A DNA stretch of 64,000 nt from a virus. This document shows, piece by piece, positions 1 through 64,000 of the stretch. The DNA is taken from IMG/VR virus record IMGVR_UViG_3300010885_010784, positions 6,081 through 70,080 of that record, one strand, 5' to 3'. Within the stretch, counting starts at the first letter, position 1. The number at the start of each line of letters is the position of its first letter. The notes beneath the pieces were generated by a model. It had not been told where the DNA came from and did no database searches. It was given only the letters and a program-made list of their open reading frames with translations. The position numbers and the translations under genes were made by a program.

Positions 1-140
1 TAAACTACCAGAGCGAATACTTCACTAGCATTTGGAGTGGAGTAACTGTTACATTCCCACTTAGAGAGTTGCCAACAAACGAAGAGTATGTTGAAGCGTT
101 CAGGGTTGCTCTTGAAGAGAAACGGAAGGCTAGGGCTTAG
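1..140 (+). CDS. hypothetical protein, 5'-truncated by window edge
   Basis: Open frame from nt 3 (NYQSEYFTSIW...KRKARA) to TAG 138-140, followed by a terminator. Confidence 0.6.
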   Translation, partial: NYQSEYFTSIWSGVTVTFPLRELPTNEEYVEAFRVALEEKRKARA

Positions 141-153
141 GCTCTAGTTTTTT
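130..153 (+). terminator. intrinsic terminator
   Basis: CTAGGGC-TTAG-GCTCTAG hairpin followed by T6. Confidence 0.7.
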
Positions 154-176
154 GCGCAAAAATCCAGGCTAAGATA

Positions 177-202
177 AATGTCAGTGGTCCCCTGTATAAT
201 AG
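177..202 (+). promoter_or_regulatory. ATGTC-box/TATAAT phage promoter
   Basis: AATGTCAGTGGTCCCCTGTATAATAG; ATG lies 6 nt after TATAAT. Confidence 0.8.
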
Positions 203-206
203 AACT

Positions 207-332
207 ATGAAAGATGAACAAGCAGAAGAAATCCTAGAAGCATTACAAGACTACTACGCAAATCCCCAAGACTACAGCATTACGGACTTGGAAGAAATTT
301 TCCAAGATAGAGACCCATTCGAGTTTCTATAA
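207..332 (+). CDS. small acidic leaderless protein (41 aa)
   Basis: MKDEQAEEILEALQDYYANPQDYSITDLEEIFQDRDPFEFL; not in ORF track; starts at predicted +1. Confidence 0.7.
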   Translation: MKDEQAEEILEALQDYYANPQDYSITDLEEIFQDRDPFEFL

Positions 333-356
333 TGTCGGTGGTATCCCTTATAATAG
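331..356 (+). promoter_or_regulatory. ATGTC-box/TATAAT phage promoter
   Basis: AATGTCGGTGGTATCCCTTATAATAG. Confidence 0.8.
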
Positions 357-381
357 AACTACACAAACAAGAAAGAAGAAA

Positions 382-864
382 ATGGAAAACGAAAACCAGA
401 CCCCAGAAATCCTAGAAATCACAGGCGACCTAGTAGCAGTATCAAGCGAACACCCTGTATTGCTACACTACAAAAAGCAGATTGAAGACTTACAGGCACA
501 GGTAGAGCGAACCAATACTCTCGTTGCCGATAAAGACGCTACTATCTACCGCTTGCGTGATAAGTATCGCACAGCAGAATACAAGTTAGAAGAAGTCCTA
601 AAAGGCTTGCTTGATGATGAAGAGATTGAGTTAGAACACGCTAAGACCATTGCGGAAATCTTTGACGGCATTACACTAACTAAGCAGATTACCATTCAAT
701 ACGACATTACTGCTACCGCCACTTTGGAAGTGCCTTATGGTGCTGACGCTGATGATGTTGCGAGTTCTTGTTATGTTGAGCGTGTTGAGTTCTACACCGA
801 CTTTGAAGATGCCGAAGTCTTGGAGAGCGAACACGACACTAATGATTGGCGTGATGTGTCTTAG
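382..864 (+). CDS. acidic early hypothetical protein with N-terminal coiled coil
   Basis: 160-aa ORF with purine-rich RBS, downstream of promoter. Confidence 0.8.
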   Translation: MENENQTPEILEITGDLVAVSSEHPVLLHYKKQIEDLQAQVERTNTLVADKDATIYRLRDKYRTAEYKLEEVLKGLLDDEEIELEHAKTIAEIFDGITLTKQITIQYDITATATLEVPYGADADDVASSCYVERVEFYTDFEDAEVLESEHDTNDWRDVS

Positions 865-887
865 AGTTCCCTTTCTTTCTCTAAGAC

Positions 888-914
888 TAACCTGAGCAAG
901 TTATAAAACTGCTC
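888..914 (+). ncRNA. conserved H-type pseudoknot element, copy 1
   Basis: TAAC-CTGAGCAA-GTTA-TAAAAC-TGCTC; P1 TAAC/GTTA, loop GAGCA pairs with TGCTC. Confidence 0.7.
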
Positions 915-923
915 ACCTTTACA

Positions 924-1040
924 AGCCAGTAGCGATTGTCTGCAGATGTGTCGGCTCTGGTTCTCTGTGTGGAGATTCACACGGCGTTGGTAGTGAGGGC
1001 GATAGTTGCGAGACTACGCTGAAACACGAAAAACTACCGC
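924..1040 (+). ncRNA. candidate multi-hairpin structured RNA
   Basis: Stems AGCCAG/CTGGTT, CTGTGTGG/TCACACGG and GGTAGT/ACTACC enclosing a GCGA-tetraloop hairpin; no credible ORF. Confidence 0.4.
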
Positions 1041-1095
1041 TTCAAATTTCTGCGCCCCGAAATGTTACAGTTGTGTTACGAAATGGCATTTGCTA

Positions 1096-1126
1096 TTTAC
1101 AATGTCCGTGGCTACCTGTATAATAG
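1096..1126 (+). promoter_or_regulatory. promoter TTTACA-N17-TATAAT with ATGTC box in spacer
   Basis: TTTACAATGTCCGTGGCTACCTGTATAATAG. Confidence 0.8.
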
Positions 1127-1202
1127 ATACATACAGCAAGACAGCAATAAGAAGCAAGACAAAAATCATTTACGAAGTGGAAAAAAATTTCCCAGAAAAT
1201 GC

Positions 1203-1231
1203 TTGACTTATGAGTTGTCTTCCTGTATAAT
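1203..1231 (+). promoter_or_regulatory. canonical housekeeping-sigma promoter
   Basis: TTGACT-N17-TATAAT. Confidence 0.8.
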
Positions 1232-1294
1232 AGAAGTATCAACAAAAGTTGGTATAAAACAGCAACACAACCCTTCGGGAGAAAAGAGATACAA

Positions 1295-1456
1295 ATGCCA
1301 GAAATCAAGGTAGGCGACCGCTACGAGACCAAGACTAACAAGTTTGTTGGTGTCGTTCAGGAAATCGCACAGAACAAGAACGGCTCATTCCGTGTTCGTT
1401 TGGACATTGACGGAAAAGCACACTGGACTTCGGCTCAGGGAACTGTCCTAGCCTAA
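1295..1456 (+). CDS. small beta-rich (SH3/KOW-like) protein, 53 aa
   Basis: MPEIKVGDRYETKTNKFVGVVQEIAQNKNGSFRVRLDIDGKAHWTSAQGTVLA; RBS GAAAAGAG; not in ORF track. Confidence 0.75.
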   Translation: MPEIKVGDRYETKTNKFVGVVQEIAQNKNGSFRVRLDIDGKAHWTSAQGTVLA

Positions 1457-1467
1457 ATCTTATAAGG

Positions 1468-1500
1468 CAGACCTGAGTATGTCTGGCAAAATAACTGCTC
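1468..1500 (+). ncRNA. conserved pseudoknot element, copy 2
   Basis: CAGAC-CTGAGTAT-GTCTG-GCAAAATAAC-TGCTC. Confidence 0.7.
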
Positions 1501-1513
1501 ACCCCAAAAACTA

Positions 1514-1539
1514 AATGTCGGTGGTCTCCGCTATAATAG
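1514..1539 (+). promoter_or_regulatory. ATGTC-box/TATAAT phage promoter
   Basis: AATGTCGGTGGTCTCCGCTATAATAG. Confidence 0.8.
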
Positions 1540-1584
1540 ACCTTGTAAGAAACAAAACCCTACTAACAAAGAAAAGAGATAACT

Positions 1585-2037
1585 ATGGCAAGAGCCATTT
1601 CAGTAAAAATCCCAACAGGCAAAGTCATTGAGATGATTGAGCAGAAGATTACTCAAATCAACGAAGACATTGCTACCTACCCTGCTCGCAAGGCACAATA
1701 CAAGGCAGACCTAGAAGCCTACACCCAATCGGTTGTTCGTCTTCTAACTGACCTGCTAAACACTCGGGGAACTGAGTTGCTTTCTAACGAAGACAGCAAC
1801 GAGAACATTCGTGTTAGCACCAACTACAACAACTCTGTGGAAATCACAATCGGTAGAGAACTAACTGCCGAGTTGGTAAAGCCAAAAGAGCCAGAGAACC
1901 CAGAGCCAAACGGCTACTATGGTCGTGTCTATGGTTCTAAAAAGGCAGAGTTGGAAAAGACACTCAAACTACTTCGTATGAGTGAGCAGGAAACAATCAC
2001 TTCGTCTGCTTACAACAGCGTTTTGGAACTGCTGTAA
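1585..2037 (+). CDS. early hypothetical protein
   Basis: 150-aa ORF, RBS GAAAAGAG, between promoter and pseudoknot/terminator. Confidence 0.85.
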   Translation: MARAISVKIPTGKVIEMIEQKITQINEDIATYPARKAQYKADLEAYTQSVVRLLTDLLNTRGTELLSNEDSNENIRVSTNYNNSVEITIGRELTAELVKPKEPENPEPNGYYGRVYGSKKAELEKTLKLLRMSEQETITSSAYNSVLELL

Positions 2038-2057
2038 AACCATAGGCTTACGCCTAA

Positions 2058-2084
2058 ACACCTGAGCAAGTGTCTAAACTGCTT
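2058..2084 (+). ncRNA. conserved pseudoknot element, copy 3
   Basis: ACAC-CTGAGCAA-GTGT-CTAAAC-TGCTT. Confidence 0.7.
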
Positions 2085-2128
2085 CCTGAATTGGGGTAGC
2101 GACTAGACAGGTAAAATAATTTCGCTAA

Positions 2129-2158
2129 TCTTCCTGTCTTCGGGCAGGGAGATTTTTT
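2129..2158 (+). terminator. intrinsic terminator (UUCG loop)
   Basis: TTCCTGTC-TTCG-GGCAGGGA followed by T6. Confidence 0.8.
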
Positions 2159-2226
2159 GCGCAAAAATCCTGCGCCCCGATTTATAACAGTTTAGTTACG
2201 AACCCTATTTATTTTTGCCTAGACTA

Positions 2227-2257
2227 TTTACAATGTCGGTGGGTAGGTGTATAATAG
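2227..2257 (+). promoter_or_regulatory. promoter TTTACA-N17-TATAAT with ATGTC box
   Basis: TTTACAATGTCGGTGGGTAGGTGTATAATAG. Confidence 0.8.
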
Positions 2258-2295
2258 GACTATCAACAAAAAACTACTAATGAAAGGTGTGTCTT

Positions 2296-3315
2296 ATGGC
2301 TCACGAACTAGAAATAAATAACGAAACAGGCGAAGCGTCTTTTGCTTCTCTACGCCAACCTGCTTGGCACAAACTCGGCACTGTGTTTGAAGAAGAAGTA
2401 AATACCGCAGAAATGCTAAAACTGGCAAAACTAGACGGCTGGAATGTTCGTCTTGAAGATGTCGCAATCCCTACTGGTTTTGAGAGCGACAAGTCTTACT
2501 CGTTCGTATCTCGCACCAATCCATTCAACGCAGACCAGACAGACATTCTTGGTGTCGTTGGTGAGCGTTATGTTCCATTACAGAATGAAGACTTGTTCTC
2601 GTTTGGTGATAACCTGCTAGACGGCGGTGGTCGCTGGGAGACTGCTGGCTCTATCAAGGGTGGTCGTCAAGTGTTCGGCTCTATCGCATTGCGAGACGGC
2701 ATTACACTAGACCCTAATGGTCGTGCCGATAAGATTGATAACTATCTTCTAATCAACACTTCTCACGACGGCTCTATCGCTATTCAGGCAAGTATCACGC
2801 CTGTTCGTGTTGTGTGTGCTAACACTCTCAACCTTGCTCTATCTTCATTCAAGGGTAAGTCTGCTTCTAAGCAGTCATTCAAAATCCGCCACACTTCAAC
2901 TGCCGAAGGTAAAATCGCAGTTGCTCGTGAAGCGTTAGGTTTGGCTTCTAAGTATCTTGATGAGTTTTCTGTTATGGCTAACGCTATGATTGAAAAGGAA
3001 ATCACTAAGGCTGACTTTGATAAGATTGTCGCTCTTGCTTACCCTGCCCCTGAAAAAGACAGCAAGGGTTCATTCAAGAAACACGACAGCAAAGTTGATT
3101 TGCTAAACGCCATTTATGTCGGTCAATACAACGACACCATTTCGGGAACTGCTTGGGGAGCATACAACGCTCTAACCGAACGCCTAGACTGGTATCGCTC
3201 GGCTCGTGGTGGTTCAAACGAGAGCATTTACGCAAGTGCTTCTGGCTTTGACCCTGTGATGAACGCAGAGAAGAACCGCCTAATGAAGATTGTTCAATCA
3301 GTCGTAATGGCTTAG
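2296..3315 (+). CDS. DUF932 / phage-plasmid-like protein (TIGR03299 type)
   Basis: MAHEL..PAWHKLG, WETAGSIKGGRQVF, NTSHDGS, PVRVVCANTL and GTAWGAYNALTE motifs; RBS GAAAGG favours ATG 2296. Confidence 0.9.
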   Translation: MAHELEINNETGEASFASLRQPAWHKLGTVFEEEVNTAEMLKLAKLDGWNVRLEDVAIPTGFESDKSYSFVSRTNPFNADQTDILGVVGERYVPLQNEDLFSFGDNLLDGGGRWETAGSIKGGRQVFGSIALRDGITLDPNGRADKIDNYLLINTSHDGSIAIQASITPVRVVCANTLNLALSSFKGKSASKQSFKIRHTSTAEGKIAVAREALGLASKYLDEFSVMANAMIEKEITKADFDKIVALAYPAPEKDSKGSFKKHDSKVDLLNAIYVGQYNDTISGTAWGAYNALTERLDWYRSARGGSNESIYASASGFDPVMNAEKNRLMKIVQSVVMA

Positions 3316-3327
3316 TCCATTCCAAAT

Positions 3328-3354
3328 AATCCTGAGTAAGATTTCAAACTGCTC
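3328..3354 (+). ncRNA. conserved pseudoknot element, copy 4
   Basis: AATC-CTGAGTAA-GATT-TCAAAC-TGCTC, ending 4 nt before tRNA-Glu. Confidence 0.7.
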
Positions 3355-3358
3355 ACTT

Positions 3359-3433
3359 GCTCCCATAGTTTAGTGGTTAGAACGCCAGGTTTTCATCCTG
3401 GTGGCGAGAGTTCGATTCTCTCTGGGAGTGCCA
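3359..3433 (+). tRNA. tRNA-Glu(UUC)
   Basis: Acceptor GCTCCCA/TGGGAGT, anticodon arm CCAGG-TTTTCAT-CCTGG, TTCGA T-loop, encoded CCA. Confidence 0.93.
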
Positions 3434-3525
3434 AATTTTTGCGCAAATTTTCGCCATCATTAATAGCCATGCTAACTATAATAATCTAATTACGAACACC
3501 AAAATCTTTTCCCCGAAATTGCCTA

Positions 3526-3556
3526 TTTACAATGTCGTAGGTATCCTGTATAATAG
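3526..3556 (+). promoter_or_regulatory. promoter TTTACA-N17-TATAAT with ATGTC box
   Basis: TTTACAATGTCGTAGGTATCCTGTATAATAG. Confidence 0.8.
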
Positions 3557-3584
3557 ATACTATAACCCAAGAGAAAGAGATACA

Positions 3585-4016
3585 ATGACAGACTATCCTG
3601 ACCGCTATTCACTACGCACCAAAGGCACTATCGTTCACTTGATAGATGTTGAGAAGGCTACTGCTCTAATCAAACAGCGTTTCAACAATCAAGACGCAGA
3701 CATTACCGCCGAAAGAATGGCAATCGTAAATGGCAAGAATGGTCTTGCTACTGTTCTTGACGAAGGCGTTGGCTGGTTCGCAGACAAGGACGGCAAGTTG
3801 CCTATTAACTATTGGGGCAAGAATGGAAACAACGGCTACCTAGACATCACCGTTGAAGAGTTGTATCCACTAATCAGTGATGAAACTATTGACCTTGCTG
3901 ACCATGTTCGTATCTTTGGCGACCGCCTAGAAACAAACCTATCCACTTGGCAATACTACGCCAAAGGCTATCCACAGGACAAGATGTCGGTGGTTCCTGC
4001 TACAATGGTATCCTAA
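3585..4016 (+). CDS. early hypothetical protein
   Basis: Start moved to ATG 3585 (MTDYPDRY) after RBS GAAAGAG; the track start runs through the promoter. Confidence 0.8.
   Translation: MTDYPDRYSLRTKGTIVHLIDVEKATALIKQRFNNQDADITAERMAIVNGKNGLATVLDEGVGWFADKDGKLPINYWGKNGNNGYLDITVEELYPLISDETIDLADHVRIFGDRLETNLSTWQYYAKGYPQDKMSVVPATMVS
3983..4008 (+). promoter_or_regulatory. ATGTC-box promoter variant inside upstream CDS
   Basis: GATGTCGGTGGTTCCTGCTACAATGG. Confidence 0.65.
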
Positions 4017-4034
4017 CAGAAAGAGACAAACCCT

Positions 4035-4262
4035 ATGAAAAAATACTATGTAAAAGTCCAAGTCAATTATGACGGAGACATTGAAGCAAACTCACCAGAA
4101 GAAGCCGAAGAACTTGCTTGGCATTCTTATTATGGCGACAACGCTACTCTAATCTACGACAGCGTTGAGAGCATTGATGTAGAAGAGTATGACCACTGCG
4201 AAGAGTGCGACAATCCAGAAGACGAATGCGAATGCGAAGAAGAAGAGAGTGAAGACGAATGA
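4035..4262 (+). CDS. small very acidic protein (IEAxSxEEAEExA motif, Cys/Glu tail)
   Basis: 75 aa; shares motif with 5493..5699. Confidence 0.8.
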   Translation: MKKYYVKVQVNYDGDIEANSPEEAEELAWHSYYGDNATLIYDSVESIDVEEYDHCEECDNPEDECECEEEESEDE

Positions 4263-4414
4263 CCCAACTTGAAAGCCTAAAAGCAGAACGCAAAGCCATT
4301 GAAAACGATTTCAAGAAGTTTGATGGCAGACTAAATGATTGGACGCACGACCTTTTGTTGAGCCGTATGGAAATGCTAGATAGTATGATTAGCATTGAAG
4401 AATACAATGCCTAA
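4259..4414 (+). CDS. small hypothetical protein (51 aa)
   Basis: MTQLESLKAERKAIEND...; ATGA overlap with upstream stop. Confidence 0.65.
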   Translation: MTQLESLKAERKAIENDFKKFDGRLNDWTHDLLLSRMEMLDSMISIEEYNA

Positions 4415-4501
4415 AAAGGAGAAATGTGAACACACTTTCATTTGTGATTATTGCATCAATTGTGGTGCTTATTATATTTCTTATGCAGTAAAGGAGCAGC
4501 A

Positions 4502-4741
4502 ATGACTAGAACATTTAGAGCACAGATTACATGGGACTTTGAGTTTGAGGAAGATGGCTACACCGAGAGTGAGCGTGAGTATCTTGAAGAACAACTTGAC
4601 GAAGGAGAGACCCTTGAACCACGCACGGAAGAGCAAATGATAAACTATGCTCATAGTGAACTACTGGATGCATTGTATAACAGTATAAAGTACAATGACC
4701 TTTATCAAATGATAGATGTAGTGGAAGTAAATGAAAAGTAA
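4502..4741 (+). CDS. small acidic hypothetical protein
   Basis: MTRTFRAQITWDFEFEEDG...; RBS AAGGAG. Confidence 0.75.
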   Translation: MTRTFRAQITWDFEFEEDGYTESEREYLEEQLDEGETLEPRTEEQMINYAHSELLDALYNSIKYNDLYQMIDVVEVNEK

Positions 4742-4868
4742 TAAAGAAACTATCTTGGAACTCATTGATTCATTCATGGAGATTCCAGATGTGGACAGCC
4801 TTCCTACAACGACTATTCTAAATTTGTTGAGGCTAAGAATTGTTGACCCTTACTTCTTTCAGGAGTAG
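4731..4868 (+). CDS. small hypothetical protein (45 aa)
   Basis: MKSNKETILELIDSFMEIPD...; coupled to upstream ORF. Confidence 0.55.
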   Translation: MKSNKETILELIDSFMEIPDVDSLPTTTILNLLRLRIVDPYFFQE

Positions 4869-4966
4869 GGCTTCAATTTCTGCGCCGCAAAACATTATGT
4901 CAAGTAACCATGCTAAACATCAGAACCCGATTACGAAGAGGTAAAAATTTCCCCAGGTTTTGGGTA

Positions 4967-4997
4967 TTTACAATGTCAGTGGTATCGGTTATAATAG
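4967..4997 (+). promoter_or_regulatory. promoter TTTACA-N17-TATAAT with ATGTC box
   Basis: TTTACAATGTCAGTGGTATCGGTTATAATAG; ATG 6 nt after -10. Confidence 0.8.
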
Positions 4998-5001
4998 GTA
5001 C

Positions 5002-5232
5002 ATGACAATAAAATATGTAGAAAAATCAACAAGAGTATCTGATGTATCGTACTGGGATGAATTGTATCATTCTGATGTGGCTACCGTTTACGAAGCCTCT
5101 AACTACCGTGACTACTACCGAGTAAAGACTAGTAAGACTACTAAGTATTTCAAAGGTGAGAGTGCTTGGTCTGCCGTGCAACGCTATGTTGTAGACGCAG
5201 GTGACTTTGGTGGCTGGGGTATCTTCCGATGA
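5002..5232 (+). CDS. leaderless hypothetical protein
   Basis: MTIKYVEK...KTTKYFKGESAWSAVQRY. Confidence 0.75.
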   Translation: MTIKYVEKSTRVSDVSYWDELYHSDVATVYEASNYRDYYRVKTSKTTKYFKGESAWSAVQRYVVDAGDFGGWGIFR

Positions 5233-5447
5233 ACATCAATCCTAAAGCAATTAGTGATACAACTATCCCTATCCACGACTTAGTACATGGTGAGTTGAAG
5301 AGCCTTATACTTGCAGCAGAAGAGCAAGTGGAAGCGTCGGATGAAGACCTTGCTAACTATTGGAATGGAAGGTTAGACGCATATGCTGAATTATATAAAC
5401 TAATATATGATTTGATATTTATGCGAGAAGACCTTGACAAACAGTAA
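5229..5447 (+). CDS. hypothetical protein
   Basis: 72 aa; ATGA overlap. Confidence 0.7.
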   Translation: MNINPKAISDTTIPIHDLVHGELKSLILAAEEQVEASDEDLANYWNGRLDAYAELYKLIYDLIFMREDLDKQ

Positions 5448-5462
5448 CCCATACTGTATAAT
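5434..5462 (+). promoter_or_regulatory. consensus housekeeping-sigma promoter
   Basis: TTGACA-N17-TATAAT. Confidence 0.85.
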
Positions 5463-5492
5463 TGATATATAACCCTTAGAGAAAGAGAATCA

Positions 5493-5699
5493 ATGGCAAC
5501 ATTTGATGTAACCCTATCCTTTCACTTTGATACCGAGTATCAGGTAGAAGCAGATAGTTATGAAGAAGCAGAAGAAAAAGCAATGGCAATGGGTCAAGAG
5601 TGGAAACCTTATTCATCTGAATTAGGATATACTCACGACTGGTATTCAGTAGACATTGAAAACTGTTTTACTAACGATGAGTTGGATGAAGATGAGTGA
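5493..5699 (+). CDS. small very acidic protein (VEAxSxEEAEExA motif)
   Basis: 68 aa; paralogous motif to 4035..4262. Confidence 0.8.
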   Translation: MATFDVTLSFHFDTEYQVEADSYEEAEEKAMAMGQEWKPYSSELGYTHDWYSVDIENCFTNDELDEDE

Positions 5700-5865
5700 G
5701 TGCGACTGCGAGAAGGTTGTTTGTCCTAAACATCATGGAGCATTTGATTGCACACCCTTCTGTGACATTTGTGAAGGTAACACAGAATACTGCACTACCC
5801 ACGATGAATGGGAAGCAGAACAAGCAAAGACTTATCTAGCACAGTATGGAGAAACATATGAGTGA
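5692..5865 (+). CDS. small Cys/His-rich (zinc-binding) protein
   Basis: MSECDCEKVVCPKHHGAFDCTPFCDICEG. Confidence 0.7.
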   Translation: MSECDCEKVVCPKHHGAFDCTPFCDICEGNTEYCTTHDEWEAEQAKTYLAQYGETYE

Positions 5866-6097
5866 TTTCGTTACTGAAAAAGAATTCGATGATGCCATAG
5901 ACCTTCTATATTCATTCGTTGATAAGTTTGTTAATGATGATTCAGAAGACTTCTCTATGCAACTAACAGAACTAACTAATCTAGCATACATGCAGGGATG
6001 GCATAAAGCCATTGACATGGTATTAGATGTCAGTGGTAACATGTATAATGGATTCGATAGCCCAACCCTACAAGAACTGGAGCAACGCATTGTCTAG
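5858..6097 (+). CDS. hypothetical protein
   Basis: MSDFVTEKEF...; RBS GGAG. Confidence 0.7.
   Translation: MSDFVTEKEFDDAIDLLYSFVDKFVNDDSEDFSMQLTELTNLAYMQGWHKAIDMVLDVSGNMYNGFDSPTLQELEQRIV
6026..6051 (+). promoter_or_regulatory. ATGTC-box promoter inside CDS
   Basis: GATGTCAGTGGTAACATGTATAATGG. Confidence 0.7.
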
Positions 6098-6098
6098 T

Positions 6099-6443
6099 AT
6101 GACTAACGAACAGTGGGAGAAAACCTATCTCCCTATTACAAATCCTATTACAGATGAAGGCATTTCATTTGAGACCTACGGTGAAGAAGTTGAGTACGTC
6201 GCTTCACATGACGAGCATAACGTATGGACAGAACTAGACGGAGACAATGGTGTATACATTGTCAATGGGTTCCACTATGTGAATCGTATCCAGTACTACG
6301 TTACAGAAGTACCGTGGACCGAAGACGTTGAGATTGTAGTCTGTGAGTACATCGACTGCGATTGCTACGACGGTGAAGTGGACCCTAAGAACAACTGCGA
6401 CGAATGCGGTGGCACTGGAACTAAGACTGTGTGGGGTGACTAA
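6099..6443 (+). CDS. hypothetical protein with C-terminal CxxCxGxG zinc motif
   Basis: MTNEQWEKTYLPI...FETYGEE...VNRIQYYVTEVPW...CDECGGTG. Confidence 0.8.
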   Translation: MTNEQWEKTYLPITNPITDEGISFETYGEEVEYVASHDEHNVWTELDGDNGVYIVNGFHYVNRIQYYVTEVPWTEDVEIVVCEYIDCDCYDGEVDPKNNCDECGGTGTKTVWGD

Positions 6444-6823
6444 TGGTAAGAGAATGGAATGAGAACATGCAAAAAGACTGGGACCTTAACATCTTCTTTA
6501 GAGAAGAGTGGGATGAAGAGAACGGCACTACATGGGATAACGTTATAACTATCAATCCTATTGTATATACATGGGACGGCGACCGCTCTGACAACTGGTA
6601 CACTGACATCTTGTACACTACCACGTTTGCAGAGGCACGGTATCTGAGGAGCCAGTATCCAGAGAACGAGTACGGTATGGACTGGACAGATAGCCTACAG
6701 GGCTTCCTAGAGATTGCTCCGCCTAGGTTGAAGTCATTGCTTGGGACCCTGCCTGGTGCGGATGAGACTGATGAGATTAATAGACTTGGTGGGTTGAGAG
6801 CACTCCCTACCAATGACGGATAG
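6443..6823 (+). CDS. hypothetical protein
   Basis: 126 aa; TAATG coupling. Confidence 0.75.
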   Translation: MVREWNENMQKDWDLNIFFREEWDEENGTTWDNVITINPIVYTWDGDRSDNWYTDILYTTTFAEARYLRSQYPENEYGMDWTDSLQGFLEIAPPRLKSLLGTLPGADETDEINRLGGLRALPTNDG

Positions 6824-6873
6824 GTTAGGGGTTTCCGAGTCCGTCACCGTGGGGAAGGTAGGTAGATTGCTAC

Positions 6874-6902
6874 TTGCTTTCCCCACAACATTTTGGTATA
6901 AT
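6874..6902 (+). promoter_or_regulatory. housekeeping-sigma promoter
   Basis: TTGCTT-N17-TATAAT with TG extension. Confidence 0.7.
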
Positions 6903-6925
6903 AGAACATAAGAGAATAGAGAAAA

Positions 6926-7126
6926 GTGAAGAAGAGTAATGAAGAAAAATTTGCCACAGTTGTAAGTAATCTAATTAGTGATTTGAGATTTGACTTAGAC
7001 TTAGCAGGAAAGTATTTGGCTTGGTATTTACCGAATGTCGCATTCAGGCGATTTATGGAGATAGCAGAAACAGCCAAAGAAGAACGAGAAGGAAAGAAAC
7101 ATGAGCGAGACAACATTAGAGAGTAA
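6926..7126 (+). CDS. hypothetical protein
   Basis: GTG start, 66 aa. Confidence 0.7.
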   Translation: MKKSNEEKFATVVSNLISDLRFDLDLAGKYLAWYLPNVAFRRFMEIAETAKEEREGKKHERDNIRE

Positions 7127-7367
7127 GGCAGACATTCTGTCAGAACTATGGTTAGGCTATAAGAACGACGACAACTTTGAAGATTTCTTTGCCTACAATG
7201 ACCTAGGGCTACCACTAGCCTATGCTGTAGCAAATGGCATAGTGAAGGGAACAGAGGTGTCTACTAAGTTTATCAATGAAACCTTTATGTTGCTCCTAGC
7301 CAGCCTAGAAGTAGAAGACGAAGGGTTCAGCACACTTGACGACATATTCATTTCAGCACCACGTTAA
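7101..7367 (+). CDS. hypothetical protein
   Basis: 88 aa; FFAYNDLGLPLAY motif. Confidence 0.8.
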   Translation: MSETTLESKADILSELWLGYKNDDNFEDFFAYNDLGLPLAYAVANGIVKGTEVSTKFINETFMLLLASLEVEDEGFSTLDDIFISAPR

Positions 7368-7392
7368 ATGTCGGTGGTAGGGAGTATAATAG
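7367..7392 (+). promoter_or_regulatory. ATGTC-box/TATAAT phage promoter
   Basis: AATGTCGGTGGTAGGGAGTATAATAG; ATG 6 nt after -10. Confidence 0.8.
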
Positions 7393-7396
7393 AACT

Positions 7397-7558
7397 ATGG
7401 ACAAAATAACATACGAAGTATCACGCTCACTAATCGAACACAACTACGACATTGTTCTCACAGACGAGCAATGGCAGGAAGTCAGCGACACCCTGTATAA
7501 CGCATTAGATAGTTATACTTGGCTTGACTTGCCTAGCATAATCAAAGACCTTGATTAG
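7397..7558 (+). CDS. small acidic leaderless protein (53 aa)
   Basis: MDKITYEVSRSLIEHNYDIVLTDEQWQEVSD...; not in ORF track. Confidence 0.7.
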   Translation: MDKITYEVSRSLIEHNYDIVLTDEQWQEVSDTLYNALDSYTWLDLPSIIKDLD

Positions 7559-7566
7559 ATAAAGAG

Positions 7567-7602
7567 ATATGCCTCTGCCTGGTGCAGGGGTGTATTTTTT
7601 TT
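7567..7602 (+). terminator. intrinsic terminator ending the early region
   Basis: ATATGCCTCTGC-CTGGT-GCAGGGGTGTAT followed by T-tract. Confidence 0.8.
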
Positions 7603-7698
7603 GCGCAGAAAATTTATAACAATCCCATAACGCCTATTGACAAATTTGAAAAAATGTGATAGACAAATCCCAAATAGGATATTTAACTATGTAACTAT

Positions 7699-8500
7699 AT
7701 TACGAAGGGGCATATTTTTTCCTGGAACTTTTATGTTTATTTTATTTAACATATCCAGACATTACGAACCAAAAAATTTTTTTCCCGAAAGTTTGTTTAT
7801 ATATATAAAGATAGATAGACATTACGAAGGACCTAAATTTTTCCTGGAATATTTAAATGTCAGAGGTATGTGGTATATGTATTACTAGGGGTATTACGAA
7901 CACTTCTTTATATACCCCGAAGGGCTGGCGGTAGCCAGGGTATTACGAAGCCTATGATTATTTCCCCTAGTAGTATATATAACACATGTCTTGATATGGG
8001 ATTACGAACGTGTATATATTTTCCATATTTTTATATATATTTATTGATAATTATTCTCATTAACATATATAAATGTTTATTTTATTTAATAAAACATTAC
8101 ATTTTTATAACGAATTTGTGGCTATGGGAATATCACAATTTTATAACGATATGGGTATTTGGGGAAATGATTACGAAGCCTATTAGTGATTTGCTCCATT
8201 ACACACTATCTTATTTAAAATCCTTATCCTTAATGAAAACCATTATCATCAGTAAGATTAATCTGTGGATAAACCTGTGGATAACTGTGTAAAAATCCAG
8301 GGTATCAGAAGGAAATGGCTATCCCAAATAGGTGTTTTGGGGTGTTAGCCTTTATCCCCCATATGCGTTTCTCTCTAATCAGAGATATGCTGTAAGGCTT
8401 AGGAGAGGATATAAGGTCATATCTCTTGAAGTGTATTTGCATTAGGTGTATTCTTTCTACTAGGGATTACGAAGCATCTTTTGTATGCCCCGAAAATTTT
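7699..8500 (+). repeat. iteron-like ATTACGAA direct-repeat array in AT-rich non-coding DNA
   Basis: ATTACGAA at 7699, 7761, 7821, 7893, 7942, 8001, 8170 and 8466, mostly followed about 14 nt later by T-tract-CC(C/T)(G). Confidence 0.8.
8264..8284 (-). promoter_or_regulatory. two perfect DnaA boxes (TTATCCACA)
   Basis: TGTGGATAA at 8264-8272 and 8276-8284; degenerate third box TGTGTAAAA at 8286. Confidence 0.75.
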
Positions 8501-8501
8501 G

Positions 8502-8708
8502 TTAATAAACTGAGTTTGTTATTAGAGCAACGAGTTCGTGATAGGTAGACTCTGATATGTAGTTCATTGTGCCATAGTCATGTAGCAGTGCTATGATACG
8601 TTCACGTTCTTTATCTATATTAATGTTTACGAACTCATCAATAGCCCTCACATCTTCTTTAGTGAATGTGCTATCAAGTACAAGCATCTTGTTCTCTATT
8701 TTAATCAT
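8502..8708 (-). CDS. small protein, ERERI family
   Basis: DKERERIIALL. Confidence 0.7.
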   Translation of the reverse strand: MIKIENKMLVLDSTFTKEDVRAIDEFVNINIDKERERIIALLHDYGTMNYISESTYHELVALITNSVY

Positions 8709-8911
8709 CTATACCCCCTGAGAAGTTCTAGGATATCCATCATAAATACATATCTTGTGTGTGATGCTTCATCATCCCAAGAGACATCCTTTTCCAACTC
8801 TAAACCTTTGTTAGAAAGAATATTGAGAATACGCTCACGCTCTTCCTTGACACCAGTTCTATAAGCATTGTCAATTGCACTTAGAATGTTTAGTCCTTCA
8901 TCATGTATCAT
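8705..8911 (-). CDS. small protein, ERERI family
   Basis: GVKEERERILNIL; ATGA overlaps. Confidence 0.7.
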   Translation of the reverse strand: MIHDEGLNILSAIDNAYRTGVKEERERILNILSNKGLELEKDVSWDDEASHTRYVFMMDILELLRGYR

Positions 8912-9501
8912 TCTGCATTACCTATATCTCTGAAACGCTTTGGTGGATGTTGTTCATCTCCACCTGGAGTCCATAGCACGTCATTCTCATTGTAGAATCT
9001 AGCCATTACGAAGAACAAGTCTGATAGCCTATTTAGGTATTGTGCTACTAGAGGATTTACTTCTCGTCCAGTTACATTCCATACCCTGCGTTCTGCTCTT
9101 CGAACAATTGTTCTAGCAACATGGAACAAGGCAGAAGTCTGGTTGCCTCCAGGCATTACGAACGACCTTAAAGGTTCCAGAGTTGAGTTGTATAAGTCTA
9201 TATCTTTCTCAAGACGACTAACCATATACTCAGTGATTCTGAGTCTACCATCATTAGGAGCATATGGAGTACATAGGTCTGCACCTACATCAAATAGTTC
9301 ATTTTGAATTCTATCAAGAATGTTCTTTCCATTATCCCCAAATGTGCCGAAAGCCATAATCATTCCAATAGCAGCGTTTGCTTCATCTACTGTAGAATAT
9401 GCTTCAATTAGTGGGTCAGTCTTAGATACCCTGGAATTATCTCCCAAAGCAGTTGTTCCATTATCACCAGTCTTGGTGTATATTTTACTTAAGATTACCA
9501 T
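8908..9501 (-). CDS. pduO: PduO-type ATP:cob(I)alamin adenosyltransferase
   Basis: KIYTKTGDxGTT, TVDEANAAIG, IQNELFDVGADL, ARTIVRRAER and YLNRLSDLFFVMAR signatures. Confidence 0.93.
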   Translation of the reverse strand: MVILSKIYTKTGDNGTTALGDNSRVSKTDPLIEAYSTVDEANAAIGMIMAFGTFGDNGKNILDRIQNELFDVGADLCTPYAPNDGRLRITEYMVSRLEKDIDLYNSTLEPLRSFVMPGGNQTSALFHVARTIVRRAERRVWNVTGREVNPLVAQYLNRLSDLFFVMARFYNENDVLWTPGGDEQHPPKRFRDIGNAE

Positions 9502-9664
9502 ACTTGCCTTTCAATAGCGATATTGCACCTCTAAGGTTGACACCACTCTTATCGTGTAACATTTCTTCTAGGATGTGAATGATACGCTCTCTCTCACGCT
9601 GTTCACCAACCTGTATCCAATGTCTCTTTACGACATTAAATTTTGCTCGTTCTATGAATCCCAT
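9485..9664 (-). CDS. small protein, ERERI family (59 aa)
   Basis: MGFIERAKF...GEQRERERIIHIL; not in ORF track. Confidence 0.65.
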   Translation of the reverse strand: MGFIERAKFNVVKRHWIQVGEQRERERIIHILEEMLHDKSGVNLRGAISLLKGKYGNLK

Positions 9665-9891
9665 CCTACTACCTCTTTCTCTGGCTCATGGTTTTTAATT
9701 GCTTCAATAATTTCTTTACGAGTGTATGGGTCTTCTTTCAACCAATCCACATCGTGTATATATCTATTAACTTTATCAATGATTTGTTTGTGTTGCTCGT
9801 CCATACCTGCTTCGAAGCCATGCTCCCAACCAAGGTCATAACCTTGCTGTACTAGACGCAAACGCCATTTAAATATCTTAGGCAACTGCAT
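9652..9891 (-). CDS. hypothetical protein
   Basis: Likely start MQLPKIFKW at 9891 after RBS GAGGAG. Confidence 0.7.
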   Translation of the reverse strand: MQLPKIFKWRLRLVQQGYDLGWEHGFEAGMDEQHKQIIDKVNRYIHDVDWLKEDPYTRKEIIEAIKNHEPEKEVVGWDS

Positions 9892-10381
9892 AATTCTCCT
9901 CGTGTGCAACCCAGTAATACTTGCATGGTTCTTTACGATTAGGGCAACAAGGCTGGTTATCTCCATCGCTCAATGCACTATAGAACTCAAAGTAATAAAT
10001 TGGGTCTTTCTTGTATAGGTTTGCTTTGTGTGTAGCATTAACCTTAGCCATCTTAACAGAATCATTAAACCACTCAGGGTCATTAAGACCCCAATACTTA
10101 CCCTCGGACTTATACAAAGCCTTAAGGTTCTCTAGGTTCTTGTCTGTCTTAATACCACGCTCGTCTGCTTCGCCTACCATAGACATAATGTAATTCCATA
10201 GCACTGCTTCACTACCACGCCACATCTTCACGGCTGGATGGTTACGCCACCCTGCTCGTGGGTCTGGGTTGCCTAGGACTTTTAGAATCTGGTAGCCTTC
10301 TAGGATTTGCTTGTTAAGACGCTTGTTGTCTAGTGCTTGTGCAGACATAGTAAAGTCTTTATATGGTAAAAAGGTTTGCAT
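9878..10381 (-). CDS. pyrimidine-dimer DNA glycosylase (DenV) / MSMEG_6728-like protein
   Basis: MQTFLPY..F..SA..LD.KRL.KQ..E..QIL...WRNHPAVKMWRG signature. Confidence 0.85.
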   Translation of the reverse strand: MQTFLPYKDFTMSAQALDNKRLNKQILEGYQILKVLGNPDPRAGWRNHPAVKMWRGSEAVLWNYIMSMVGEADERGIKTDKNLENLKALYKSEGKYWGLNDPEWFNDSVKMAKVNATHKANLYKKDPIYYFEFYSALSDGDNQPCCPNRKEPCKYYWVAHEENYAVA

Positions 10382-10438
10382 ACGTTCTCTCTCGTTTAAT
10401 GGACCTATAGTCAATTATACAGTAAATTCGCTTGCTTG

Positions 10439-10636
10439 TCAAGCGTTGAACTCTATATTTACCGCCGAACTTTCAACCAATTCACGCAGAACTTTATACT
10501 GTATAAATCCGAGGTTGCTTCGCTTCTGCTCCGCTTCCAGGATTGCGAACAATCTCTCTCGTTCGTTCATAATACCAATAAGGTATGAGGTAAGGTCAGT
10601 GACCCCCTGTGCATCTAAATCTTTTAATTTTCCCAT
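10439..10636 (-). CDS. small leaderless protein, ERER family
   Basis: MGKLKDLDAQ...GIMNERERLFAIL; TTGACA-N17-TATACT ends 6 nt upstream. Confidence 0.7.
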   Translation of the reverse strand: MGKLKDLDAQGVTDLTSYLIGIMNERERLFAILEAEQKRSNLGFIQYKVLRELVESSAVNIEFNA

Positions 10637-10687
10637 GTATCTAGTATAAGGCACACAAAGGTCTTTGTCAAGTGCTATAATAGAAAT

Positions 10688-10882
10688 ATGACAGACAAAT
10701 ATCGCTACATTATTTACCCTGAACGCACCTACGTTGTGGATGTCGATGGGGATTCCGTTGAAGTCCAGGGACAGGACATTGTTAATATTATTCCTGATAT
10801 GCTTCGCAAGAAGTACATTGAGGCTTACTTTGGATACGAGAGTATCTCATTTGACAATACACAGGAAGGTTTGGTAGAATAG
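10688..10882 (+). CDS. leaderless hypothetical protein
   Basis: TGCTATAAT 6 nt upstream of ATG; divergent from 10636. Confidence 0.7.
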   Translation: MTDKYRYIIYPERTYVVDVDGDSVEVQGQDIVNIIPDMLRKKYIEAYFGYESISFDNTQEGLVE

Positions 10883-10883
10883 T

Positions 10884-10997
10884 ATGGCTGCAAAAAAGGC
10901 ATCAACACGCAACAGCAATCGTCAGAACGGTAAGGCTTCTAAGAAGTCACCGAAGATTTTTGACCCTGCAAAGCGTAGATTAGTAAAGGTTAGTTAA
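10884..10997 (+). CDS. very basic 37-aa peptide
   Basis: MAAKKASTRNSNRQNGKASKKSPKIFDPAKRRLVKVS. Confidence 0.6.
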   Translation: MAAKKASTRNSNRQNGKASKKSPKIFDPAKRRLVKVS

Positions 10998-11174
10998 ATG
11001 GATAGAAAGACTCGTAGAAACAACGAGCGTGTTATTAGTACAATCAAAAAGAAGGCTGTTAAGGATACCGAGACTTGGATTCTTAGCCTATCGTCACCAC
11101 CCACAAAATCTGAAGTCCTTGCATTCCAGGCTGGATATGTTTATGGCATGAACCGTGGGACAAGCAATGCATGA
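10998..11174 (+). CDS. small hypothetical protein (58 aa)
   Basis: MDRKTRRNNERV...AFQAGYVYGMNRG; abuts upstream stop. Confidence 0.6.
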   Translation: MDRKTRRNNERVISTIKKKAVKDTETWILSLSSPPTKSEVLAFQAGYVYGMNRGTSNA

Positions 11175-11325
11175 GTTTAAAAATCCTTATTACGAAGGAC
11201 CAGATTGTGTTTGTTGCAATCACCTTAAAGAGGATGTAGTAAAGAGCATTGTTGCAATGCTGAGAGAACAAGACTCAGTTTGTTCAGACTGGGTTATAGC
11301 ACTTATAGAAAAGGATTACGAATAG
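11167..11325 (+). CDS. small hypothetical protein (52 aa)
   Basis: MHEFKNPYYEGPDCVCCNHL... Confidence 0.55.
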   Translation: MHEFKNPYYEGPDCVCCNHLKEDVVKSIVAMLREQDSVCSDWVIALIEKDYE

Positions 11326-11326
11326 T

Positions 11327-11458
11327 ATGTGGGAAATTATTAATATAGCAATGGTAGTTGTTGGAATAGCATTGCTAATGCTTGTATCATGGGCAGTAGA
11401 CAAAGACAAGAAGAGCAAGTCGGAAGACTGGTTCACCCTAGACGACGACGACTTTTAA
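11327..11458 (+). CDS. small single-TM membrane protein (43 aa)
   Basis: MWEIINIAMVVVGIALLMLVSWAV followed by charged tail. Confidence 0.6.
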   Translation: MWEIINIAMVVVGIALLMLVSWAVDKDKKSKSEDWFTLDDDDF

Positions 11459-11610
11459 TGCATAAGTGTGGCTGGTGTATAACTGGGCATCACGAATCCT
11501 GTAAGCCTTCAGTTAGTTATTATGAGAAAACTTGGGTGTGTGAATGTCCTTGTCGTACTCAGGCTCATTCTGAGGATACTGTTCAAGACAGTCATAGCAA
11601 AAGTGAGTAG
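11458..11610 (+). CDS. small Cys/His-rich protein
   Basis: MHKCGWCITGHHESC...CECPC; TAATG coupling. Confidence 0.55.
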   Translation: MHKCGWCITGHHESCKPSVSYYEKTWVCECPCRTQAHSEDTVQDSHSKSE

Positions 11611-11740
11611 GCTTGAAATCAAATGGTTTAGGAATACCACCTAAAACAATTTCATCATTCTTAGCCTTTTCAATCATTTCCATAGTTGGAAATCCATAAA
11701 CGACATCTACCATTGGGTAGGAACAAAGTGGACAATTCAT
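11513..11740 (-). CDS. small zinc-ribbon protein
   Basis: MNCPLC..MVDVVYGFP....IVLGG....PTHFCYDC; leaderless after TATAAT. Confidence 0.7.
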   Translation of the reverse strand: MNCPLCSYPMVDVVYGFPTMEMIEKAKNDEIVLGGIPKPFDFKPTHFCYDCLEQYPQNEPEYDKDIHTPKFSHNN

Positions 11741-11746
11741 ACTACT

Positions 11747-11793
11747 ATTATACACTACATGCTTTACAATGTCCATGGTCTCTGGTATAATAG
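11747..11793. promoter_or_regulatory. overlapping divergent promoters sharing the ATGTC box
   Basis: + strand TTTACAATGTCCATGGTCTCTGGTATAATAG; - strand TGGACA-N17-TATAAT. Confidence 0.7.
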
Positions 11794-11797
11794 GTAT

Positions 11798-12184
11798 ATG
11801 ATTATTACAGACATTGACGATACCGTTTTAGAACACATGAGTTCTACCCCGATTAAAAAGACCATTGATTATATTAATTCACTTAATACTAAGGTGATTG
11901 TAATTAGTGGAAGAAGCCGAAGCATGAGAGCAGAGACAGAGAAGGCTCTCAAAGAGGCTGGACTAAAGTATAGTAGTCTTCTTCTTAATCCTTATGACTA
12001 TAGACTTACCAATAAGTGGAAGGCTGAGTGTGCTGAGAAACTTAGTGACGCTACCCTCGCTATCGACGACAATGCAGGAGCCAGGTCTGCCTACACAAAG
12101 GCTGGTATTAAGGCTATTCATCCTAACGAAGTTCCAGACATGGAAAAGTTCTGGTCTGTCTTTGAATCTAACAGCGGATACTAA
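11798..12184 (+). CDS. HAD-superfamily phosphatase (PNKP/PseT 3'-phosphatase-like)
   Basis: DIDDT motif I, SGR motif II, K motif III, IDD motif IV; leaderless start. Confidence 0.85.
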   Translation: MIITDIDDTVLEHMSSTPIKKTIDYINSLNTKVIVISGRSRSMRAETEKALKEAGLKYSSLLLNPYDYRLTNKWKAECAEKLSDATLAIDDNAGARSAYTKAGIKAIHPNEVPDMEKFWSVFESNSGY

Positions 12185-12203
12185 ATAGTACTTATAATTA
12201 AGT

Positions 12204-12416
12204 ATGGAAGACATTCAGGATATTGAAACCAGAGTAGACCAACTCTACAGCAAGATTGATGATATCAATGCTGAGTTGTATTCTCTTGGTGGCGAGGAAG
12301 AAAGATTCGAAATATTCGAAAGACTTCGTGAATTGATTTCACAAAAAGAACAAGAAAATGATTTGATTGCTGCAGCCGTGCTTGGCTGGGCTTATGAAGA
12401 ATTAGCCAACGTTTAG
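12204..12416 (+). CDS. small acidic helical protein
   Basis: 70 aa; TATAAT 5 nt upstream. Confidence 0.7.
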   Translation: MEDIQDIETRVDQLYSKIDDINAELYSLGGEEERFEIFERLRELISQKEQENDLIAAAVLGWAYEELANV

Positions 12417-13096
12417 TCGTGGTTAGTTTTTTGTTTTACTAAAGCCAACATTCTTTCTGGAGTTTTTGCAGAATAGTATAGCCAGTAAAGTTCTATGTTC
12501 TTCATTTGATTATGATTAAAGCCAGGGTCGTGTATCTGTGTTTGATGTCCAAGACAATAGATGGTTCCATCATGTCTAATAAACTTACTACCCTTAATGA
12601 TTGTGTGTGCTAATTCAAATGCTGAATCTTCTGCTCCCCATTGCTTAAACTTTTCATCCATACCGCCAACACTCCACCAGGTTTCTGGTGTGCATACCCA
12701 GACTCCACCGTTGGCTTCTGTAAACAACGTATGCTTTAGAATGTTCATATTACTACCAGAATAAATTGACTCACTCATTTGCATATCAAAATATTTACAA
12801 AGTCTATAAGGATTATGAATCATTCCATCTGTTTGGCATTGCTCTATGGCTTCTAGTAAAGGCTTAATTTCTGGTAGTGTATCTGCGTCATTAAGTATAA
12901 TAACGTCACAGTGAGCCTCCTGTGCCCTCTTTACACCATCATTACGACTGGCAGCAGCGTTCCAGAATTCCCCTGGTCTATCTGTATAAAATATTTCAAC
13001 GTCTGGTAAGTTGGTTTGATACCATTGAAGAACCATTTCTAATGGTCTTATTCTGCTTGGAGTTTGTCTCCATGGAATTATCAATCCTATTTTCAT
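12413..13096 (-). CDS. GT-A fold glycosyltransferase (galactosyltransferase-like)
   Basis: IIPWR, SRNDG, DAD and GGMDEKFKQWGAED motifs. Confidence 0.88.
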   Translation of the reverse strand: MKIGLIIPWRQTPSRIRPLEMVLQWYQTNLPDVEIFYTDRPGEFWNAAASRNDGVKRAQEAHCDVIILNDADTLPEIKPLLEAIEQCQTDGMIHNPYRLCKYFDMQMSESIYSGSNMNILKHTLFTEANGGVWVCTPETWWSVGGMDEKFKQWGAEDSAFELAHTIIKGSKFIRHDGTIYCLGHQTQIHDPGFNHNQMKNIELYWLYYSAKTPERMLALVKQKTNHD

Positions 13097-13099
13097 ATG

Positions 13100-13176
13100 T
13101 CCCCCTGACAGGATTCGAACCTGCATTCACATCCGTTATGCACATATTGGGTAGAAACCAACGCCACTACAGAGGG
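13100..13176 (-). tRNA. atypical tRNA-Arg(UCU)-like gene lacking a normal D-arm
   Basis: Acceptor CCCTCTG/CAGGGGG, anticodon arm GTTGG-TTTCTAC-CCAAT, T-arm GCAGG-TTCGAAT-CCTGT. Confidence 0.65.
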
Positions 13177-13181
13177 TTGCA

Positions 13182-13862
13182 TTAACTTCTCACTAACTTA
13201 AGTATATCATCTGAATTGGTGATAGTTAAATAGTATTTATATAAATTAAAATTGTTCATAAGGTCTTTGTCTGGATTTTGCAACACCTGACTTCTTTCGT
13301 GGTCAAAGGCGTGTATTACCCCTGTATGTTTTACTAATGGTATATTGTGCACTAGAGTGTGAACGTATTCAAAGGCTGTGTCTTCATACCCCCACTTTAC
13401 GAACTTCTGGTCCATGCCACCGAGCATCCACCAAGAAGATGGCTTGAAGACCCAGATACCAGCGTTAGAATCACGCTCAACTCTAAATGCACAGTTCATC
13501 AAGGAGCCAGACTCAAAGTATTGGTTGGTGCTTTGTAATGGATAGAAACGATACTCTGTGTATGGATTGTGAATAAAATTATCAGACATTGCGGACTCAA
13601 TTGTTTTACGAAGAGTCTCTGTTCCTTCTGGGATTGTATCTGCATCATTCATAATAATGACATCTGCACCATTACCCTCTGCGAGTTTTACCCCCAGATT
13701 TCTAGTATGTGATGGTAGCCACTCAACTTCTGAATAAGTTAGCGACACCACGGTTGCTTCTGGTAAATTTTTTTCGTACCAGGCTTTAACCGTTTCATAA
13801 GCCCTGAGCCTACTGTCTTGATGTTTCCAAGGTATGACTACATAAATCTTTGGTTTATCCAT
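13182..13862 (-). CDS. GT-A fold glycosyltransferase (paralog of 12413..13096)
   Basis: VIPWK, TRNLG, DAD and GGMDQKFVKWGYED motifs. Confidence 0.88.
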   Translation of the reverse strand: MDKPKIYVVIPWKHQDSRLRAYETVKAWYEKNLPEATVVSLTYSEVEWLPSHTRNLGVKLAEGNGADVIIMNDADTIPEGTETLRKTIESAMSDNFIHNPYTEYRFYPLQSTNQYFESGSLMNCAFRVERDSNAGIWVFKPSSWWMLGGMDQKFVKWGYEDTAFEYVHTLVHNIPLVKHTGVIHAFDHERSQVLQNPDKDLMNNFNLYKYYLTITNSDDILKLVRS

Positions 13863-14491
13863 ACTTGGTCCTCCACTAAAGGTCCCCACTCATAAGAGCG
13901 ATGTACGCAGATAAAGTTATTCTTATTCATATAAGTAGCAATGTCCATGTGGTTCTTATGCCCAGGGTGTCTATCAAATGTTTCTGTTTCAATGTGCAAC
14001 ATCTTAGCACTATAAAGAGCATCCCCCATGCCCATTAAAACTTCCCAACTAAATCCCTCAACGTCAATCTTAATTATATCAATTGTGATTCCTGACTTAT
14101 CTTCTTTTTCTAGAAAGGAATCAAAGCGTGTCATTGGAGTCATAATCTTATTATATTCAACATTTTGAAACTTCTGAACAGTCTCCATTGAAGAACATCC
14201 AGCCTCGTCAATGTTTGATGATACTACTTGTGTAAATGATACTTGACCATTGAAGTCACCGACGGCAGACTCAACTACGTTAAAGTTAGGATAGCGTTTC
14301 CTTGTTTCTTTTACTGCTAGTGGGTTGGCATCAAAGGCGTAGATTTCTTTACCGTTTAATTTTTCACGAAAGTATTCTGCATCGTCACCATCTCTAGTTC
14401 CAATATCAAAAATAGTATTGGCAGTGTCGCCAAAATATTTTCTATATGCATCTACGGCTGGCTCTAGCCATTTATTCTGCAATATCTTCAT
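13838..14491 (-). CDS. FkbM-family SAM-dependent methyltransferase
   Basis: IFDIG..DG, YAFDANP and IDIIKIDVEG motifs. Confidence 0.88.
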   Translation of the reverse strand: MKILQNKWLEPAVDAYRKYFGDTANTIFDIGTRDGDDAEYFREKLNGKEIYAFDANPLAVKETRKRYPNFNVVESAVGDFNGQVSFTQVVSSNIDEAGCSSMETVQKFQNVEYNKIMTPMTRFDSFLEKEDKSGITIDIIKIDVEGFSWEVLMGMGDALYSAKMLHIETETFDRHPGHKNHMDIATYMNKNNFICVHRSYEWGPLVEDQVWINQRFM

Positions 14492-14786
14492 CCTCCAGGA
14501 TTGCTAGTACGCTTGCACTAAACAATGACATGTAGTCTTCGCCATCGTGCTTAAATTTTACAGTGTTGTTTGGATTAAACATAATCTTGTCTCCAACCTT
14601 TACGTCCATTGGTACACGAACGCCACTCTTTAGTTGTCTGCCTTCTCCTACAGCAAATGCAACTCCAATATTCTTTGGTTGCTCAAACTCGTTCTGAATA
14701 ATAAACAGACCACTAGAAGATTGCTCTGGCTCTGTACTCTTCTTTTCTATCTTAATAATGATGATGTCTTCTGGTGCTTTAATCAT
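14472..14786 (-). CDS. groES: co-chaperonin GroES
   Basis: SSGLFI mobile loop and GVAFAVGEG...PMDVKVGDKIMF. Confidence 0.85.
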   Translation of the reverse strand: MIKAPEDIIIIKIEKKSTEPEQSSSGLFIIQNEFEQPKNIGVAFAVGEGRQLKSGVRVPMDVKVGDKIMFNPNNTVKFKHDGEDYMSLFSASVLAILEDEDIAE

Positions 14787-15073
14787 TACTTCTCCCAAGT
14801 CTCGTCAATCACTAGCAATGCAATTAGTGCATAGTTTGCCATGTCAATGAATGAATCACGAAGGCTCTCGTGCTCTGGGTCAACGCCCGAATCAACCAAG
14901 TGATTGATACGAGCCAACTTGTCGTGCATACGAACACGCAAACCATTTAGAGGACCGCCTGGACTGCCAGAGATATTCTTTGGTCCGTAGTCCTTGTGCT
15001 TGCTTACCAGAAGCGTCTCCGCTTCCTTAAAAACCTTTGATACTGATTGTGTAAATTCTTTACTTAGTTCCAT
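14786..15073 (-). CDS. DUF1599 / nucleotide-modification-associated domain protein
   Basis: KHKDYG, RMHDKLARI and DSFIDMANYALI motifs. Confidence 0.8.
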   Translation of the reverse strand: MELSKEFTQSVSKVFKEAETLLVSKHKDYGPKNISGSPGGPLNGLRVRMHDKLARINHLVDSGVDPEHESLRDSFIDMANYALIALLVIDETWEK

Positions 15074-15243
15074 TAGTACTCCTTGTGTTCTACTCCGTGC
15101 TTGCTGTCCACATACTTGTGAATCTTGCGAAGCGTTCTAGCCTTTGTGAATCCGTATACGATTACTGCGAATACAGCATTCCAAAAGAATTCTGCAATGA
15201 TGTGGTCAAGTCCAAAGACTACATCAAATAGTTCGTGTTCCAT
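15073..15243 (-). CDS. small membrane protein (56 aa)
   Basis: MEHELFDVVFGLDHIIAEFFWNAVFAVIVYGF...; RBS GAGGAG. Confidence 0.6.
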   Translation of the reverse strand: MEHELFDVVFGLDHIIAEFFWNAVFAVIVYGFTKARTLRKIHKYVDSKHGVEHKEY

Positions 15244-15386
15244 TAGTGCTCCTCACAATGCATGATTGCATCGTTCTCTGTTTGATAGTTGTCCCAACAA
15301 TTAGTTGGGGTTAGTGTTATTGTAAATACAATTATACCAATAAGACCTAGTATTGTCAATATGGTTAGTTTAGAATTCTTCGTCAT
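15243..15386 (-). CDS. small N-anchored membrane protein (47 aa)
   Basis: MTKNSKLTILTILGLIGIIVF...CWDNYQTENDAIMHCE; contains TTGACA-N17-TATAAT (15359-15331). Confidence 0.55.
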   Translation of the reverse strand: MTKNSKLTILTILGLIGIIVFTITLTPTNCWDNYQTENDAIMHCEEH

Positions 15387-15708
15387 TTATAAGCCATTCT
15401 AATATGTGTGGGTTGTCTTTTAACACCCCTAAAAGATTGTTTTCATAAAGACCAATAAAGTAATGTTCCCAGGAATCAAAATCGTCTTTCTTCCTAGGCT
15501 TTGGCAGTAGGTCATTGTTAAAACGAATAGCGTGAAGAATCTCGTGTAGAAGAGTTACCTGCTTTTTGCTTGTTGCAATGTCTGAGTCAAGCACAATAAT
15601 ATTTCCATTATCCAGTGTGTATCCATAACTGCCATCATTCAGCATACCGTCAGTTTGTTTTGAACGTTCTTCGACAACGTAGTTTTGTGCACCAATTTTG
15701 ATAATCAT
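15370..15708 (-). CDS. HExxH metallopeptidase (ImmA/IrrE-like)
   Basis: TLLHEILHAI; start MIIKIG after RBS AGGAG. Confidence 0.75.
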   Translation of the reverse strand: MIIKIGAQNYVVEERSKQTDGMLNDGSYGYTLDNGNIIVLDSDIATSKKQVTLLHEILHAIRFNNDLLPKPRKKDDFDSWEHYFIGLYENNLLGVLKDNPHILEWLINDEEF

Positions 15709-15843
15709 TATGCTCCTATAATTGTTTTGACTAATAAGATAACTGTGTTTAAGAACAGTATAAAGACTGTCCATTTAGGTAGGTACATAGTTTCCTTTGT
15801 TTGATATCTCTATTTTACAGCAAAAGGCTGTGTTTGTCAAGAC

Positions 15844-17085
15844 CTATTTGCCTCTAAGTGTGCCTAGTTTGTGTCCAACTAGTGTGTCTGTTGGCTTACC
15901 GTCACGGTATACCCTAATGACTGCAGCAGGAGCATCTGGTGTTCCTGTTACTGTAAAGTCTGAGTTAGGTACGTTGTACTTACCATCTCTAATAATTCTA
16001 ACAATCTTACCTGTTGCTGTACCGCCAGAAGAATTCCAGGAGACCATGCTACCAACACCCACAGCCTTAGACAGTTGTCCTTGGTCTGAATAATCTTTAC
16101 CAAAATCAGCAAACAATGCTTTGTCTGCTTCTCTAGTTGCAATGCCACGACTCCAAGAGAATCCAGCGTCACCGCCCCAAGCGTCCCACATAATTCTACC
16201 GTTGCTTGGGTTGCTTGTATTGTTAAAGTCCTTACCCTTTTTGTCTACCTCGTGGCGTGAGAAGAATGAGTACATACGCTTTACAACGCTTAGTGACATT
16301 GAGCGACCTGCCACAATGTCTCTTGCTCTACCCCAGCCAACCGCAGTTCCTGCACCTGTAGCCTTGCCTTCTTCTTTCCAGCGGATAGCACGAGCAGCAG
16401 CAGACTTCATACCAGCAGTTGGACTGTAGCCTTCTGCCTTTTCTACGCCCTCGTACTCCATCTCGTCTTCGTCTTCCATGTGATGGTCTTCCAAAGACTC
16501 AAGTTTCTCTGCGTCCTGATACATCATGCCGATGCTGTATGCAGTTGGTTCCCAGACACCATCTTCTTCTTCGTAAACTCTAACAGCCATTGCTGGATTC
16601 TCTGGTGGCATTGACTGAATGGCATACTCTGTTCCAGGAACACCGTAGACACCACCCTCAGTCATAATGTGCTCTACCATTCCGTGGACCATTCCCTCTG
16701 TGGTCATGCCCATTACATAATCGCCTTCAACAATTTTGTCTGCCTTATACATGGCACTGATTGATGTTCCCCCAGATGATACAGCACCAGAAGAGTCTCC
16801 ACCATTGCCACCCTGCAACTTAGGCTTACGAAGTTTAACTTTCTTTCCCCCACGCATAGAGGTTGGAGTCTTCACACCAACGTTTGGGTATTTTGGATTT
16901 GCCGTTGACGATGGATTAACACTGTTAGGACCATCAGCCTTGTCTGCTTCTGCGGCATAAAGAGCCTGAACCTGTGCGGTCGCTTCTGCTTCCGTCTTGT
17001 GGCAGCCCATGACTTCGCCGCCTTCTTTTACTACTGGATACCCTGAGCATCCGTTTGAACCTAGTGAACCTACTGCGTATGGCAT
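15844..17085 (-). CDS. multi-module, probably head-associated protein with C-terminal Tudor-like (DUF2945-like) domain
   Basis: MPY...GCH.T..EA..Q..ALY module; KRMYSFFSRH...WDAWGGDAG module; VGSMVSWNSSGGTATGKI module. Confidence 0.7.
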   Translation of the reverse strand: MPYAVGSLGSNGCSGYPVVKEGGEVMGCHKTEAEATAQVQALYAAEADKADGPNSVNPSSTANPKYPNVGVKTPTSMRGGKKVKLRKPKLQGGNGGDSSGAVSSGGTSISAMYKADKIVEGDYVMGMTTEGMVHGMVEHIMTEGGVYGVPGTEYAIQSMPPENPAMAVRVYEEEDGVWEPTAYSIGMMYQDAEKLESLEDHHMEDEDEMEYEGVEKAEGYSPTAGMKSAAARAIRWKEEGKATGAGTAVGWGRARDIVAGRSMSLSVVKRMYSFFSRHEVDKKGKDFNNTSNPSNGRIMWDAWGGDAGFSWSRGIATREADKALFADFGKDYSDQGQLSKAVGVGSMVSWNSSGGTATGKIVRIIRDGKYNVPNSDFTVTGTPDAPAAVIRVYRDGKPTDTLVGHKLGTLRGK

Positions 17086-17549
17086 TAGTCTTCCATCTCC
17101 ACTTCTGTTTCTGGCTCTTCCATGCTTGCACGGAGTTGCCAGCAAAACTTTTGTGATGCAGTCTGGCGGTCAGCAAAGAAGTTTGCTAGTCCATACTGCT
17201 TGGCTTCATTAGCCAGGTCGCTTGCTACGACCAAGGCTTCAATGTGTAATTCAATTGACTCGTAGAGGTCAGCAACCATTGGCTCTGGCTCTCCAACAAT
17301 GATTGGCTCTGATACAGTTGACATGTCAAAGAAGTCTGTTAGTCTGTATGGGGCATAAGCCTTGAGCATACGAAGCCACTCTGCGTATTCGTCTGTAGCC
17401 TCGTCATAGTCTTCATAAATCTCTCTAAAGAATTCGTGAAACTGTTTGAAATCATCGGACTCCACGTTCCAGTGGTAGCCATGTGCTTTAAATTTAAGGG
17501 CAATGTTATCTGCTAGTAGCAGTCTCAATGCGGATAGTAGTTGTTCCAT
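17085..17549 (-). CDS. dps: Dps / ferritin-like protein
   Basis: HGYHWNV..F..FHEFF..IYE....DE.AE ferroxidase signature; leaderless. Confidence 0.9.
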   Translation of the reverse strand: MEQLLSALRLLLADNIALKFKAHGYHWNVESDDFKQFHEFFREIYEDYDEATDEYAEWLRMLKAYAPYRLTDFFDMSTVSEPIIVGEPEPMVADLYESIELHIEALVVASDLANEAKQYGLANFFADRQTASQKFCWQLRASMEEPETEVEMED

Positions 17550-17578
17550 TGTTTTATTATACCATATCTATTGGTGAT

Positions 17579-17605
17579 GGGCAGTTTGAAATCATACCCA
17601 GGATT
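17579..17605 (-). ncRNA. conserved pseudoknot element, copy 5
   Basis: AATC-CTGGGTAT-GATT-TCAAAC-TGCCC; compensatory GAG/CTC to GGG/CCC change. Confidence 0.7.
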
Positions 17606-17611
17606 GCTAGA

Positions 17612-17875
17612 CTACTTCTTTGTGGTAGTCTTTTTGACTGGAGCCTTCTTAGGCGTAGCCTTTGATAGTGCTTCCTGAACTTCCTCAACCTTTGGAGTAA
17701 TTCCAAAAGCCTTGTCGTTAGGATTGATGTAGCGAATTGCTACAGGCAGTACAGCAGCGACCAGAGACCATCCAAGGTCTAGTGGGTCAGTTACTCCTGC
17801 TAGGTAAAGGGCTGAAGCAGCAGATAGGACTGAGCGTCCGTATGATGCTAGGATTGCCTTTAGTTGTGCGTTCAT
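17612..17875 (-). CDS. holin-like membrane protein
   Basis: Two hydrophobic segments, RYINPNDKAFG and basic C-tail. Confidence 0.6.
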   Translation of the reverse strand: MNAQLKAILASYGRSVLSAASALYLAGVTDPLDLGWSLVAAVLPVAIRYINPNDKAFGITPKVEEVQEALSKATPKKAPVKKTTTKK

Positions 17876-17894
17876 TTTTTCTCCTTGTTAATGC

Positions 17895-18335
17895 CTAGTT
17901 ATTAGGCGTTTGGTTTTCCTTTGGCAATACTTCTTTTAGTTTGTCGTATGCCTCGGAAATTTTCTTTAGTGCATTTGTGTGAGCGTTCTCGCCAAGGACT
18001 TGTCCAAAGGAATTAGCCCACTCAATTGGTGGTGTTACAGCATTGTCAAATTCAGACAGGGCTGTTTGCACCTCTTCGATGTACTGGAATGCCCAGTCAC
18101 GAGAGTCTGACACAAACTTCAGGAATCCGTCAGTCTGTTCCAGTTTAGCGTTTTCGATATCCTGATATAGTTCTTCCACCTTTTTTTGCAAAAGCATTCT
18201 GTCTGCCATCTCTTGCATGTATAGTTCAGACAATGCTTTAAACAATGTCTTTGTTCTAAAGAATCTATAAACAAGATAAATAATGATTGTTGTTAGTAGC
18301 CCAACAACTATAGCGTCAATCCAAGATGGAATCAT
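17895..18335 (-). CDS. N-anchored membrane/coiled-coil protein
   Basis: N-terminal TM; FLKFVSDSRDWAFQYIEEVQ. Confidence 0.75.
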   Translation of the reverse strand: MIPSWIDAIVVGLLTTIIIYLVYRFFRTKTLFKALSELYMQEMADRMLLQKKVEELYQDIENAKLEQTDGFLKFVSDSRDWAFQYIEEVQTALSEFDNAVTPPIEWANSFGQVLGENAHTNALKKISEAYDKLKEVLPKENQTPNN

Positions 18336-18340
18336 TTACA

Positions 18341-18574
18341 TCAGTCCTTCAACGCTTCACGAACAATGTAAACAATAGCACCTTGTTCTTCCAATACTTT
18401 CTTTACATCTTTAATGTATTGAATAGCATCTTCTACTTGGTGGTCAAGAAGACTTTCGATGTCTTCTGGGTCAATCTGAACAGTCAGAAAGTCATTAGCA
18501 TCTAGGATAGTTACACCAAAGTTTTCTGGTGGTGTAAGTGCCTTGAATGCCGTTGCCATTTCAACAGTATACAT
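18341..18574 (-). CDS. hypothetical protein
   Basis: 77 aa, in operon. Confidence 0.75.
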   Translation of the reverse strand: MYTVEMATAFKALTPPENFGVTILDANDFLTVQIDPEDIESLLDHQVEDAIQYIKDVKKVLEEQGAIVYIVREALKD

Positions 18575-18575
18575 T

Positions 18576-18866
18576 TTATTCCTTATCTATTGTTAGGTCA
18601 GACCAGGTTTTAGCCCAGGCTTCTTTTGTTTTGTGTCTATTAAATTCTCTAGATATCTTTCCGTTATCTAGATACACTCCGCCCCATACCCCCACCTGTT
18701 TGGTTGATACACCAACTGCAAAACATTGACGCATCACAGGGCAGGTGGAGCAGAATTCGTCCACGTCGCTTCTTAGTTCGACATCTTCTTCGTACTTGTC
18801 AAAGAAAAGATTGGTGTCCCAGCCGTCACACTTGGCAGAATCTCTCCAGTTTTTATCATCGGACAT
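18576..18866 (-). CDS. whiB: WhiB-family transcription factor
   Basis: W...AKC, LFF, CxxCPV..QC and GVWGG motifs. Confidence 0.92.
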   Translation of the reverse strand: MSDDKNWRDSAKCDGWDTNLFFDKYEEDVELRSDVDEFCSTCPVMRQCFAVGVSTKQVGVWGGVYLDNGKISREFNRHKTKEAWAKTWSDLTIDKE

Positions 18867-19077
18867 TCTTCTTCACCAATTTAGTTGGGATGTCCCAACC
18901 GCTTTCGGTAATATCAAAACGATTGACTGTGTGCCACTCGTGCTTGATAAACTGGGCGTTAGGCTGCATCCATGCTGTTGGCGACTTCTTCGCCTCTAGC
19001 ACAGTCCAACCGTCCCACGACAAAGACTCATTGTTATCTACAATGGTCTCCATTTCTTCTAGTGATTTAATTAACAT
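18856..19077 (-). CDS. hypothetical protein
   Basis: MLIKSLEEMETIV...LSWDGWTV. Confidence 0.75.
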   Translation of the reverse strand: MLIKSLEEMETIVDNNESLSWDGWTVLEAKKSPTAWMQPNAQFIKHEWHTVNRFDITESGWDIPTKLVKKNVR

Positions 19078-19090
19078 AATCACCTCTCTC

Positions 19091-19441
19091 TTAGTAGCGA
19101 TAAACGCCAACTTCGATGCTCTTCGCTTCCGCTATGGAAACAAGGTCTGACAAAGATTCTTTAGGCTTGCTAAAGAATAAAAAATAATTAATAGAATTAA
19201 TATTGTCACGAATCCATGAAGGCGGAACCTTGACTAACTTAATCTTGACACCATGTGCCTTAAGGCTACGCTCGGATATGTTTGCAAACTCTAACGCAAA
19301 TTGGTTAATGTTAACAGGACCAGCAGACATGATAGTGAACTCCTTATCATCTTCTGGTCTGTCACGCAAAGCGTTTCCGATACCACGCAGAAATACTGCG
19401 TAGTCAGTGAAACCTTTAGTTCCCTGAATCCCTACTATCAT
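19091..19441 (-). CDS. SLOG/YspA-like protein
   Basis: MIVGIQGTKGFTDY start resembles DUF2493/YspA-type Rossmannoid domains. Confidence 0.55.
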   Translation of the reverse strand: MIVGIQGTKGFTDYAVFLRGIGNALRDRPEDDKEFTIMSAGPVNINQFALEFANISERSLKAHGVKIKLVKVPPSWIRDNINSINYFLFFSKPKESLSDLVSIAEAKSIEVGVYRY

Positions 19442-19829
19442 TTGATAGTCCTTCCGTTAATCGTTCGACAACAAATATCATCTTGTCTAATTCTACCTTA
19501 TCAATGGTAGTCATGTCAACTGTTTTTTTATTTTCCTGGTCAACTCTACCGTTCTCAAATTTAGAAGTGTAAACTCTATTATCTTCAATCCAATATGCAT
19601 CATCACCAATAAAAAATATACGAGTATACTGAGACTGGTTGTGCTTTGCTGATTGAGACACTGTTGGCTTACGCTCTGGCATTGGCATAAAATCTGCTGT
19701 CAGTTCATATTGACGACTCTGACTAAAGTTTGTCTTAGCAGACTTAATGTTATTTTTAGGATGATTAACTAGTTTTGCAACAATATACATTGTTATTAAG
19801 GTTACTATTGAACCTGCAAAATATTCCAT
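19416..19829 (-). CDS. N-anchored hypothetical protein
   Basis: 137 aa with N-terminal hydrophobic helix. Confidence 0.7.
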   Translation of the reverse strand: MEYFAGSIVTLITMYIVAKLVNHPKNNIKSAKTNFSQSRQYELTADFMPMPERKPTVSQSAKHNQSQYTRIFFIGDDAYWIEDNRVYTSKFENGRVDQENKKTVDMTTIDKVELDKMIFVVERLTEGLSNDSRDSGN

Positions 19830-19851
19830 TTAATCACCTACAACTATTATA

Positions 19852-20772
19852 CTAGATTGTTGCATCAAAAGCAAGCCAGTTTTGCTTTGCTTTGTCCCAG
19901 GTAAAGTTGTCATGGATATCCTGTACCTGCCGTGTATAGTCGTATCCATGTTCTTTAATCATTTTAATAGCCTTGGTTAGTTCTTCAGCGTATCTTTCTG
20001 GCGTTAGTTCGTCAGACGGAATCATTTTTCCATGCCCCATAGAAGTTTCTGGCAATGCCCCCAAGTCTGTGTGGACTGTGTAGCATCCAGCAGACAGTGC
20101 TTCCATCTGAGTAAGACAAGAAGTTTCTGGATAGATAGATGGGTAGGCGTGTATGTGTGCATCTGCAAAAAACTTGTAGACGATTTTGCGTGGAGTTTTT
20201 CCATAGAAGTTTACTCGTGGGTCATTGACAGCATCTAAAGGATATGAGTGTGGCAAATCTGGATAAAAATCATTAAAGATATTAAGTTCAAAGTCTTCTT
20301 CAATTAGTGGAACTGCTTTTAGCAAAATCTCCATACCACGGTGAGAGGTAGAGGCATGAATAAGTTTAACCTTATTAATATTATTAAACTTGCCTGGTGT
20401 TGGTGTGACTGGCTCAATTGCATTTGGGATTACATAAATTTGATTTAGGTTCATGTTTAACTCTTTTGAAAGAACTCCCTTTTCATATTCAGAGACTGCG
20501 ATGATACGCTCAGTTGCTTTACGAACCAAGTGATTGTTTAGTACTCGTGTAACAGTACCTACAAATTGACTGACATTGTTATGAAGCCAAAAGATATATC
20601 TTGTACCATCAGCACCTATGGTTTGTAAGTCTGGTAGGTGTCCAGGAATAATTACGTTAGTATACTTTTGAATGTTAGTCATGTGTGGCAGAATATTTTT
20701 CATAAATCCTCTAGCCATTGTTTCTGTACCACCAAAGTGGTCTTCACTATACTTAAAAATTGGATGTGCCAT
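19852..20772 (-). CDS. GT-B fold glycosyltransferase (family 4-like)
   Basis: GGTE, VIPNAI, RGMEILL and YPS..PETSCLTQMEALSAG motifs. Confidence 0.9.
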   Translation of the reverse strand: MAHPIFKYSEDHFGGTETMARGFMKNILPHMTNIQKYTNVIIPGHLPDLQTIGADGTRYIFWLHNNVSQFVGTVTRVLNNHLVRKATERIIAVSEYEKGVLSKELNMNLNQIYVIPNAIEPVTPTPGKFNNINKVKLIHASTSHRGMEILLKAVPLIEEDFELNIFNDFYPDLPHSYPLDAVNDPRVNFYGKTPRKIVYKFFADAHIHAYPSIYPETSCLTQMEALSAGCYTVHTDLGALPETSMGHGKMIPSDELTPERYAEELTKAIKMIKEHGYDYTRQVQDIHDNFTWDKAKQNWLAFDATI

Positions 20773-21002
20773 TAGTCCTCGCCCTGAAGTCTATTCTCAA
20801 TAAGTTTGTCTCGTTCATCAATTGTCTCAAAAGCAAATGATTCTAGTTTGTCTTGGTGTCGATTGTAGTGGTGTCCACAGAAATCAAGGGAGCCTGAAAC
20901 TCCTGTTACACGCACATATGCTTGTGCTCCACAATAGTCGCACCTATCCATTGCAGTTAGTTGCCACTCTTTTACTGGTGCATCTATAAGTTGTTCTGTC
21001 AT
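20772..21002 (-). CDS. small zinc-binding protein of a conserved actinobacterial type
   Basis: LTAMDRCDYCGAQAYV...LDFCGHH. Confidence 0.75.
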   Translation of the reverse strand: MTEQLIDAPVKEWQLTAMDRCDYCGAQAYVRVTGVSGSLDFCGHHYNRHQDKLESFAFETIDERDKLIENRLQGED

Positions 21003-21178
21003 TACTTATCCGTTCTGTAGAATCCACTACCCCTGAAAGTTACTGCTCCTACTGAGTATACCTTAGTTAGAGCAATTTTGCAAGTCTCGCATTCATATCC
21101 AGGGTCAGTGTCATTAACACCCCTAGTGACTACTAGTCTTACGTCACATTCTGGACATTTATATTCATATGATGGCAT
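21002..21178 (-). CDS. FmdB-family zinc-ribbon protein (58 aa)
   Basis: MPSYEYKCPEC...CETC...FRGSGFYRTD; not in ORF track. Confidence 0.85.
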   Translation of the reverse strand: MPSYEYKCPECDVRLVVTRGVNDTDPGYECETCKIALTKVYSVGAVTFRGSGFYRTDK

Positions 21179-21191
21179 TTTATCCCCTTAT

Positions 21192-21236
21192 AAAAATGTG
21201 CGTGGTAACCACACAATATGATTACCACGACACATA
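21192..21236 (-). terminator. intrinsic terminator after endolysin
   Basis: GTCGTGGTAATC/GGTTACCACGCAC hairpin followed by T5. Confidence 0.7.
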
Positions 21237-21241
21237 ATTAG

Positions 21242-21967
21242 TTATTCTGCTTTTGGAGCAACCTTTGATGCAACAACAACTGGCTTTGTTACAGCAAGCG
21301 TTGGAGCAGTCTTTGGATTTGTTACTGGTTTTGGTGCTACAGCCTTTGGTGCAGCAGGTGTCTTTACAACCTTTGCTTCTGTTGGATTAGCAACAGTTGG
21401 AACGTCAGGTAGTGAGTGAGTTGGTGCAACAGTTACTGGAGCACTTTCTGGAGTAGCCTTGTGAGCCTCAGCCTCAGCCTTTTCAAAAGCAATAACTGCC
21501 TTGATAAAAGCCATAGGGTCGTAGTAACCCTTACCTGTGTCAAAGCCAGCAAGTGGCTGACCCTTAATGTGACCTGCCCAGATTTCCCAGTGTAGGTGCT
21601 TACCAGTTGCAAAACCAGTTTCACCCATCTTGCCAACAATTGTGCCAGCCTCAATCTTCTGACCAACCTTAACCTTAATTGAACCCTTAACCATGTGGAA
21701 GTAGGTCCATGTGACCTTCTTGCCCATTACAGTTGACTGAACAATAATTGAGTGACCACCAGATGTTGGTGAGTCGTTTGGCTTAACTGCAATTACCTTG
21801 CCGTCTGCCCATGCTTCTAGATAGGTGGTTTCTCCACCCTGCCAGATGTCAACACCGTTGTGGTGCTTCTTTACTTTCTTAATTGGGTGCATTCTCCAAC
21901 CGAATGGGGAAGTTACCTTCCAGGACTTGCCTGGGATTCCATCTACTGGATATTGTGATTTTGCCAT
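21242..21967 (-). CDS. M23-family peptidase, probable endolysin
   Basis: HNGVD, YFHM and TGKHLHWEI motifs; Pro/Ala/Lys-rich tail. Confidence 0.9.
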   Translation of the reverse strand: MAKSQYPVDGIPGKSWKVTSPFGWRMHPIKKVKKHHNGVDIWQGGETTYLEAWADGKVIAVKPNDSPTSGGHSIIVQSTVMGKKVTWTYFHMVKGSIKVKVGQKIEAGTIVGKMGETGFATGKHLHWEIWAGHIKGQPLAGFDTGKGYYDPMAFIKAVIAFEKAEAEAHKATPESAPVTVAPTHSLPDVPTVANPTEAKVVKTPAAPKAVAPKPVTNPKTAPTLAVTKPVVVASKVAPKAE

Positions 21968-22008
21968 ATAGCATCATCTCCTTCTATATTTGATTATATC
22001 ATAATCAG

Positions 22009-22080
22009 AGCCACCTAACGGATTCGAACCGTTGACCTCCATATTACAAGTATGGCACTCTACCGCTGAGTTAAGGTGGC
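22009..22080 (-). tRNA. tRNA-Thr(UGU)
   Basis: GCCACCT/AGGTGGC acceptor; CCATA-CTTGTAA-TATGG anticodon arm. Confidence 0.93.
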
Positions 22081-22084
22081 GAAG

Positions 22085-22158
22085 CGATTCCGATGGGACT
22101 TGAACCCACGACCTCTACCGTGACAGGGTAGCGTTCTAACCAACTGAACTACGAAATC
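22085..22158 (-). tRNA. tRNA-Asp(GUC)
   Basis: GATTTCG/CGGAATC acceptor; CTACC-CTGTCAC-GGTAG anticodon arm. Confidence 0.93.
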
Positions 22159-22259
22159 AAATGTTCCTTAAACAACCCAGATAGGAACAACATCTGTAAC
22201 AGTCTTTACTAGTATACCGTTAAAGCCATCTATGCTTTCACATACCGCTTGGTCTTGTG

Positions 22260-22331
22260 CTGGTCACCCAGGACTCGAACCTGGAACATTTCGGTTAACA
22301 GCCGAACACTCTGCCATTGAGTTAGTGACCA
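22260..22331 (-). tRNA. tRNA-Asn(GUU)
   Basis: TGGTCAC/GTGACCA acceptor; TTCGG-CTGTTAA-CCGAA anticodon arm. Confidence 0.93.
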
Positions 22332-22346
22332 ATGCTTTCTTCATCA

Positions 22347-22375
22347 AGTATACCTGACGGAGAAAGACTTGTCAA
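22347..22375 (-). promoter_or_regulatory. promoter for tRNA cluster
   Basis: TTGACA-N17-TATACT. Confidence 0.8.
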
Positions 22376-22379
22376 GCAA

Positions 22380-22571
22380 TTAGATTAGGAACTTTGTGAC
22401 TGGAGCACATGGGTCTCCGCCTTCTTCCCATTCCTTTTCTTCTTCTTCTGTCATGTATGGGTCGCCATCATGTGTGTAGCAGAATGGTTCTGTAATCCAG
22501 CCTTTATCAATGCCGAACTGCATCCACTCCCAGACTTCTGTTTTGTCTGCAATGTTTTTCTTCTTGAACAT
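22380..22571 (-). CDS. hypothetical protein
   Basis: GIDKGWITEPFCYTHDG...WEEGGDPC; TTGACA-N17-TATAAT upstream (22628-22600). Confidence 0.75.
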   Translation of the reverse strand: MFKKKNIADKTEVWEWMQFGIDKGWITEPFCYTHDGDPYMTEEEEKEWEEGGDPCAPVTKFLI

Positions 22572-22636
22572 ATAAAAACCCTCTCTAGGTCATGTATCAA
22601 TTATACAGTACTAGAGAGGGCTTGTCAAGTATGTTT

Positions 22637-22873
22637 CTACTTCTCTGAAGGGATGTTGTCCACAAATGCACGGTCAATTTCGTCTTCTGTTAGTTCTCCA
22701 TCGTTTAGGTAACCACGAGCCAAGTCTTCTACAACATTGGCAACGCCCATGATACCAGCAAGGAGTGCTGCCTGTAGGACATCAATACCAATTGCTGCAC
22801 CAGCACCAACGGTTGCTAGGGCTGAGACCAAAAACAATGAGAGCATACGCTTTGCAATCTTTAAGTAATTCAT
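22637..22873 (-). CDS. small 2-TM membrane protein (holin-like)
   Basis: Two hydrophobic helices, then acidic DGELTEDEID tail. Confidence 0.7.
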   Translation of the reverse strand: MNYLKIAKRMLSLFLVSALATVGAGAAIGIDVLQAALLAGIMGVANVVEDLARGYLNDGELTEDEIDRAFVDNIPSEK

Positions 22874-23052
22874 TAATCTTCCTCCTTATCTTTTGGATTT
22901 CTGAGTGGGTAGGTAATCATCCATAGAACTGATGTTCCCATGATTGCCCAACCTACTACTTCTTTTGCTGAACCCTCAAGTACCAGCCATGCAACAAACA
23001 TACCAAGAAGTGTCCATGCCTGACCCAAAAGGTCATTTAAAAATTTCTTCAT
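22873..23052 (-). CDS. small 2-TM membrane protein (59 aa)
   Basis: MKKFLNDLLGQAWTLLGMFVAWLVLEGSAK...; TAATG coupling on both sides. Confidence 0.75.
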   Translation of the reverse strand: MKKFLNDLLGQAWTLLGMFVAWLVLEGSAKEVVGWAIMGTSVLWMITYPLRNPKDKEED

Positions 23053-25001
23053 TAATCTTTCCTCCTTGTGCCTGATGTTCCACCTGAGCCACCTGCTGAT
23101 GCAGATGCTGCTGCTGATGGTGCTGCTGCAGTAAGTGCTGCTCCTGTTGCTGCGTTGACTGCTGCTCCAACAGCAACAACTGCTGTCACAACAATCTTTT
23201 TAGATTCTTCTCTTACCTTTGGAGACATGTCAGAACCTACGTTACCCATAAAGTTAATTGCGTCTGCAAGGGCTACAACGGTTGCTCCAAGTACTGGCAC
23301 TGCTGCTAATTCTTCGTTTACTTCAATGTCGTCTGCTTGGGCTGCAACGAATAGGGCATCAAGAGCCTCTTCGTATTCTGGGGAGCCTTGCTCTGAATTT
23401 TCCAGGATTTCATTTGCTACAGATATAAGTTCTGTTACTTGCTCTTCTGAAAGGGATTGTGGGTCTACCGTCGCAACATTTACTGGTAACTCAGGTTCAC
23501 TGGGTTCGGGGGACACTGGCGGCTCTGGTTCTGGTAGCGGTTCTGGGATAATTTCTGTTGGCTTTTCAATAGGTTTCGGGGTCTCTTCAGGCGTAGGTGT
23601 TGGCTCGGTAAAAGGTGGAATGGCTTGTAGTTCTTGTTGACGGACAATCAATTCCTCCTGTTTATTTGTTACATCCAGGGATGCTACTTCAATTATACTT
23701 GCCTTTTCTGTCTGCGTAACTACCGATGTATTATAGTCTCTCTTAGCATCTGTCTGGTTACTTGTTGCTACCGATAAGTTTTGTTCTGCTGTAGAGACCT
23801 CAGCATTTGCCTGTATAATTGCTGGCAATAGTTCTGGGTTTTTAATCAATGGTGCTTCGGCATCCTCGTCTGGGACTAGCACAATAATTTCTTCTTCTCT
23901 AAATCTAAGTTCATCTCTAAATAAAGTAATCTCGTCATAGACAATAACCTCGTCGTACACAATCTCTTCTGTGTAATAAGTTACTTCCTGATACTTTACA
24001 ACTGGCTGATAAATTGTTTCTGTTACTGTTCGTTCTCCAAACCAAGTTGCAGGAACTATTGTCATGCTACCGCCAGCAACCTGTGACCAAAGTTGAACCC
24101 ATGCTCCGCCACCATTCTCATAGTAATACAAAGTAGTTGGGTATAGGATACCTGCTCTAATCCACATAGGCTGAGAGGTTGTTCCTCCACCACCCTTATC
24201 TCTCCAGTCATTAATAAGAGACATACCAGCAATAGTTAGTTTGACACCATCATCTCCTGGTGCATAGAAACTATACCAGTTGTCTTCTGGAACCATGATG
24301 TTTCCCTCAAACTTAACAAGAACATCTTCAGCCTTTCCAGAGTTTAGAACTAGACCACTAAACCATTGGAAGTCAATGTTGGGTACGTTCATGCTGGCAA
24401 GTGGTGTTTCTGATTCGGTTGGTATTGGTGGGGCATTGTTGTATCCTTGTCTATTGTAGGATGTTGCTGTAAGTCCACCTGGAACTACCGTTGTAACTTC
24501 AACTGGTTCATAATCTAAATAAGGCTGCATCTCTGTGTGCGGAACTAAAATTGTTCTTGGAACTAATTCTGTTCTTGGAACTAACTGGGTGTATGGGACC
24601 TGAACTGTATATGGTACTTGAATAGTTTCTACCTGTTCTTTAGTAGGTCTCACCCAGTCAGCATCTGGAATTAGTTTTGTGTTGTATTCTGTCTGAGCCA
24701 ATTCTAGGCTTGCTTGTGCTTTGGTTAAAAGTAATTCTTTACTCTGAACATCTATAATTTTATTATCTAGAATTGTTTTGTTTGACTCTACCGTGGCATC
24801 TATGATAGCCTTGTTATTTACGGCTGTCTGGTATGCTTCTTGAGCAACCACCAGAGCACTCTGGGCAGCACTAATCTTAGCCTCTGCTTCTGCAATAATC
24901 GCATTGTATTCATCCCTGGTTTGTGCAAGGGCTGGCGATGTAAAAAGTAAGCAAGAAAAGGCTAGGAATATGGCTAATATGAATCTAGGGGTTTTATTAA
25001 T
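23052..25001 (-). CDS. exported, membrane-anchored PA14-domain protein; probable ATT start
   Basis: PA14 motifs (NIDFQW, GDDGVKL, YYENGGGA); frame open 50 codons beyond the track start, giving a signal peptide; GAGGAG 7 nt before ATT 25001. Confidence 0.75.
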   Translation of the reverse strand: MNKTPRFILAIFLAFSCLLFTSPALAQTRDEYNAIIAEAEAKISAAQSALVVAQEAYQTAVNNKAIIDATVESNKTILDNKIIDVQSKELLLTKAQASLELAQTEYNTKLIPDADWVRPTKEQVETIQVPYTVQVPYTQLVPRTELVPRTILVPHTEMQPYLDYEPVEVTTVVPGGLTATSYNRQGYNNAPPIPTESETPLASMNVPNIDFQWFSGLVLNSGKAEDVLVKFEGNIMVPEDNWYSFYAPGDDGVKLTIAGMSLINDWRDKGGGGTTSQPMWIRAGILYPTTLYYYENGGGAWVQLWSQVAGGSMTIVPATWFGERTVTETIYQPVVKYQEVTYYTEEIVYDEVIVYDEITLFRDELRFREEEIIVLVPDEDAEAPLIKNPELLPAIIQANAEVSTAEQNLSVATSNQTDAKRDYNTSVVTQTEKASIIEVASLDVTNKQEELIVRQQELQAIPPFTEPTPTPEETPKPIEKPTEIIPEPLPEPEPPVSPEPSEPELPVNVATVDPQSLSEEQVTELISVANEILENSEQGSPEYEEALDALFVAAQADDIEVNEELAAVPVLGATVVALADAINFMGNVGSDMSPKVREESKKIVVTAVVAVGAAVNAATGAALTAAAPSAAASASAGGSGGTSGTRRKD

Positions 25002-25045
25002 TTATGTTCTCCTCGTTGGAAGTATCCAACAAGAACATTATACCA

Positions 25046-26842
25046 TTATATTACGTTAATGTTAAACTGTTTAAAGTACGATTCCAGGTCTTTATCTGCT
25101 GGTTTGTTACGCTGAATAATGCTACGCTTATCAAAGTCGTGCATTTCTTCTGTTGGCTTTCTGTCACGGAACGTGTGAATCTCTACCATCTGGTTTAGGT
25201 CTCTAGGTGTGTGAGAGATAGCACCAAAGATAGCACCGCATACAGCGTCTGCAAGGTCCTTGGAGGACTTTCTAGGGTGGTCTACACGATTACCCTTCAT
25301 AATCTTCAACTCAGTTAGTTCTTCAAACAGCAAGTCAATGGCTGGCAAGGCTAGTCGCTCTTCATAAACAAGCATAGCCATATCCTCATAGTGCTTCTTA
25401 GCAACAGAAACAGTCTCAGTCTTTATACCAACAGACTTCAGTTCATTCTGGATATCAAACGACTGCCAGCGGTCAAAGGAAACCATTCCAATATCAAAGC
25501 CTAGTCTGCGTAGGTTCTGAATCCACTGCTTTACTTCTGAAAGATTAACAGGACCTTCAATCTTTGGCTCCCAGTATACGACTGCATCTACTACTACGAT
25601 AGGCATTACTTGTGCGTAGTCCTTAACTACCTGGACATTTACCCACTTCTCAACGTGAGCAATGGCAACAGCACACTTGTCGTGTCGCTGTGCAAGGTCA
25701 GCATGAACAAAGTATTTTTTGTCTGGGTCAGGCTTAAATGAATCCATAAAACTTTTGTTAGTGTCAATAGGATTTACGATTGTCATACAAGCACGAATCT
25801 TTTCTTGCTGCTTGAAGAATGCATCGGACATGTAGGTTGGCACACACGCAAAACGTTGCATGGCATCACCGAGGTCTGTGTAGAATGCTAACTTAAAATC
25901 GTCAATCTTACGAGTAGGATTTACAACCCAGGTTGGTCTCTTGATAGCAAACATTCCTGGAAACTTGTAGGATAGAATATTGTCTTCATCCCACTCAATC
26001 TCAAGGGTGTTTCCTTCTGCGTCTTCTGGCAAGTCTTCATTCATAATAAACTTGTGATGCTTTGTGATAACTTCCTTTTCAGCAATCACGGCATCGTATC
26101 TCTGCGAGATAAAGTCTCCTGGGTAACGAGGGAAAGATAGCAGTGCTACTTTGCCTAAATCTGGAAAGCGAGAGTCTACGGAAGCACGGAAGGCTTTGTA
26201 GATATTGTCAGCAGTCTTGCCTTGGTCATTACCTGTGTTTACTTCTTGTGCGAAACCAGAAATCTCGTCCAGTACCGCTAGGATAAGGTTAAGACCTTCG
26301 TGAGACTCACGCTCAGAGTGACCAGAGTAAACGGTAATGGCTTGGTCAAACTCAATGCTGTCTGCTTTGGCGTAGAACTTTCCAGCGAACCAAGGTGAGC
26401 GTTCAATCTTATTCTTGAAGCCCTTGAAGAAAACGTTCTTAGCCTGTTGTGCGTTAATAGCAATGTTAATAATATCAATAGCGTCACCAGTAGGCTTACC
26501 AAAATAACGAGCAGGGTCTTTAAGACAAAGTAACTTATAAACGATATAGCAACAGGCAACTGTAGAAACAAAGTCCTTACCAGAACCCTTGCCTAGTTGT
26601 AGGATAACTTCATTCTTAGTATACTTCTTGTAGTATCTGCGACCTTCTGTCTCCCCCAGGATTTCAATAACTTCTTCTAGTTTGTAGATTTGGCTCATAG
26701 CCTCTACAATGTCGTACTGAATTTGTGATAGTGGTGGTTGCTGAAGATAATCTTCACCTTCCACAAATGTTTTAACGTCTACTGGATTTTCAGCAAAGAC
26801 ATTACTTTTCAGTACTTCAAAAAACTCATTGAACATTGACAA
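25046..26842 (-). CDS. terL: terminase large subunit
   Basis: Walker A LGKGSGKD, Walker B AVLDE, RNase H-like HADLA...KDLADA; start TTG 26842 or ATG 26836. Confidence 0.9.
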   Translation of the reverse strand: MSMFNEFFEVLKSNVFAENPVDVKTFVEGEDYLQQPPLSQIQYDIVEAMSQIYKLEEVIEILGETEGRRYYKKYTKNEVILQLGKGSGKDFVSTVACCYIVYKLLCLKDPARYFGKPTGDAIDIINIAINAQQAKNVFFKGFKNKIERSPWFAGKFYAKADSIEFDQAITVYSGHSERESHEGLNLILAVLDEISGFAQEVNTGNDQGKTADNIYKAFRASVDSRFPDLGKVALLSFPRYPGDFISQRYDAVIAEKEVITKHHKFIMNEDLPEDAEGNTLEIEWDEDNILSYKFPGMFAIKRPTWVVNPTRKIDDFKLAFYTDLGDAMQRFACVPTYMSDAFFKQQEKIRACMTIVNPIDTNKSFMDSFKPDPDKKYFVHADLAQRHDKCAVAIAHVEKWVNVQVVKDYAQVMPIVVVDAVVYWEPKIEGPVNLSEVKQWIQNLRRLGFDIGMVSFDRWQSFDIQNELKSVGIKTETVSVAKKHYEDMAMLVYEERLALPAIDLLFEELTELKIMKGNRVDHPRKSSKDLADAVCGAIFGAISHTPRDLNQMVEIHTFRDRKPTEEMHDFDKRSIIQRNKPADKDLESYFKQFNINVI

Positions 26843-27359
26843 TAGTTATTACTTCCTGCTCCCTAGATACCTGAGAAAGCCTACGCATAATCTCGTCTCG
26901 TACCTGCGGATACTCGCTTGCAATATCTCTAAGAATACCAACAAGGATATCCTGCTTACGTTCAATCTCTAGCATTTCTTCTGCAAGTTCTTTGTTCTCA
27001 AGTAGACCAGCCTTTTGTAGCATGTCTATACGAGTCTTCTCTAGGTCCATCACAAGTTTAATACCTGCAGTCTTAGCACCCAGATTTGCAATTGTAGTTG
27101 CATCATCAATGACTTCGTATGCCTTGGCAATAAGTCTGCTGTAGTGTGTGTCTGCTCCGACCAAGGCTTCTTTAGCCCTAGCACGGATAGCAGCATTATC
27201 GGAAGCCATTACACGCCATTGGTTGATGTGTGCTACAACCTTTTGACGTGGCAGTGCAAGTTCTTTAGAGATTTGGGTAGGCTCTTCGCCCTGGAGATAC
27301 TTCTCCACAACCTTGTTCATCTCGTCAAGATGCTCTACTGTTAATTCTTCAATCGACAA
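26826..27359 (-). CDS. probable terminase small subunit
   Basis: N-terminal HTH-like segment plus helical body, directly upstream of terL. Confidence 0.6.
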   Translation of the reverse strand: MSIEELTVEHLDEMNKVVEKYLQGEEPTQISKELALPRQKVVAHINQWRVMASDNAAIRARAKEALVGADTHYSRLIAKAYEVIDDATTIANLGAKTAGIKLVMDLEKTRIDMLQKAGLLENKELAEEMLEIERKQDILVGILRDIASEYPQVRDEIMRRLSQVSREQEVITIVNVQ

Positions 27360-27636
27360 TCTTTTTACGCCTTCCCCTGCGAGCAGGGATTCTCTTTACT
27401 CTCTCAATTGCAAATGAGCAGTACTGTCCTGACGTTGCTTTTTGCACTTCAAAACAGTCTATCCATGTTGCACCAGTCTCAGTGTTAGTAACAACACTAT
27501 CGAACTTAAACTTACGTCCATGCTCGTCCTGTATCTTAATTATATCACCCTTGGCGATTGTGAATGTGCCAACCTGTAGTTCGTATACACGAGAGAACTT
27601 TGTTGGTGCTGGCTTAGTTTTCCTGCGACTAATCAT
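27349..27636 (-). CDS. basic hypothetical protein (SH3-like)
   Basis: 95 aa, in operon. Confidence 0.7.
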   Translation of the reverse strand: MISRRKTKPAPTKFSRVYELQVGTFTIAKGDIIKIQDEHGRKFKFDSVVTNTETGATWIDCFEVQKATSGQYCSFAIERVKRIPARRGRRKKIVD

Positions 27637-28112
27637 CAGTTAGGCAATTCCAGTTTCTCGTCTACCGAAAATACTAGGGCTAACTGTTCTCCAGGTTTTA
27701 CAGTCAGGTCTAGGATGCCTACCTCAGCAAATTTCCAATCTTCTTTTGGTGTACGAACAAGCAATGCCCAGTAAGCAAACTCTGCTGGCATATCTGTACA
27801 CTTCTCAACATAACCCTTGTGCTTGTCAGACTTGATTGGGTCAATAGCGTTTGGGAGTGCATTTACACGACAGATGATTTGAAGACCATACTTGTCTGTT
27901 CCATAGATGGCATAGCCAGCAAGGTTGAAGGCTGTCATTGCGTTAATCTCGTTACCCACAGCAACACACTGAGAAATCTTTTCATTCTTGAGTGACTGAA
28001 AGTCCACAATTACAGTTACGCAATTGTCTGAGGATACTACGTTTAGCGGTTGAGAGCAACCAGTGGTTGCTAGTGTAAGCCCCAATGCCAGGGCTAGTGC
28101 TGTCTTCTTCAT
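27636..28112 (-). CDS. lipoprotein, DUF4430/transcobalamin-C-like candidate
   Basis: Lipobox LATTGC; VTVIVDF...GTDKYG..ICRVN.LP...YWAL pattern. Confidence 0.6.
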   Translation of the reverse strand: MKKTALALALGLTLATTGCSQPLNVVSSDNCVTVIVDFQSLKNEKISQCVAVGNEINAMTAFNLAGYAIYGTDKYGLQIICRVNALPNAIDPIKSDKHKGYVEKCTDMPAEFAYWALLVRTPKEDWKFAEVGILDLTVKPGEQLALVFSVDEKLELPN

Positions 28113-28264
28113 CGTTTTGATTTCCTTAATCCGAACTTGGCTAAGTATACATAGATAGTTTCTACGCTAGTGCCACATTCTTTTGCAATATCTTGAGGCG
28201 TTTTCTTATCTAAGTGGTAACGCTTCTTTAACCACGCTTCACTAGTATACAACTTATTTGCCAT
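28109..28264 (-). CDS. small HTH DNA-binding protein
   Basis: MANKLYTSEAWLKKRY...TPQDIAKECGTSVETIYVYL. Confidence 0.8.
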   Translation of the reverse strand: MANKLYTSEAWLKKRYHLDKKTPQDIAKECGTSVETIYVYLAKFGLRKSKR

Positions 28265-28268
28265 GATG

Positions 28269-28844
28269 TCAATACCCAAAAGCCTTGTCCCAATTAGACA
28301 AAGCCCAGTGACCAATTGCACACGCATCTGCAACATCATCATCGTCTAGTTGTTTATCATAATTAATATTGATAAAGTTAATTGTTCTCTGCTTGCGAAC
28401 CTTACGTTCTTCACCCTTAAACCAGGAGACAGACTTGCCTGGATTCTTCTTTTGAATCTCATGCTTTTCTTCTTTAGTTAGTTTTTTATTACCAATAAAG
28501 TTCTGCCATGTCATAGGTGAGACTGAACCAATCTTCTTTACCCCAGCCATAGAAGCAGCCCCAAGAAGTGCTCCCTGGACCATAGCCAGTTGTGCAGCAG
28601 TCTTAGGGCTGTTCATAAATACTGTGTGTTCAATTATGACTGCTTCAAAGTTAAAATTATCAAAGAAGGACTTTGTTTTTCTAGCGGCATCCATAACCTT
28701 ATCGTATGTTGCCAGACCCTCAAAATTAATCTTGCCACAAGCAATAATCTTTTTATCTTCAAAGATTGCAAACGCAAGACTGTTGGTACTAGCATCAATG
28801 GCACAGAACTGTTTTGGTTTCTTAATCAAATTCAATTTTACCAT
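28269..28844 (-). CDS. ruvC: RuvC-like Holliday junction resolvase
   Basis: AIDASTNSLA, IIEH and DDVADACAIG catalytic motifs. Confidence 0.85.
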   Translation of the reverse strand: MVKLNLIKKPKQFCAIDASTNSLAFAIFEDKKIIACGKINFEGLATYDKVMDAARKTKSFFDNFNFEAVIIEHTVFMNSPKTAAQLAMVQGALLGAASMAGVKKIGSVSPMTWQNFIGNKKLTKEEKHEIQKKNPGKSVSWFKGEERKVRKQRTINFININYDKQLDDDDVADACAIGHWALSNWDKAFGY

Positions 28845-29121
28845 TGGCTATTCCCTTAATCTGTTTTAGTATTTGTAGAACATCATCTGGATTTGATTCG
28901 CATGATAAGCAGGTCTGGCTATCATTATAGGCTGAGATTTGTTTACCGCATGACTTGCATGGTCTAATCTTACCTTGACGCTTTTTTACTTTGTCACGAT
29001 TATACTTCTCAAGAATCTTCTCTTTAGTTGCTTCTTCCCTACACAGGGCAGAGCAGTATATCTGATAAGATAACTTAGTATCGAATTGGTTATCGCAGTA
29101 ACTACAGTGTTTGCTTTTCAT
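28822..29121 (-). CDS. zinc-finger protein
   Basis: CxxC, YCSxxC, CxxC, CxxC. Confidence 0.7.
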   Translation of the reverse strand: MKSKHCSYCDNQFDTKLSYQIYCSALCREEATKEKILEKYNRDKVKKRQGKIRPCKSCGKQISAYNDSQTCLSCESNPDDVLQILKQIKGIANGKIEFD

Positions 29122-29911
29122 CTAGTGGCTCCAAAGATTTAATTTTAATCTCTCCAGAACCAGCAGAGGCACATGCAGCCTGAATAGGGCATGTCTTGCA
29201 AATCTTTGAGTTTGAACGATAATTTTTCTCTGGCAGGGTTTTATCTTCCCAAGCCTTTCGAACATTTCTCATCCACTCAAAAGCGTTCTCTACCCACTCG
29301 TACATGTACTGATTTAATTCTACAGGAAAAATCAACAGTTCGTGATTGTTCTTGTTCTCATAAATCAGGATTGCCTTATTCTTGTTTAGAATCTTCATGT
29401 AAATAAGCAACTGGACCATGTGTCCCAGTTTTGGTTTCCCTGCTGCTTTACGATATTCGAAACCTTCGTTAGGCATTGTTTTGATTTCACCGAGAAGTTC
29501 TGAGCCTTCCCAGTTAAGAATAACGTCACCATATCCAAAGATTGGTGGGCTATCATATGTTACTTTAAATTCAGAATCTACAAGCAGACCAGGGACGCTG
29601 CCCATTGCTGTTTGAATTCTTTCGTGAGCCTTTGTACCAGCGGTCATGTTTGCACCACCATAGGCATCGGCGTTGTCTGTAAAGTTTGCACCCTCAAAGG
29701 CTAGATACCAATAGCGAGGACACTCTCCGTGAGAGAATGCAATCGTGCTTGGTGCGAATGTCTTCTTGGTCTGAAACTTGTCTACACGATTGATAGTATA
29801 ACCAGAGTTAATCTTTTCAATCAGTGCTTCTTTGTCAATGAATGATGGCTTCGAATTTGGATTCGATTCAATCTTCTTGAGCATTACTTGTTGCAATAAA
29901 CTTTTTGCCAT
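29102..29911 (-). CDS. Cas4-like PD-(D/E)xK exonuclease
   Basis: CPRYWY, GTKAHE, GYGD...EIKT, QLLIY and CKTCPIQAAC motifs. Confidence 0.85.
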   Translation of the reverse strand: MAKSLLQQVMLKKIESNPNSKPSFIDKEALIEKINSGYTINRVDKFQTKKTFAPSTIAFSHGECPRYWYLAFEGANFTDNADAYGGANMTAGTKAHERIQTAMGSVPGLLVDSEFKVTYDSPPIFGYGDVILNWEGSELLGEIKTMPNEGFEYRKAAGKPKLGHMVQLLIYMKILNKNKAILIYENKNNHELLIFPVELNQYMYEWVENAFEWMRNVRKAWEDKTLPEKNYRSNSKICKTCPIQAACASAGSGEIKIKSLEPLDEKQTL

Positions 29912-29918
29912 AACGACA

Positions 29919-30224
29919 CTAGCGAGTAATATATTTAAGAGCCGAAACTAAGTTGTTGATTGACTCAGCAGCGGTGTAATAAATATTCTTCTTCGCTCTA
30001 TCTCCTTTATCTACATTGGTTAGCCATGTGGCTTTGAAGGACATCTTTGCTGCAATTGCTTGCAAACGTACAATCTCCACTTGAGCAACATTTAGCGGAA
30101 TGTCTGGCTTAAGAATTACCTTAGCAATAAAAGTAAGAGCAGTAGTCAGTTCCTCGTCATTCATGTAGTCAGCAATCTCTGTGAGACCGTTGACCATATC
30201 AATTGTGTTAGTTGTTTGTTCCAT
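29919..30224 (-). CDS. hypothetical helical protein
   Basis: 101 aa, in operon. Confidence 0.75.
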   Translation of the reverse strand: MEQTTNTIDMVNGLTEIADYMNDEELTTALTFIAKVILKPDIPLNVAQVEIVRLQAIAAKMSFKATWLTNVDKGDRAKKNIYYTAAESINNLVSALKYITR

Positions 30225-30250
30225 TTTGTTTCCTTAATGTTGTAGTTCTA

Positions 30251-30550
30251 TTATACACTATCAGGTGGCAGTTGGTCAAGTATCATCTCTAACAGGCTGA
30301 ACTCAATAACAGCGAGGCGAGTCTTAATTCCTGAATCGCCCAGTACGACAACAATGATAGGGTCATTGTTATTACGGATAGCGTCAGTAGTAGCCTTAGC
30401 CCAAACCTCTTTGTTAAGTGTAAAGGACTTGCCAACTTCCTTGAAATCGGCTGTGAAGTTCCTCCAAGTAGCATCCCCCTTGTGGGTATTCCTCCCAGAG
30501 TTCTTGTGTTGCTTGGCATCAATACGTTTAGACTCACTACGCTCACTCAT
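30251..30550 (-). CDS. small PD-(D/E)xK nuclease / resolvase-like protein
   Basis: NSGR...KGDA......DFKE..KSFTL. Confidence 0.65.
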   Translation of the reverse strand: MSERSESKRIDAKQHKNSGRNTHKGDATWRNFTADFKEVGKSFTLNKEVWAKATTDAIRNNNDPIIVVVLGDSGIKTRLAVIEFSLLEMILDQLPPDSV

Positions 30551-30713
30551 AATCCTTCCTAGATTTCTTTGTACTCAAGTTTACCACACTGACGTGTTTT
30601 TCGGGACACATCCATGTAATTTCTTTTGTCTCAGGATATACCCTAACAGTCTTTACCTCTACCTTACAGGTGTGACAAGGAAAACTACCAGGATAAATAG
30701 TGTACTTAGCCAT
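30543..30713 (-). CDS. small zinc-ribbon protein (56 aa)
   Basis: MAKYTIYPGSFPCHTC...WMCPEKH; not in ORF track. Confidence 0.7.
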   Translation of the reverse strand: MAKYTIYPGSFPCHTCKVEVKTVRVYPETKEITWMCPEKHVSVVNLSTKKSRKDYE

Positions 30714-31719
30714 TGTTATTTACCATAGCCTTAATGCTGTCCTGTAGGTCTAGGTCTTCTCGTACTCTTGCTACGAACTTATCTCTACCCTGCAACTTAG
30801 TGCCGTCAGGAAGGATGTACCAGGCTCCTGTACGCTCTACAATGCCCATCATCTCTGCAGTATCAACCAAGTCTCCAATGCTGTCAATGCCCACCAGAGG
30901 ACCTCTGAAGTAGAAGTCGTATTCACCAGACTGGAAGCCAGGAGAGGTCTTAGAGAACTGGAGTTCCCAGCGAACCTTACGACCAATCTTTTCTTCAATC
31001 AGTTTATCGCCAATCGCAATCTTACCCTTGATGGCTTGATTGTCTGACTCAGAACTAAATAGTTTAATTACTGTTGATGAATAGAACTTGGTAGCCTGTC
31101 CACCTGTTGGCTGTTGGCTAGTGTACATAGCAGAGATGTTGTTACGGCTCTGACTAATCAGAACAAACAGCGTTGGCTTTACTTTGTTATTAGCATAGTT
31201 AAGCATCTTCCATGCGTTACTGAAGTCACGAGACTCTGCACCAATCTGCTTAGTGTTTTCTAGTTGCTTGAGTTCGTCAGTATCCTTCTCAAAATAAATA
31301 GCAGGTAGTAGAGATGTGATTGAGTCAACCACAATAATATCTACACCAGCATTCATTAGATTAGTTCCTACATCCACCATCTCGTTAATTGTACGAGCCT
31401 GTGAGACGATTAGGTTGTTCGTATCTACCCCAAGTTTCTTAGCCCAGTCTTCCGAGTAGGACATCTCAGCATCAATCCAAGCACATAATTTACCCTCTTC
31501 TTGTGCTTGAGCAATCATCTGTAGGCAAAGTGAAGACTTTGCAGACGACTTGCTTCCCCAGATTAATACCTGACGACCCATTGGGAGACCACCCAGCAAA
31601 GCACGGTTAAGACCGAAACTAGGAGTAGCCTGATAGGTTGTTTCAAAACCAGCACCATTAGACAGACGCTTACGAATGCGTGGGTCTAGTTGTGCCATTG
31701 CTTCTTCAAATGTGGTCAT
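30706..31719 (-). CDS. recA: RecA/UvsX-like recombinase
   Basis: GGLPMGR, GSKSSAKS P-loop, WIDAE, IVVDS, GGQATKFYSS and GAWY motifs. Confidence 0.92.
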   Translation of the reverse strand: MTTFEEAMAQLDPRIRKRLSNGAGFETTYQATPSFGLNRALLGGLPMGRQVLIWGSKSSAKSSLCLQMIAQAQEEGKLCAWIDAEMSYSEDWAKKLGVDTNNLIVSQARTINEMVDVGTNLMNAGVDIIVVDSITSLLPAIYFEKDTDELKQLENTKQIGAESRDFSNAWKMLNYANNKVKPTLFVLISQSRNNISAMYTSQQPTGGQATKFYSSTVIKLFSSESDNQAIKGKIAIGDKLIEEKIGRKVRWELQFSKTSPGFQSGEYDFYFRGPLVGIDSIGDLVDTAEMMGIVERTGAWYILPDGTKLQGRDKFVARVREDLDLQDSIKAMVNNNG

Positions 31720-31943
31720 TTGATTGCTCCTAACTTGTCTGGCTTAAATCCAGACCAGGTTTCTGTGTCTGTTACTACGATTGGTGCAGCCTTGAATCCC
31801 TGATTAACAAACTCAACCAACTTCTCATAGTTGTCGTCTGACTGTAGATTTTCTACGGTGTACTCAATGCCTTCTTTATCCAAAAACTTTTTGGTCTGCT
31901 CACATTGAACGCAGTTTGGATTTGTATATACAATTACTGACAT
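31716..31943 (-). CDS. nrdH: NrdH-like glutaredoxin
   Basis: CVQC active site; APIV....WSGFKPD. Confidence 0.9.
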   Translation of the reverse strand: MSVIVYTNPNCVQCEQTKKFLDKEGIEYTVENLQSDDNYEKLVEFVNQGFKAAPIVVTDTETWSGFKPDKLGAIK

Positions 31944-32278
31944 TAGAAACGTACTCCGTGCTTCTCTGGACGAGTCTTGTTGAATCCAGTCTTGTTTTCA
32001 AATGCGTAGTCCAGGGAGACAGTTGTGTAACCGTGCTCTACCAAACCAGCATAAAGGTCAAGTGTGCGAATAAGAATGTCTGAGAACTCTGCAGCAATCT
32101 CGTCTTCGCCCTTGTCTTTGCGGATTGCTTCCATAACCTCAGTAACTTCTGACACAATCATCATTAGTTGTTTAGTTACGAATATGTCTACCTGTTCTTC
32201 GGTAGCCTCGTCAATCACTTTCCAGAAACCTTTTTTGACTGCGGTTTCATGCAGTTGCATTGCTAGTTCATCAAACAT
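31943..32278 (-). CDS. MazG-like nucleotide pyrophosphohydrolase
   Basis: SEVTEVMEAIRK...EFSDILIR. Confidence 0.85.
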   Translation of the reverse strand: MFDELAMQLHETAVKKGFWKVIDEATEEQVDIFVTKQLMMIVSEVTEVMEAIRKDKGEDEIAAEFSDILIRTLDLYAGLVEHGYTTVSLDYAFENKTGFNKTRPEKHGVRF

Positions 32279-35200
32279 TAAATACGTCCTCCATAATAGT
32301 TGTTCCATCTTTAGTTTTACCCAAAGAGAATTTGTATACGTTACCTTCGTCAATCTTCATGTAAGCCTTTGGATAGGCAGTAGGGAACACGGTAACGCTG
32401 TGCAGTTCCCTTGAAGAATCTGCCAAGACCAAAGAAGCCATCTTCTTGCCAGCCTTAGTAACTCTTGACTTGAATGACACAACATATAGTTCATCATCCT
32501 TGTAGGGTAGTTGACGGAAGTTAAGAATCTTAATCAGTCCGCTAGTGTTACCCTTGATTTCGTCAACAGGGATTGCTGTGACGATACGATTGTCGCTTGC
32601 TAGAATGATGTAGGTGCGACCTGCTTCGACAGTTGATTGCTCTTCGTCAAAGATACCAGTGCTACCAGTCTTATCCAAAATCTCTACACGACTCCAACCT
32701 TTGCCACGCTTGATACCCTTGACCATTCCCATAAGAACGTAAGCACCCTTTTCCTCGTACTCTTCAACATCATTGATGAATGCGTGGTAGTGCGATGGCA
32801 CAGACATATTGAACTCTGGCAAGTTTAGATACTCGTATAGGTTCTCTTTGACTTCTTCATCATTGCGTGGATTATCTTCGAAGGTTGCAGCACCAATAAC
32901 TTTTAGTGCTTGCAAGGCACGAGAGTTTACTCCGTTGCCCTTGCCAAACGTGAACTCCTCAAGTTCTTTGTAAGACTTGAATGGACGAGCAGACATATAC
33001 TTCTCTGCAATATTATCGCTAATAAACTTAATAGACGATAGACCAAAGCGAATACCCTTGCCCTCAATCTTGAAGTCAATGTCTGAATCGTTGATGTGTG
33101 GCAACTTGACCTGAATACCCATACGCTTTGCTTCAATCAGGTACTCTGTGCGAGCATCCTTGTCGCTCTCGTTCTTTAGCAGAGCGAACATGAATTCGAT
33201 TGGGTAGTAGTACTTCAACCAAGCAGTCCAGTAAGAAACAGTTGAGTAGGCTACAGCGTGAGACTTGTTGAACGAGTATCCAGCGTGAGCCTCAAAGTCT
33301 GTCCACAAATCTTTAGCAAGGTTAGGTGACATAAAGCGAGAAGCACCATTAACGAATTGTTCTTGGAACTGGTCGAACTCTTTAGCATCTTTCTTCTTAC
33401 CAATAATCTTACGAACCTTATCGGCTTCTGCCATTGTCATACCGCCAAGTTCTGTACAGGCTTGCATAACCTGTTCCTGATACAGAATACATCCGTAGGT
33501 GTCAAGTGTGAATGGCTTCATCAACTGGTGGTGATAAGAGATGTTCTGCTTACCGTGCTTACGAGCGATGTAGTCCTTACCAATGGTGTTCATAGCACCT
33601 GGACGAACCAGAGCGTTAGAAGCAGCAAGTTCGTTAAAGTTCTTGACACCCATCTTGACTAGCAGGTTGGTGTATGGTGTGGCTTCACATTGGAACACGC
33701 CCTTAGTGTAGCCGTCAGACAGCATACGATAGACGTTAGCATCTTCCATGTTTAATGAGTGCAGGTCAATGTCTGTACCAGAACGTTCCTTGATAATCTT
33801 GATAGTGTCCTGAACAACAGATAGGGTCTTTAGACCCAGAGCATCAATCTTGATTAGACCAATACGCTCTGCCTCTTCCATGTCTACTGCTACTACTGGA
33901 ATGCGTTCCTTGCTACCTGGAGCAGTGCGAGTCTCTAGCGGAGCGAACTTGAAGATAGGCTCCTTGGAAGTTACAACACCAGCAGCGTGAATACCAGTAC
34001 CACGAATACGACCACGAAGTTGCTCACCGTAGTACTCAATCTCTGGATACTTCTCACGGAACTCCGCAGTTGATTTAGAGTTTAGATAGTCGTCCCAGTC
34101 GTCAACAAGTTTAAGAACCTTGTTTACATCGGCTAGTGGAATATTTAGTACACGAGCAATGTCACGAACGACACCCTTACCCTTGAACTCAAGGAACGTA
34201 GCAATCGAAGCAACGTGGCGATACTGTCTAACTAGATAGTCTTTAACATCTTCTCTGCGTGAGTCCTGGATATCTGTATCGATATCTGGGAAGTCATTAC
34301 GTTCTGGGTTGATGAATCGGAAAAACAGAAGACCGTGTTGAATTGGGTCAATGTCTGTGATGCCTAGCGTGTAGCAGAGCAGCGAGCCAGCAGATGAACC
34401 ACGTCCTGGACCAACCATTACGTCTTCTTTCTTAGCCCAGTTAATCATGTTACGCACAACTAGGAAGTAGGGACCGAACTTCTTGTCTTTGATGATAGTA
34501 AGTTCTTCATCTAGACGGTCTAGGTATTCCTGCTTGTCAGCAAGACCACGTTCGACAAGACCAGCCATAGCCAGTTCTTTTAGTTCTGTATCTGGGTCTT
34601 GATACTGCACAGGCAGTAGGTCAAGGTGGTCTGGCAAGTCGTAGTCTTCAATCTGTTCAGCAATGTCGATGCTGTTCTGGTACATATCCTCACGGTCAAT
34701 GCCCTGCTTGAGCATGGCGTTACGCATTTCTTCATCGGACAGTAGGTGAATCTCAAAGTCCTTAAAAGACATCTGACGGTCTGCACCATAAAGATAGTCT
34801 AATTTATCTAGCAAGTTGTCGTACTCTTGAGTGCCAGCAAAGTTTGCATCGCCAACAACCTTGTTAGAGTATGAGTTTAGGATTAGTTTAAGTTCCTGAA
34901 TCTCACGCTGTGAAGAGTCTGCGTGGTGGCAGTCTGGAGTGATAACAGGCTTAACACCAAACTCGTCAGCAAGTTCAAGTAGTAACTTGTTTACTTCTGC
35001 TGGGTTGTGTGGCATTACTTCAATGTAGTAGTCGTCACCAAATGTCTTCTTAGCCCACTGAATATGCTCCTTGGCTACTGCTAGATTATCTGCTTCGATA
35101 GCCTTACAGAGATATCCTGACAAACATCCTGAAGTAATTACTAGACCATCTTTGTACTTCTCAAGAATGTCCCAGTCCATGCGTGGCTTCTTGTAGAAAC

Positions 35201-35549
35201 CTTCAGTCCAGGCAAGTTCATTCAACTTGTTAAGGTTCTCAAGACCCTGTGCATTCTTAGCAAGAATGATAAGGTGATTGTAGTTTAGATTAAGTAAGTC
35301 TTCCTTATCCTTTTCTTCGTGGTCAAAGCGGTCTTTACAGATGTAACCTTCAACTCCAAGGATTGGTTTAATACCTGCTGCTTTGGCAGCACGATACATC
35401 TCACGGTGTCCTGATAGTGAACCGTGGTCTGTGATTGAAATAGAAGTCATACCCACAGATACAGCACGGTCAACGTACTCCTGTGGTGTGGCAATGCCAT
35501 CAAATAGACTGTAGTGTGTGTGAACGTGTAGTGGAGCGTAACTGCTCAT
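32271..35549 (-). CDS. dnaE: DNA polymerase III alpha subunit
   Basis: PHP domain HVHTHYS/TDHG, GPGRGS, PDIDTD, HAAG, YQEQVM and FNKSH motifs. Confidence 0.97.
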   Translation of the reverse strand: MSSYAPLHVHTHYSLFDGIATPQEYVDRAVSVGMTSISITDHGSLSGHREMYRAAKAAGIKPILGVEGYICKDRFDHEEKDKEDLLNLNYNHLIILAKNAQGLENLNKLNELAWTEGFYKKPRMDWDILEKYKDGLVITSGCLSGYLCKAIEADNLAVAKEHIQWAKKTFGDDYYIEVMPHNPAEVNKLLLELADEFGVKPVITPDCHHADSSQREIQELKLILNSYSNKVVGDANFAGTQEYDNLLDKLDYLYGADRQMSFKDFEIHLLSDEEMRNAMLKQGIDREDMYQNSIDIAEQIEDYDLPDHLDLLPVQYQDPDTELKELAMAGLVERGLADKQEYLDRLDEELTIIKDKKFGPYFLVVRNMINWAKKEDVMVGPGRGSSAGSLLCYTLGITDIDPIQHGLLFFRFINPERNDFPDIDTDIQDSRREDVKDYLVRQYRHVASIATFLEFKGKGVVRDIARVLNIPLADVNKVLKLVDDWDDYLNSKSTAEFREKYPEIEYYGEQLRGRIRGTGIHAAGVVTSKEPIFKFAPLETRTAPGSKERIPVVAVDMEEAERIGLIKIDALGLKTLSVVQDTIKIIKERSGTDIDLHSLNMEDANVYRMLSDGYTKGVFQCEATPYTNLLVKMGVKNFNELAASNALVRPGAMNTIGKDYIARKHGKQNISYHHQLMKPFTLDTYGCILYQEQVMQACTELGGMTMAEADKVRKIIGKKKDAKEFDQFQEQFVNGASRFMSPNLAKDLWTDFEAHAGYSFNKSHAVAYSTVSYWTAWLKYYYPIEFMFALLKNESDKDARTEYLIEAKRMGIQVKLPHINDSDIDFKIEGKGIRFGLSSIKFISDNIAEKYMSARPFKSYKELEEFTFGKGNGVNSRALQALKVIGAATFEDNPRNDEEVKENLYEYLNLPEFNMSVPSHYHAFINDVEEYEEKGAYVLMGMVKGIKRGKGWSRVEILDKTGSTGIFDEEQSTVEAGRTYIILASDNRIVTAIPVDEIKGNTSGLIKILNFRQLPYKDDELYVVSFKSRVTKAGKKMASLVLADSSRELHSVTVFPTAYPKAYMKIDEGNVYKFSLGKTKDGTTIMEDVFNV

Positions 35550-35581
35550 TATTTACCTTTGTTAGTAGTTATTGTGTTATA

Positions 35582-35610
35582 AGTATAATGCATCTGGGTG
35601 TTCTTGTCAA
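35582..35610 (-). promoter_or_regulatory. promoter for dnaE operon
   Basis: TTGACA-N17-TATACT. Confidence 0.8.
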
Positions 35611-35616
35611 GTGACG

Positions 35617-35652
35617 AAAGTGGGGGCAAGGATTTTACTCACCTACCCCCAC
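35617..35652 (-). terminator. terminator after SSB gene
   Basis: GTGGGGG/CCCCCAC stem followed by TTT. Confidence 0.55.
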
Positions 35653-35664
35653 AGTCAATGGATA

Positions 35665-36318
35665 CTACCAGTCAGTGTTGCTGGAAGTTACTGAAGTGTT
35701 TTCAAATCCGAAGTAGAAGTTTTCTTGGTCTTCGTACTTAACTTCACGGACAACCTTCTCAAGGTCGAATGTTTCCAGTTCGCCCCACTTGTGTGGTTCT
35801 GAGTCTGGCTTGGTTGGAAGCAAGGTGTAGTTGGTTTCAGTTCCCTGACCATTACGCTTAATCTTCCACTCAAGGTTTGAGATTGAGCCAGTTTCGATTG
35901 CGTATTCACGCAAGTTGCCGAATGCTGACTGCTTTGAGATACCCTGTGACCATACAGCCACATATGGTGTCTCGGTTCCATCGTCGATGATTACGTTACC
36001 GTACCAACGAAGACGTGAACGCCAACCACCCTTTGGCTCCTTACGAGCCATCTCACAACCGTAGCAACGACCTTCTGAATCGATGGTACATGCTGCCTTA
36101 CGCTTGTAGTCCTTTGGGTTGGTGTGTTCTGCGATAACCACGGAAAGTCCACGGTCCTCGCTGAAGTTTGCTGAGTCGCTGTCTAGTTCTTCAACGAAGC
36201 GAATCTTTGCAGACTGTCCGTCAGCCAACTTGACCCAACGAACTTTCTGACCTGTGTTTTCATATTTTGGCTTATCCATTAGTGCACCGATATCTTTTAG
36301 CCCTTTAATTACGCTCAT
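35665..36318 (-). CDS. single-stranded DNA-binding protein (gp32-like)
   Basis: KLADGQSAKIRF, Cys cluster, KIKRNGQGTETNYTL, acidic/aromatic C-end; between primase and polymerase. Confidence 0.75.
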   Translation of the reverse strand: MSVIKGLKDIGALMDKPKYENTGQKVRWVKLADGQSAKIRFVEELDSDSANFSEDRGLSVVIAEHTNPKDYKRKAACTIDSEGRCYGCEMARKEPKGGWRSRLRWYGNVIIDDGTETPYVAVWSQGISKQSAFGNLREYAIETGSISNLEWKIKRNGQGTETNYTLLPTKPDSEPHKWGELETFDLEKVVREVKYEDQENFYFGFENTSVTSSNTDW

Positions 36319-36351
36319 AGTTTTTTCTCCTTATGTTTGTTTAGCGGATTA

Positions 36352-37296
36352 CTAGTTTAGCATACTGGATATGGTTTTGTCAAACGATTCGTCAATATTT
36401 TTTATTGCATCGTCAGACATGTCGCCAATGTCCTTGTATTGCTTATCTATTTTAATTACAGTAACACGAGAGCCTAGTCGCTCTATGATTTTGTCTTTCA
36501 TGTTACCGCCAGCCTCATCATTATCAGCAATAACAATAACGTTATTGAAGTACTTCTGAAGCAAGTCTGTTTGTATTCTGGACACGTTTGCACCCAAGGT
36601 TGCTACCGCAGGGAAGCCACACTGGTCTAAACGGATAGCATCAAATGATGATTCAACTACATAGACTTTACCAGCAGTCTTTACTCTGTGTAGATTGAAT
36701 AGGACTTTGCTCTTTGGCAGTCCTGGAGTATTTTTAAAGTCTTTACCTTCGACAGACCGTCCCACAAACCCCACAGAAACGCCGTCAGGCGAGTGTACAG
36801 GGATTGTAACCATGTCTTGCTTCTCTGAGTACCCCAAATTAAATTTGTTGACTGAAGCCTCGTTTATGAGCCTTCCTGAGTAGTATCTCATGGCTCTTGG
36901 TGATTCTAGTGCCTGAGCATTTAGTCGCTTGATTAGCAATTCGTCGTATGGAATATAGTCTGGCTTGTTTACTAATGACTGATTAATTTGATAAGATAGG
37001 TCAGTCTCTGTTTCCTTGGACTTGATGTAGCGTACCGCTTCGAAGTAGGTACGACCAGATGTTTTCATAATTAGTGATGGAAGGTCTGAAACGTGCTGGC
37101 ATGAGAAGCAGAAGAAGAAGCCACTACGCTTATCTACTTCACCAGCAGGTGAACGATAGTTGTTGTGGAATGGGCAGAAGATGATGTAGTCAGAATCTAC
37201 TTCTGATTCGATGTTGATTCCAGACCCATTGATAACTCTTTTAATTTGCTCTTGTGAGTAGGAACTAGTAGCGTTCCGTCTATTCCCATTATGCAT
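36352..37296 (-). CDS. dnaG: DNA primase (CHC2 zinc finger plus TOPRIM)
   Basis: CPFH...CFSC, VVESSFD and IADNDEAG motifs. Confidence 0.92.
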   Translation of the reverse strand: MHNGNRRNATSSYSQEQIKRVINGSGINIESEVDSDYIIFCPFHNNYRSPAGEVDKRSGFFFCFSCQHVSDLPSLIMKTSGRTYFEAVRYIKSKETETDLSYQINQSLVNKPDYIPYDELLIKRLNAQALESPRAMRYYSGRLINEASVNKFNLGYSEKQDMVTIPVHSPDGVSVGFVGRSVEGKDFKNTPGLPKSKVLFNLHRVKTAGKVYVVESSFDAIRLDQCGFPAVATLGANVSRIQTDLLQKYFNNVIVIADNDEAGGNMKDKIIERLGSRVTVIKIDKQYKDIGDMSDDAIKNIDESFDKTISSMLN

Positions 37297-37541
37297 TCTG
37301 ATTTTCTCTTTCCTAAATATGTTGCGTATAGCGTTAGTGTAAATTCAAAGTATTCTTTTGTACTGTTATATTGTATCGTAAACTGTGGGTCTATGTCAAG
37401 TCTTGGCACATACCCCAACTCACGCATTTGTAGTGTTTGTAGTCTTTCTATCTCAAGCCTAATTCTACCGATGGCAGCATCATCTTTAATGATGCCTTCA
37501 GCAGTAAAAGTTTTAATAGACTTGTGATGTAAATGTTCCAC
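37197..37541 (-). CDS. hypothetical protein
   Basis: GYVPRLDIDPQF; GTG start 5 nt after TATAAT; 3' end overlaps primase ORF. Confidence 0.7.
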   Translation of the reverse strand: MEHLHHKSIKTFTAEGIIKDDAAIGRIRLEIERLQTLQMRELGYVPRLDIDPQFTIQYNSTKEYFEFTLTLYATYLGKRKSECIMGIDGTLLVPTHKSKLKELSMGLESTSNQK

Positions 37542-37553
37542 ATACTATTATAA

Positions 37554-38774
37554 CTAGTTTTCTTCGAAATCCTTGTACTTGTACCAGCCCTTGTCAAAGT
37601 CTACCTGCACCAAGAACTCGCCCATAAATCCGTTACGGTTCTTACGGAAGACACACTCAAGGATATCTGAGTTGGTTGCACGACCAAGTGCTAGAACCCA
37701 GTCAGCGTCGTAGGCAATCTGGCGTGACCAAGCAGTTTGACCTAGTGTAGGCACAGTGTCTAGTTTATTTACATCGTCTGGCGTAGCAGATGAAATAGCA
37801 ATGATTGGAATTGATTCCGAGATAGCCATCAACTTTAGTTCACGAGAAAGGTTCTTCATACGAACAGTCTCGTTGTCAGACTTCTGGTTAGGTGACATCA
37901 ACTGTAGGTAGTCAACGATAACCAGGTCTGGCTTGTATTGGTCCATTTTACCACGAATAACTGATGGTGTAACTTCCCCACCAGAATCGTTAGAGATGAT
38001 GTGGAACTCTGGCTTGCCAGCAAGTTCCTTCTTGTGCCAACGCTTCAGGTCTTCAATCTCTACCTGACCGTTGCTCAACTTGCGGTGCGACCACAGACCC
38101 TCGCCCATGATTGCAAATACACGGTTACGAACCTCTGTCTCTGACATTTCAAGTGAGATGATTAGTGGCGACTTACCAGCCTTCCATGCCTGTACCGCCA
38201 TGTAAAGAGCAAACCAAGACTTACCAATACCTGGGTAGGCTAGGAACACACCCAACTGACCTGGAGTAATACCAGCAGGTAGGTAGTTGTCAAAGCCTGG
38301 CAGACCAGTCTTGATACCGATTGAGCCTAGTTCATTCTGACGAGCAAGGTTTTCAAAGTAAGCAACAGCAGAATCAATATCAGTAGCATCAATGTCCTTA
38401 ATAACTGCTGTGTTCTTCTTTAGTTCTGAAGTCTTTTGGATAAGGTCTTCTAGTGCCTTGGTTCCCTGACCTGCCTGTACTTCTGCAGCAGTAGAACGCA
38501 ACACGTCCTTGAGACTGTCGTTCAGGAACTCAGCCTGTAGTTCTTCCAAATGGTACTTCGTAGCACCCACGCCCTCTTCTGGAGAGAAGTCACGGAACTT
38601 GTCTACCACTAGAGAGACAGGTGGGACAGTTCCATTAGTTTCGGAATAGTTACGAATGAACGTCCAAATATCCGTGTGTGTACGAAGAATGTTTTCCACG
38701 TTTGCTTGTAGCAGGACGTGTACCTGCTTGTCTGCCAATACTGCAGATATTAGTTTAGATTCTGTATTAGTCAT
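37554..38774 (-). CDS. dnaB: DnaB-like replicative helicase
   Basis: AYPGIGKS, SLEMS, IVDYLQLM, YDAD and KNRNG motifs. Confidence 0.95.
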   Translation of the reverse strand: MTNTESKLISAVLADKQVHVLLQANVENILRTHTDIWTFIRNYSETNGTVPPVSLVVDKFRDFSPEEGVGATKYHLEELQAEFLNDSLKDVLRSTAAEVQAGQGTKALEDLIQKTSELKKNTAVIKDIDATDIDSAVAYFENLARQNELGSIGIKTGLPGFDNYLPAGITPGQLGVFLAYPGIGKSWFALYMAVQAWKAGKSPLIISLEMSETEVRNRVFAIMGEGLWSHRKLSNGQVEIEDLKRWHKKELAGKPEFHIISNDSGGEVTPSVIRGKMDQYKPDLVIVDYLQLMSPNQKSDNETVRMKNLSRELKLMAISESIPIIAISSATPDDVNKLDTVPTLGQTAWSRQIAYDADWVLALGRATNSDILECVFRKNRNGFMGEFLVQVDFDKGWYKYKDFEEN

Positions 38775-39075
38775 TTAACCACTCCTTAGCCTTCTGACGG
38801 CGTTCGGCTCTCTCCTTAATGTCTTGGTGGAATTGCTTTCTAGCCTCAATAATCTTGTCAGCGTAGTTGGCAAAGTATTTCCATGTTGGTGATTGTGCTG
38901 TTTCAAAGTAGTACTCCAGCAGGTCATAGCATTCTGGAATACCGTAGGATTCAATAAGAGCATCTGATGCCCACTGCTCTACATTCAAATTTAGTAAAGG
39001 CTTTTCTTCATACCTTACAGTGTGTAACTTACTGTAGCGACTGAGCAAAGCCATGCGGTCTTTGCGTTCAGCCAT
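38767..39075 (-). CDS. hypothetical protein (possible helicase loader)
   Basis: 102 aa directly upstream of dnaB; function inferred only from position. Confidence 0.7.
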   Translation of the reverse strand: MAERKDRMALLSRYSKLHTVRYEEKPLLNLNVEQWASDALIESYGIPECYDLLEYYFETAQSPTWKYFANYADKIIEARKQFHQDIKERAERRQKAKEWLND

Positions 39076-39284
39076 TACTTGCTCTCAGTCTCTTCTACAG
39101 ACTCACGAACTTTCTCAGCAAGTCTTTCTTCTACAAACTTGTATACACGCTCAAAGGCTTCGCTGGCTGTCTCTCCCTCACGCTTGTTATCTGCGATAGA
39201 GATATCAATGCGTAGTGATTGGAAGTTGCCAAGATTAAGGGTATAGCCCAAACCCACTGTTACTTTAGTGCTGTCGTTTTCCAT
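39075..39284 (-). CDS. small hypothetical protein
   Basis: KVTVGLGYTLNLGNFQSLRID. Confidence 0.8.
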   Translation of the reverse strand: MENDSTKVTVGLGYTLNLGNFQSLRIDISIADNKREGETASEAFERVYKFVEERLAEKVRESVEETESK

Positions 39285-39299
39285 GTCTCTCCTAATGGA

Positions 39300-39830
39300 T
39301 TAAATTGATTCGGACCAAATAGGGATGTAACGTCCGTCTTCTGTCCTTGTATATGTAAGTATACCATCTCCCATGCGTCTTGTCAACTCCTGTTTTGAAG
39401 GAGTTACATCATTGGTGATTAGACCATCATTACGAGGTCTACCGTGGTGGTATGATGCTAGTATATCACGAAGTTCACGAACTTGCGACTCTGAATAATA
39501 ACTTCTTACTTGCCATGCCCTGGCTCCTCCAGGCTGTGCCCCCATTGGTTCTGGGATAACGCCTTTCTTTACTAGTTCTGGCATGTATTTCTTGTGTCTA
39601 TTTACTAGGGCTGCTGTCTGACCAACAGTATAGGCACGTTCCCTATTCTTTTTAAAATCACTAATAAGACAACTTTCAATCTGGTCTTTAATAATATTAT
39701 AAACAGACATAATACCATTAGACTTATTTAGGTGATGTGTTCTTACTAAGTATCCGTTTAGAAACCAAACTTTTTTATTTCCTGGAATAATTGGAGAAGA
39801 GTTGTACTCTTCCATTGTTTGGGCAGCCAT
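39300..39830 (-). CDS. MerR-like HTH DNA-binding protein
   Basis: YTVGQTAALVNR...GVIPEP...RSYYSESQV. Confidence 0.7.
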   Translation of the reverse strand: MAAQTMEEYNSSPIIPGNKKVWFLNGYLVRTHHLNKSNGIMSVYNIIKDQIESCLISDFKKNRERAYTVGQTAALVNRHKKYMPELVKKGVIPEPMGAQPGGARAWQVRSYYSESQVRELRDILASYHHGRPRNDGLITNDVTPSKQELTRRMGDGILTYTRTEDGRYIPIWSESI

Positions 39831-40258
39831 TATGCTCCAATAGCAATAATGTTTAAGTCTAGTGTTGTCTTTCCGTTAGAGTCAAAATCAATTTTGTAAT
39901 AAAGAGATGTTGTGTCAACTGCTGTAATAGTTACAGTAGCCTTAACCGTTGTAGTACTTTTGGAAACAAGAGTTGCTGTAACTACTGGAACCTTATTGAA
40001 AAATGTTGCAAAGGCTACTGAACCTGTCTTGGACTCTCCTGCTTTTACATCACTAGCATTTACAGCAGTCACTGTTTGTGCGTCAAAACTTATTGAACTA
40101 GTTTTTGTTTTAGCAACTGTGTTACCTCTATCCTTGATAGTTGAGTTTCCATAGGATGCCAGTTCTGAGTTAATGCTAATTAGCGAATTAACAATGTCAT
40201 AGAGATACTGGGTATCGATTGGTTGACCATTGCTTGGTAATGAGGGTACTTTTGCCAT
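39830..40258 (-). CDS. small tail-associated beta protein
   Basis: GSVAFATFFNKVPVVTAT...LNIIAIG C-terminal pattern typical of tail-fibre accessory domains. Confidence 0.65.
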   Translation of the reverse strand: MAKVPSLPSNGQPIDTQYLYDIVNSLISINSELASYGNSTIKDRGNTVAKTKTSSISFDAQTVTAVNASDVKAGESKTGSVAFATFFNKVPVVTATLVSKSTTTVKATVTITAVDTTSLYYKIDFDSNGKTTLDLNIIAIGA

Positions 40259-40277
40259 GAGTTAATTATACCACAAA

Positions 40278-41132
40278 CTATAGTCTTACGTTTGTTACTG
40301 TTCCAGCAGTAAAAGTGTTAGGAGAAGTTACAACCATGTCTGTTCCGCCAGATGTCGAGACCACGGTTACAGCACCTGAGCCAAAACTTCCAGTTCCTAG
40401 AGTAGTTGCAAAAACTCTTCTACCACTAATAACGCTTGATGCTGGTAGATTGGTCAAACCAGTAATTGTTGCTCGGTATGGTCCAGACCCAGTTATTGAG
40501 CCGATTGTTCCTGTAGTTGAAGAAGAATATGTAGAAAGCGTGGGACTAATTGAAACAACTGTAGTCTCTGCCAAATGTCCATAAATGTTTGTCAATTTAG
40601 GGTATGATGATAAAAATACTGCTGCTTGAACAAACTGATATGAACTATCTGGTTTTTTAAATGAAAAATTGTTTGCTGTAGTTGTTCCAGCAAAAATCCA
40701 ACTTGACCAAGTCGTTGTTGATTTCCAAGATAAATACACATCAAACTTTTGAGTAACTGGGTAATCGTCAATTGAATTCCAACTATATGTATAAATACCA
40801 GAGTCGTCGGTCAGGGGAGTTATTGATGATTTAATGTATGTTGTTACATCTAGTGCTGCTGTAAAAGTTGCAATGGTGTATCCATTAGATGGGTGTGGGT
40901 CAGCGTTAGCACCATCGTCAAGAATTGGTCGTCCATAAGGCGGAACATATAATTCATAAAATGAAGATACTTGACCATTGTCATTTAGTGGATATGACAA
41001 ATTTGCAATGTCGGACCATTCCGATTTTCTTGTGCCATCTTTAGACCTTATTCTATATCTTAATCTATATTCTCCGCTAGACTGAAGCCCATCAATGTCT
41101 TTAACTGCAATTTTTATAATTTTATTTGCCAC
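40278..41132 (-). CDS. minor tail protein
   Basis: Fn3-like YRLRYRI..SEWS, Ser/Thr-rich; in tail module. Confidence 0.7.
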   Translation of the reverse strand: MANKIIKIAVKDIDGLQSSGEYRLRYRIRSKDGTRKSEWSDIANLSYPLNDNGQVSSFYELYVPPYGRPILDDGANADPHPSNGYTIATFTAALDVTTYIKSSITPLTDDSGIYTYSWNSIDDYPVTQKFDVYLSWKSTTTWSSWIFAGTTTANNFSFKKPDSSYQFVQAAVFLSSYPKLTNIYGHLAETTVVSISPTLSTYSSSTTGTIGSITGSGPYRATITGLTNLPASSVISGRRVFATTLGTGSFGSGAVTVVSTSGGTDMVVTSPNTFTAGTVTNVRL

Positions 41133-41133
41133 T

Positions 41134-42786
41134 TTAAGAACCTACCGAAAAATCCAGTCTAAAGTTAATTAAGTCATTAGAGTTTGACTGCTTGGCTATG
41201 TTTGTTGCTGTTTCATTGTTTACAATTGTGTAGGCTGTAAGAGCATAAAGTGGATTTTCCGTACCTACATTTTCAAATCTTAGACCATCCAAGACAATTG
41301 CATAGTCGTCTGTTGGTGTGCCAGACGCTTCGATAGCACAATATATTTTTAATGAAGTTACTTTTGACCAGTCAAATCCAGATGTTAGAGTAAAATTAGA
41401 AACATTCTTAGTAAGAACGTTATACCTATTTGGATAAATAACTGTTGTACCAGAGTCAGAAAACATTAGTTGTGCATTATTAATACCGTCCGAACAAGCA
41501 AACTCAAGCATTATATATAATGCATTTGGCGATGCAGATGGCGTGGTTACAGCATTTATAACTGAATAAGCCAAACGAATTTCGTCAGATGGTGAGGATT
41601 TTGAAAGATTTATTCCTGGGTCTTGCAAAAGCAAGTAGTCTGATGTCGATACAAAAGTTGTTCCAGAAGTGTAGTTTGATAATGCACCTGGAACAATTAA
41701 GCCATTATTTAAAATTCTTGGTTTTTCTTGTCTTAGGTTTACAGCAGAGGTAAGCCAGTATGCGTCACTTGTACTGCAAAATTTAGGAGCAGTTCCAATA
41801 GGCAAAGCAGAAATTGCTGCAGAAGCAGTCACATCGCTAAAAGATGTTGAAGAATTATTGTAGTATTGCCAACCCTCTGTATCTTCAAAAGACAAAAGCA
41901 TTCTGCTGCTTCCAGAGCCACTGAATTGATTAGAGCCTAGTGAGTATAGTCCTAACTCTGAAATATCGTACTTTGATGTGTCGGACATTTCTGCTGTTAA
42001 GGATACTTGTTTGGTAAATACCGTTGCATTAAATAAATTACTATTATAAGAATACCCAGTATATGCATAAGAAAAAAGACTTGACCCCCAGGAAGGAGCC
42101 ACACTTTCATCATAAACTTTTGCAACAAAAGATGTAGAACTAATTGAAGTTATTGTATATAAACCATTTACCTCTACGTTAGCATTTGTACCAGAAAAAG
42201 GAATTGATACGTCAGTAATGGAAACATCATCGCCAACACCAAATTGGTGTCCAGAAGAAATAGTTACAGTAATTTCAAAGTTACCAGAAATTGACAAACT
42301 GCTTGGACTTACTGTTTGTTTTTCTACAACATAAGAGCGTGATGTAATTGGAAATCTTGCTGTTTCAAAACCAAGGCTTGTTTTTGTGGATAGTGATTGT
42401 GACGTAAGACTTGAGTATGCCTTTATGTTAACTAACCCTGAGCCAGCAGTCATGGATGCGGTGCTAGAAATTGTAATCTGCTGGGCACTGTTAATACCAG
42501 TTACAGTAACAGTACCCGAACCTAAAGTTCCAGCACCTGTTTGGGTTGCAGTAATTGTATCGCCAATCTCTAGGTATGCCCAGTAGCCAGCACTAAGAGT
42601 TAGTGTTGCAGTATATGGTCCAGAGCCAGATACTGCTCCGACAATTCCGCCAGATGTTGCAACAACTATTCCTTGGTTATTCGATGTTGGTCTAGCCCCA
42701 GAGCCTACAGCAATGTACGAAGCATAGGATGATGCCTGTCCAACTAAATATTTAGAAATAATTTCTACGCCGTTATTGGTAATCAT
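41134..42786 (-). CDS. minor tail/baseplate protein
   Basis: MITNNG...YIAVGSG, ISELGLYS; inserted beta modules. Confidence 0.75.
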   Translation of the reverse strand: MITNNGVEIISKYLVGQASSYASYIAVGSGARPTSNNQGIVVATSGGIVGAVSGSGPYTATLTLSAGYWAYLEIGDTITATQTGAGTLGSGTVTVTGINSAQQITISSTASMTAGSGLVNIKAYSSLTSQSLSTKTSLGFETARFPITSRSYVVEKQTVSPSSLSISGNFEITVTISSGHQFGVGDDVSITDVSIPFSGTNANVEVNGLYTITSISSTSFVAKVYDESVAPSWGSSLFSYAYTGYSYNSNLFNATVFTKQVSLTAEMSDTSKYDISELGLYSLGSNQFSGSGSSRMLLSFEDTEGWQYYNNSSTSFSDVTASAAISALPIGTAPKFCSTSDAYWLTSAVNLRQEKPRILNNGLIVPGALSNYTSGTTFVSTSDYLLLQDPGINLSKSSPSDEIRLAYSVINAVTTPSASPNALYIMLEFACSDGINNAQLMFSDSGTTVIYPNRYNVLTKNVSNFTLTSGFDWSKVTSLKIYCAIEASGTPTDDYAIVLDGLRFENVGTENPLYALTAYTIVNNETATNIAKQSNSNDLINFRLDFSVGS

Positions 42787-42789
42787 ATG

Positions 42790-43332
42790 CTATATTATAC
42801 CACTCTCGTCGGTTGATGATGTGATAAACTCTACCTCAACCTCTTCGTCAATAGGGAGGTTGTTTAGTTCAATGTGTATGTTTTCATAAGTATCGTCAAA
42901 GTAGACGTTTTTTTCTAAGAATGTTTTTGTTAACTCTGGGTCCGCTGGGTTTCCAAAATAATACCCAAGAAATTCTGGGGCAGAACTTATGGTGCTAGGC
43001 AAATAACTTTTTAGAGATATTTCAAATTGACTAAAAATTGCGTCTGTACTATCTGCCTGTTTTTCGTTGGTCTTCGTGTTAGTGTAGTATAGTATCTCGT
43101 TAGCATTTGATATTAGGCTATTGCCTTCTTGTAGAATAATTCCCGAACTACCGCCGTTAATAAACTCATTACCGCCAATGCCGTCAAACACTGCACCTGT
43201 CATATAGTCTACTGGAACAGTTCCTGTATCAATAAACAAATTTGATGTTGCAATTTTTATTTGCTCAATTTGTTTACCATTTCTATTGTATCCAGTATAT
43301 TCTGTAACTACTGGCTTTGCACCTTTACCCAT
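42790..43332 (-). CDS. minor tail protein
   Basis: 180 aa between tail genes. Confidence 0.7.
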   Translation of the reverse strand: MGKGAKPVVTEYTGYNRNGKQIEQIKIATSNLFIDTGTVPVDYMTGAVFDGIGGNEFINGGSSGIILQEGNSLISNANEILYYTNTKTNEKQADSTDAIFSQFEISLKSYLPSTISSAPEFLGYYFGNPADPELTKTFLEKNVYFDDTYENIHIELNNLPIDEEVEVEFITSSTDESGII

Positions 43333-46300
43333 TACACAACCTCGCTTAAATATAATTTCATTTCTGGACCGTTACCGCTTCTACTATATGTAATATGATA
43401 CACTACAAATCGTGCAGTTGAATTTTGAAGAACATTGTCTATGTTGTAATCAATTGTTACAATGTCTCCTAGTTGAATCATTGGATTGGCAAAGATTGTA
43501 ACACCAACAGATTTTTTAGGACGCATTACTTTATTTACCATCCAAGTCATTAGGCTGTTTGCAGTATCTATGTTTTGAATAAAGTTTCCTGTTAGGGTAA
43601 AATCTTTTTTGCCATAAGTATTTCTACTATTTTGAATATCCATATACTTGTTATTTAAATCAGTATAGTTGGAATAGTTGTCAAGGTCGCTGTTCTTTTG
43701 AAAGTATTCGTCTACCGTAAGGTCGTGGGCTGATTGCTGAGTAAATGTTACGCCCTGAATTCTTAAATAGTTTCCTGTTGATTCGTCTAGGTTTAACGCA
43801 AAGTCTGTAGCATTAAAGATTAAAAATTCTGCACCATATGGGTTTGACCTAAAGTTAGAGACAACATATCCCTGAGAGTCATTAAATGTTGGAGAAATTT
43901 TTGAGTACAATGCAGGGAATGCTTTGTCATATCTAATATTAAAGTATGCACACTCACGCATAATAGTTCCAAACTCTTCAAAGTATAGGCTGTATGACGG
44001 TGTTTGTGAACTACCAACTCCTTTAAGGTATGTATCTAATACTGCAGGATTAACTAGATACTTGCGATAGTTTTCATTATCTAGTTTGTCTTCATTAAAC
44101 ACACTCTTTTTTGATACTGGAGAATTTGGGTTAGGAGACCTATCTCCAATTGCAAACACATGCTCAAACAAACATAAGCCACTACCACGAACAAATAGTG
44201 CCATGTTTTTATTAGTAGTATTAACTGGAATAGCATCGTCGTCTTGAACAGTTGCTATCAATTTACCGTTAATGTATAAGTAAAATTTTCTGCTATAATA
44301 CCCATCATATTTGGGTGCAAGTTCTTCTGTTTCAACCAATAGGTCGTACACTGTTGGTGTCTTTGTACTCATTGATTTAGACATACCTATAAATTGACCA
44401 TCATCTACAAGAATTGGTGCATTGCCACTCCAAAGAACAACTGGCACACCCTGCTTAGTGTTTGCTCCTTTTAAATTTTTGTAAAAATAAACATTTGGAA
44501 TTCCTTCAATTGTTGTATCTTTGTCTGTACTATTAACAATAGCATCGCTTGTTAATGCATCAATCTCAAAAAAGTATCCTATGTTTTTATTAGTATCTAC
44601 ATCTAGATTAAAGGCAATTCCTCCACCTGTACCAGCAATTTCATAGCCATTGTTGGAGAACAATACTTCTCCACCAACAGGAATTTGCTTGGCTTCATTT
44701 ACTGCTGCGGTAGTTGGCAGTGGTTTTCCAACAATTCTCATTCGTGTTCCAAAAGAATAAGCACTTGGAAGTTCTGTTCCATAATCTTTATATACATAGG
44801 AAACAGCATTAGATGATTGTGTGACTGAGGCAAACTCTGAAGGTCCTTGAATAGACAAAGCAGAACTTTTAATTGCAGCGTTAGCCTTAGTTTTATCTGC
44901 TGTGGTTGTTGTGTCTGACTCTGTGTATGATGATGTGTCAAAGAAGTCTTTTGATGTTCCAGTTACAGTTGGTTTTTCTGTCATAAATCCAATAGAGTCT
45001 AGGCTTGAATCATACTCAATCATTCCTAGTGGCTCTACAATGTTGGTTGTTGCATAAACAATTCCGCCCGAGGTCATGTTAGCATTTAAGTTTTTTGTTA
45101 AGGTTATTGTTGTGCTGGTAAGTGATTTAATCTTAGTTCCTTCAACAATAGCACTATTTAGTGCACGGTCGTAATACAGTGGGGCTACTGTTCCGTTAAC
45201 GGTTATTGTTCCAGAAGCACTATTTTTATTTTTTACTGTAAAGGTGTTTGTAGTTTTGCTAAGAACCGTATAAATTCCACGATACGTTGTTGGAACTACT
45301 AGTTCAATTCTAACCACCTGACCTGGCAGCAAACCATGTGCTGAAGAAGTAAAGGTCATATTACCAGATGCAAAAGTTGGCGTAGCGGTAATTGTTTTTG
45401 TGTATGGGGAATATGGATAAAATATTAGTCCTTCTTTTAACCCTTCTGTATTTGCGGTTATAGTGTCTGTGCCGCTTGTAGCATTAGCATTAAGAGTAAT
45501 CTCGTATAAAGTTTCTTCATACTGATGATTTCCTTGAAATAGCCATTTAGATTGTTGTTTAAATGTTTTGTGTTTGGCTGTATCCAACCATTCGTTATTT
45601 TCATCAAGAACTCCATGATAAACACGAGTGGTTCCAAACTGACCACGACCATGTTTTGCAACTATACCATCAACTACTGCCCCTGTTGTAGAATTATATT
45701 TTGGCTCTGCATAAATTCTAACTCTTCCTGTTGGAAAAATCTTCCCATTAAAAGGCAAGTTTGCAAAATATTTTTGATAATCTTTTATGTCTTCAATCCA
45801 AACATCTCCAATGCCAGATACTGAATGTTCTACTGCATCATATTTAATAATTTCTCCGTTAGCATAGAGATATCCCTTATAGCGAGTAAGCCAATAAATT
45901 GATTGACCAAAATCCATAACGTTTCTTGTTATTACTCCGCTTACTACTGTTGGCAAAGCACCAGTTAGTTCTGAGTTTAGTGCTAGAGCACTTAGAGAAT
46001 ACGCTGACTGATTGCCAACCTCATCGTTGGTAGGTCTTAAAGATTCGGTTCCAGAAACTTCCCACAAAAGAACTGGTTTATATTTGTAAGCCTGACCCTT
46101 GTTAAGCATACCTGCTTCTTGTAAGGTAGAGTAAGACTTTTGAATATATCTATTAGTATATGTAATCTTGCCACCATTGTAAACTTGGTCTTCTTCTGCA
46201 TCAAGGCTGATAATGTTTGACAAAATTGCATTTACATTATCATTTTTAAGAATTCCATTTTGAGTAAAGTCTTTTGTTCCATATAGTGTAAGACTTGTTG

Positions 46301-48227
46301 CTCTTTCTGCTACTGTAGGCATAACATAGTTTCTTGACATAAGGATTAAATTATTGTCTTCGTCAAAAAACATTGAAGTTTGAGTTGACTGGGCTATGTC
46401 ATTTAGTACTTCTGCTACCGTGGTATCTGGTGCTACAAAGAAGTATGGAATCTTGTCTTCAGATTCCCCAGCATTTCTGTAAAACTTGTAATTAGAGAAA
46501 CCAATATTGTCTAGCATAGTTGCTACAGCATAACTAACAGAAACATTTTTAAGCAATAGCGATGGTGCAGTTATTGATTCAAAGTAAAACAATAGGTCTC
46601 TCAGTTTAAGTGTAGCCATTCTGTCTGTTGTACTAACTTCTGGAAAGCCATCTACATACATTGTTTTGATTGGAACAAAATAGTCTGAGAGTGTTGGATA
46701 GGACCTATCGTCAATGATTTGTTCGTAGAATTTAAATTGCAAGTTCTTAGAAGAAATATTTGAAATTAAACTACCAGTGATAGTTCCACTTGATACGGTA
46801 AGGTCATTGTATTCATTAAGCGATTGGTCATAGTCAAATAGTGTAATTGAGCCTGTAGAAGCAAGCAGTTGACCTACTGGAATACCAGTGTTACCAATAT
46901 CTGAAGCAATCTTTTCAATTGAGTATTGCGTTGTTTTATCGGATAAGTCAGCGACTAATCTTGGAGACATCTCAATTAAGTCGAAGGTTGAGCGTGGTTG
47001 GGCGATAGTGTCTACAACTATACGAATACCTTTAATAAATTGAAACTCTCTGTAGGTTGGCGTGTATAGCGTTGTTGCTGTGCCATAAAATTCTGGGGAA
47101 GTTAATTTAGTTACATTAGAAGTTTTAGTAGTTAGACCTTCTTCATTTAGATACCAGCCATAAGTTGGTACAAAAGAGTTTGTTGTCCAGTTAGTTCCAT
47201 TCCAAACATACACAGTTCCAGCGGCAACTCCAGTTGCATCTGGTACAAGGTACGCATCTCCTAATGCACCTGTAACTGGTATGGCATACTGTGATGCATA
47301 CTCACCTAATAGTCTAAATGTTACTGGAGCGTTTGTAATTCCATATGCTAGTTCAACATATCCGTCAGAACCAATTACTCTTTTGCCGCTAGTTCGCACT
47401 GATGCTGGGGTAAAGGTTTGTGCAGTTGTCCAAGTCCCAGAAGTATTTAAGTATTGAATTTTCCAGTTTGTAGGAGTCTTTTGATTAACCAAGTCTCCAG
47501 TATTGGCTGGGTCTTCGTAGAATGGGTCATTGAATGATGTGTTATTGGACTTCTTGTATGGTCCATGATTAACATCTCCAACACCAGTTTGCATTTTAAT
47601 TACAATTCTATTTGCTGGAACTGGGGCTGTGTACACTACAAATGGTGCGGTATCATCAATGTAGTAGTCCCCACTGCCTGGGGTAAGCATTGAGATACCT
47701 CGTTCTTGACCACCATAAGTTGCAGTTTCAATTCTGTATGAATTCCAATACTTAAACTTGTCGTCCTTAGATGCTAGATAAAATCTTGGCTGGCTGTGCA
47801 TATCTGCGTTACCATAGTTTAAATAATTTAAACCAAAATATCTAATCTTGTTAATGCCAGAACGTGGTCTAAATCTTGAAATAGTATCCGTTAGAGAATA
47901 TAACATCTTGTCAGTTTTGTTTACTGTTGCATCAATAGTAGGGTTGCCGTTGCTCAGGTCAATTCCTGTATTTAAGATTACATTAGAATCTGTTGCACCA
48001 TAATAATACTTTGGTGATGATACATCCGTCTCTACTGCCCACGTTGCCTTGATAGTTCCAAAGTTTGCTTCTGTTTGTCCAGATAGCATTGATGGTCGAT
48101 ATCTATAATTACCAAGAGCAAGAATGTTATCTGAGAAGTTCATATTCCATTCAGCGATAACTAGTGATTGTAAATTTACCGTGGATGATTGCTCTATATA
48201 ATCTTTAAGATTAGAGTTCTGATACAT
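43332..48227 (-). CDS. large tail-tip / central fibre protein
   Basis: About 1630 aa; start MYQNSNL coupled to upstream stop; C-terminal NPMIQLGDIVTI hub-type motif. Confidence 0.8.
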   Translation of the reverse strand: MYQNSNLKDYIEQSSTVNLQSLVIAEWNMNFSDNILALGNYRYRPSMLSGQTEANFGTIKATWAVETDVSSPKYYYGATDSNVILNTGIDLSNGNPTIDATVNKTDKMLYSLTDTISRFRPRSGINKIRYFGLNYLNYGNADMHSQPRFYLASKDDKFKYWNSYRIETATYGGQERGISMLTPGSGDYYIDDTAPFVVYTAPVPANRIVIKMQTGVGDVNHGPYKKSNNTSFNDPFYEDPANTGDLVNQKTPTNWKIQYLNTSGTWTTAQTFTPASVRTSGKRVIGSDGYVELAYGITNAPVTFRLLGEYASQYAIPVTGALGDAYLVPDATGVAAGTVYVWNGTNWTTNSFVPTYGWYLNEEGLTTKTSNVTKLTSPEFYGTATTLYTPTYREFQFIKGIRIVVDTIAQPRSTFDLIEMSPRLVADLSDKTTQYSIEKIASDIGNTGIPVGQLLASTGSITLFDYDQSLNEYNDLTVSSGTITGSLISNISSKNLQFKFYEQIIDDRSYPTLSDYFVPIKTMYVDGFPEVSTTDRMATLKLRDLLFYFESITAPSLLLKNVSVSYAVATMLDNIGFSNYKFYRNAGESEDKIPYFFVAPDTTVAEVLNDIAQSTQTSMFFDEDNNLILMSRNYVMPTVAERATSLTLYGTKDFTQNGILKNDNVNAILSNIISLDAEEDQVYNGGKITYTNRYIQKSYSTLQEAGMLNKGQAYKYKPVLLWEVSGTESLRPTNDEVGNQSAYSLSALALNSELTGALPTVVSGVITRNVMDFGQSIYWLTRYKGYLYANGEIIKYDAVEHSVSGIGDVWIEDIKDYQKYFANLPFNGKIFPTGRVRIYAEPKYNSTTGAVVDGIVAKHGRGQFGTTRVYHGVLDENNEWLDTAKHKTFKQQSKWLFQGNHQYEETLYEITLNANATSGTDTITANTEGLKEGLIFYPYSPYTKTITATPTFASGNMTFTSSAHGLLPGQVVRIELVVPTTYRGIYTVLSKTTNTFTVKNKNSASGTITVNGTVAPLYYDRALNSAIVEGTKIKSLTSTTITLTKNLNANMTSGGIVYATTNIVEPLGMIEYDSSLDSIGFMTEKPTVTGTSKDFFDTSSYTESDTTTTADKTKANAAIKSSALSIQGPSEFASVTQSSNAVSYVYKDYGTELPSAYSFGTRMRIVGKPLPTTAAVNEAKQIPVGGEVLFSNNGYEIAGTGGGIAFNLDVDTNKNIGYFFEIDALTSDAIVNSTDKDTTIEGIPNVYFYKNLKGANTKQGVPVVLWSGNAPILVDDGQFIGMSKSMSTKTPTVYDLLVETEELAPKYDGYYSRKFYLYINGKLIATVQDDDAIPVNTTNKNMALFVRGSGLCLFEHVFAIGDRSPNPNSPVSKKSVFNEDKLDNENYRKYLVNPAVLDTYLKGVGSSQTPSYSLYFEEFGTIMRECAYFNIRYDKAFPALYSKISPTFNDSQGYVVSNFRSNPYGAEFLIFNATDFALNLDESTGNYLRIQGVTFTQQSAHDLTVDEYFQKNSDLDNYSNYTDLNNKYMDIQNSRNTYGKKDFTLTGNFIQNIDTANSLMTWMVNKVMRPKKSVGVTIFANPMIQLGDIVTIDYNIDNVLQNSTARFVVYHITYSRSGNGPEMKLYLSEVV

Positions 48228-48835
48228 TATACCTCTTCCAGCGTAACAGAAATATTCCACAAATCGTGGTTAGCCCCACCACGCTTTACTACTGTGTAAT
48301 CAAAACTAGAAATAAACATTTCAATTACCTCGTTGTATTCAGCAAGGTGTGCATATTGACCAGACTCAGCAAAGTTACCCTTTTTATCATACGCTAAAAA
48401 GACATAAAACGAGCCTGTGTGGTTTTGATACCAGTCAAGTAGTTCATTGCCACCAGCACCCCCATCAACTGTATACCTAGTTCCTACTCCTGTTACTGCA
48501 CCTGTAGTTGTGTTAAACTGTGGGTCTAGACTAAACGCTCTAGATGGAAGCATGTCCCAAGAAGTACTGATAGTCATTTTATCAGCAACGTGGTATGAAC
48601 GCATACGACCATTAATCATACGCTCTCGTTTTTCAATACGTTCTGGTTTGAATGAAATATCTTTTCTGTTGTGGTCAGATAGAACTATAAAGTCGTCTCC
48701 TGCAGTAACAGCATTAACCTCGTAGCCATCTGGGACTAGAAATCCACCAGAAGTAATTGGAGGTAGGTCTGACCACATCATTGCCTGTGGTCTTCTATAT
48801 GTCTTCCTACCAGCGAGGTATGTACTTGTAGCCAT
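48227..48835 (-). CDS. distal tail (Dit-like) protein
   Basis: Directly follows TMP; RMINGRMRSY..ADK, WNISVTLEEV. Confidence 0.7.
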   Translation of the reverse strand: MATSTYLAGRKTYRRPQAMMWSDLPPITSGGFLVPDGYEVNAVTAGDDFIVLSDHNRKDISFKPERIEKRERMINGRMRSYHVADKMTISTSWDMLPSRAFSLDPQFNTTTGAVTGVGTRYTVDGGAGGNELLDWYQNHTGSFYVFLAYDKKGNFAESGQYAHLAEYNEVIEMFISSFDYTVVKRGGANHDLWNISVTLEEV

Positions 48836-51800
48836 TAAATAGCACTGCTCCTAATTCGTCTTGAGTCAATACGCTTAATCTCTCTTAGCACTGAATCTGC
48901 AATATCGCTGGCATCTGAAGAGTTAGCATTGACTGTAATACTATAATTATACACTGATTCTCCACCTCGTGCTCCATTATTCATGGACTGTAGTTTGCCA
49001 GCACCAATTGAATCTACTGCTGACTTTCTCATAACAAATTCTCCTGGGGTAAGCATAGCAGGAATAGTGTCTGTTCCAAGTGCATACTTGCTCTTTGCAA
49101 TGTGCATACCATTTTGAGCATAAACCATACCACCTTGAGCAAAACGTTTTCCAACGTAAAACTCTGTCATTTCTTGGGTGTAGCCTTTTTGAGCCAAAGC
49201 CTGGTCAACCGCAGAGATGTTTCTTGCAATTCCCTGAACGTTTGCTATAGCAGCAGCAACAGGTGCGTACAACGCATTATAAATTTTAATTGAACCCTTA
49301 TCGTCAGTTGCCTTACTTCCTATCCATCTGTCTCCGTCTTTTGACAATTGAGATTTTGCCGAAGACTCAAAAGTTGTTTTTGCAGTTGCTAGTTCTGCGT
49401 TTGCTGTTTTCTTTTGTTCATTAAAAGTTTTAAGTAGTTCTAGTGCTTGTTGAACTTCCACTGGCTGTTTATTAAAGGCTGTTGTCTTTTTTTCTTCAGC
49501 AAGTGCGTCAAAATTTGTAACAAGTGCTTCTGCAGCCTTGTACTCTTCTACATATGCATCGTATGCAGCCAAGTCCTTTGGTGCTATTGAACTTCTTTGT
49601 TTAAGGGTGTATCCTGTGCCACCTCTACCTGCATACGCTTGAGTAAATTTTCCAGAAGAACCTGCCTTAAGTGTGCTAAAAGCATTTTTTGCAGCAATTT
49701 TATCTTTTGCTATATTTCCAGCAGTTAGGCTGGTCAAACTTTTTATTGCTACACCTAATGTTTTTCCTGTTCCTCCGCCGCCGAACTTTCCAATTTTTGC
49801 CAATCCAGCAACGGCTTGTCCAGCCGTGACAGGTGCACCAGTGTCTTTAGTGTCTTTAGTATCCTTGGTGTCCTTAGTATCCTTTACTCCAGTGCCAGAA
49901 ACACTTGGATTATAAGGCTTTACAAGAGCAAGAGCCTTGCCATCTTTAAGGATACTAGCCATGTGCTTTGCAGACTTAAGTGCATTTTGCTGAATATTTG
50001 CTTGATATTGTTCTTCTTTTAGTTTGTACCCTGCAATCTTTTCAGCGTTGCTTTCAAGAATTGCTTCTAGTTTTGTACGGTCAGTAAGAACACCGTTAAT
50101 TCTAACCTCAACACCCTCAAGTTCAATCTTTCTAGCATTTTCAATACTTGTCTTAGCATCATCTAGTGCTTGCTTCTGGTCGTTTTGTTTAGCCTGAAGT
50201 GCAGCCTTAGCAGCAGCAGCGATGTCACCCTTTGACAAAGCATCTGCAAGTGTCATTGTGTCTTGTTGCTGTTGGTTATTCTTTTCTCGAATCTTTCCAA
50301 TTTCATCAAGTGCTTTTGCACGAGCATTATACTTATCGTTAATCTTTTTTTCTTTAGTAGCAATAACATCAAGACCAGCCTGATACAATTCGTTATCTTT
50401 TGCTAGTCTTTCTGCAGGAGTTGCAAGAACATAGGTAAGACCAATTTCGCTGGCATCCTTAATTTCTTTCAACTTCTTTAGAAGTGCTCCAGCATTAGCC
50501 CTTAACTTACCAGTTTTCTTGTCAATAATTCTATTCTGCTCTTCTTCAGTGCCGTTCATAAAGTCTCTAATGATTTCTGCATCTGCACCCTGGGCTTTCA
50601 TCAATACTGCGATACCGCCCATTTGCTTGACCGCTGCACTTCCATATTTCATAATTGCCTTGTATGATGCATCCCAACCAACGGTAAGTTTTTGCTGCCA
50701 GTTGTTTGCTTCACGAAGCATTTTTACATATGGGTCAAGGATTGATGGGTCTGGACCTTGCTTTGTTGATGTATCCTGTGCAGAACCTGGACCAGTAGTG
50801 TTGTCAACGCCAAACGAGGTGACAGTTCTATCTGCTTGGTATGCCGCATAATCAGCAAATGTAAGAGTCTTATTGCCCTGCTCGCTTTGCCAGACTTTAA
50901 ATGCAGCCATCATATCCTTGTCGCCCTTCATGGCAAGAATTTGTTGAAGTTCCGTCATAAACACTACTTTGTTTGCTTTATTGTATTTATTAAAGGTTGC
51001 AAATTTAGACTTTAGTGCTGCAATACCGTCTTTACTTCCTTCTAAGAATTTGCTGGCTATGCCAATGGTGATGGTTTTTTCTTTCTTAAGGTTTTCAATA
51101 TTTTCATTAAACTTAATCATCTTGTCTTCATTTTGAATTGAGAAGTTTATGATTGCTTCACTTGCCTTACCTTTGAAAACTCCTCTTGTTTTATTTGCAA
51201 GTTCTAGAGCATTGTTAGTTTGCATTAGTTTTGCAGGGTCCATTGTTGAGGCTTCAGTCAAATATTTTTCTTTAAGTTTTGTATCTGTAATATTGGATGA
51301 AAGACCTAGTGCACGGTTGGCTTCTACTGGACTATTTGTAAGTAGATTGGCAAGGTTTGCCATTCCTTCTGCAGAGCCACCAAATACCTGTGCAGCGGTG
51401 TTTGCCTGATTAATTCCAAGTTGTTTAGTTGCTATTGCAGACTTAACAAAGTTTTCTTGTCCTTGCGTTCCAGCAGAATTGTCAATTGCCTCTCTTGCTA
51501 GTTTGGCTTGAGTCTCTAATCCAGTTCCCTTATACGCTTCCTCAATAGACTTATTTAGTTCATCACTAGTTGCTACTTGAGTATTAAATAGAATTCCCCA
51601 ACCAGTGCTTTGGTCTTCAAGAGTTTTCAATAGTTCTTGATTAGTCTTTTTGTTTGACTCTAGCAGTTCACCTTGGTCAATTAGGTACTGATTCTCAAGT
51701 TTTGTAGCCTCAGCAATATCTCCAGCAGCACGAGCACTAGCAATTCTTTTCTCATAAGATAACTGCAATGAGTCAACCATCTGTTGCTCAACCTCTAGAG

Positions 51801-54800
51801 TATTTTGAATAGATTCAGAAAGTGCTGCAGCCTGTTTTGTAATTTGTTCTTGGTACATGACACCTGCAATAACCATTCCAGTAAGAGCACCAGCAATAGT
51901 TCCAATAATTGGAACTGCGGAACCTGCTGCTGCAAGACCTCCAATAATTGTTCCAGTTGATGCAATTGCAAGTCCAGCGTTGGCGGCTAAAGTTGCAAGT
52001 CCTAGAACTGCACCACCAGCGGCTAGTCCTGCACCTGCACCAGCAACGCCACCTACAACCTCACGACCAGCCTGAGTACCATTGTTTGCTTCTGCTCCAG
52101 TCTGAGCCATTGCAGCGGCATTGCCTCTAACTTGTTCCATAGAAGATTCAATAATTTTCATTCTAACTTCTAGTGGGTCCTTGGCTAGGTTTTCACCATT
52201 AGGACCCATAATGTCTGTAAGGCTTGCAGATACATTAAGACCAAAGTTCATATCTCCAAGTTCTGTACCCAAGTTTGCTGCAATGCTTCTTGCTTGAGCA
52301 GGGTTCATTACACCAGTAGCAATTGCTTCTGACAACTGGTTAGTGATTAGTTTTTGTGCGTTCTCAATTCCGCCACCCTTAGAAATTTCAGTATCAACAG
52401 ACTTAACGAGTTCTTTACCTGCGTCTGTCTTCATGTAAGACTCACCGAATGTTGTTTTACCCTGAACAATATTAAAGAACTGACCACCGCTTGTTTCACG
52501 GCGTTTGTCCATAGCCTCAGTACCAGTTACCTTCTTAGAGAACTCTGCAAACTTTGCCATTGCTTCATTGCTAGTGCCCATCTTCTTTTCTAGGTCAGAT
52601 GATTCCTTGGCTAGTTTATTAAGGTGTTCATTGATTTGGAATGCTGCAACACCAATAGCAGCAAATCCTGCTACCACCAATCCAGCAGGACCAGGAATAA
52701 GAGACATTGCCGTAGTGGCTGCACCGATTGGACCCATTGCTGCTTGAGCAGCCTCGCCAACCTTTCCTGGAATAGTTGACGCTAGACCAGCGACAGTTGT
52801 AAGGGCATACATTGCAGACTGTACTTTACCAGTTACTTCATTTCTAGTAAACGCACTAGAAACTTTTCCAGCAAACCCCTTGCCCTCAAGTCGTTTGTCA
52901 AACTTAGCCTTTTCTTCCTTTGACATTTGGTCGTAACCAGCATTAACTCTCTTTTGGTTGTCTGCAAGTCTCTTGTTTTCTATTTCTTCTTGTTTTGCTC
53001 TTTCTTGTTCTTGTTTAATCTGTTTGCGAATTTCTTTATCAGTTAACTTAGTTTCTTTAGTAACCTCAACAACACCATCTGCTGCTTTACTAACTTTTTC
53101 TGCTGCTGTAGTTTGCAACTGTGATAGTCTTTGTGCTTCTGCATCTTTCTTTTTACTTAAATCATCCATTACCTTGACTGGAAGTGGGCGACCTTCGTTG
53201 TAGGAATCTCCAATATAGCCACCACCATCGTAACCAATAATTCCACCATTAGCGTATCCTGGCAAATTACCAGAAATCATTCCTTGGATTAGTCCACGGT
53301 GTTTACCTGCTTGTTTAGCAGGAATTACAGCCTCACCTGGAGAAAGCATAGCAGGAACTACATCGCCAGCACCCTTTGGTCCTGGAACTGAGAATACTCC
53401 ACCAGCATATCCAGGAATGAATCCACCCTTAGCAAGTTTCATCATTAGAACTTCAATAATTTTTGGTATACCGCCAGAAATGCTAGTAATCTTACCCTTT
53501 AGTCCTGGAGGAAGTACACCCTCTGACTGGAATGGATATTCTGCACCAGCCTTTTCTCCAAATGCTTGTTTTTTGTAATCTGGATTGTATGTATTGTGAT
53601 TCATAATTCCTGGCATATCGTAGCCAGCAACAAGTTTTAGAATAGTATTAACAGCACGTTCTCTATTTCCAGTGTTAAGTTTTCCTGCTGCTGTCATTCC
53701 AATTGCTTGCAGTTCAGACTGTGATGCAATGGAAGAGAATCTGTTACCAAGTTCAATGATATCGCCAACCTTCTTTGTGGCTAGTTCTTCATTTTGTCTA
53801 ATGGTAGGTACACGGAACATTTGGTTGCCTTTACCAATTGTAGATTTTGCAACCAAACTTGCCAGAGCATCTCCATGCTGAATTTGAGCAAGAGGTGAAT
53901 TTTGAATAAATGCAACTTGTGCATCCTTTTCTGCCTGAGTTGGCATAGCAGAGAATCCTTGTGGAAGAACTCCTGCTGTTCCATCGGCAAGTTTGAGTGG
54001 ATTGTAAGCAGGAATACCAAGAAGACTAATAGCACCACGAGTAGCATCCATATCATCATAGAACTCTTCGATGTCGTAATACTTCATAAACTTAGAAGTC
54101 TTGTCATACTTCATTTGTTCTGGTTTGCGGTAATCCTTATCTCTTCTTGAAATAAGTTTTACACCGTTCATGTCAATGCCAAGTTTTTTCAAAGTTTCTA
54201 GAGTGTGTGGGTCATATGATTCTGGACGAGCGGTCATAAGAAGAATCTTGTTGCCACGAGCCTGAGCAGCCTTTAGTCTTTCAATCGCTGCTGGGATGCC
54301 CTTCGGGTCTTTAGCAGCCTCTTTGTACCACTTCTTCTTTTGTCCTTCTGGAAGTTTGTCATTCTCTGCTTTATGCTTTTCCATGAATGATGATAGGTCA
54401 AGAAGTGTGTCGTCGATATCAAATACAGATGCTTTTGGCTTTACCCCTGTTTTGACAAATCCTCCGTCTGCCATTTTTTTAATCATTCCATATTTAATTA
54501 ATGACTGCATATCTGTAATAGAAACGTCTGGACCAAATCCAGTCTTTGGACTATCGTATGAAAGGAATTTACTTTGGCTGTCGCTCATAAATCCTGCTTC
54601 AAGACTATTTCCACGAAGTTTTAGTCCTGCTGGTATTGGTGGCATTGCGCCAGAAGCAATCCAAGAATCACGGAGAGCAATCTGTTGTTTACGCAAAGCG
54701 TCGCCACCATTCTTAGAACTTCCTTCAAGATTAAATCTTGCACTTCTTAATTTTGCATTTGCTCCTGTTGGAGAAAATAGCATTCCATCTTTATGGAACT

Positions 54801-57800
54801 GAAGTTGTCCATTATTAAATTGATTTCTAAGAACATCATTATCTTTAAGTGCTTTTCCTGATGCATCAAACTCTTCTGGAACAACCTGTCTTAGAGTTCC
54901 TACAAGTCCTGCCCTTTCTAGATATTTATTTGCAAGTTCCCCAATTGGACCTTGTGTTTTTGCATATTCTTGAAGTGCTTGGGTTGCACCCTTGGCAAGC
55001 GCAGGGTCATTGACACGACCCATCTGTGCGTTAGCAATGGCACTTAGTCCAATCTTGTCTTCAATAGTTTGTGACGCACCAAGGTATGAGGACGCTGGCG
55101 ACTTAAGACCTAAAGTCTTTTTCAGAGTTGCGTTCATCTTACCCTTTAGGGCATTGTAAACAGCCTTAAAGGGACCAACTTCCATACCTGCAGGACCAGT
55201 TTTTCCACCAACACGAAGTTGCTGATTTAATTTATCTGGCAAACTCATTGTTAGATTGCCAAGAATTTTAAAGTTCTTGAAAGCATCTGCACCAGCACCA
55301 AATACTCCAAGTTGTGTTTCTACATCTTTGTAGTTAAGTTCATTCTGTGCATGGCTTTCTTGAAGGACCATCTCCCACTTAGAGCCATCATAGTCGTATA
55401 TTGCTTTACTGCCCTTTACGACACCCACAATTGGGTCATGCTCTGCACCCTTAACTTCATCTTCGCCTTGGTTAAATTTCTTTACCGTTGGAACAACTGC
55501 TGAGTGCATTGCTTGGTACTTTGACCAATCAACATTGCCACCTTTTTGAAGTCTTTCAATCATTTGCTGATATGATGCTGCTTCTTCAGCAGACATTGGA
55601 CCAAAGTTTGCAACAGTTTCTTTTAGTCTTGGTAGAACACTAGAAATTTCAGCCTTCATTGCTGCATCATATTCAGCAGGTGTAAGGCTTGCTGCTATGT
55701 CCTTTGTTGCTTCTGCAAAGAATCTCTTAGCACCCCCCTTTACACCAAGTAGGTTAATAATGGCTTGTTCTTCCATAGAGTTAATGGCACTACCAAGAGC
55801 ACGTTTACCAGATGCCCTGCCAAATACACCAGCAGTTCCAACATCAGCAAGGATGTCTCCACCGAGATTTCCAACCCCAAGGTCTTTGTCGCCACGAAGA
55901 AGTGATGCAACTAACTGCTTGAAGTATTGTTCTTTTGTAAATGTTTCTGGAATATTTGCAATTCTGTCGTCAAGTGCTGATTCAAGAACAATGAACTTGC
56001 GTTGATTTTCTGGGTCTGTTGGGTCCATCATTACACGGATTTCTTGCTTAGGTGCCACAAGACCGTGTGCGTCACGAGCAATTGTTGTTCCACGGACTTC
56101 TGCTAGTGCAGATGTAAGGTCAATCTGTGGCTTAACAAATACTCTTGTACCATCTGGCTTTTCGTAAATACCACCAACATTAAATGCAGGGAATGAGTGA
56201 CCAGTAGTTGGAGAAATTTGTGTACCAAAATCTGTAGGCGGCACATTTCCATAAGGACCAGCCTTAACTTCATCGCTAATATCTTTAAGTTGTAATCCAG
56301 TTCTCAAAAGACCATCTGTTTGCTTTTGTGTAAGTGGTCCATAAACGCTTTGACGCATACCTGCACCAGTAGTACCATTTTCAAATCCAGGAAGGTTTCC
56401 AGCAACCATACCAGCAATTACAGGTGCATATTTTCTTGCATGTTTTGCAGGAATAACCGCTTCTCCTGGAGATAGAAGAGCAGGAACAATGTCTCCTGCA
56501 CCAGCAGGACCAGGAACCATTGACACACCATTAGCATACTTCTTTGGCGTTATGTTGGGATTGCCTACAGGGACTCCAGGAACACCAGAGAATGCTTGCT
56601 GTGCTTGAATAGCATTTCTATATGCATTTGTCAGGTCATTCAGTGCACCTGCTTCAGATGTAAATGTTTGACGAAGTTTGGCGTGAGCCTGGTCAAGTGA
56701 TGCTGCGATTGCTGCACCCTTTAGTTGCTCGCTTGTCATGTATCCTGTTTGCTCACCAAGGATATCTGATGGTCTTGTGGTCTTGTTTATAAAGCCCTTC
56801 ATGTTTGTAAAGAGTTTCATAATGTTTGCTACACCGTTGGCAATAAGACCAAAGGTCATTAGAAGTAGTGGACCAATACCAGCAACAGCGGTTACAAGAA
56901 TAGTAATAAAGGATTTTGTGCCTTCACTTAGGTTATTAAAACCATCAAGGATTTTACTGACGAATTCAATGATTGGGGTTACAGCCTTCAGGAATGCTTC
57001 ACCAACTGGTGCGAGTTTAGCCTGAATGTCTTGAATAGATTTTTGGAACTTGTACATTGGAGAGTCTGAAATCTTTTTCATTTCTCGTTCGGATAGTACA
57101 GATAGTTCTTCTGCAGTTTGTGTTGCAAGTCCTGCCACCTGCTGTGCTTGGCTACCCTCTTTAATTACGTTTTGAAACAATGTAGAAATACGAGAAAATT
57201 GAAACTTACCAAATAGTTGTTCGATAGCACGAGCACGGTTTAGTGGGTCAAGAGTGTCAAAAGCCTTTGCCATGTCAATAACAGTTTGCTTTACATTACC
57301 CTTGTTTCCTTCTACAATTCCCTTAACATTAATATTAAAACCAGCAAGGAACTCAGATGCTTTCTTGCTTGGGTTAATCATAGACGCTAGACCAGACTTA
57401 AGTGCGTTAGCACCTTCGGATGCGTTAATTCCACCTTCCTTCATTGCTGTTAGGAAGAATGTTAGGTCTTCTACGTTACCACCAAGTTGCTTGACAACAG
57501 GTGCTGCCTTTGGAATAGCAATGGTAAGGTCTTCAATAGATGTTACAGTTTGGTTTTCTACTGCGTTTAGAAAGTCAATCTTTCCAGATAGTTGGTCAGC
57601 AGATGTTCCAAATGCATTGGTTAATGAGATGGTTGTCTCTAGTGCTTGATTCTGGTCTACCTGACCTAGTACTGCCAACTTGTTTGCCTGAGCAATTTGA
57701 GAAAGTAAGTCTGCTCCAGTCTTACCCATAGCAGCAGCCTTGGCAGCCATATCCATAGTATCTGACACAGCAACGCCATATTTAGTAAATTCGTTTGCAA

Positions 57801-58536
57801 GTTGACGAACAGAGCCAACCATTTTTTCTGTTTCGTCTGCTGTTGTGTTTATGTCTCCATAAACACGCCTGAAGGAAATCGAAGCCTTTTCAATTTCCAT
57901 ATATGCTTTAGCAGCAGCAGACCCCATAAGAGTAAGTGGAACGGTAAAACCAACCATCAACTGGCGACCAGCCCACTGAGTATTCTTACCAAAGTTTAGA
58001 AGATTAGTAGAACCCTGCTTCATCAACTGATTAAATAGTTGCTGTCGTTGAGCAGCAATTTGAGTTTTTGTACCCAAATTATCCATATCAAGAGCAAGCG
58101 GTCTAACGGCAATGGCTTTCATTGCACCATTGGCATCACGACCTAATTTGATGTATTGAGTTTGTAGGTCTTTTACTCGTTCACGAGCAACCTGGTTAAT
58201 TGTTTCAAATTCGGACTTAAACAGTTTACCAAAAGATTTTGAGGCTCCACCTGCATAGCGGAAGTACTCACCCATTGTGAGTTTGTTCTTTTCAAGTGCT
58301 GAAGTAAATCTCTCAGAACTTGTTTGAATTGTTTGAATGTTTGCTTGAAACTTACCAGTTGCATTAATAGAGTTTGCAAGATTTTGCTGCATCTGTCTTG
58401 CAGCCAGTGCATTGTCTGCACCTGCTTTTTGCATGGCTTGCTGAAAGGCTGATATTTGCTGTTGCAAAAGTTTTAGTTGCGCCAGAGCATCTGACGTATC
58501 TATATTTACTTTTACATTGGATTCAATATCAGCCAT
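48835..58536 (-). CDS. tape measure protein (TP901-type core) with embedded kinase-like, HAD and ADP-ribosyltransferase domains
   Basis: 3233 aa after tail chaperones; N-terminal TMP core, hydrophobic Gly/Ala segments, three D.VPA.L(S/T)PGE.V motifs. Confidence 0.92.
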   Translation of the reverse strand: MADIESNVKVNIDTSDALAQLKLLQQQISAFQQAMQKAGADNALAARQMQQNLANSINATGKFQANIQTIQTSSERFTSALEKNKLTMGEYFRYAGGASKSFGKLFKSEFETINQVARERVKDLQTQYIKLGRDANGAMKAIAVRPLALDMDNLGTKTQIAAQRQQLFNQLMKQGSTNLLNFGKNTQWAGRQLMVGFTVPLTLMGSAAAKAYMEIEKASISFRRVYGDINTTADETEKMVGSVRQLANEFTKYGVAVSDTMDMAAKAAAMGKTGADLLSQIAQANKLAVLGQVDQNQALETTISLTNAFGTSADQLSGKIDFLNAVENQTVTSIEDLTIAIPKAAPVVKQLGGNVEDLTFFLTAMKEGGINASEGANALKSGLASMINPSKKASEFLAGFNINVKGIVEGNKGNVKQTVIDMAKAFDTLDPLNRARAIEQLFGKFQFSRISTLFQNVIKEGSQAQQVAGLATQTAEELSVLSEREMKKISDSPMYKFQKSIQDIQAKLAPVGEAFLKAVTPIIEFVSKILDGFNNLSEGTKSFITILVTAVAGIGPLLLMTFGLIANGVANIMKLFTNMKGFINKTTRPSDILGEQTGYMTSEQLKGAAIAASLDQAHAKLRQTFTSEAGALNDLTNAYRNAIQAQQAFSGVPGVPVGNPNITPKKYANGVSMVPGPAGAGDIVPALLSPGEAVIPAKHARKYAPVIAGMVAGNLPGFENGTTGAGMRQSVYGPLTQKQTDGLLRTGLQLKDISDEVKAGPYGNVPPTDFGTQISPTTGHSFPAFNVGGIYEKPDGTRVFVKPQIDLTSALAEVRGTTIARDAHGLVAPKQEIRVMMDPTDPENQRKFIVLESALDDRIANIPETFTKEQYFKQLVASLLRGDKDLGVGNLGGDILADVGTAGVFGRASGKRALGSAINSMEEQAIINLLGVKGGAKRFFAEATKDIAASLTPAEYDAAMKAEISSVLPRLKETVANFGPMSAEEAASYQQMIERLQKGGNVDWSKYQAMHSAVVPTVKKFNQGEDEVKGAEHDPIVGVVKGSKAIYDYDGSKWEMVLQESHAQNELNYKDVETQLGVFGAGADAFKNFKILGNLTMSLPDKLNQQLRVGGKTGPAGMEVGPFKAVYNALKGKMNATLKKTLGLKSPASSYLGASQTIEDKIGLSAIANAQMGRVNDPALAKGATQALQEYAKTQGPIGELANKYLERAGLVGTLRQVVPEEFDASGKALKDNDVLRNQFNNGQLQFHKDGMLFSPTGANAKLRSARFNLEGSSKNGGDALRKQQIALRDSWIASGAMPPIPAGLKLRGNSLEAGFMSDSQSKFLSYDSPKTGFGPDVSITDMQSLIKYGMIKKMADGGFVKTGVKPKASVFDIDDTLLDLSSFMEKHKAENDKLPEGQKKKWYKEAAKDPKGIPAAIERLKAAQARGNKILLMTARPESYDPHTLETLKKLGIDMNGVKLISRRDKDYRKPEQMKYDKTSKFMKYYDIEEFYDDMDATRGAISLLGIPAYNPLKLADGTAGVLPQGFSAMPTQAEKDAQVAFIQNSPLAQIQHGDALASLVAKSTIGKGNQMFRVPTIRQNEELATKKVGDIIELGNRFSSIASQSELQAIGMTAAGKLNTGNRERAVNTILKLVAGYDMPGIMNHNTYNPDYKKQAFGEKAGAEYPFQSEGVLPPGLKGKITSISGGIPKIIEVLMMKLAKGGFIPGYAGGVFSVPGPKGAGDVVPAMLSPGEAVIPAKQAGKHRGLIQGMISGNLPGYANGGIIGYDGGGYIGDSYNEGRPLPVKVMDDLSKKKDAEAQRLSQLQTTAAEKVSKAADGVVEVTKETKLTDKEIRKQIKQEQERAKQEEIENKRLADNQKRVNAGYDQMSKEEKAKFDKRLEGKGFAGKVSSAFTRNEVTGKVQSAMYALTTVAGLASTIPGKVGEAAQAAMGPIGAATTAMSLIPGPAGLVVAGFAAIGVAAFQINEHLNKLAKESSDLEKKMGTSNEAMAKFAEFSKKVTGTEAMDKRRETSGGQFFNIVQGKTTFGESYMKTDAGKELVKSVDTEISKGGGIENAQKLITNQLSEAIATGVMNPAQARSIAANLGTELGDMNFGLNVSASLTDIMGPNGENLAKDPLEVRMKIIESSMEQVRGNAAAMAQTGAEANNGTQAGREVVGGVAGAGAGLAAGGAVLGLATLAANAGLAIASTGTIIGGLAAAGSAVPIIGTIAGALTGMVIAGVMYQEQITKQAAALSESIQNTLEVEQQMVDSLQLSYEKRIASARAAGDIAEATKLENQYLIDQGELLESNKKTNQELLKTLEDQSTGWGILFNTQVATSDELNKSIEEAYKGTGLETQAKLAREAIDNSAGTQGQENFVKSAIATKQLGINQANTAAQVFGGSAEGMANLANLLTNSPVEANRALGLSSNITDTKLKEKYLTEASTMDPAKLMQTNNALELANKTRGVFKGKASEAIINFSIQNEDKMIKFNENIENLKKEKTITIGIASKFLEGSKDGIAALKSKFATFNKYNKANKVVFMTELQQILAMKGDKDMMAAFKVWQSEQGNKTLTFADYAAYQADRTVTSFGVDNTTGPGSAQDTSTKQGPDPSILDPYVKMLREANNWQQKLTVGWDASYKAIMKYGSAAVKQMGGIAVLMKAQGADAEIIRDFMNGTEEEQNRIIDKKTGKLRANAGALLKKLKEIKDASEIGLTYVLATPAERLAKDNELYQAGLDVIATKEKKINDKYNARAKALDEIGKIREKNNQQQQDTMTLADALSKGDIAAAAKAALQAKQNDQKQALDDAKTSIENARKIELEGVEVRINGVLTDRTKLEAILESNAEKIAGYKLKEEQYQANIQQNALKSAKHMASILKDGKALALVKPYNPSVSGTGVKDTKDTKDTKDTKDTGAPVTAGQAVAGLAKIGKFGGGGTGKTLGVAIKSLTSLTAGNIAKDKIAAKNAFSTLKAGSSGKFTQAYAGRGGTGYTLKQRSSIAPKDLAAYDAYVEEYKAAEALVTNFDALAEEKKTTAFNKQPVEVQQALELLKTFNEQKKTANAELATAKTTFESSAKSQLSKDGDRWIGSKATDDKGSIKIYNALYAPVAAAIANVQGIARNISAVDQALAQKGYTQEMTEFYVGKRFAQGGMVYAQNGMHIAKSKYALGTDTIPAMLTPGEFVMRKSAVDSIGAGKLQSMNNGARGGESVYNYSITVNANSSDASDIADSVLREIKRIDSRRIRSSAI
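49840..49884 (-). repeat. 5 x 9-nt coding tandem repeat (KDT)5 within TMP
   Basis: agtgtcttt x2, agtatcctt, ggtgtcctt, agtatcctt. Confidence 0.85.
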
Positions 58537-58554
58537 TCAACCACACCGACTTTG

Positions 58555-58881
58555 TTAGCCGTTAATTAGACCACCCATTAGCGAGGCTTCGCTAAGTTTG
58601 ATACCAGATGCCTCTTCGACAATCTTGTATACGGTTGGAAGGTCTAGAAGTTCTTCTAGTGCCTTCAGGTCTGCAGCCTGGTCTGGGGCATACTGCTTAA
58701 AAGCAATCTGCACACATTCCATGAGAAGAGTCATTGACTTCTCATTGTTGTCTGCTACTTCTGCGATACCCTCAAACTTTGTCATAAAAGGGCGAAGAAG
58801 TGAGATTTTTAGTGGACGGACAGAAATCTTTGTGCCGTCTAGTAGTTCTACAGTTTTTGTCTCGTTGATAGTTGTAGACAT
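58555..58881 (-). CDS. tail assembly chaperone (short form)
   Basis: Immediately upstream of TMP; paralog of N-terminus of 58925..59632. Confidence 0.75.
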   Translation of the reverse strand: MSTTINETKTVELLDGTKISVRPLKISLLRPFMTKFEGIAEVADNNEKSMTLLMECVQIAFKQYAPDQAADLKALEELLDLPTVYKIVEEASGIKLSEASLMGGLING

Positions 58882-58924
58882 GAATCCTCCTTATGGTTTC
58901 TAGTCAATTATAACATAAAGAAAG

Positions 58925-59632
58925 TTATTTTGAAACAACTTCATATTCAAGACCCATGCCAATACCAAAGCCATATTGCTGTGCTTTTTGTCCCTGTAGG
59001 GATGTAATGTCGTTAGGGTCTCCATTACCAATACCAGATGCCTTTGCTGCTACCCTGGCTTTCATGGCTTCCCAAGGGTCTTCGTCCTTAGTTCCATTTG
59101 CTTCATCCAAATCTACGCCTTGCATAGCAGCAAGAAACTTCTTTTCATTATAGTCTAATTCTCTTCTTGATTCAAGAATAGCCATCATTTCTGGCATAGA
59201 GATATTACTTTCTAGTTCGTCATAGTTCTTCCAGATTCCTAACAGGAATAACTCTGATTCAAGTTTAACTAAATCTAGTTTTTCCCAACTATTTTCGCTT
59301 TTAGATTGTGCTGTTTGTGGCAAAGGTTCATTAGTTTCTTCGCTTTTCTTAATTTTTACACCAGCACATACATCAATAATCTTGTATATTGTTGGCAAGT
59401 CTACAGAGTCTTCTAAATCCTCAATTGTTTTAATTACTGGATAATACTGTTTCATTGCAATTCTTACGCATTCAGACAGGATGGCAATGGACTCTTCGTC
59501 TGTCTTTGCTTCTTTGATAGTGTCAAATACCTCCATGAACTGTCTCATGTATTTAATTTTTAGTGGTGAAACTTCTATAACTGTTCCGTCAACTAGTTCG
59601 ACTTCATCAATACTGTATATTTTTGTAGGCAT
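58925..59632 (-). CDS. tail assembly chaperone (long form)
   Basis: Between major tail protein and TMP; VELVDGT..VSPLKI...DLPTIYKII. Confidence 0.75.
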   Translation of the reverse strand: MPTKIYSIDEVELVDGTVIEVSPLKIKYMRQFMEVFDTIKEAKTDEESIAILSECVRIAMKQYYPVIKTIEDLEDSVDLPTIYKIIDVCAGVKIKKSEETNEPLPQTAQSKSENSWEKLDLVKLESELFLLGIWKNYDELESNISMPEMMAILESRRELDYNEKKFLAAMQGVDLDEANGTKDEDPWEAMKARVAAKASGIGNGDPNDITSLQGQKAQQYGFGIGMGLEYEVVSK

Positions 59633-59646
59633 TCTATAAGTATACC

Positions 59647-59686
59647 AAAAAAGAAACTGCCCCAGGCGTAAACCCAGGGCAGTCTC
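59647..59686 (-). terminator. terminator after major tail gene
   Basis: ACTGCCC...GGGCAGT stem followed by TTTCTTTTTT. Confidence 0.75.
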
Positions 59687-59700
59687 AACACTATTTAATT

Positions 59701-60441
59701 TTAGTAAGTGCGGTCAACAATCTTACCGTAAGCACCGTTGTTGTCTGGAAGCAGACGGAACGATACTTCGAAGGATGTTGCTGCATCACGCTTTGCGGAT
59801 ACTGTTACTGAGTCAATTGACACAGCACGGTATGCAACGTAAACACGCTCTGCCTGGTTGCTAGTAGTGTCTGGAGTAGTTCCAGCCAAGTTACCAAGTC
59901 CAGGACCAACAGCAATAATACCACGTTCGATTGGGTAGTCCCCAAGGTCGCCTGAAGTAATATTTAGGAATGTGTTAACGTCTGTACCACCTGTTGTTAG
60001 AACAGCAGATGATGCAACAGTTGCAGTCTGTGGAGCACCCAGAGTTAGAAGACGAGTTGCTTCTGTCTGTGTTCCCAAGTTTAGCACACCAAAGTCTGAA
60101 GTCTTGCCAGCAATTGATAGGAGAAGGTTCTCCAAGGTTGCTTCGGCAAGAGTAGTCTTTAGAGTAACTTTCATTCCCTGCTTGAAGATTTTAGCGGTGT
60201 CTAGTAGTTGGTCTACCATTACCTCACCAAAGTCTGGAGCGAATGCGATTTCTAGACCGTTATTGGTATAACCAACGTTACGGAAGTTTGTAGTTTCACG
60301 AAGGGCTAGTGTCTCTTTGTAAGATTCTCCATCAATGAAGTTAGGAACTGTCGCTGAAGTCAGCGTTGCAGAGTCCTTTGTTACGAAAAGAGCAGCAGCA
60401 CCAACGATAATGTTAGCATTTGAGCCTCTTGTATAAGCCAT
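59701..60441 (-). CDS. major tail (tube) protein
   Basis: NIIVGAAALF, VGYTNNGLE, VDQLLD and FEVSFRLLPD motifs. Confidence 0.85.
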   Translation of the reverse strand: MAYTRGSNANIIVGAAALFVTKDSATLTSATVPNFIDGESYKETLALRETTNFRNVGYTNNGLEIAFAPDFGEVMVDQLLDTAKIFKQGMKVTLKTTLAEATLENLLLSIAGKTSDFGVLNLGTQTEATRLLTLGAPQTATVASSAVLTTGGTDVNTFLNITSGDLGDYPIERGIIAVGPGLGNLAGTTPDTTSNQAERVYVAYRAVSIDSVTVSAKRDAATSFEVSFRLLPDNNGAYGKIVDRTY

Positions 60442-60516
60442 ATTTTTTCACCATCTTTCATTTATGAATTTTGTGGTGCGGTGTTTCCTCTGTATTAGTA
60501 TACCATGCTTTTATTA

Positions 60517-61041
60517 TTAGTCTTGTTCTATCATTGTATAGTCATAGTAAATGATAATCTTGTTACCGCCGTAGGTCCTGGCTGTACCAAAGTTGACTAT
60601 ATCTCTGGTTTCTTGTAGCATAAATACCTTAAAACCAAAGAAGTTGAAGTTTGGCTCAATAGTTTCCCCTTCGACAACAATTGACCCTTTTTGCTTGCAC
60701 CAAGCATTGAGTTCTTCTGCTGTCTCGTCTTCACGGTCCATAAGTCTATTAACCTTTTCAGTGATTTTAATCATGTTAATGATTGAGTTTTCAGCAGTGG
60801 CATAAAAATAGTAAAGCAATTGCTCACACTTAATGTGTGGGAATGGGCTTTTACGCATACGCATAAGTCGGTCGTATGTACACATTACCCCACCTGCTGG
60901 GAAGAACTCGGTAACGTCGTTAATGGTTGATGGCGTAGTTGGGAAAAATGGGACTGTCTCAAATCCAAGACCTTCAAGTTTTTCCTGTAGGTAGGCGTTA
61001 ACCCATAAGACTGGTGTATTAAGAATAGATGTTCTGCTCAT
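60517..61041 (-). CDS. tail terminator-like protein
   Basis: Size and position upstream of major tail gene. Confidence 0.6.
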   Translation of the reverse strand: MSRTSILNTPVLWVNAYLQEKLEGLGFETVPFFPTTPSTINDVTEFFPAGGVMCTYDRLMRMRKSPFPHIKCEQLLYYFYATAENSIINMIKITEKVNRLMDREDETAEELNAWCKQKGSIVVEGETIEPNFNFFGFKVFMLQETRDIVNFGTARTYGGNKIIIYYDYTMIEQD

Positions 61042-61724
61042 TAGTCTATTCTACCACCTTTCGTTGCCCACTGGTAGCCAACTTTAAAGCCTAGTGCTTT
61101 TCCTTGTCTTGAACCTGCAAGAATGTTGTCCCTGTATGCTCTTGGGTTGTTTAGATGCTCTAAAACTCCGCTTGTCATTAAAAATGCCTGTGTAAAGTAA
61201 CTGTCAAAAAATGTTTTAATTGTTCTTTCAAAGCCACCTTCAACATTTGAACCTCCTGGATTTTCAACCACGATTGGCTTCTTTGTAAATACCTGTTCTC
61301 CGTCAACATTGAATGATAATACCGAAGCATTTTTTGGTCTGATGGTAACTGGAACTCCTCTTTCCATAACCTCTGCTTTATCGTAAAATTGGACCGTAGA
61401 ATTTTTTGAGTAAGATGAAGACTGTGAGAATGTGTAGTTAAATGAAAGACCATTCTTTCCAGTAACAATGTAATCAATGTCAAATAGCCTTGCCTCTGGT
61501 GAACCAGTCTGATACCATTCATAGACGTGGTGTAGGGTTTCTGGACTTACCCTTGCGTTTGTATCGATAAAGTCTTTTAGTGTTTCTATAATTTCTTTAC
61601 CAAGATTATCCATGATTACTGGAGAGGCTGCCTCCACACCATTTAAAAAACCAATAGAGTATTGTGTTAAGTTATTTAAACTATTAACCAAACTCTTAGT
61701 GTCTAACTGTACATTTAAACTCAT
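61041..61724 (-). CDS. neck / tail-completion protein
   Basis: Position; LHHVYEW...ARLF, VMERG..VTIRPK. Confidence 0.6.
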   Translation of the reverse strand: MSLNVQLDTKSLVNSLNNLTQYSIGFLNGVEAASPVIMDNLGKEIIETLKDFIDTNARVSPETLHHVYEWYQTGSPEARLFDIDYIVTGKNGLSFNYTFSQSSSYSKNSTVQFYDKAEVMERGVPVTIRPKNASVLSFNVDGEQVFTKKPIVVENPGGSNVEGGFERTIKTFFDSYFTQAFLMTSGVLEHLNNPRAYRDNILAGSRQGKALGFKVGYQWATKGGRID

Positions 61725-62167
61725 AGGTCAACAGCCTGATTCTCTGAGCGTCTAAGGATAATCTTGTAGTATTCCACTTTTCCAAATGGACCAACGATTG
61801 GATTGATAGTAGCAATTTCAAATAGTGTGGCATCGCCAGAACGTGGTCCTGCACTTTCACTATAAATCAATTGACCATCTTTACCACGAATGTTGGTAAC
61901 AACAATGTTTGTAATAGAGTATAGAGATTCAGTGCTTGATACTGTTGGGTTGTTTCTGACTCTGCCGATAATGGCACTATCAATGTTGATGTTGGCTTCT
62001 GTTCCAACGTCTTGCTTAAACTTGCTACCGCCAACATTAAAGAAACATGCAATTGTCTTGTCTAAGACCCACTGCTTTTTAAGGTTTCCGTATGCTCCAG
62101 TTTCAACGATTGGATAGTAAATATCCGCAAGTAGTGGGTAGGCAAAGTCGGTAGTTTCGCATATCAT
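61721..62167 (-). CDS. head-closure (stopper) protein
   Basis: ADIYYP...YGNLKKQW; position. Confidence 0.6.
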   Translation of the reverse strand: MICETTDFAYPLLADIYYPIVETGAYGNLKKQWVLDKTIACFFNVGGSKFKQDVGTEANINIDSAIIGRVRNNPTVSSTESLYSITNIVVTNIRGKDGQLIYSESAGPRSGDATLFEIATINPIVGPFGKVEYYKIILRRSENQAVDL

Positions 62168-63306
62168 TATAGTATTGCTGGCTTGAAGTTACTGCCCTTG
62201 TAGTTGCTAAGAATCTTATCAACGAGCATGTTGCCAGTTCCCTCCAAGAATTGTGGTGCAAACTTAATGTCAAATTGGTCAGTGCTGTACTGGGTTACAA
62301 AGCGTGTATAGTAGTCATTGCTTCCGCACTTCAACTCTTCTACCAAGATTGTTGCTGCCCTCTCAATGTCTGGTGGAACTGTCTTGTGTCCAGCATCTAG
62401 AATAAATGTGTAATCGTATCCTTCTGGGAATGCTACTAAAGCACCACCAGGGTATCCTCCTAGGTCACCAGAGGACGGTGGAAGCCTTAGTGGAGTAGAC
62501 TGACTTCTATTGTATGTCCCATTTGCTTCTACTCTAGCAATGGCAGAGCCATCTAGCAATGTCTTGTATTCGTATTCCCAAACTCTTGTTACGGTTCCTG
62601 GAGTTGTGATGTTTCCAGTAGTTGAGTTTGCAAAACTGAAAGTTGTTGTTGAAGGAACTGCTGTTACCGAGAATAGCCCCCGATAACCACTTGGGGCAAC
62701 TGTGGCAATTCTTACAACATCACCGACCTCAAAGCCGTGTGCTGTGCTGGTTGTCAGGGTTACTGTTCCTGAAGAAATTGTTGGGGTCTGGTTAGCGATA
62801 GTCAGTGCAACGTCTTCGCCATTATAAACAAGAACATTGTTCTCGTATACCTTTAGGACCTTGTTTACGTTGTGCCAGATTGGGAAGTAGTCGCCGCCCT
62901 GACCTTCCTTAACAATAACAAGTTTGTGATTGTAGAAATCTGCTGTGCTATTTAGATAACTATCCATAAGAGACCTAGCAATGATTTCCCATTTCTTATA
63001 TTCAGCGATTTCTGCTGTTGTAGTTGCCAAAGTGTTTGGGTCTACATATGGTCTATAGATGCTAAGGTTGTCTTCTACAACTACCTCGCCAGTTGAGTCT
63101 GTGATTTTAAGCAGAAAGTCACGGTCAAACTGAACCTTTGAACGTGGAATAACATATGAGACCTGCTTATTTGAATCAGATGTGATTGTAGAAGTTTCAA
63201 ACGAGTGGTCCACCAAATCCTCAACATAAACAGAGTATGCAGTATTTGCTGCAGGTACAGTCCATTTAGTTGTAATAGGATATGGTGGAACCCTCAAGAC
63301 TTCCAT
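62167..63306 (-). CDS. head-tail adaptor protein with inserted beta module
   Basis: VPPDIERAA, TGNMLVDKILSNY; insertion TTSTAHGFEVGDVV. Confidence 0.7.
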   Translation of the reverse strand: MEVLRVPPYPITTKWTVPAANTAYSVYVEDLVDHSFETSTITSDSNKQVSYVIPRSKVQFDRDFLLKITDSTGEVVVEDNLSIYRPYVDPNTLATTTAEIAEYKKWEIIARSLMDSYLNSTADFYNHKLVIVKEGQGGDYFPIWHNVNKVLKVYENNVLVYNGEDVALTIANQTPTISSGTVTLTTSTAHGFEVGDVVRIATVAPSGYRGLFSVTAVPSTTTFSFANSTTGNITTPGTVTRVWEYEYKTLLDGSAIARVEANGTYNRSQSTPLRLPPSSGDLGGYPGGALVAFPEGYDYTFILDAGHKTVPPDIERAATILVEELKCGSNDYYTRFVTQYSTDQFDIKFAPQFLEGTGNMLVDKILSNYKGSNFKPAIL

Positions 63307-63699
63307 TTAGGCAAATGCCTCCGCTACTTCTTCTGGGGTGCATAGACGAATGCCTCGCTGTGCTGTCCAGAAGTCTACATACTTCTTTGGAACAATGTTG
63401 TAGCCAACATTAATCTTTCCAAATCCATCTGCATATACGTTGCGTGTTGAGAATAGTGCAACCTTTGTGGTTGTTGACTCTACAACTTCTTTCTTTTCTA
63501 CCTTTGCTTTTCCAGCATCTGTAGTTGTTGAACCAATTACGCCATCCTTATTGAATCCCAATGTAGGTGCGTCCTTTACAGGTTCTGGTGTTACAATAAC
63601 CTTTTCCTCAACTGCATCTGCTACTGTTTCTACAGGTGTTTCTACAACTGCTTCTTCAACAACAGGCTTTGTGGTAGGTGTCTTTTTTACTTCAGCCAT
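63307..63699 (-). CDS. hypothetical virion-module protein
   Basis: 130 aa; RBS AGGAGG; after capsid terminator. Confidence 0.75.
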   Translation of the reverse strand: MAEVKKTPTTKPVVEEAVVETPVETVADAVEEKVIVTPEPVKDAPTLGFNKDGVIGSTTTDAGKAKVEKKEVVESTTTKVALFSTRNVYADGFGKINVGYNIVPKKYVDFWTAQRGIRLCTPEEVAEAFA

Positions 63700-63745
63700 G
63701 ATAAATCCTCCTTAGATTTATTTTAATTATACCAGATAAATGTAG

Positions 63746-63776
63746 AAAGGGGGTAGAGAAATTAATCCCTACCCCC
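63746..63776 (-). terminator. terminator after major capsid gene
   Basis: GGGGGTAG/CTACCCCC stem followed by TTTC. Confidence 0.65.
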
Positions 63777-63801
63777 AATCAAAGGGTGACACTTTTACAG
63801 A

Positions 63802-64000
63802 CTAGTCTGTAGTGGTGTCTGCGAATGCAACTGCATCCAGTTCTTCCCATGCAATTCCAAAGCGAACGAATACTGTGTATTCTACAGTGTCCTTCTTTGG
63901 TACATAGAAACGGTTCACAGTGATATCTCTCTGGAAGCCCCAAATACGGTTCTGTGGGAACGTTAGGTCAACGAATCCTGCAGGGTAGTAAGGAACTTCA
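63802..64000 (-). CDS. major capsid protein, C-terminal part (truncated by window)
   Basis: EVPYYPAGFVDLTFPQNRIWGFQRDITVNR...DTVEYTVFVRFG; HK97-fold C-terminal pattern and position. Confidence 0.8.
   Translation of the reverse strand, partial: EVPYYPAGFVDLTFPQNRIWGFQRDITVNRFYVPKKDTVEYTVFVRFGIAWEELDAVAFADTTTD

Follow-up and report, generated by a model that had tools for sequence, protein, structure and literature searches.

The host-takeover module of SPO1 is the early module of a phage with long terminal repeats. The first-step-transfer region of T5 and the repeats of Streptomyces BE phages consist of small co-directional genes that have individual promoters and terminators; the BE1 genome paper, which reports how long the repeats of BE1 phages, T5 and SPO1 are, mentions motif, promoter and terminator 0 times (PMC5764925). 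The stoperators of Cluster A mycobacteriophages (L5, Bxb1) are repressor sites that block transcription elongation. They are 13 bp long, occur in 20–30 copies genome-wide, are mostly oriented with transcription and serve the immunity repressor of a temperate phage; their consensus varies between subclusters and is matched by cognate repressors (PMC6550527; for consensus variation also PMC9283540). The promoter-early stem-loop (PeSL) cassettes of T4-type phages place a promoter and a stem-loop between small non-essential early genes and, according to their abstracts, act as points where relatives exchange, insert or delete sequence; these abstracts mention no genome-specific extra word (PMC2839356, PMC4122927). 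Finally, the DNA of T5, tf/LUZ24-like and phiKMV-like phages is nicked at short consensus words, whose positions are conserved and whose sequence varies among relatives. The major T5 nick consensus is given as 5'-R/GCGCRGG-3' in PMC3517423; in the tf group, nick-site positions are conserved and the consensus varies, and its authors proposed co-evolution of nickase and sites.

We analyzed 64,000 nucleotides of viral DNA (the window; positions 6,081 to 70,080 of IMG/VR record IMGVR_UViG_3300010885_010784), and the record runs 6080 bases further left. The phage is of siphovirus type rather than a T4-type myovirus, has a 3232-aa tape measure protein and is closest to the Streptomyces BE phages; its host is probably a freshwater actinobacterium. 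Its early region has the gene layout of the T5 and BE regions, and homologues of its DUF932 and GP88 proteins sit in the ~11-kb repeat of BE phages. The record is incomplete, and the early region may itself be a terminal repeat.

GCGC occurred 10 times in the 64-kb window, compared with 77.3 ± 8.2 in 100 dinucleotide shuffles. Seven copies were early (154, 1052, 2159, 2172, 3441, 4882 and 7603), each directly 3' of a hairpin, a T-run or tRNA-Glu, and the remaining three lay inside late genes (54647, 54999 and 58479). The first-pass annotation had claimed that GCGC sites stand right after terminators, a tRNA or hairpins and are rare elsewhere in the window; both claims were borne out, and reading the sequence confirmed the contexts, i.e., TTTTTTGCGCAAAAATCC at 148 and 2153, TTTTTGCGCAAA at 3436, CTGCGCCCCGA at 1050 and 2170, TTTCTGCGCCGC at 4877 and TTTTTTTTGCGCAGAAAA at 7595. 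Eight more sites of this type were present in the bases to the left. The whole 70-kb record holds 18 GCGC (78 expected), 15 of which are in box context between record positions 465 and 13683, and 3 lie outside that interval (50–64 expected). AGCT, CCGG, CGCG, GATC and GGCC are absent from the record (287, 40, 45, 180 and 112 expected, respectively), and 4-bp palindromes are purged across the whole phage family. The box is retained in the early region despite the purge of GCGC from the genome. GCGC is the local version, TGCGCM, of a short GC-rich box behind hairpins, which appears in the record as TGCGCC (7), GGCGCA (2) and TGCGCA (6). As GCGC is palindromic, this genome itself is weakly informative on box orientation.

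The box is the upstream edge of the regulatory region of the next unit (Table 1). From 5' to 3', it is followed by RTAACR-N5-RTAACR repeats 7–10 and 18–21 nt later, by TTACGA and by a promoter; approximately 21 promoters of the form ATGTCRGTGG...TATAAT were found, six of them with 11–12 of 12 consensus positions. Spacing had initially been described as fixed, and the pairwise distances on which this was based are exact: GCGC 3441 and GCGC 4882 both stand 26 nt from CCATGCTAA, 49 nt from TTACGAA and 90 nt from AATGTC, and GCGC 1052 and GCGC 2172 both stand 24 nt from TTACGAA. The 3441 and 4882 units are 62% identical (84/135, ungapped), with identity concentrated in motifs. However, spacing was not constant across all units, as the distance from GCGC to the next ATGTC promoter core in the window was 24, 50, 74/61, 91, 91 and 254 nt. 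Across 134 boxes from 10 genomes, the mode of the distance between box and promoter core was 59–64 nt, and fewer than 60% of the boxes had an ATGTC core within 120 nt.

Table 1. Coordinates of boxes and neighbouring elements in the window.
Feature	Position	Strand	Basis
Hairpin (130–147) and T-run (148–153) ending the preceding unit	130–153	+	Reading; folding of 49 nt upstream of each box
Box 1, TGCGCA (GCGC 154–157)	153–158	.	Sequence reading, GCGC count
Early promoter, ATGTCAGTGG core at 178, TATAAT downstream	172–206	+	Promoter motif
Box 2, TGCGCC	1051–1056	+	Sequence reading, GCGC count
Direct repeat GTTACA-N5-GTTACG, overlapping TTACGAA (1076–1082)	1064–1082	+	Sequence reading
Early promoter TTTACA-17-TATAAT, 11/12 consensus positions, ATGTCCGTGG core at 1102	1096–1124	+	
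Hairpin CCTGTC-TTCG-GGCAGG, then T-run	2133–2157	+	Sequence reading
Tandem boxes 3 and 4, 13 nt apart: TGCGCA (2158–2163), TGCGCC (2171–2176)	2158–2176	.	
Direct repeat ATAACA-N5-GTTACG, overlapping TTACGAA (2196–2202)	2184–2202	+	
Early promoter, 11/12 consensus positions	2227–2255	+	
tRNA-Glu(UUC), in place of a hairpin before box 5	3359–3433	+	
Box 5, TGCGCA	3440–3445	.	Sequence reading, GCGC count
CCATGCTAA (3467), TTACGAA (3490), TTTTCCCCGAAA, promoter TTTACA-17-TATAAT (3526–3554)	3467–3554	+	
Hairpin (4848–4870) and T-rich tail	4848–4880	+	
Box 6, TGCGCC	4881–4886	+	Sequence reading, GCGC count
CCATGCTAA (4908), TTACGAA (4931), TTTCCCC, promoter (4967–4995); paralogue of the 3441 unit	4908–4995	+	
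Hairpin (7572–7590) and T-run ending the last early unit	7572–7601	+	
Box 7, TGCGCA	7602–7607	.	Sequence reading, GCGC count
Direct repeat ATAACA-N5-ATAACG 3' of box 7	7616–7632	+	

We folded the 49 nt upstream of each box and accepted hairpins of dG ≤ −8. In the studied genome, 13 of the 14 non-tandem boxes followed such a hairpin and 13 of the 14 had a T-run. Across nine genomes, a hairpin preceded 97 of 112 non-tandem boxes, compared with 29% of random positions, and a T-run was found at only 47 of the 112. Box pairs 10–15 nt apart, direct or inverted, also occurred. Strong terminators of the late region, on the other strand, carried no box.

Ten related contigs retained the promoters and gene order and carried another word at the equivalent places behind hairpins, in either orientation: TGCCGACC, GCCCGACC, TGCCCGCC, GCCCGAGC or TGSSCA. 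All genome-wide copies of TGCCGACC fell in the early region (12/12 and 16/16; 0.2–0.5 expected in the rest of the genome), as did 13–14 of 14 copies of GCCCGACC and 18 of 20 copies of GCGC in contig G002; TGCCCGCC, GCCCGAGC and TGSSCA were found in three further contigs. The number of copies was 12–18 per genome, and at least six word types were present among 10 distinct relatives. For the longer words, absence outside the early region (0 vs 0.3–7 expected) is not significant alone. The words had sharp limits and variable flanks. Plus- and minus-oriented boxes numbered 5 and 7 in G003, 12 and 4 in G004 and 4 and 10 in G001, and the box before the putative origin is oppositely oriented in G003 and G004. 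Both box orientations occur; therefore, an element acting at the RNA level is excluded. G002 and G010 are 92% identical up to a box, and G002 and G004 are 91% identical from just past it; each of the three has kept its own word despite the near-identical flanks. In the closest relative the word is one base off (GCGC to GGGC or GCCC).

Cultured Streptomyces phages showed the same layout, only within their terminal repeats of ~11–12 kb, with near-palindromic boxes. All matches to the NootNoot box TGTCSGSCCCGGACA (36/36) and to the Coruscant box GCGCCCGGCGCC (32/32) lay in the two terminal-repeat copies. The NootNoot near-palindromes are 13–15 bp long, and all 15 boxes per repeat copy are on the gene strand; the Coruscant copies are nearly invariant (31/32 are GCGCCCGGCGCC), and 2 of 16 per repeat copy are in the other orientation. 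Three BE1 phages, whose isolation hosts belong to two species, have one word in common. The box has a set position, sharp limits, one word within a genome, different words between genomes, free orientation and restriction to the early region or terminal repeat.

Sharply delimited, genome-specific, readable in either orientation and near-palindromic in cultured relatives, the box behaves like a protein recognition word. We hypothesize, at slightly less than an even chance, that a DNA-binding protein matched to the genome uses it as an operator-like site, by which early transcription units are marked or insulated. A sequence-specific protein, most likely phage-encoded, would recognize the box on double-stranded DNA with a specificity matched to the genome. 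Bound just 3' of the hairpin, it would mark and insulate the early units, possibly as a roadblock by which termination is strengthened or switched; alternatively, the boxes may provide a common handle to shut down the whole early region. We infer the binding, the nature of the binder and the effect of binding. The mode of action may be much like that of stoperators. Both are short asymmetric words with many copies in short intergenic gaps of actinobacteriophages and a genome-specific consensus. However, the words here are 6–8 bp long (13–15 bp in Streptomyces BE phages), always follow a hairpin and are confined to the early region or terminal repeat; in the freshwater phages they favour neither orientation. 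We recognised neither a repressor nor a lysogeny gene in the studied phage.

The multi-protein binding platform of the first-pass annotation stands in outline, i.e., as a structured region with a word-like box; a binder was not found. In the comparison of protein families among the relatives, no family was confined to one box type across all its genomes. In the 48 families that had at least two members of each of two types, the types were separated by no more than 13% of the variable columns, and variation in the conserved early proteins DUF932 and F4 did not track the box word. Because most contigs are incomplete, the binder may be encoded beyond their ends or by the host. In addition, the words resemble each other, being GC-rich strings of the form TGC...CC, and that of the closest relative differs by a single base; what is required could therefore be less strict than a site for a specific protein.

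Localized single-strand nicking of the kind known from T5, tf and phiKMV-like phages, in which a phage nickase co-evolving with its sites would cut packaged DNA at each box, is rather unlikely to account for the boxes. The T5 nick consensus contains GCGC, and the five major nicks correspond to minus-strand matches at 9742, 22330, 39740, 78567 and 121273 of the T5 record. The first is in the terminal repeat, within the non-coding injection-stop region, where it adjoins a perfect hairpin and TTTT, and RTTACR lies 36–38 nt from all four unique major sites, resembling GTTACG/TTACGAA 3' of GCGC here. The kept positions and changing consensus of the tf group are a similar pattern, and confinement of the NootNoot and Coruscant boxes to the terminal repeat would fit repeat handling. 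However, the known sites are all on one strand, whereas asymmetric words occur in both orientations in G001, G003, G004 and Coruscant. In the T5 motif, GCGC is preceded by a purine and followed by RGG, but here by T and by C or A, respectively, and GCGC is not avoided in T5 (199 vs 211 expected). The only protein similarities detected to T5 were a weak primase match and a single, marginal hit of 36 residues. A shared nuclease was not detected, and none of the early genes was recognised as encoding a nuclease.

Alternatively, the box could be part of the terminator, as a GC-rich duplex 3' of the hairpin and U-tract that slows RNA polymerase and improves termination without a dedicated protein, the uniform word having arisen by duplication of terminator modules or by gene conversion. 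We consider this unlikely. The box is tied more tightly to the hairpin (97/112) than to the promoter (<60% of 134), the words are all GC-rich and mutually related, a GC clamp would work in either orientation and the word of the closest relative differs by a single base. A GC-rich hairpin and U-tract, which define an intrinsic terminator, were found at 13 of 14 boxes in the studied genome; the box itself is not a defining terminator part, and the strong late terminators do without it. Short-tract conversion does not explain why exact 8-mers follow different hairpins and have heterogeneous flanks, and the word stays where both flanks have been exchanged. Moreover, the 13–15-bp near-palindromes of NootNoot and the nearly invariant Coruscant copies look like operators, and direct and inverted box pairs have no place in a clamp.

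The boxes had also been proposed as recombination joints through which cassettes are shuffled. Comparison of breakpoints in relatives was positive, as the ends of high-identity segments piled up at boxes and promoters: 12 of 54 ends lay at most 15 nt from a box (1.8 expected, p = 2e-7) and 9 of 54 in promoters (3.1 expected). Between G002 and G004, entire units have changed position, and natural strain variants have segments bounded by hairpin-box-promoter elements replaced or deleted; one related strain has 67 other bases instead of 2038–2152, and homology returns at the T-run and box at 2153. As in PeSL cassettes, characterized in their abstracts as points of exchange, a strong sigma-70-like early promoter and a stem-loop stand between small genes, with element-bounded variants. 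PeSL exchange, however, is homologous recombination between repeats, in a different phage group and host, and PeSL cassettes also form mini-circles. The repeated hairpin-box-promoter elements double, as a side effect, as places of unit exchange between phages. A dedicated joint at which a site-specific recombinase or nuclease moves cassettes, integron-like or PeSL-like, is very improbable despite the breakpoint excess. Sites in two orientations would invert segments, yet the early genes all run in one direction; no recombinase was recognised among the genes examined; the word differs between genomes that exchanged both flanks; and the deletions in strain X4 join promoter to promoter rather than box to box. 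The word is just 4–8 bases long in an element without general fixed spacing, and selection against a foreign word alone would put breakpoints beside boxes.

Modification enzymes typically use asymmetric 6–8-bp words in either orientation, and the boxes are such words; nevertheless, that they are modification or restriction targets of a phage methyltransferase or host enzyme, as an epigenetic mark or decoy, is the least probable reading, although 4-bp palindromes are purged family-wide and a methyltransferase-like gene (window 13838–14488) is present. This reading leaves the strict post-hairpin position and early confinement unaccounted for, 15 retained cleavable sites would undo the purge and one word is shared by three BE1 phages from two host species.

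Returning to the genome-matched protein, we regard a further extension as possible, if rather unlikely: the boxes may be a genome-specific address code, read by a small protein of the phage whose specificity evolves rapidly. Bound right after each hairpin, this protein would make factor-dependent terminators or insulators of the hairpins without U-tracts and would so time the early programme of the terminal repeat. In a variant, the same sites would be nicked, permitting duplication of the long terminal repeat. If the address code is true, the many specificities among close relatives would amount to a system akin to immunity or exclusion within a lineage of lytic actinophages, one that would span freshwater phages to Streptomyces BE phages.

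GCGC was scarce in the window (10 copies, compared with 77.3 ± 8.2 in shuffled sequences), and direct reading of the sequence placed seven of them at 154–7603, all in the contexts that the first-pass annotation had quoted for early units bounded by GCGC, TTACGAA and a promoter. The whole record (G000) contained 18 GCGC where 78 were expected; 15 of the 18 lay at record positions 465–13683, each adjoining a preceding hairpin and T-run or the tRNA-Glu, and three occurred beyond the early region against 50–64 expected. We refer to this short GC-rich word directly after the end of each early unit as the box; its consensus in G000 was aaaaTTTtT-GCGC-(a/c). AGCT, CCGG, CGCG, GATC and GGCC did not occur in the G000 record, in which 40–287 copies were expected, and CCGG, CGCG and GGCC were absent from all five large relatives as well. 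In addition, TCGA, ACGT, CATG and GTAC were depleted in G000 and its relatives. Since the former five words are all absent, GCGC is a member of a purged class of words, surviving almost only in boxes.

The early region (record 1–13,700; window to about 7,620) consists of small genes in one direction and carries about 21 promoters of the form ATGTCRGTGG-N7-TATAAT. A generic sigma-70 scan, of which the top six matches alone were taken into account, gave 14 sites compared with 19.9 ± 4.6 in shuffles, and a terminator scan of the same kind recovered just one of the hairpins preceding the boxes. Each box was followed by a slot of variable content, then TTACGA and then the promoter; RTAACR direct repeats were located in the slot, 7–10 and 18–21 nt after the box. 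The spacing within units had been described as fixed, and the pairwise values reported for it were exact; however, it was not general, as the distance from box to promoter ranged from 24 to 254 nt in the window. Units 3441 and 4882 are ungapped paralogues with 62% identity, which is concentrated in motifs. In some units of the relatives, the slot instead held an actinobacterial LexA-type box, TCGAAC-N4-GTTCGA, directly after the box, and in other units it held tandem DnaA boxes (Table), suggesting that the early region may read or titrate host DNA-binding proteins; the early region of the window contained no TCGAAC-N4-GTTCGA. The order of box, variable slot, TTACGA and promoter agrees with the binding platform envisaged in the annotation. 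Early promoters of G000 (ATGTCGGTGG...TATAAT) and of the cultured Streptomyces phage NootNoot (L154; TGTCCC...TAGACT) also share a TGTC element, located 16 nt 5' of the -10 hexamer and similar to one half of the NootNoot box, TGTCSGG.

A promoter-motif scan returned 16 loci on a dozen virus contigs, ten of which (G001–G010; G005 and G008 are the same phage) were compared with G000. The relatives were recruited by promoter; therefore, the box had no part in their selection. They keep the early gene order, and boxes occupy the same junctions, namely those that follow the early-gene families F13-F1, F3, F4, DUF932 and F6..F24 and the one that precedes the origin-like region. The box words of the relatives are given in the Table; for the longer words, absence beyond the early region was not significant on its own. 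GCGC counts were 0 in G003, 0 in G004 and 1 in G001. The box words were sharply bounded and occurred in either orientation; just ahead of the origin-like region, G003 and G004 carried their box in opposite orientations. A hairpin of dG <= -8 preceded 97 of 112 boxes in nine genomes, counted with the second member of pairs <30 nt apart dropped, compared with 29% of 1800 random early-region positions. A T-run was present at only 47 of the 112 boxes and at none in G001 and G005. Strong late-gene terminators carried no box.

Table. Box words of the related contigs and positions of associated elements.
Feature	Genome	Word or position	Copies
Box word	G002, G009	TGCGCM / TGCGCCCC	18/20 GCGC of G002 in early region; 16 GCGC in G009
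Box word	G003	TGCCGACC	12/12 genome-wide copies in early region
Box word	G004	TGCCGACC	16/16
Box word	G005	GCCGACC	10
Box word	G001	GCCCGACC	13–14 of 14
Box word	G010	TGCCCGCC	14–16
Box word	G007	GCCCGAGC	7–10
Box word	G006	T5-TGGGCA/TGCCCA-A4	13
LexA-type or tandem DnaA boxes after box	G001, G004, G005, G010	G001 43890, 44501; G004 39484, 39852; G005 49435, 50320; G010 30715	
LexA-type or tandem DnaA boxes after box	G003, G004	G003 193; G004 38376, 41117	
Conserved 3'-UTR hairpin	G000 (window)	890–917, 1474–1503, 2061–2088, 3331–3357	

The same layout was found in cultured phages. The left ~10 kb of NootNoot comprises 21 small co-oriented genes, among them homologues of the G000 DUF932 and GP88-like proteins, and every GC-rich tetraloop hairpin at this end was followed by TGTCSGSCCCGGACA. 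The 131-kb NootNoot genome contained 36 matches to CSGSSCCGGMC, all within 740–10124 and 121039–130423; both intervals belong to the two copies of the terminal repeat, which is 10,787 bp long (PMC5764925). Coruscant carried GCGCCCRGCGCC 32 times, all within 827–11225 and 122280–132678, with 16 per copy, two of them inverted. The NootNoot word also occurred in Mildred21 and Angela, and the three BE1-cluster phages with one word come from two host species. As cultured phages share the layout and one word spans two hosts, the hairpin–box grammar is old and general in the phage group, and the word tracks phage lineage. BillNye, Annadreamy and Kenrey showed no run of small early genes at the left end and were uninformative as to whether the word follows host or phage lineage. 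In the high-GC relatives, the box resembles the operator of a dimeric protein.

The annotation had anticipated that gene gain and loss between relatives would break at these elements, and segment ends were enriched at boxes and promoters. We compared nine genomes (without G006 and G008) in their early regions by blastn; segments with ≥88% identity and a length of ≥120 nt had 60 ends, of which 58 remained without region-border ends and 54 after merging of duplicates. Twelve of the 54 were within 15 nt of a box (expected 1.8; p = 2e-7) and nine were in a promoter (expected 3.1; p = 0.003), compared with 18 in other intergenic DNA (expected 18.0) and 15 in coding DNA (expected 31.0); each segment was counted from both genomes, so that independent events number about half, and 11 distinct boxes were involved. 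G002 and G010 were 92% identical over 212 nt up to a box, and G002 and G004 were 91% identical over 476 nt starting 13 nt past the same box; the words at that junction were TGCGCA in G002, GGCGGGCA in G010 and TGCCGACC in G004, despite homologous flanks. The F47-F3 and F15..F30 units were swapped in position between G002 and G004. In contigs of related strains, 67 other bases stood in place of 2038–2152, with homology back at 2153, the ORF body 7402–7550 was replaced, and 918–1095 and 1134–1224 were deleted, the latter deletion fusing two promoter -10 regions; this comparison used assembled contigs, as stored for all 24 listed sequencing runs, with uncovered parts and 27–34-letter joints between promoter copies left out.

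The box is best explained as a putative protein recognition site on duplex DNA, because it is kept against the purge, sharply bounded and uniform within a genome, and because its word differs among mosaic relatives, is free in orientation, is sometimes paired and is palindromic in some lineages. Its position immediately after the hairpin is constant, which suggests that it may mark or insulate transcription units, a role further supported by the hairpins without a U-tract in many relatives. Mycobacterial RNA polymerase needs a U-tract, and a protein bound at the box could provide the pause normally given by it. No description of the box was found in the open literature, subscription journals and supplementary files aside. 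The closest functional likeness is the stoperator; however, its genome-wide spread and orientation are not shared by the box. In its architecture, the early region of G000 works like PeSL cassettes and like the early modules in the terminal repeats of T5 and BE phages.

Alternatively, the boxes could be nick sites of the T5 type, and this parallel is real but partial. The T5 major nick consensus R/GCGCRGG contains GCGC, the first major nick adjoins a hairpin inside the terminal repeat, and RTTACR occurs 36–38 nt from all four unique major sites; however, nick sites of the T5 type are confined to one strand, GCGC is not avoided in T5, and T5 and G000 proteins had nothing in common apart from one marginal hit and a weak match in the primase. 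The four unique T5 major nick sites (T5 record L061–L064) themselves look bipartite, with CCYGCGCY and, 36–38 nt downstream on the plus strand, RTTACR; site 107517 matches but is un-nicked and is without the second motif. A dedicated recombination site, the annotation's second proposal, does not fit, as it conflicts with the sites in both orientations and with the resident word. A plain GC clamp of the terminator does not explain the exact words, the pairs or the palindromes.

The protein that would bind the box was not found by family, identity-table and column comparisons among the relatives. No protein family was specific to one box type, the identity tables of the proteins showed no pattern with box type, and columns discriminating box types amounted to at most 13% (48 families). 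The F4 protein, the N-terminus of which might suggest a ribbon-helix-helix fold, was rejected as the binder since it is conserved across box types. DUF932 and GP88, the only early proteins common to G000 and the BE phages, were rejected since they are not universal or fail to follow the word.

The record of 70,080 bases, of which the window covers 6081–70080, was rated 66% complete, and its gene content points to a siphovirus-type phage (3232-aa tape measure, DnaE-type polymerase, DnaB-like helicase, primase, UvsX-like recombinase and terminase). Its nearest cultured relatives are Streptomyces phages, with ~54% amino-acid identity in polymerase and terminase, and the closest cellular GroES matches (~39–46%) were nearly all from Actinomycetota, mostly freshwater Planktophila and Nanopelagicaceae. 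Sampled words of G000 were present at a fraction of 0.91–0.94 in freshwater-metagenome-labelled runs of two further studies. The probable host is thus a freshwater actinobacterium. A cyanophage identity, to which site avoidance and the HIP1-like word found in G001 had first pointed, was dropped because of these GroES matches and the Streptomyces hosts of the closest cultured phages. Near-identity searching of the phage collection with the first 8 kb of DNA gave no match, and Rfam at gathering score returned tRNAs only.

Several further elements were observed in and around the early region. A hairpin, CCTGAGCAAG-N7-9-AAACTGCTCAC (stem GAGCA/TGCTC), which the annotation had termed a pseudoknot, lies between stop codon and terminator of several early genes (Table) and also occurs in G002, G004, G007, G009 and G010; it had no Rfam match. 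In the 185-nt non-coding stretch at 865–1050, between the F3 gene and box 2, there are several inverted repeats of high GC content, and a structured RNA could be encoded there; positions 918–1095 are missing in strain X4. The non-coding DNA at 7690–8470 holds about nine copies of ATTACGAA-N11-14-TTTTCC(C/T)nGAA at roughly 50–70 nt spacing, followed by a tandem pair of perfect DnaA boxes (TGTGGATAA at 8264 and 8276), and it looks like a replication origin right behind the last early unit.

For large lytic phages, the early host-takeover regions are largely without annotation, and their regulation is poorly understood. Here, a simple rule, a hairpin followed by a genome-specific GC word, labels each early unit across a phage group that spans uncultured freshwater phages and laboratory-growable Streptomyces phages. 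Direct bench testing is possible, since the near-palindromic versions of the box in NootNoot and Coruscant are clear. The rule accounts for the survival of a restriction-type word in a genome otherwise purged of it, shows where relatives exchange gene units and provides a handle for tracing a regulator or nickase.

Follow-up and report, generated by a model that had tools for sequence, protein, structure and literature searches.

Which factor reads the ATGTC box that recurs in the promoter spacers of this viral DNA? The window analysed here is the whole stretch of 64,000 nucleotides; it covers positions 6081-70080 of a viral contig 70,080 bp long. We suggest, with a probability of about 0.7, that the array consists of sigma-A promoters of the PafBC-dependent class, switched on or boosted by the host PafBC, and that the phage probably borrows this host switch rather than WhiA/WhiB.

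The motif scan of the window recovered all the copies listed in the initial annotation, the degenerate one included, and the distance from the start of ATGTC to the -10 hexamer was 17 nt in every copy, as had been described. The form ATGTCNGTGG-N7-TAYAAT with at most 2 mismatches was matched 12 times, against 0.27 expected, and 0 of 100 shuffles reached 12. Eleven of these 12 matches are the previously annotated sites, all on the + strand, with ATGTC starting at window positions 178, 332, 1102, 1515, 2233, 3532, 3984, 4973, 6027, 7368 and 11769. The twelfth match (20862-20884, - strand) reads ATTTC, is without TGTC and was treated as chance. TTTACA stands at -35 in exactly five window copies, those beginning at 1096, 2227, 3526, 4967 and 11763, and the remaining copies are without a -35 (TTGACA matched at just 2-3 of 6 positions); both statements agree with the earlier description. 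The sites and the adjacent features, in window coordinates, are as follows:

178..200, + strand: PafBC-type promoter ATGTCAGTGG-N7-TATAAT, no -35; the ATG at 207 is the predicted +1 and opens a leaderless 41-aa ORF.
332..354, + strand: PafBC-type promoter ATGTCGGTGG-N7-TATAAT, no -35; 160-aa ORF from 382, 21 nt past +1.
1096..1124, + strand: hybrid promoter TTTACA + ATGTCCGTGG-N7-TATAAT, with C at -24.
1203-1231: canonical promoter TTGACT-N17-TATAAT, between the hybrid promoter at 1096..1124 and the ORF at 1295.
1515..1537, + strand: PafBC-type promoter ATGTCGGTGG-N7-TATAAT; 150-aa ORF from 1585; box and -10 stand out as a conserved island when the orthologous region of the related phage G410 is compared.
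2227..2255, + strand: hybrid promoter TTTACA + ATGTCGGTGG-N7-TATAAT, ahead of the DUF932 gene (2296-3312) and kept in G410.
3526..3554, + strand: hybrid promoter TTTACA + ATGTCGTAGG-N7-TATAAT, with T at -23 and A at -22; 143-aa ORF from 3585.
3984..4006, + strand: PafBC-type promoter ATGTCGGTGG-N7-TACAAT, within the end of the preceding ORF; 75-aa ORF from 4035.
4967..4995, + strand: hybrid promoter TTTACA + ATGTCAGTGG-N7-TATAAT; the ATG at 5002 is the predicted +1 of a leaderless 76-aa ORF.
6027..6049, + strand: PafBC-type promoter ATGTCAGTGG-N7-TATAAT, within the end of the preceding ORF; next ORF start at 6099-6108.
7368..7390, + strand: PafBC-type promoter ATGTCGGTGG-N7-TATAAT; the ATG at 7397 is the predicted +1 of a leaderless 53-aa ORF.
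7690-8030: array of decayed promoter-like modules of about 60 nt.
7857..7879, + strand: degenerate, probably decayed copy ATGTCAGAGG-N7-TATATG with 3 mismatches, in the ATTACGAA repeat array of about 60-nt units.
11747-11775, - strand: divergent promoter TGGACA-N17-TATAAT, overlapping the hybrid promoter at 11763..11791.
11763..11791, + strand: hybrid promoter TTTACA + ATGTCCATGG-N7-TATAAT, with C at -24 and A at -23; +1 coincides with the ATG at 11798, which opens a leaderless 128-aa HAD/phosphatase-like ORF.

Ten more copies were found in the 6 kb upstream of the window, which gives 22 in the contig, all on the + strand between contig positions 1224 and 17849. The contig-wide scan returned 29 matches, and 7 were left out (the ATTTC match on the - strand and six others that had 3 mismatches and lay outside any TGTC context). 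TGTC occupies -28..-25 in 19 of the 82 TATAAT hexamers of the contig, every one on the + strand, and in 0 of the 39 on the - strand. A generic sigma-70 scan revealed no overall enrichment (24 found, 31 expected) and, among the copies, picked up the five with TTTACA only. A second promoter class, canonical TTGACA-N17-TATAAT, is also present.

TGTC is present in 22/22 copies and TGTCRG in 18/22; the box-to--10 spacing is the same in all 22, and TAnnnT is kept in 21. A perfect TATAAT serves as the -10 in 19 copies, 13 of which match TTGACA at 2-3 of 6 positions, and the other six match it at 5 of 6, forming the hybrid subclass. ATG follows the hexamer by exactly 7 nt in six of the 22 copies, and the ORFs that begin there are 41-128 aa long; with +1 set by these leaderless starts, TGTCRG falls exactly at -28..-23. 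Another 12 copies are followed by an ORF start 17-43 nt after +1. Among 171 unique sites from related viral contigs, the information at -35..-32 did not exceed 0.16 bit (no -35 consensus), while A at -30 carried 1.15 bit and R at -24 carried 0.8 bit.

PafBC-dependent (RecA-NDp) promoters, the type that heads recA, reportedly have the form tTGTCRgtg-8nt-TAnnnT. Mueller et al. 2021 (PMC8635444) give the consensus tGTCgg(N10)tA(N3)T, in which a '-26 element' at -28..-23 replaces the -35, PafB contacts -23..-28, the GTC triplet is nearly invariant and no -35 consensus is found. Such promoters of Mycobacterium and other Actinobacteria are read by 'sigma adaptation' (PMC8635444; Schilling et al. 2025, PMC11804915), and PafBC is activated by ssDNA (PMC11804915). 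The phage motif, A-TGTCRG-TGG+N7-TAYAAT, has exactly the spacing of the published consensus and shares with it the element at -28..-23, the ten bases to the sigma-A -10, the invariant GTC and the lack of a -35 consensus. Searched alone, the published consensus was matched exactly 8 times in the window where 1.3 matches were expected, and all 8 are previously annotated sites; 4 of the 12 window copies depart from it, at -24/-23 or at -7. The phage array differs from the host promoters in its approximately 22 co-oriented copies heading small genes of unknown function on an apparently lytic genome, in the perfect TATAAT, in the near-consensus -35 of six copies and in further conserved bases outside the published core, A at -30/-31 and TGG at -22..-20, a possible hint of an additional or different reader.

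In the 350 nt ahead of recA, sampled Actinomycetota genomes carry the same motif, exactly in 11 of 33 and with at most 1 mismatch in 19 of 33, and some of these host motifs read TGTCRGTGG, like the phage. The extended form AATGTCRGTGG-N7-TANNNT occurred 20 times in 401 Actinomycetota genomes and once as the reversed control. From these observed features we infer the binding of PafBC to the phage sites, together with its timing and purpose. The host PafBC is the likely reader because neither the phage nor its four complete relatives encode a WYL protein (WYL domain in 0/5 phage records). The low share of exact recA sites (11/33) was counted against the PafBC reading; in addition, the PafBC of this host is itself presumed, and the cultured Streptomyces relatives that were tested are without the cluster.

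The initial annotation had read the box as an activator site standing in for the -35 in a MotA-like manner, and this part can be kept; the factors it named, host WhiA together with the phage WhiB acting through GACAT, do not fit in motif or in geometry. The phage does encode a WhiB (18579-18866, - strand; Pfam Whib, E 5.9e-13), and GACAT is one base from the WhiA motif GACAC. However, the reverse complement of the box reads GACAT in 22/22 copies, GTGTC is found in none, and the box is fixed at -29..-20 within the spacer on one strand only. In PMC10243135, the solved complex and the ChIP data cited there put both proteins upstream of the -35, WhiA on a GACAC motif of either orientation and variable spacing, WhiB on sigma region 4. 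The Streptomyces sepX promoter described in that paper is similar in being actinobacterial, in acting via sigma-A region 4 and in an asymmetric motif with GACA, but differs in the motif itself and in its variable position upstream of the -35. The PafBC consensus accounts for the entire bipartite motif, and activation by WhiA/WhiB is very improbable.

T4 middle promoters are served by a MotA box and AsiA, both factors being phage-encoded, which remodel sigma region 4, with the box centred near -30. The likeness to the present array is that an activator box replaces the -35, the host primary sigma reads the -10 and a whole phage gene class is served; the difference is that no phage factor was found here and that the box matches a host regulator site centred at -26. 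A comparison of the PafBC mechanism with T4 'sigma appropriation' is drawn by the authors of PMC8635444. A phage-encoded activator of unrecognised fold could nevertheless replace the -35 contact like MotA/AsiA, its likeness to PafBC being convergence or mimicry of specificity. The conservation beyond the PafBC core would fit such a factor, most small early ORFs are without a known family (the contig is 66% complete), and the canonical TTGACA-N17-TATAAT promoters could express it first. No HTH or other DNA-binding family turned up in the 51 small ORFs examined, not even with the threshold relaxed to E<=0.5, the five phage records are without a WYL domain, and the box equals the Actinomycetota recA promoters in both sequence and spacing, a likeness that a factor specific to the phage would not need; we regard this explanation as quite unlikely.

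Some or all copies could fire without PafBC, because the -10 is a perfect TATAAT and six of the 22 have a 5/6 match at the -35. Promoters with a perfect -10 and no -35 are common in actinobacteria. The copies may accordingly be factor-free, with the box kept as a shut-off operator, as a PafBC decoy blunting the damage/defence response, or through the spread of a recombining cassette; 22 sites multiplied by the phage genome copies could titrate a regulator, and the decayed modules at 7690-8030 show that cassettes duplicate. Against this, the box is kept while the seven adjoining spacer bases vary freely, it persists in orthologous regions with diverged flanks and in phages at just 54-55% DnaE identity, and the published structure (PMC8635444) makes an element in that register an activation site. 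Factor-free promoters are therefore an unlikely explanation. A spacer operator akin to the 'stoperator' of mycobacteriophage L5 was dropped after the PafBC match; GGTGG and TGTC occur in both the stoperator and the phage box, in opposite order.

Under the preferred PafBC reading, the PafB winged-helix domain of the host would read the '-26 element' TGTCRG, PafC would dock on sigma-A region 4, and the heterodimer would be active only once ssDNA binds its WYL domains. A phage without its own PafBC would thus carry about 22 host-type damage promoters before the small genes of a rightward, early-type block near the genome end, and these genes would be switched on or boosted upon PafBC activation. 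The ssDNA may arise during infection, through entering ends, replication or host DNA breakdown, or stem from earlier damage, e.g. UV.

The promoter cluster is common to related lake phages: clusters of 5-16 co-oriented sites were detected in 5/5 related records with DnaE 54-79% identical, and in the comparison with G410 the box and -10 are conserved islands in 3/3 orthologous intergenic regions. No integrase was found in the 5 phage records, and the phage is apparently lytic. A broader and more tentative proposal, which we consider possible, is that a clade of apparently lytic freshwater actinophages uses the host ssDNA-alarm activator PafBC as its own early/middle transcription factor. The ssDNA at the entering genome end, or from replication or host DNA breakdown, would activate PafBC near the terminal promoter cluster and fire about 20 genes together; the host would be bound to keep the switch, since losing it would mean losing the DNA-damage response too. 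On this proposal the array might in addition divert PafBC from the host's repair and defence genes.

To our knowledge, PafBC-dependent promoters have been described solely from the DNA-damage regulon of the host itself, and a literature search at title/abstract level found no published report of phage-borne ones. Rafique et al. 2025 (ACS Infect Dis), cited in PMC12848934, deals with PafBC and mycobacteriophage resistance and may be relevant here. If the PafBC reading is true, a virus would be using a host stress activator in place of its own factor for early-type genes, and in sunlit lake bacteria phage gene timing would be tied to ssDNA/UV damage. Such an array would further provide about twenty natural compact PafBC-responsive promoters, graded, with and without a -35, for sigma adaptation tests, and a sequence signature to assign uncultured phages to actinobacterial hosts.

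The host is likely a freshwater Actinomycetota. The phage cobalamin adenosyltransferase reached at most 56% identity with Streptosporangiaceae and further Actinomycetota, and roughly 50% with Proteobacteria. All 8 genomes of one freshwater Actinomycetota order carry WYL genes, which form tandem pairs in 4 of them. Metatranscriptome contigs from four RNA runs, compared with positions 1-12500, gave pieces between 377 and 7549 and a few beyond, in which start, strand and level are not readable and DNA carry-over is possible.

Among cultured phages, an 8-kb megablast query found no counterpart, and a 47-nt promoter used for blastn hit only 3 stretches of 18 nt, at chance level. The three cultured Streptomyces relatives tested (NootNoot, Wakanda, Blueeyedbeauty) have no PafBC-type cluster; NootNoot was also considered as a member of the same class and set aside, TGTCRG-N10-TANNNT giving 4 matches against 2 in the control and no cluster, and the other two gave 1 against 0 and 0 against 2. 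The DUF932 gene shares 53% identity with one in the terminal repeat of a Streptomyces cluster BE phage. SPO1, T5 and similar large lytic phages carry terminal-repeat 'host take-over' gene blocks with ordinary -35/-10 promoters. These blocks and the direct terminal repeats of cluster BE resemble the present region in that numerous small genes, each under a strong promoter of its own, lie close to the genome end, but differ in the ordinary promoters there and the PafBC-type cluster here. In the first 14.4 kb of NootNoot, TGTCC stands at -28..-24 in 7 of the 22 listed TAGACT-type hexamers.

We detected that the box promoters of the phage share the register of promoters controlled by PafBC, the host actinobacterial DNA-damage activator (PafB/PafC, with WYL domains). 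The phage motif A-TGTCRG-TGG-N7-TAYAAT consists of TGTCRG, ten bases and TAnnnT, in a register identical to that of the in vivo PafBC consensus, tGTCgg(N10)tA(N3)T, given by Mueller et al. 2021 (PMC8635444). In the cryo-EM structure of that study, a '-26 element' at -28 to -23 is recognised by the helix-turn-helix of PafB; the GTC triplet of this element is almost invariant throughout the phylum, PafC makes contact with sigma-A region 4, and PafBC hybrid promoters have a canonical -10 without a -35. Searching the window with the published consensus alone, for which chance predicts 1.3 exact matches, gave 8, each at a box promoter described in the initial annotation. The likeness lies in the '-26 element' and the -10 spacing, whereas the phage promoters differ by perfect hexamers and, in six copies, a near-consensus -35. 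The phage conserves additional bases beyond the published core, and in four window copies -24/-23 or -7 does not fit the consensus.

The initial annotation had listed 11 copies of the box (ATGTCRGTGG, N7 before the -10 hexamer) and a degenerate twelfth; each was recovered in place (12 matches in the window, 0.27 expected), with the 17 nt from the start of ATGTC to the hexamer constant in every copy and TTTACA at -35 in five. Ten extra copies in the 6 kb preceding the window give a contig total of 22, all on the + strand at contig positions 1224-17849; for this set, 7 of the 29 matches of a fuzzy-pattern scan were excluded as having no TGTC or no promoter context. TGTC was found in all 22 copies and TGTCRG in 18. 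TGTC occupies -28..-25 in 19 of the 82 TATAAT hexamers of the contig, all 19 on the + strand, and in 0 of the 39 hexamers on the - strand. An ATG lies exactly seven bases past the hexamer in 6/22 copies, opening ORFs of 41-128 aa; 12 more have an ORF, 38 aa or longer, that starts 17-43 nt further on, after a purine-rich ribosome site. Judged by their sequence, the box copies are promoters. Leaderless messages are typical of actinobacteria, and the leaderless ATGs seven bases past the hexamer fix +1, therefore the hexamer is placed at -12..-7 and the box at -29..-20.

The simplest reading is that host PafBC would be the activator, because no WYL domain was detected in the contig or in four complete relatives (112-115 kb; 0/5), and a search of 51 small phage ORFs for helix-turn-helix and other DNA-binding families (E<=0.5) gave none. 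Given the perfect hexamers and the near-consensus -35 of six copies, factor-independent activity is possible, at least for those six. The activation by WhiA/WhiB proposed earlier did not agree with the WhiA motif and geometry given in a structural paper (PMC10243135): the reverse complement of the box is GACAT in 22/22 copies, at constant strand and position, inside the polymerase-covered spacer. The phage WhiB gene is real, as had been annotated; nothing connects WhiB to the box. PafBC is switched on by ssDNA bound at its WYL domains (Schilling et al. 2025, PMC11804915). Under PafBC control, the activating ssDNA might come from the ends of the incoming DNA, from replication, from degradation of host DNA or from UV damage, its source and timing being conjecture. 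The promoter array could conceivably act as a decoy. RNA contigs from lake metatranscriptomes fall at 377-7549 and in a few places beyond, and by their nature give no start sites.

Of 33 Actinomycetota genomes sampled, 11 have the exact motif upstream of recA and 19 have it with at most one mismatch; a locus of one unpublished genome was excluded. It lies 74-111 nt ahead of the RecA domain match, at several sites in the phage form TGTCRGTGG. A search of 401 Actinomycetota genomes for AATGTCRGTGG-N7-TANNNT gave 20 matches, versus one for the reversed pattern; because no genome has more than two copies, the cellular motif is, by its distribution, a regulon-type signal, not a repeat. In an order of small freshwater Actinomycetota, WYL-domain genes were detected in 8/8 genomes, four of which have WYL tandem pairs of about 330-350 codons each, the pafB-pafC arrangement.

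The contig is linear, viral, 70,080 bp long and 66% complete by estimate, the window being its positions 6081-70080, with a G+C of 36-47%. Among its products are a DnaE-type polymerase, DnaB, primase, RecA, Cas4-like exonuclease and RuvC, as well as glycosyltransferases, GroES, Dps/ferritin, pyrimidine-dimer glycosylase, cobalamin adenosyltransferase, WhiB and four tRNAs. Streptomyces phages in clusters BK and BE (Stanwilliamsviridae) have a DnaE 52-55% identical to that of the contig, and a gene in the BE terminal repeat shares 53% identity with the DUF932 gene. An actinobacterial host is likely, given the WhiB gene, leaderless genes and the Streptomyces phage relatives; near-identical DNA is present in freshwater metagenomes. 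Neither a tyrosine nor a serine integrase was detected in the contig or its four relatives, so these phages look lytic and the promoters would not follow ordinary prophage-induction logic. The damage and stress genes would fit life in sunlit water:

Window 8911-9501, - strand, cobalamin adenosyltransferase
Window 9881-10414, - strand, pyrimidine-dimer DNA glycosylase
Window 17088-17549, - strand, Dps/ferritin
Window 30709-31719, - strand, RecA

The tRNA genes are located as follows:

Window 3359-3433, tRNA-Glu, inside the rightward small-gene block, with the DUF932 gene on one side and the next box promoter on the other
Window 22008-22331, the three other tRNAs

In the viral collection, a scan for the exact pattern detected at least 172 loci. 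Among the 80 matches listed, 55 contigs were represented, 17 of them with 2-7 exact matches each, always on a single strand. At the unconstrained positions of 171 unique sites, some single matches among which must be chance, the -35 is absent (<=0.16 bit), while A is conserved at -30, R at -24 and CA at the start. Five related records (DnaE identity 79% for G410, or 54-55%) have 5-16 co-oriented sites each within about 10 kb, including the variant TTGTCAGTGG; in the record with terminal repeats the site cluster runs across the genome ends. Comparison with G410 in three orthologous intergenic regions shows the box and -10 as conserved islands in surrounding DNA that has diverged. The cluster is absent from three cultured Streptomyces relatives (1, 0 and 4 matches versus 0, 2 and 2 for the control). 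The promoters of the terminal-repeat block of one cultured relative, NootNoot (first 14.4 kb), have TTGCGC-like -35 and TGTAGACT -10 elements, and TGTCC stands exactly at -28..-24 in 7 of 22 listed hexamers; TGTC and its position are common to the PafBC element, but the following RG is absent. The PafBC promoter class itself is already known; a search by titles and abstracts found no paper on promoters of this class in phage genomes.

The window has 18 matches to TTGACA-N17-TATAAT at one mismatch or fewer (0.68 expected). The box is absent from 13 of these, of which 11 are on the - strand at 10414-39358, preceding replication and metabolism genes. Near-perfect canonical promoters without the box are:

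Window 1203-1231 and 5434-5462, + strand
Window 10414-10442, 15331-15359, 22600-22628 and others to 39386, - strand

One small gene is preceded by a tandem of a box promoter and a canonical promoter, at 1096-1231. At 11747-11791 two divergent promoters overlap, and the TGGACA -35 of the - strand promoter is provided by the degenerate box ATGTCCATGG in reverse complement.

Modules of ATTACGAA-N9-TTTTTCC(Y)GRAA form a tandem array in AT-rich non-coding DNA, with the rightward gene block on one side of the array and a leftward one on the other, and also occur at other positions:

Window 7690-8030, tandem array of modules, period about 60 nt
Window 3489, 4930, 8170 and 8466, further modules

For ATTACGAA, the window has 14 matches, on the + strand only, where 1.7 are expected, and a module lies 30 nt upstream of two TTTACA-type promoters. 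Because the tandem array contains the degenerate box at 7857, it may consist of promoter cassettes that have decayed, or be an origin or a set of sites for some other factor.

A recurring motif, TTTTTGCGCAAAAATCC / TTCTGCGCCCCGAAAT, was seen by eye between a gene end and the following promoter, often directly past a stem-loop:

Window 150-165, 1040-1056 and 2153-2185
Window 3435-3452, 4876-4892 and 7600-7615

Follow-up and report, generated by a model that had tools for sequence, protein, structure and literature searches.

The window analyzed here is a 64,000-nt stretch of viral DNA (positions 6081-70080 of virus record IMGVR_UViG_3300010885_010784). It carries five copies of a small pseudoknot, hereafter the knot, each located behind a gene on the same strand.

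382..864, plus strand: ORF of 160 aa, no PHROG match; stop 862-864, 23 nt before copy 1
888..917, plus strand: knot copy 1; P1 888-891/900-903, loop CUGAGCAA 892-899, linker UAAAAC 904-909, P2 3′ strand UGCUC 910-914, then an ACC flank; covariance-model match 885-918, 45.7 bits, E = 3.3e-9
1295..1456, plus strand: ORF of 53 aa; stop 1454-1456, 11 nt before copy 2
1468..1501, plus strand: knot copy 2 (core 1468-1500); P1 1468-1472/1481-1485 (5 bp), loop CUGAGUAU 1473-1480, long linker 1486-1495, P2 3′ strand 1496-1500; 36.4 bits, E = 1.2e-6
1585..2037, plus strand: ORF of 150 aa; stop 2035-2037, 20 nt before copy 3
2058..2087, plus strand: knot copy 3 (core 2058-2084); P1 2058-2061/2070-2073, loop 2062-2069, linker 2074-2079, P2 3′ strand UGCUU 2080-2084 (G-U end pair); 39.8 bits
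2296..3315, plus strand: phrog_1221 gene, 339 aa; stop 3313-3315, 12 nt before copy 4
3328..3358, plus strand: knot copy 4 (core 3328-3354); P1 3328-3331/3340-3343, loop 3332-3339, linker 3344-3349, P2 3′ strand 3350-3354, 4-nt spacer ACUU, then the tRNA; 46.4 bits, E = 2.2e-9
3359..3433, plus strand: tRNA-Glu(UUC), directly 3′ of copy 4 and 4 nt past its end
17577..17605, minus strand: knot copy 5 (core 17605-17579); P1 17605-17602/17593-17590, loop CUGGGUAU 17601-17594, linker 17589-17584, P2 3′ strand UGCCC 17583-17579 (compensatory G:C); 40.9 bits, E = 7e-8
17612..17875, minus strand: ORF of 87 aa; stop 17614-17612, 6 nt before copy 5

Inspection of the sequence found all five copies where an earlier note on this DNA had placed them. 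The note had them starting 6-23 nt past a CDS stop, and the measured distances from stop to P1 are 23, 11, 20, 12, and 6 nt for copies 1-5. Its other descriptive claims hold as well: no U-tract follows any of the five, copy 4 abuts the tRNA-Glu gene, and a GAG:CUC pairing is switched to GGG:CCC in copy 5. A loose regular expression run over the whole 70,080-nt record returned these five and three dissimilar matches without the CCUGRGYA head, and no further copies. A promoter-like sequence, ATGTCGGTGG..TATAAT, lies 3′ of copy 2 (~1513-1542), and a hairpin with a T-run lies ~40 nt downstream of copy 3 (~2125-2160). Contigs from RNA libraries bridge copies 1-3 (DNA carry-over is possible), which shows only that not every molecule ends at these copies.

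A covariance model was built from the five window copies with P1 as its only structure, and it scored those copies at E = 1e-6 to 2e-9. Applied to the window and 80 related loci (946,603 nt), it gave 335 matches at E ≤ 1. Among the matches listed (300 of 335), all but two are on the gene strand, and the two exceptions, window copy 5 and one in locus L051, both lie 3′ of minus-strand genes. A second scan required nothing beyond P1, loop letters C1, U2, and A7, and the anchor AA[AC]N. On the gene strand it found 401 candidates, 283 with all four P2 pairs and only 23 with three of four; the opposite strand yielded 98 candidates, and the two with all four pairs are real copies behind minus-strand genes. 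The pattern exceeds chance.

The knot is an H-type pseudoknot of ~27-33 nt with a P1 of 4-6 bp of free sequence, and its consensus comprises the loop C-U-[GAGYA]-W, the linker N2-3 AAAC, and the tail UGCUC. The usual build has a 4-bp S1, an L1 of 1-2 nt (C, U), a one-nucleotide junction, an S2 of 5-6 bp (GAGYA:UGCUC, at times plus U2:A), and an A-rich L3 of 6 nt that ends in AAAC. Covariation was evaluated in 131 covariance-model matches from 36 diverse loci, taken with no selection on P2 pairing and representing 119 distinct sequences. Each of the four core P2 pairs is formed in nearly all of them (118, 118, 119, and 118 of the 119), with double-sided changes in 13, 52, 14, and 13 sequences, respectively. 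The P2 covariation score was 0.674 compared with 0.227 in shuffles, 0 of 500 of which reached 0.674, and it was at most 0.106 when the partner was slid by 1-3 columns. The P1 5′ strand takes 43 different 4-nt sequences, and one copy (L029) carries a compensated insertion that pairs GGGG with CCCC. This covariation is decisive and the fold is real. The structural reading in the earlier note, which had described a pseudoknot with covariation in both stems and had proposed a covariance model to check it, is fully supported and if anything understated the case.

The knot is a self-contained, compact element. Also fully supported is its action at the RNA level and on the sense strand: its G-U pairs would be A-C mismatches on the opposite strand, and every copy lies on the strand of its neighboring gene. 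Loop positions C1, U2, and A7 are invariant among apparent true copies, although U2 was fixed in one of the scans. G3:C is the commonest pair at its position (139/169), the junction base can be A, U, C, or G, and the 3′ flank in a large freshwater clade reads A (65%), C (62%), C (52%). By analogy with luteovirus-type pseudoknots, the invariant letters (C1, U2, A7, and AAAC) may serve base triples. Nearest-neighbor energies are +0.7 to -1.6 kcal/mol for P1 alone in four window copies and -2.8 to -5.4 kcal/mol for P2 as a hairpin.

The earlier note had reported the knot as five copies in a single phage. Far from being such a peculiarity, the motif is widespread among phages and mobile elements. 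Genomes of the freshwater clade carry 4-12 copies each, and the knot is also present in contigs labeled as many bacterial phyla and in three labeled archaeal. Canonical copies are present in eight named phages with hosts in the Actinobacteria, Cyanobacteria, and Firmicutes, among them Mycobacterium phage Labelle, and in a crAss-like phage from feces. The carriers differ widely in their genes and include T7-like, T4-like, and crAss-like phages, siphophages, actinophages, and prophages. Nine pairs of tandem knots lie at most 60 nt apart with no ORF in between, for example in the crAss-like phage cr7_1. The comparison with Rfam that the earlier note suggested returned no match among the 4227 models of Rfam 15, even at E ≤ 10 on a 56-nt slice, and text searches of the literature did not find the knot. 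It may be identical to some RAGATH motif absent from Rfam.

The knot belongs to the 3′ untranslated end of the preceding cistron. In the clade, an open frame of 40 codons or more ends no farther than 90 nt upstream of 263 of 285 copies; the distance from stop to P1 has its mode at 5-6 nt and is mostly 25 nt or less, with a tail beyond 25 nt. In bacterial contigs such an ORF lies within 120 nt of 85 of 106 copies, most often 4-11 nt away. Overall, the P1 core usually starts 5-25 nt past the stop codon. The association is retained among homologues of the window genes: a knot lies behind the 53-aa ORF (1295..1456) in 60 of 73 related loci, behind the 150-aa ORF (1585..2037) in 50 of 56, and behind phrog_1221 in 68 of 81. 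Behind the phrog_1221 homologues the knot is followed by a tRNA in 36 loci and by none in 32, while a tRNA without a knot occurs in 0 of the 81. One bacterial copy sits behind a Mu gpT-like head gene.

Downstream, the knot adjoins elements that make 3′ ends in a substantial minority of copies, often at a distance of 0-9 nt. A tRNA starts within 15 nt of P2 in 44 of 487 non-redundant copies; in a looser set it starts within 30 nt in 64 of 716, mostly at 3-9 nt, and these make up 64 of the 184 tRNAs found in all loci. Arthrobacter phage Molivia has the order SSB stop, 5 nt, knot, 1-3 nt, tRNA-Gly, and in Nostoc phage NMeng1 the knot is ~4 nt before a tRNA. Type III hammerheads with the cleavage site 6 nt past P2 follow the knot in L090 (twice; 50.5 and 41.2 bits with Rfam) and L143, and hammerhead-like cores lie behind it in L200 and L203. 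The L090 neighborhood reads hammerhead, ORF, knot, hammerhead; that of L082 reads RAGATH-1 hammerhead, ORF, knot. For 42 of 487 copies a U-run begins no more than 14 nt downstream, compared with 69 of 3000 random positions (2.3%). About 70% of the 487 copies have no recognizable 3′-end maker within 15 nt; 108 were classed as ‘RBS plus start within 75 nt’ and 233 as ‘other’. In the clade, 35 of 235 copies are directly followed by a G+C hairpin without a U-run. DUF2800 RNA lies behind the knot in L174, L128, L178, and L219, and in several Firmicute phages the knot precedes the genes for scaffold and major capsid (D6E, portal-knot-scaffold; B166, minor head protein-knot-ORF41-capsid; and phiEF-1.1). 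A promoter-like sequence follows several of the clade copies inspected.

We tentatively favor a role as a 3′-boundary cap that protects the upstream message, a reading that is possible rather than probable. A few nucleotides downstream of the knot, the transcript would terminate at a U-run or be cut, whether by RNase P where a tRNA adjoins, by a hammerhead ribozyme, or perhaps by host endonucleases acting in the spacer between cistrons. This would put the knot at the new 3′ end, or 3-9 nt from it, where it would stop 3′-to-5′ exoribonucleases or deny them a single-stranded landing site, and the upstream coding region with its stop codon would thereby survive. If RNase P cleaved at the 5′ end of tRNA-Glu, for example, the upstream RNA would terminate 4 nt past copy 4. 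Formation of a 3′ end at the knot and its resistance to exonucleases are both presumed, and for copies with no end maker or with promoter-like sequence downstream the 3′ end itself is assumed. The knot is not tied to a single host, occurring in contigs labeled as many bacterial phyla or as archaeal and in named phages, and this speaks for a cap. Tandem knots are a better fit to a redundant barrier than to a stop-codon-specific signal.

Among the four functions the earlier note had offered, a 3′ stabilizer or a processing-linked element is favored by the tRNAs, hammerheads, and U-runs downstream of a substantial minority of copies. An antiterminator (put/nut-like) or a phage-specific protein decoy fits poorly with occurrence in phages of many phyla and in archaeal-labeled contigs, and a ribozyme or RNase P site behind the knot, which would cut it from the downstream RNA, argues against both. 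Several observations count against the cap as well, among them the ~70% of copies with no recognizable end maker within 15 nt and the RNA-library contigs that bridge copies 1-3. With modest energies and a 5-bp P2, the knot would need considerable help from tertiary contacts to be an evident barrier to RNase R or PNPase. H-type knots braced by a triplex are noted mainly for withstanding force from the 5′ side, such as that of ribosomes, which does not favor a 3′ cap. The placement before scaffold and capsid genes in several Firmicute phages would fit protection of downstream RNA at least equally well, and the loop letters invariant across phyla fit the criteria for ‘sophisticated’ RNAs considered below.

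The knot could instead stop machines that arrive from upstream, such as terminating or sliding ribosomes, the 5′-to-3′ exonuclease RNase J, or Rho, and shield the RNA behind it, whether a tRNA, a ribozyme, DUF2800 RNA, the next cistron, or the scaffold and capsid genes of D6E, B166, and phiEF-1.1. The architecture is that of the luteovirus-type frameshift knots, which withstand being unwound from their 5′ side, the modal 5-9 nt from the stop matches the mRNA entrance of a terminating ribosome, and the tRNAs, hammerheads, and DUF2800 RNA are often 0-9 nt behind the knot. We nevertheless consider this role unlikely, if worth keeping in view, given the U-runs close behind some copies, the broad spacing from the stop codon, a spacing to the next start codon that varies from ~28 to 70 nt, and tandem knots with no ORF between them; moreover, a hammerhead or RNase P site would sever the knot from the RNA to be shielded. 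Rather less likely is mimicry of a tRNA acceptor arm, read by a universal tRNA-end enzyme (RNase P, the CCA-adding enzyme, or a 3′ trimming nuclease) that cuts, trims, or maintains the end. P2 stacked on P1 gives a 9-12-bp helix whose terminal paired G is preceded by a U and whose first unpaired 3′ base is usually A, a topology shared with the pseudoknotted acceptor arm of plant-virus tRNA-like structures. The invariant U2 (fixed in one scan), the common G3:C pair, the A-C-C trend of the clade flank, the striking adjacency to tRNA genes, and the presence in bacterial- and archaeal-labeled contigs all agree with such mimicry. However, the bacterial-contig matches read show no preference for CC after the A (itself fixed by the search pattern), examples of knot-tRNA spacers are not CCA-like, and the tRNA and tRNA-like models of Rfam do not match. 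Cleavage in L1 would destroy the knot and be redundant with an RNase P site 4-9 nt downstream.

An RNA polymerase signal, in which the knot forms in nascent RNA after the ribosome leaves and acts as part of a terminator, as a pause, or in anti-backtracking or antitermination, is improbable. U-runs begin 1-6 nt after P2 in examples of a class that exceeds the random rate, the clade hairpins without a U-run and the hairpin with T-run 40 nt past copy 3 would agree with it, but most copies lack a U-run and many are followed by the next cistron after ~30-70 nt, so that they are not efficient terminators. The RNA-library contigs that bridge copies 1-3, the archaeal-labeled carriers, and the lack of likeness to put (two long stem-loops) or nut (BoxA/BoxB) also speak against it. 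We give equally little credence to a very small ligand aptamer resembling preQ1-I in size and layout, or to an unrecognized self-cleaving motif for phage transcript processing, although the knot shares neighborhoods with hammerheads (L082, L090). The criteria for a ‘sophisticated’ RNA include a pseudoknot, non-varying loop nucleotides, and occurrence in many phyla (PMC5737381), and the knot has all three. Against this, the Rfam preQ1 and ribozyme models do not match, the copies lie 3′ of genes with no expression platform and number 4-12 per genome behind unrelated genes, and a ribozyme would be superfluous beside an RNase P site or a second ribozyme. In preQ1-I the ligand is read by the junction base, which here varies. 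More doubtful still is a binding site for a phage or element protein, be it a translational repressor, an N-like factor, or a nuclease guide. Multiple copies, invariant single-stranded letters, and orientation with transcription are consistent with one, but the carriers are very different in gene content.

The knot shares with the luteovirus-type -1 frameshift pseudoknots, for example that of beet western yellows virus, a short S1, an L1 of 1-2 nt starting with C, a short S2, a one-base junction, and an A-rich L3 of 6-7 nt able to lie in the S1 minor groove. It differs in that just 23 of 464 copies have a slippery heptamer 3-10 nt upstream (compared with 2.3% of random positions), in its location behind a stop codon rather than a shift site, in being followed in several copies by a tRNA or ribozyme and not by coding sequence, and in its occurrence several times per genome in DNA phages. 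The preQ1-I riboswitch aptamer (Rfam RF00522) is likewise an H-type knot of ~30 nt in which C-U and a short P2 come after an A-rich 3′ linker; the phage knot differs in its multiple copies 3′ of genes, its variable junction base, and the lack of an Rfam match at E ≤ 10. In the tRNA-like acceptor arm of plant viruses and in their small xrRNAs, a hairpin loop pairs with the 3′ tail in a protective structure near the RNA end. The loop-to-tail pairing at or near an RNA end is similar, whereas the knot is much smaller, has no tRNA-like domain left, and matches none of these in Rfam.

The ‘downstream element’ motifs, such as Mu-gpT-DE, and the RAGATH motifs are conserved RNAs located behind phage genes or in prophage regions rich in ribozymes, the RAGATH motifs having been found close to genes for hammerheads and twisters. 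One source counts 36 RAGATH motifs, 33 of them of unknown function (PMC11061315). The copy behind the Mu gpT-like head gene and the one in the RAGATH-1 hammerhead neighborhood place the knot in similar surroundings, although it matches no model in Rfam 15. The RNase III processing sites of phage T7 and similar 3′ stabilizing hairpins in mRNAs of phages and bacteria are multi-copy, intercistronic structures, which after processing form the 3′ terminus of the upstream message and delay 3′ exonucleases. As with the knot, the structure lies just behind genes, and the same mode of action is proposed here. Those structures, however, are long double-stranded hairpins cut by one host enzyme, whereas the knot is a ~30-nt element with fixed loop letters that would rely on neighboring cutters (tRNA with RNase P, or hammerhead) or terminators, and it is common to phages of many phyla.

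The window was read directly and scanned with a regular expression. Both located the five copies of a ~27-33-nt H-type RNA pseudoknot, referred to here as the knot, that the earlier note had reported.

Copies of the knot in the window, each from direct reading and the regular expression scan
888-914, plus strand: copy 1
1468-1500, plus strand: copy 2
2058-2084, plus strand: copy 3
3328-3354, plus strand: copy 4
17605-17579, minus strand: copy 5

In these five copies the hairpin stem P1 contains 4-5 bp of free sequence and encloses an 8-nt loop, CUG(A/G)G(C/U)A(A/U), followed by the P1 return strand, a linker that finishes with AAAC, and the tail UGC(U/C)(C/U). The proposed pairing of GAGYA in the loop with the UGCUC tail, forming the helix P2, was borne out, as was the compensatory switch to GGG:CCC in copy 5. 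In copies 1-5 the upstream ORF stops 23, 11, 20, 12, and 6 nt before P1, 4 nt separate the end of copy 4 from tRNA-Glu, and none of the five copies carries a U-tract, all in agreement with the note. A loose scan of the full 70,080-nt virus record, of which the window covers bases 6081-70080, gave no sixth copy. As most copies keep a constant 10 nt between the loop and the P2 return strand, the typical knot has an S1 (P1) of 4 bp, a single-stranded connector L1 of 1-2 nt, an S2 (P2) of 5-6 bp, a 1-nt junction, and a second connector L3 of 6 nt. An apparent negative correlation between P1 length and linker length was discarded as an artefact of this fixed 10-nt P1b-plus-linker distance. The energy of P1 alone is marginal, +0.7 to -1.6 kcal/mol in four copies, implying that both helices must support each other. 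Contigs from freshwater and lake RNA libraries bridge copy 1 (record 17), copy 2 (records 11 and 18), and copy 3 (record 6); these are assembled contigs, blind to ends, strand, and level, and they may derive from carried-over DNA. Nothing about habitat can be read from the small word shares of runs X2-X24.

We probed the fold with a covariance model trained on P1 only of the five window copies, with no knowledge of P2. The model was run on the window plus 80 related IMG/VR loci retrieved via the phrog_1221 protein (946,603 nt) and gave 335 matches at E <= 1, and all but two of the 300 listed were on the strand of the reference gene. Our own structural scan fixed P1, the loop positions C1, U2, and A7, and an AA[AC]N anchor, leaving P2 free. 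It returned 401 candidates on the gene strand, 283 with 4/4 core P2 pairs and only 23 with three; of 98 on the opposite strand, two had 4/4 pairs, both of them genuine copies behind minus-strand genes. The full-pairing candidates comprise 169 distinct sequences, about six odd ones probably being chance. Across this set, P2 position 3 is G:C in 139, A:U in 17, and G:U in 10; position 4 is A:U in 118 and G:C in 47; position 5 is G:C in 149, C:G in 9, and A:U in 8; and position 6 is C:G in 110, U:G in 46, and U:A in 9. P1 has 43 distinct 4-nt 5'-strand sequences, and the junction base is U in 88, A in 69, C in 8, and G in 4.

The cleanest covariation test used 131 model hits from 36 diverse loci, unselected for P2, which reduced to 119 distinct rows. 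The core P2 pairs were paired in 118, 118, 119, and 118 of these rows, the sole exception being an evident false hit, and double-sided changes occurred in 13, 52, 14, and 13 rows. P1 cells were 96.0% paired, with double changes in all four P1 pairs. The covariation score was 0.674, compared with 0.227 for shuffled rows (0/500 reached the observed value) and at most 0.106 with partners slid. One copy has a compensated insertion, a GGGG loop with a CCCC tail. C1, U2, and A7 were invariant in apparent true copies under a model that allowed double changes elsewhere. The loop pairs 3' of its hairpin and both helices show compensatory change, which makes the knot an H-type pseudoknot, and covariation of this strength allows the fold to be treated as established. 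That it forms in the transcript follows from the many G-U pairs and the strict strand preference. A DNA-level element such as a protein binding site, cruciform, or nick site was rejected because P1 is free in sequence yet always complementary, because the G-U pairs (46/169 at P2 position 6 and 23/676 P1 cells) would become A-C on the other strand, and because copy orientation tracks the local gene strand.

The note had left open whether the motif was already catalogued; none of the 4227 models of Rfam 15 matches it. The whole window at gathering thresholds gave tRNAs as the sole matches, window 800-3500 at E <= 10 gave no match at the knot copies, and a 56-nt slice around copy 1 at E <= 10 gave only a 10-bit chance match to NiCo. 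A weak Rfam tRNA match at 13100-13176 on the minus strand (31.6 bits, gathering score 29), which has no ARAGORN call, may be a degenerate or unusual tRNA. The original RAGATH motif paper is reportedly that of Weinberg in 2015. Literature text searches, with that paper and the supplements of PMC10690425 outside their scope, gave no description of the knot. PMC10690425 lists 10,006 candidate RNAs from IMG/VR in those supplements; they and the RAGATH paper could include the knot. An excerpt of PMC11061315 states that 33/36 RAGATH motifs are still without a function.

The structure described in the note was correct; its scope of five copies was too narrow, as the motif is widespread. Complete relatives of 107-118 kb have 4-12 model hits apiece (E <= 0.01), mostly near the phrog_1221 gene. 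A collection scan for one common spelling only, CCTGAGYAWG-N5-13-AAACTGCTCA, found at least 120 stretches in viral contigs and at least 118 in a prokaryote genome collection, with ~39 chance matches estimated for the entire genome collection. Among the 119 genome matches listed, 97 show the most common span, 25 nt, and in 106 P1 reaches 3 bp or more (~14% expected by chance). Saccharibacteria account for about one quarter of the 80 titles listed, which also include Patescibacteria, Bacteroidota, Firmicutes, Proteobacteria, Chloroflexota, Actinobacteria, Cyanobacteria, Omnitrophota, Acidobacteriota, and others; three listed contigs are titled archaeal MAGs, and such bin labels are not always right. 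Canonical knots in eight named phages, mostly cultured, were confirmed by a BLAST search with two 32-nt copies and then the structural scan.

Named phages with canonical knots, all from BLAST and structural scan
Mycobacterium phage Labelle: canonical knot, behind gene 85
Arthrobacter phage Molivia: canonical knot, between the SSB gene and tRNA-Gly
Nostoc phage NMeng1: canonical knot
Lactobacillus phage phiEF-1.1: canonical knot
Deep-sea thermophilic phage D6E (Geobacillus phage): canonical knot
Cyanophage S-RIM4: canonical knot
Bacillus phage vB_BceM_WH1: canonical knot
crAss-like phage cr7_1: two tandem canonical knots, one with a position-3 U:A

Restriction of the knot to the clade of the window phage is excluded by the collection scans and these phages, and the knot is a real, strongly covarying, widespread RNA family absent from Rfam 15. 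The BLAST search also matched 83 Staphylococcus phage records; the Staphylococcus phage matches, among them the near-canonical variant of phage B166, have a U-U end mismatch and then a U-run, and were left out of the canonical count. A doubtful Vibrio phage match has C for U2 and is oriented opposite to the annotated small ORFs. The two cr7_1 knots (657-682 and 699-724 of its contig, L324) lie 17 nt apart in a ~630-nt annotation-free stretch upstream of a DNA primase gene. Window 1-4200 had no megablast match in the phage collection. By protein, the closest cultured relatives are Streptomyces phages at 53-55% identity, the identity of the DnaE-type polymerase (32271-35549, minus strand) to those of ~125-130-kb Streptomyces phages. 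Window G+C is only 41%, and freshwater and lake RNA libraries contain parts of the window; that the host belongs to the low-G+C freshwater Actinobacteria is only a guess.

The knot follows genes closely. Within 90 nt upstream, 263/285 clade copies have the end of an open frame that is 40 codons or longer, and the distance from stop to P1 (4-bp core) has a mode of 5-6 nt, is mostly 25 nt or less, and ranges from 5 to more than 60. The bacterial contigs have the same pattern, and wherever a family was found for the upstream ORF in genome contigs it was a phage or mobile-element gene: DUF3768 (6), DUF7249 (2), Mu gpT head protein, minor capsid protein 2, other capsid folds, ArdA, KilAC antirepressor, and Lar. 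In 68/81 clade loci a knot stands behind the phrog_1221 gene, 36 with a tRNA behind the knot and 32 without; a tRNA behind this gene without a knot occurs in 0/81. Tandem knots with no ORF between them form nine successive pairs at most 60 nt apart. In several Firmicute phages, the knot lies upstream of abundantly needed scaffold and capsid genes. A conserved locus in six Saccharibacteria contigs (L081, L100, L111, L137, L189, and L164) is an exception to the after-stop rule: a 14-codon mini-ORF runs into the knot and has its stop in the linker, and a second ribosome site and start follow downstream.

The sequences behind the knot were tallied for 487 non-redundant copies.

Downstream neighbours of the knot
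tRNA start within 15 nt: 44/487
Hammerhead-like core: 6/487
U-run within 14 nt: 42/487 (random positions, 69/3000)
G+C hairpin without U-run: 52/487
Hairpin with U-run: 2/487
Ribosome site and start within 75 nt: 108/487
Other, pooled class: 233/487

A looser set has a tRNA within 30 nt in 64/716 instances, clustering at 3-9 nt, and these represent 64/184 of all tRNAs in the loci. Locus L090, a contig labelled Polynucleobacter, has a knot directly before each of two type III hammerheads (50.5 and 41.2 bits), with the cleavage site 6 nt past P2; at 7271-7595 on its minus strand the order is hammerhead, 51-codon ORF, knot, hammerhead, and an additional knot immediately precedes the first hammerhead. 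Locus L143 has the same knot-hammerhead junction, and in locus L082 a RAGATH-1 hammerhead, an ORF, and a knot stand one after another. The DUF2800 RNA (Rfam motif RF02960) begins 0-1 nt past the knot in four contigs, and the two may form a single unit.

DUF2800 RNAs behind knots
L174, 912-1071: DUF2800 RNA
L128, 5051-5208, minus strand: DUF2800 RNA
L178, 1598-1754, minus strand: DUF2800 RNA
L219, 285-445: DUF2800 RNA

Promoter-like sequence follows several clade copies. The window itself has a near-identical family of sigma-70-type promoters, TTTACA-ATGTCGGTGG...TG-TATAAT-AGA, with 11/12 consensus matches.

Promoter family in the window
1096-1124, 1203-1231, 2227-2255, 3526-3554: family members
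~185-215, 335-360, 1513-1542: further members

Some members are without the -35 hexamer and retain ATGTCrG, a box common to relatives. Upstream of the promoters, at ~1040-1075, 2165-2200, and 3480-3515, and at the equivalent place in many related loci, are repeats that include CTGCGCCCCGA, TTACGAA / TTAAGAA repeats, and GATC-centred inverted repeats; their sequences suggest binding sites for an early-gene regulator. From copy 1 to the next promoter, ~170 nt (917-1090) are without an ORF and could be a small RNA or leader; an RNA-library contig spans 658-1038. The palindrome TTTTTGCGCAAAAA(T) occurs behind terminator-like hairpins and tRNA-Glu, at ~143-160, 2153-2170, and 3437-3452, and could serve as a regulator site. 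T5 is an example of a phage with GCGC-centred nicks.

Three of these neighbours are makers of RNA 3' ends. RNase P cutting at the 5' end of a tRNA, hammerhead cleavage, or a U-run would each leave an end immediately behind the knot, with the knot retained on the upstream product and a tail of ~3-9 nt. Together with the tight stop-codon link, this argues that the knot is part of the 3' end of the upstream cistron. There it would act as a cap that shields the upstream message from 3' exonucleases. A self-contained device would be in keeping with so broad a host range. However, most copies have no recognisable cutter beside them, the helices are short, and scaffold or capsid genes stand 3' of the knot in several Firmicute phages; moreover, knots of this architecture are best known for withstanding force from the 5' side. 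For these reasons we propose the cap only tentatively, as the leading reading among those considered, suggested by position relative to tRNA, hammerhead, and U-run, with the balance still against it.

That resistance to 5' force is what a 5'-to-3' roadblock, halting machines that arrive from the 5' side, would call upon, and the end makers placed behind the knot point to the cap instead; we consider a roadblock unlikely. Mimicry of a tRNA acceptor, recognised by a universal tRNA-end enzyme, appears less likely again. A signal to RNA polymerase and a ligand-binding or catalytic RNA are both improbable, to an equal degree, and a protein site is the most doubtful of these alternatives. A broader view, to which we give slightly more credence than to the roadblock while still thinking it unlikely, is that the knot represents a novel kind of universal RNA-end module, minimal, tRNA-acceptor-like, and triplex-braced, which occurs in phages and mobile elements of many bacterial phyla, and perhaps archaea, and is read by a machine that all hosts share. 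The fixed letters would be recognised by RNase P, the CCA-adding enzyme, a 3' trimming nuclease, or the ribosome, and the knot would join with tRNA genes and self-cleaving ribozymes in setting and preserving the termini of the individual messages into which long phage transcripts are cut.

If the proposed reading holds, the knot would be among the smallest and most widespread structured phage RNA motifs without a catalogue entry. It would explain how phages tune message levels differently within long operons, and would give a job to embedded phage tRNAs and prophage hammerheads, whose frequent pairing with phage genes is left unexplained in the portion of Perreault et al. 2011 (PMC3088659) consulted. 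Synthetic biology would also gain a useful part, a 27-nt host-independent module to protect or mark the end of an RNA.

Several known RNA classes were compared with the knot. A -1 frameshift stimulator was rejected: a slippery X XXY YYZ heptamer 5-9 nt upstream was present in 23/464 non-redundant copies versus 115/5000 random positions, so that ~95% of copies are without one, and a tRNA, hammerhead, or U-run downstream leaves no room for an overlapping shifted-frame ORF in those copies. A stimulator of stop-codon read-through, for which a conserved in-frame extension would be expected, was likewise rejected: the spacer (5 to >60 nt) departs from the fixed ~8 nt expected, the copy 1 frame meets TAA within the knot, and P1, the would-be coding extension, is unconstrained in sequence. 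An intrinsic (Rho-independent) terminator needs a stable helix with a U-tract directly behind it, and 0/5 window copies have such a tract; the U-run subset (42/487, within 14 nt) may be terminators. The preQ1-I riboswitch is a 5' UTR element with an expression platform and a conserved ligand-reading junction C; the knot is 3' of ORFs, its junction base varies, and the Rfam family model does not match it. Hammerheads and other small self-cleaving ribozymes were excluded on core consensus, with no ribozyme model matching the knot, and hammerheads are neighbours distinct from it. The lambda nut site consists of BoxA and a BoxB hairpin and the HK022 put site of two ~35-nt stem-loops, both being promoter-proximal, upstream of terminators, in lambdoid phages. 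As these sites are generally described, the knot differs in being a single ~30-nt unit and in its hosts and positions. In size and layout, its fold is similar to luteovirus frameshift knots and preQ1-I. The action proposed for the knot is like that of 3' stabilising processing sites; in T7, hairpins generated by RNase III protect messages from 3' exonucleases.
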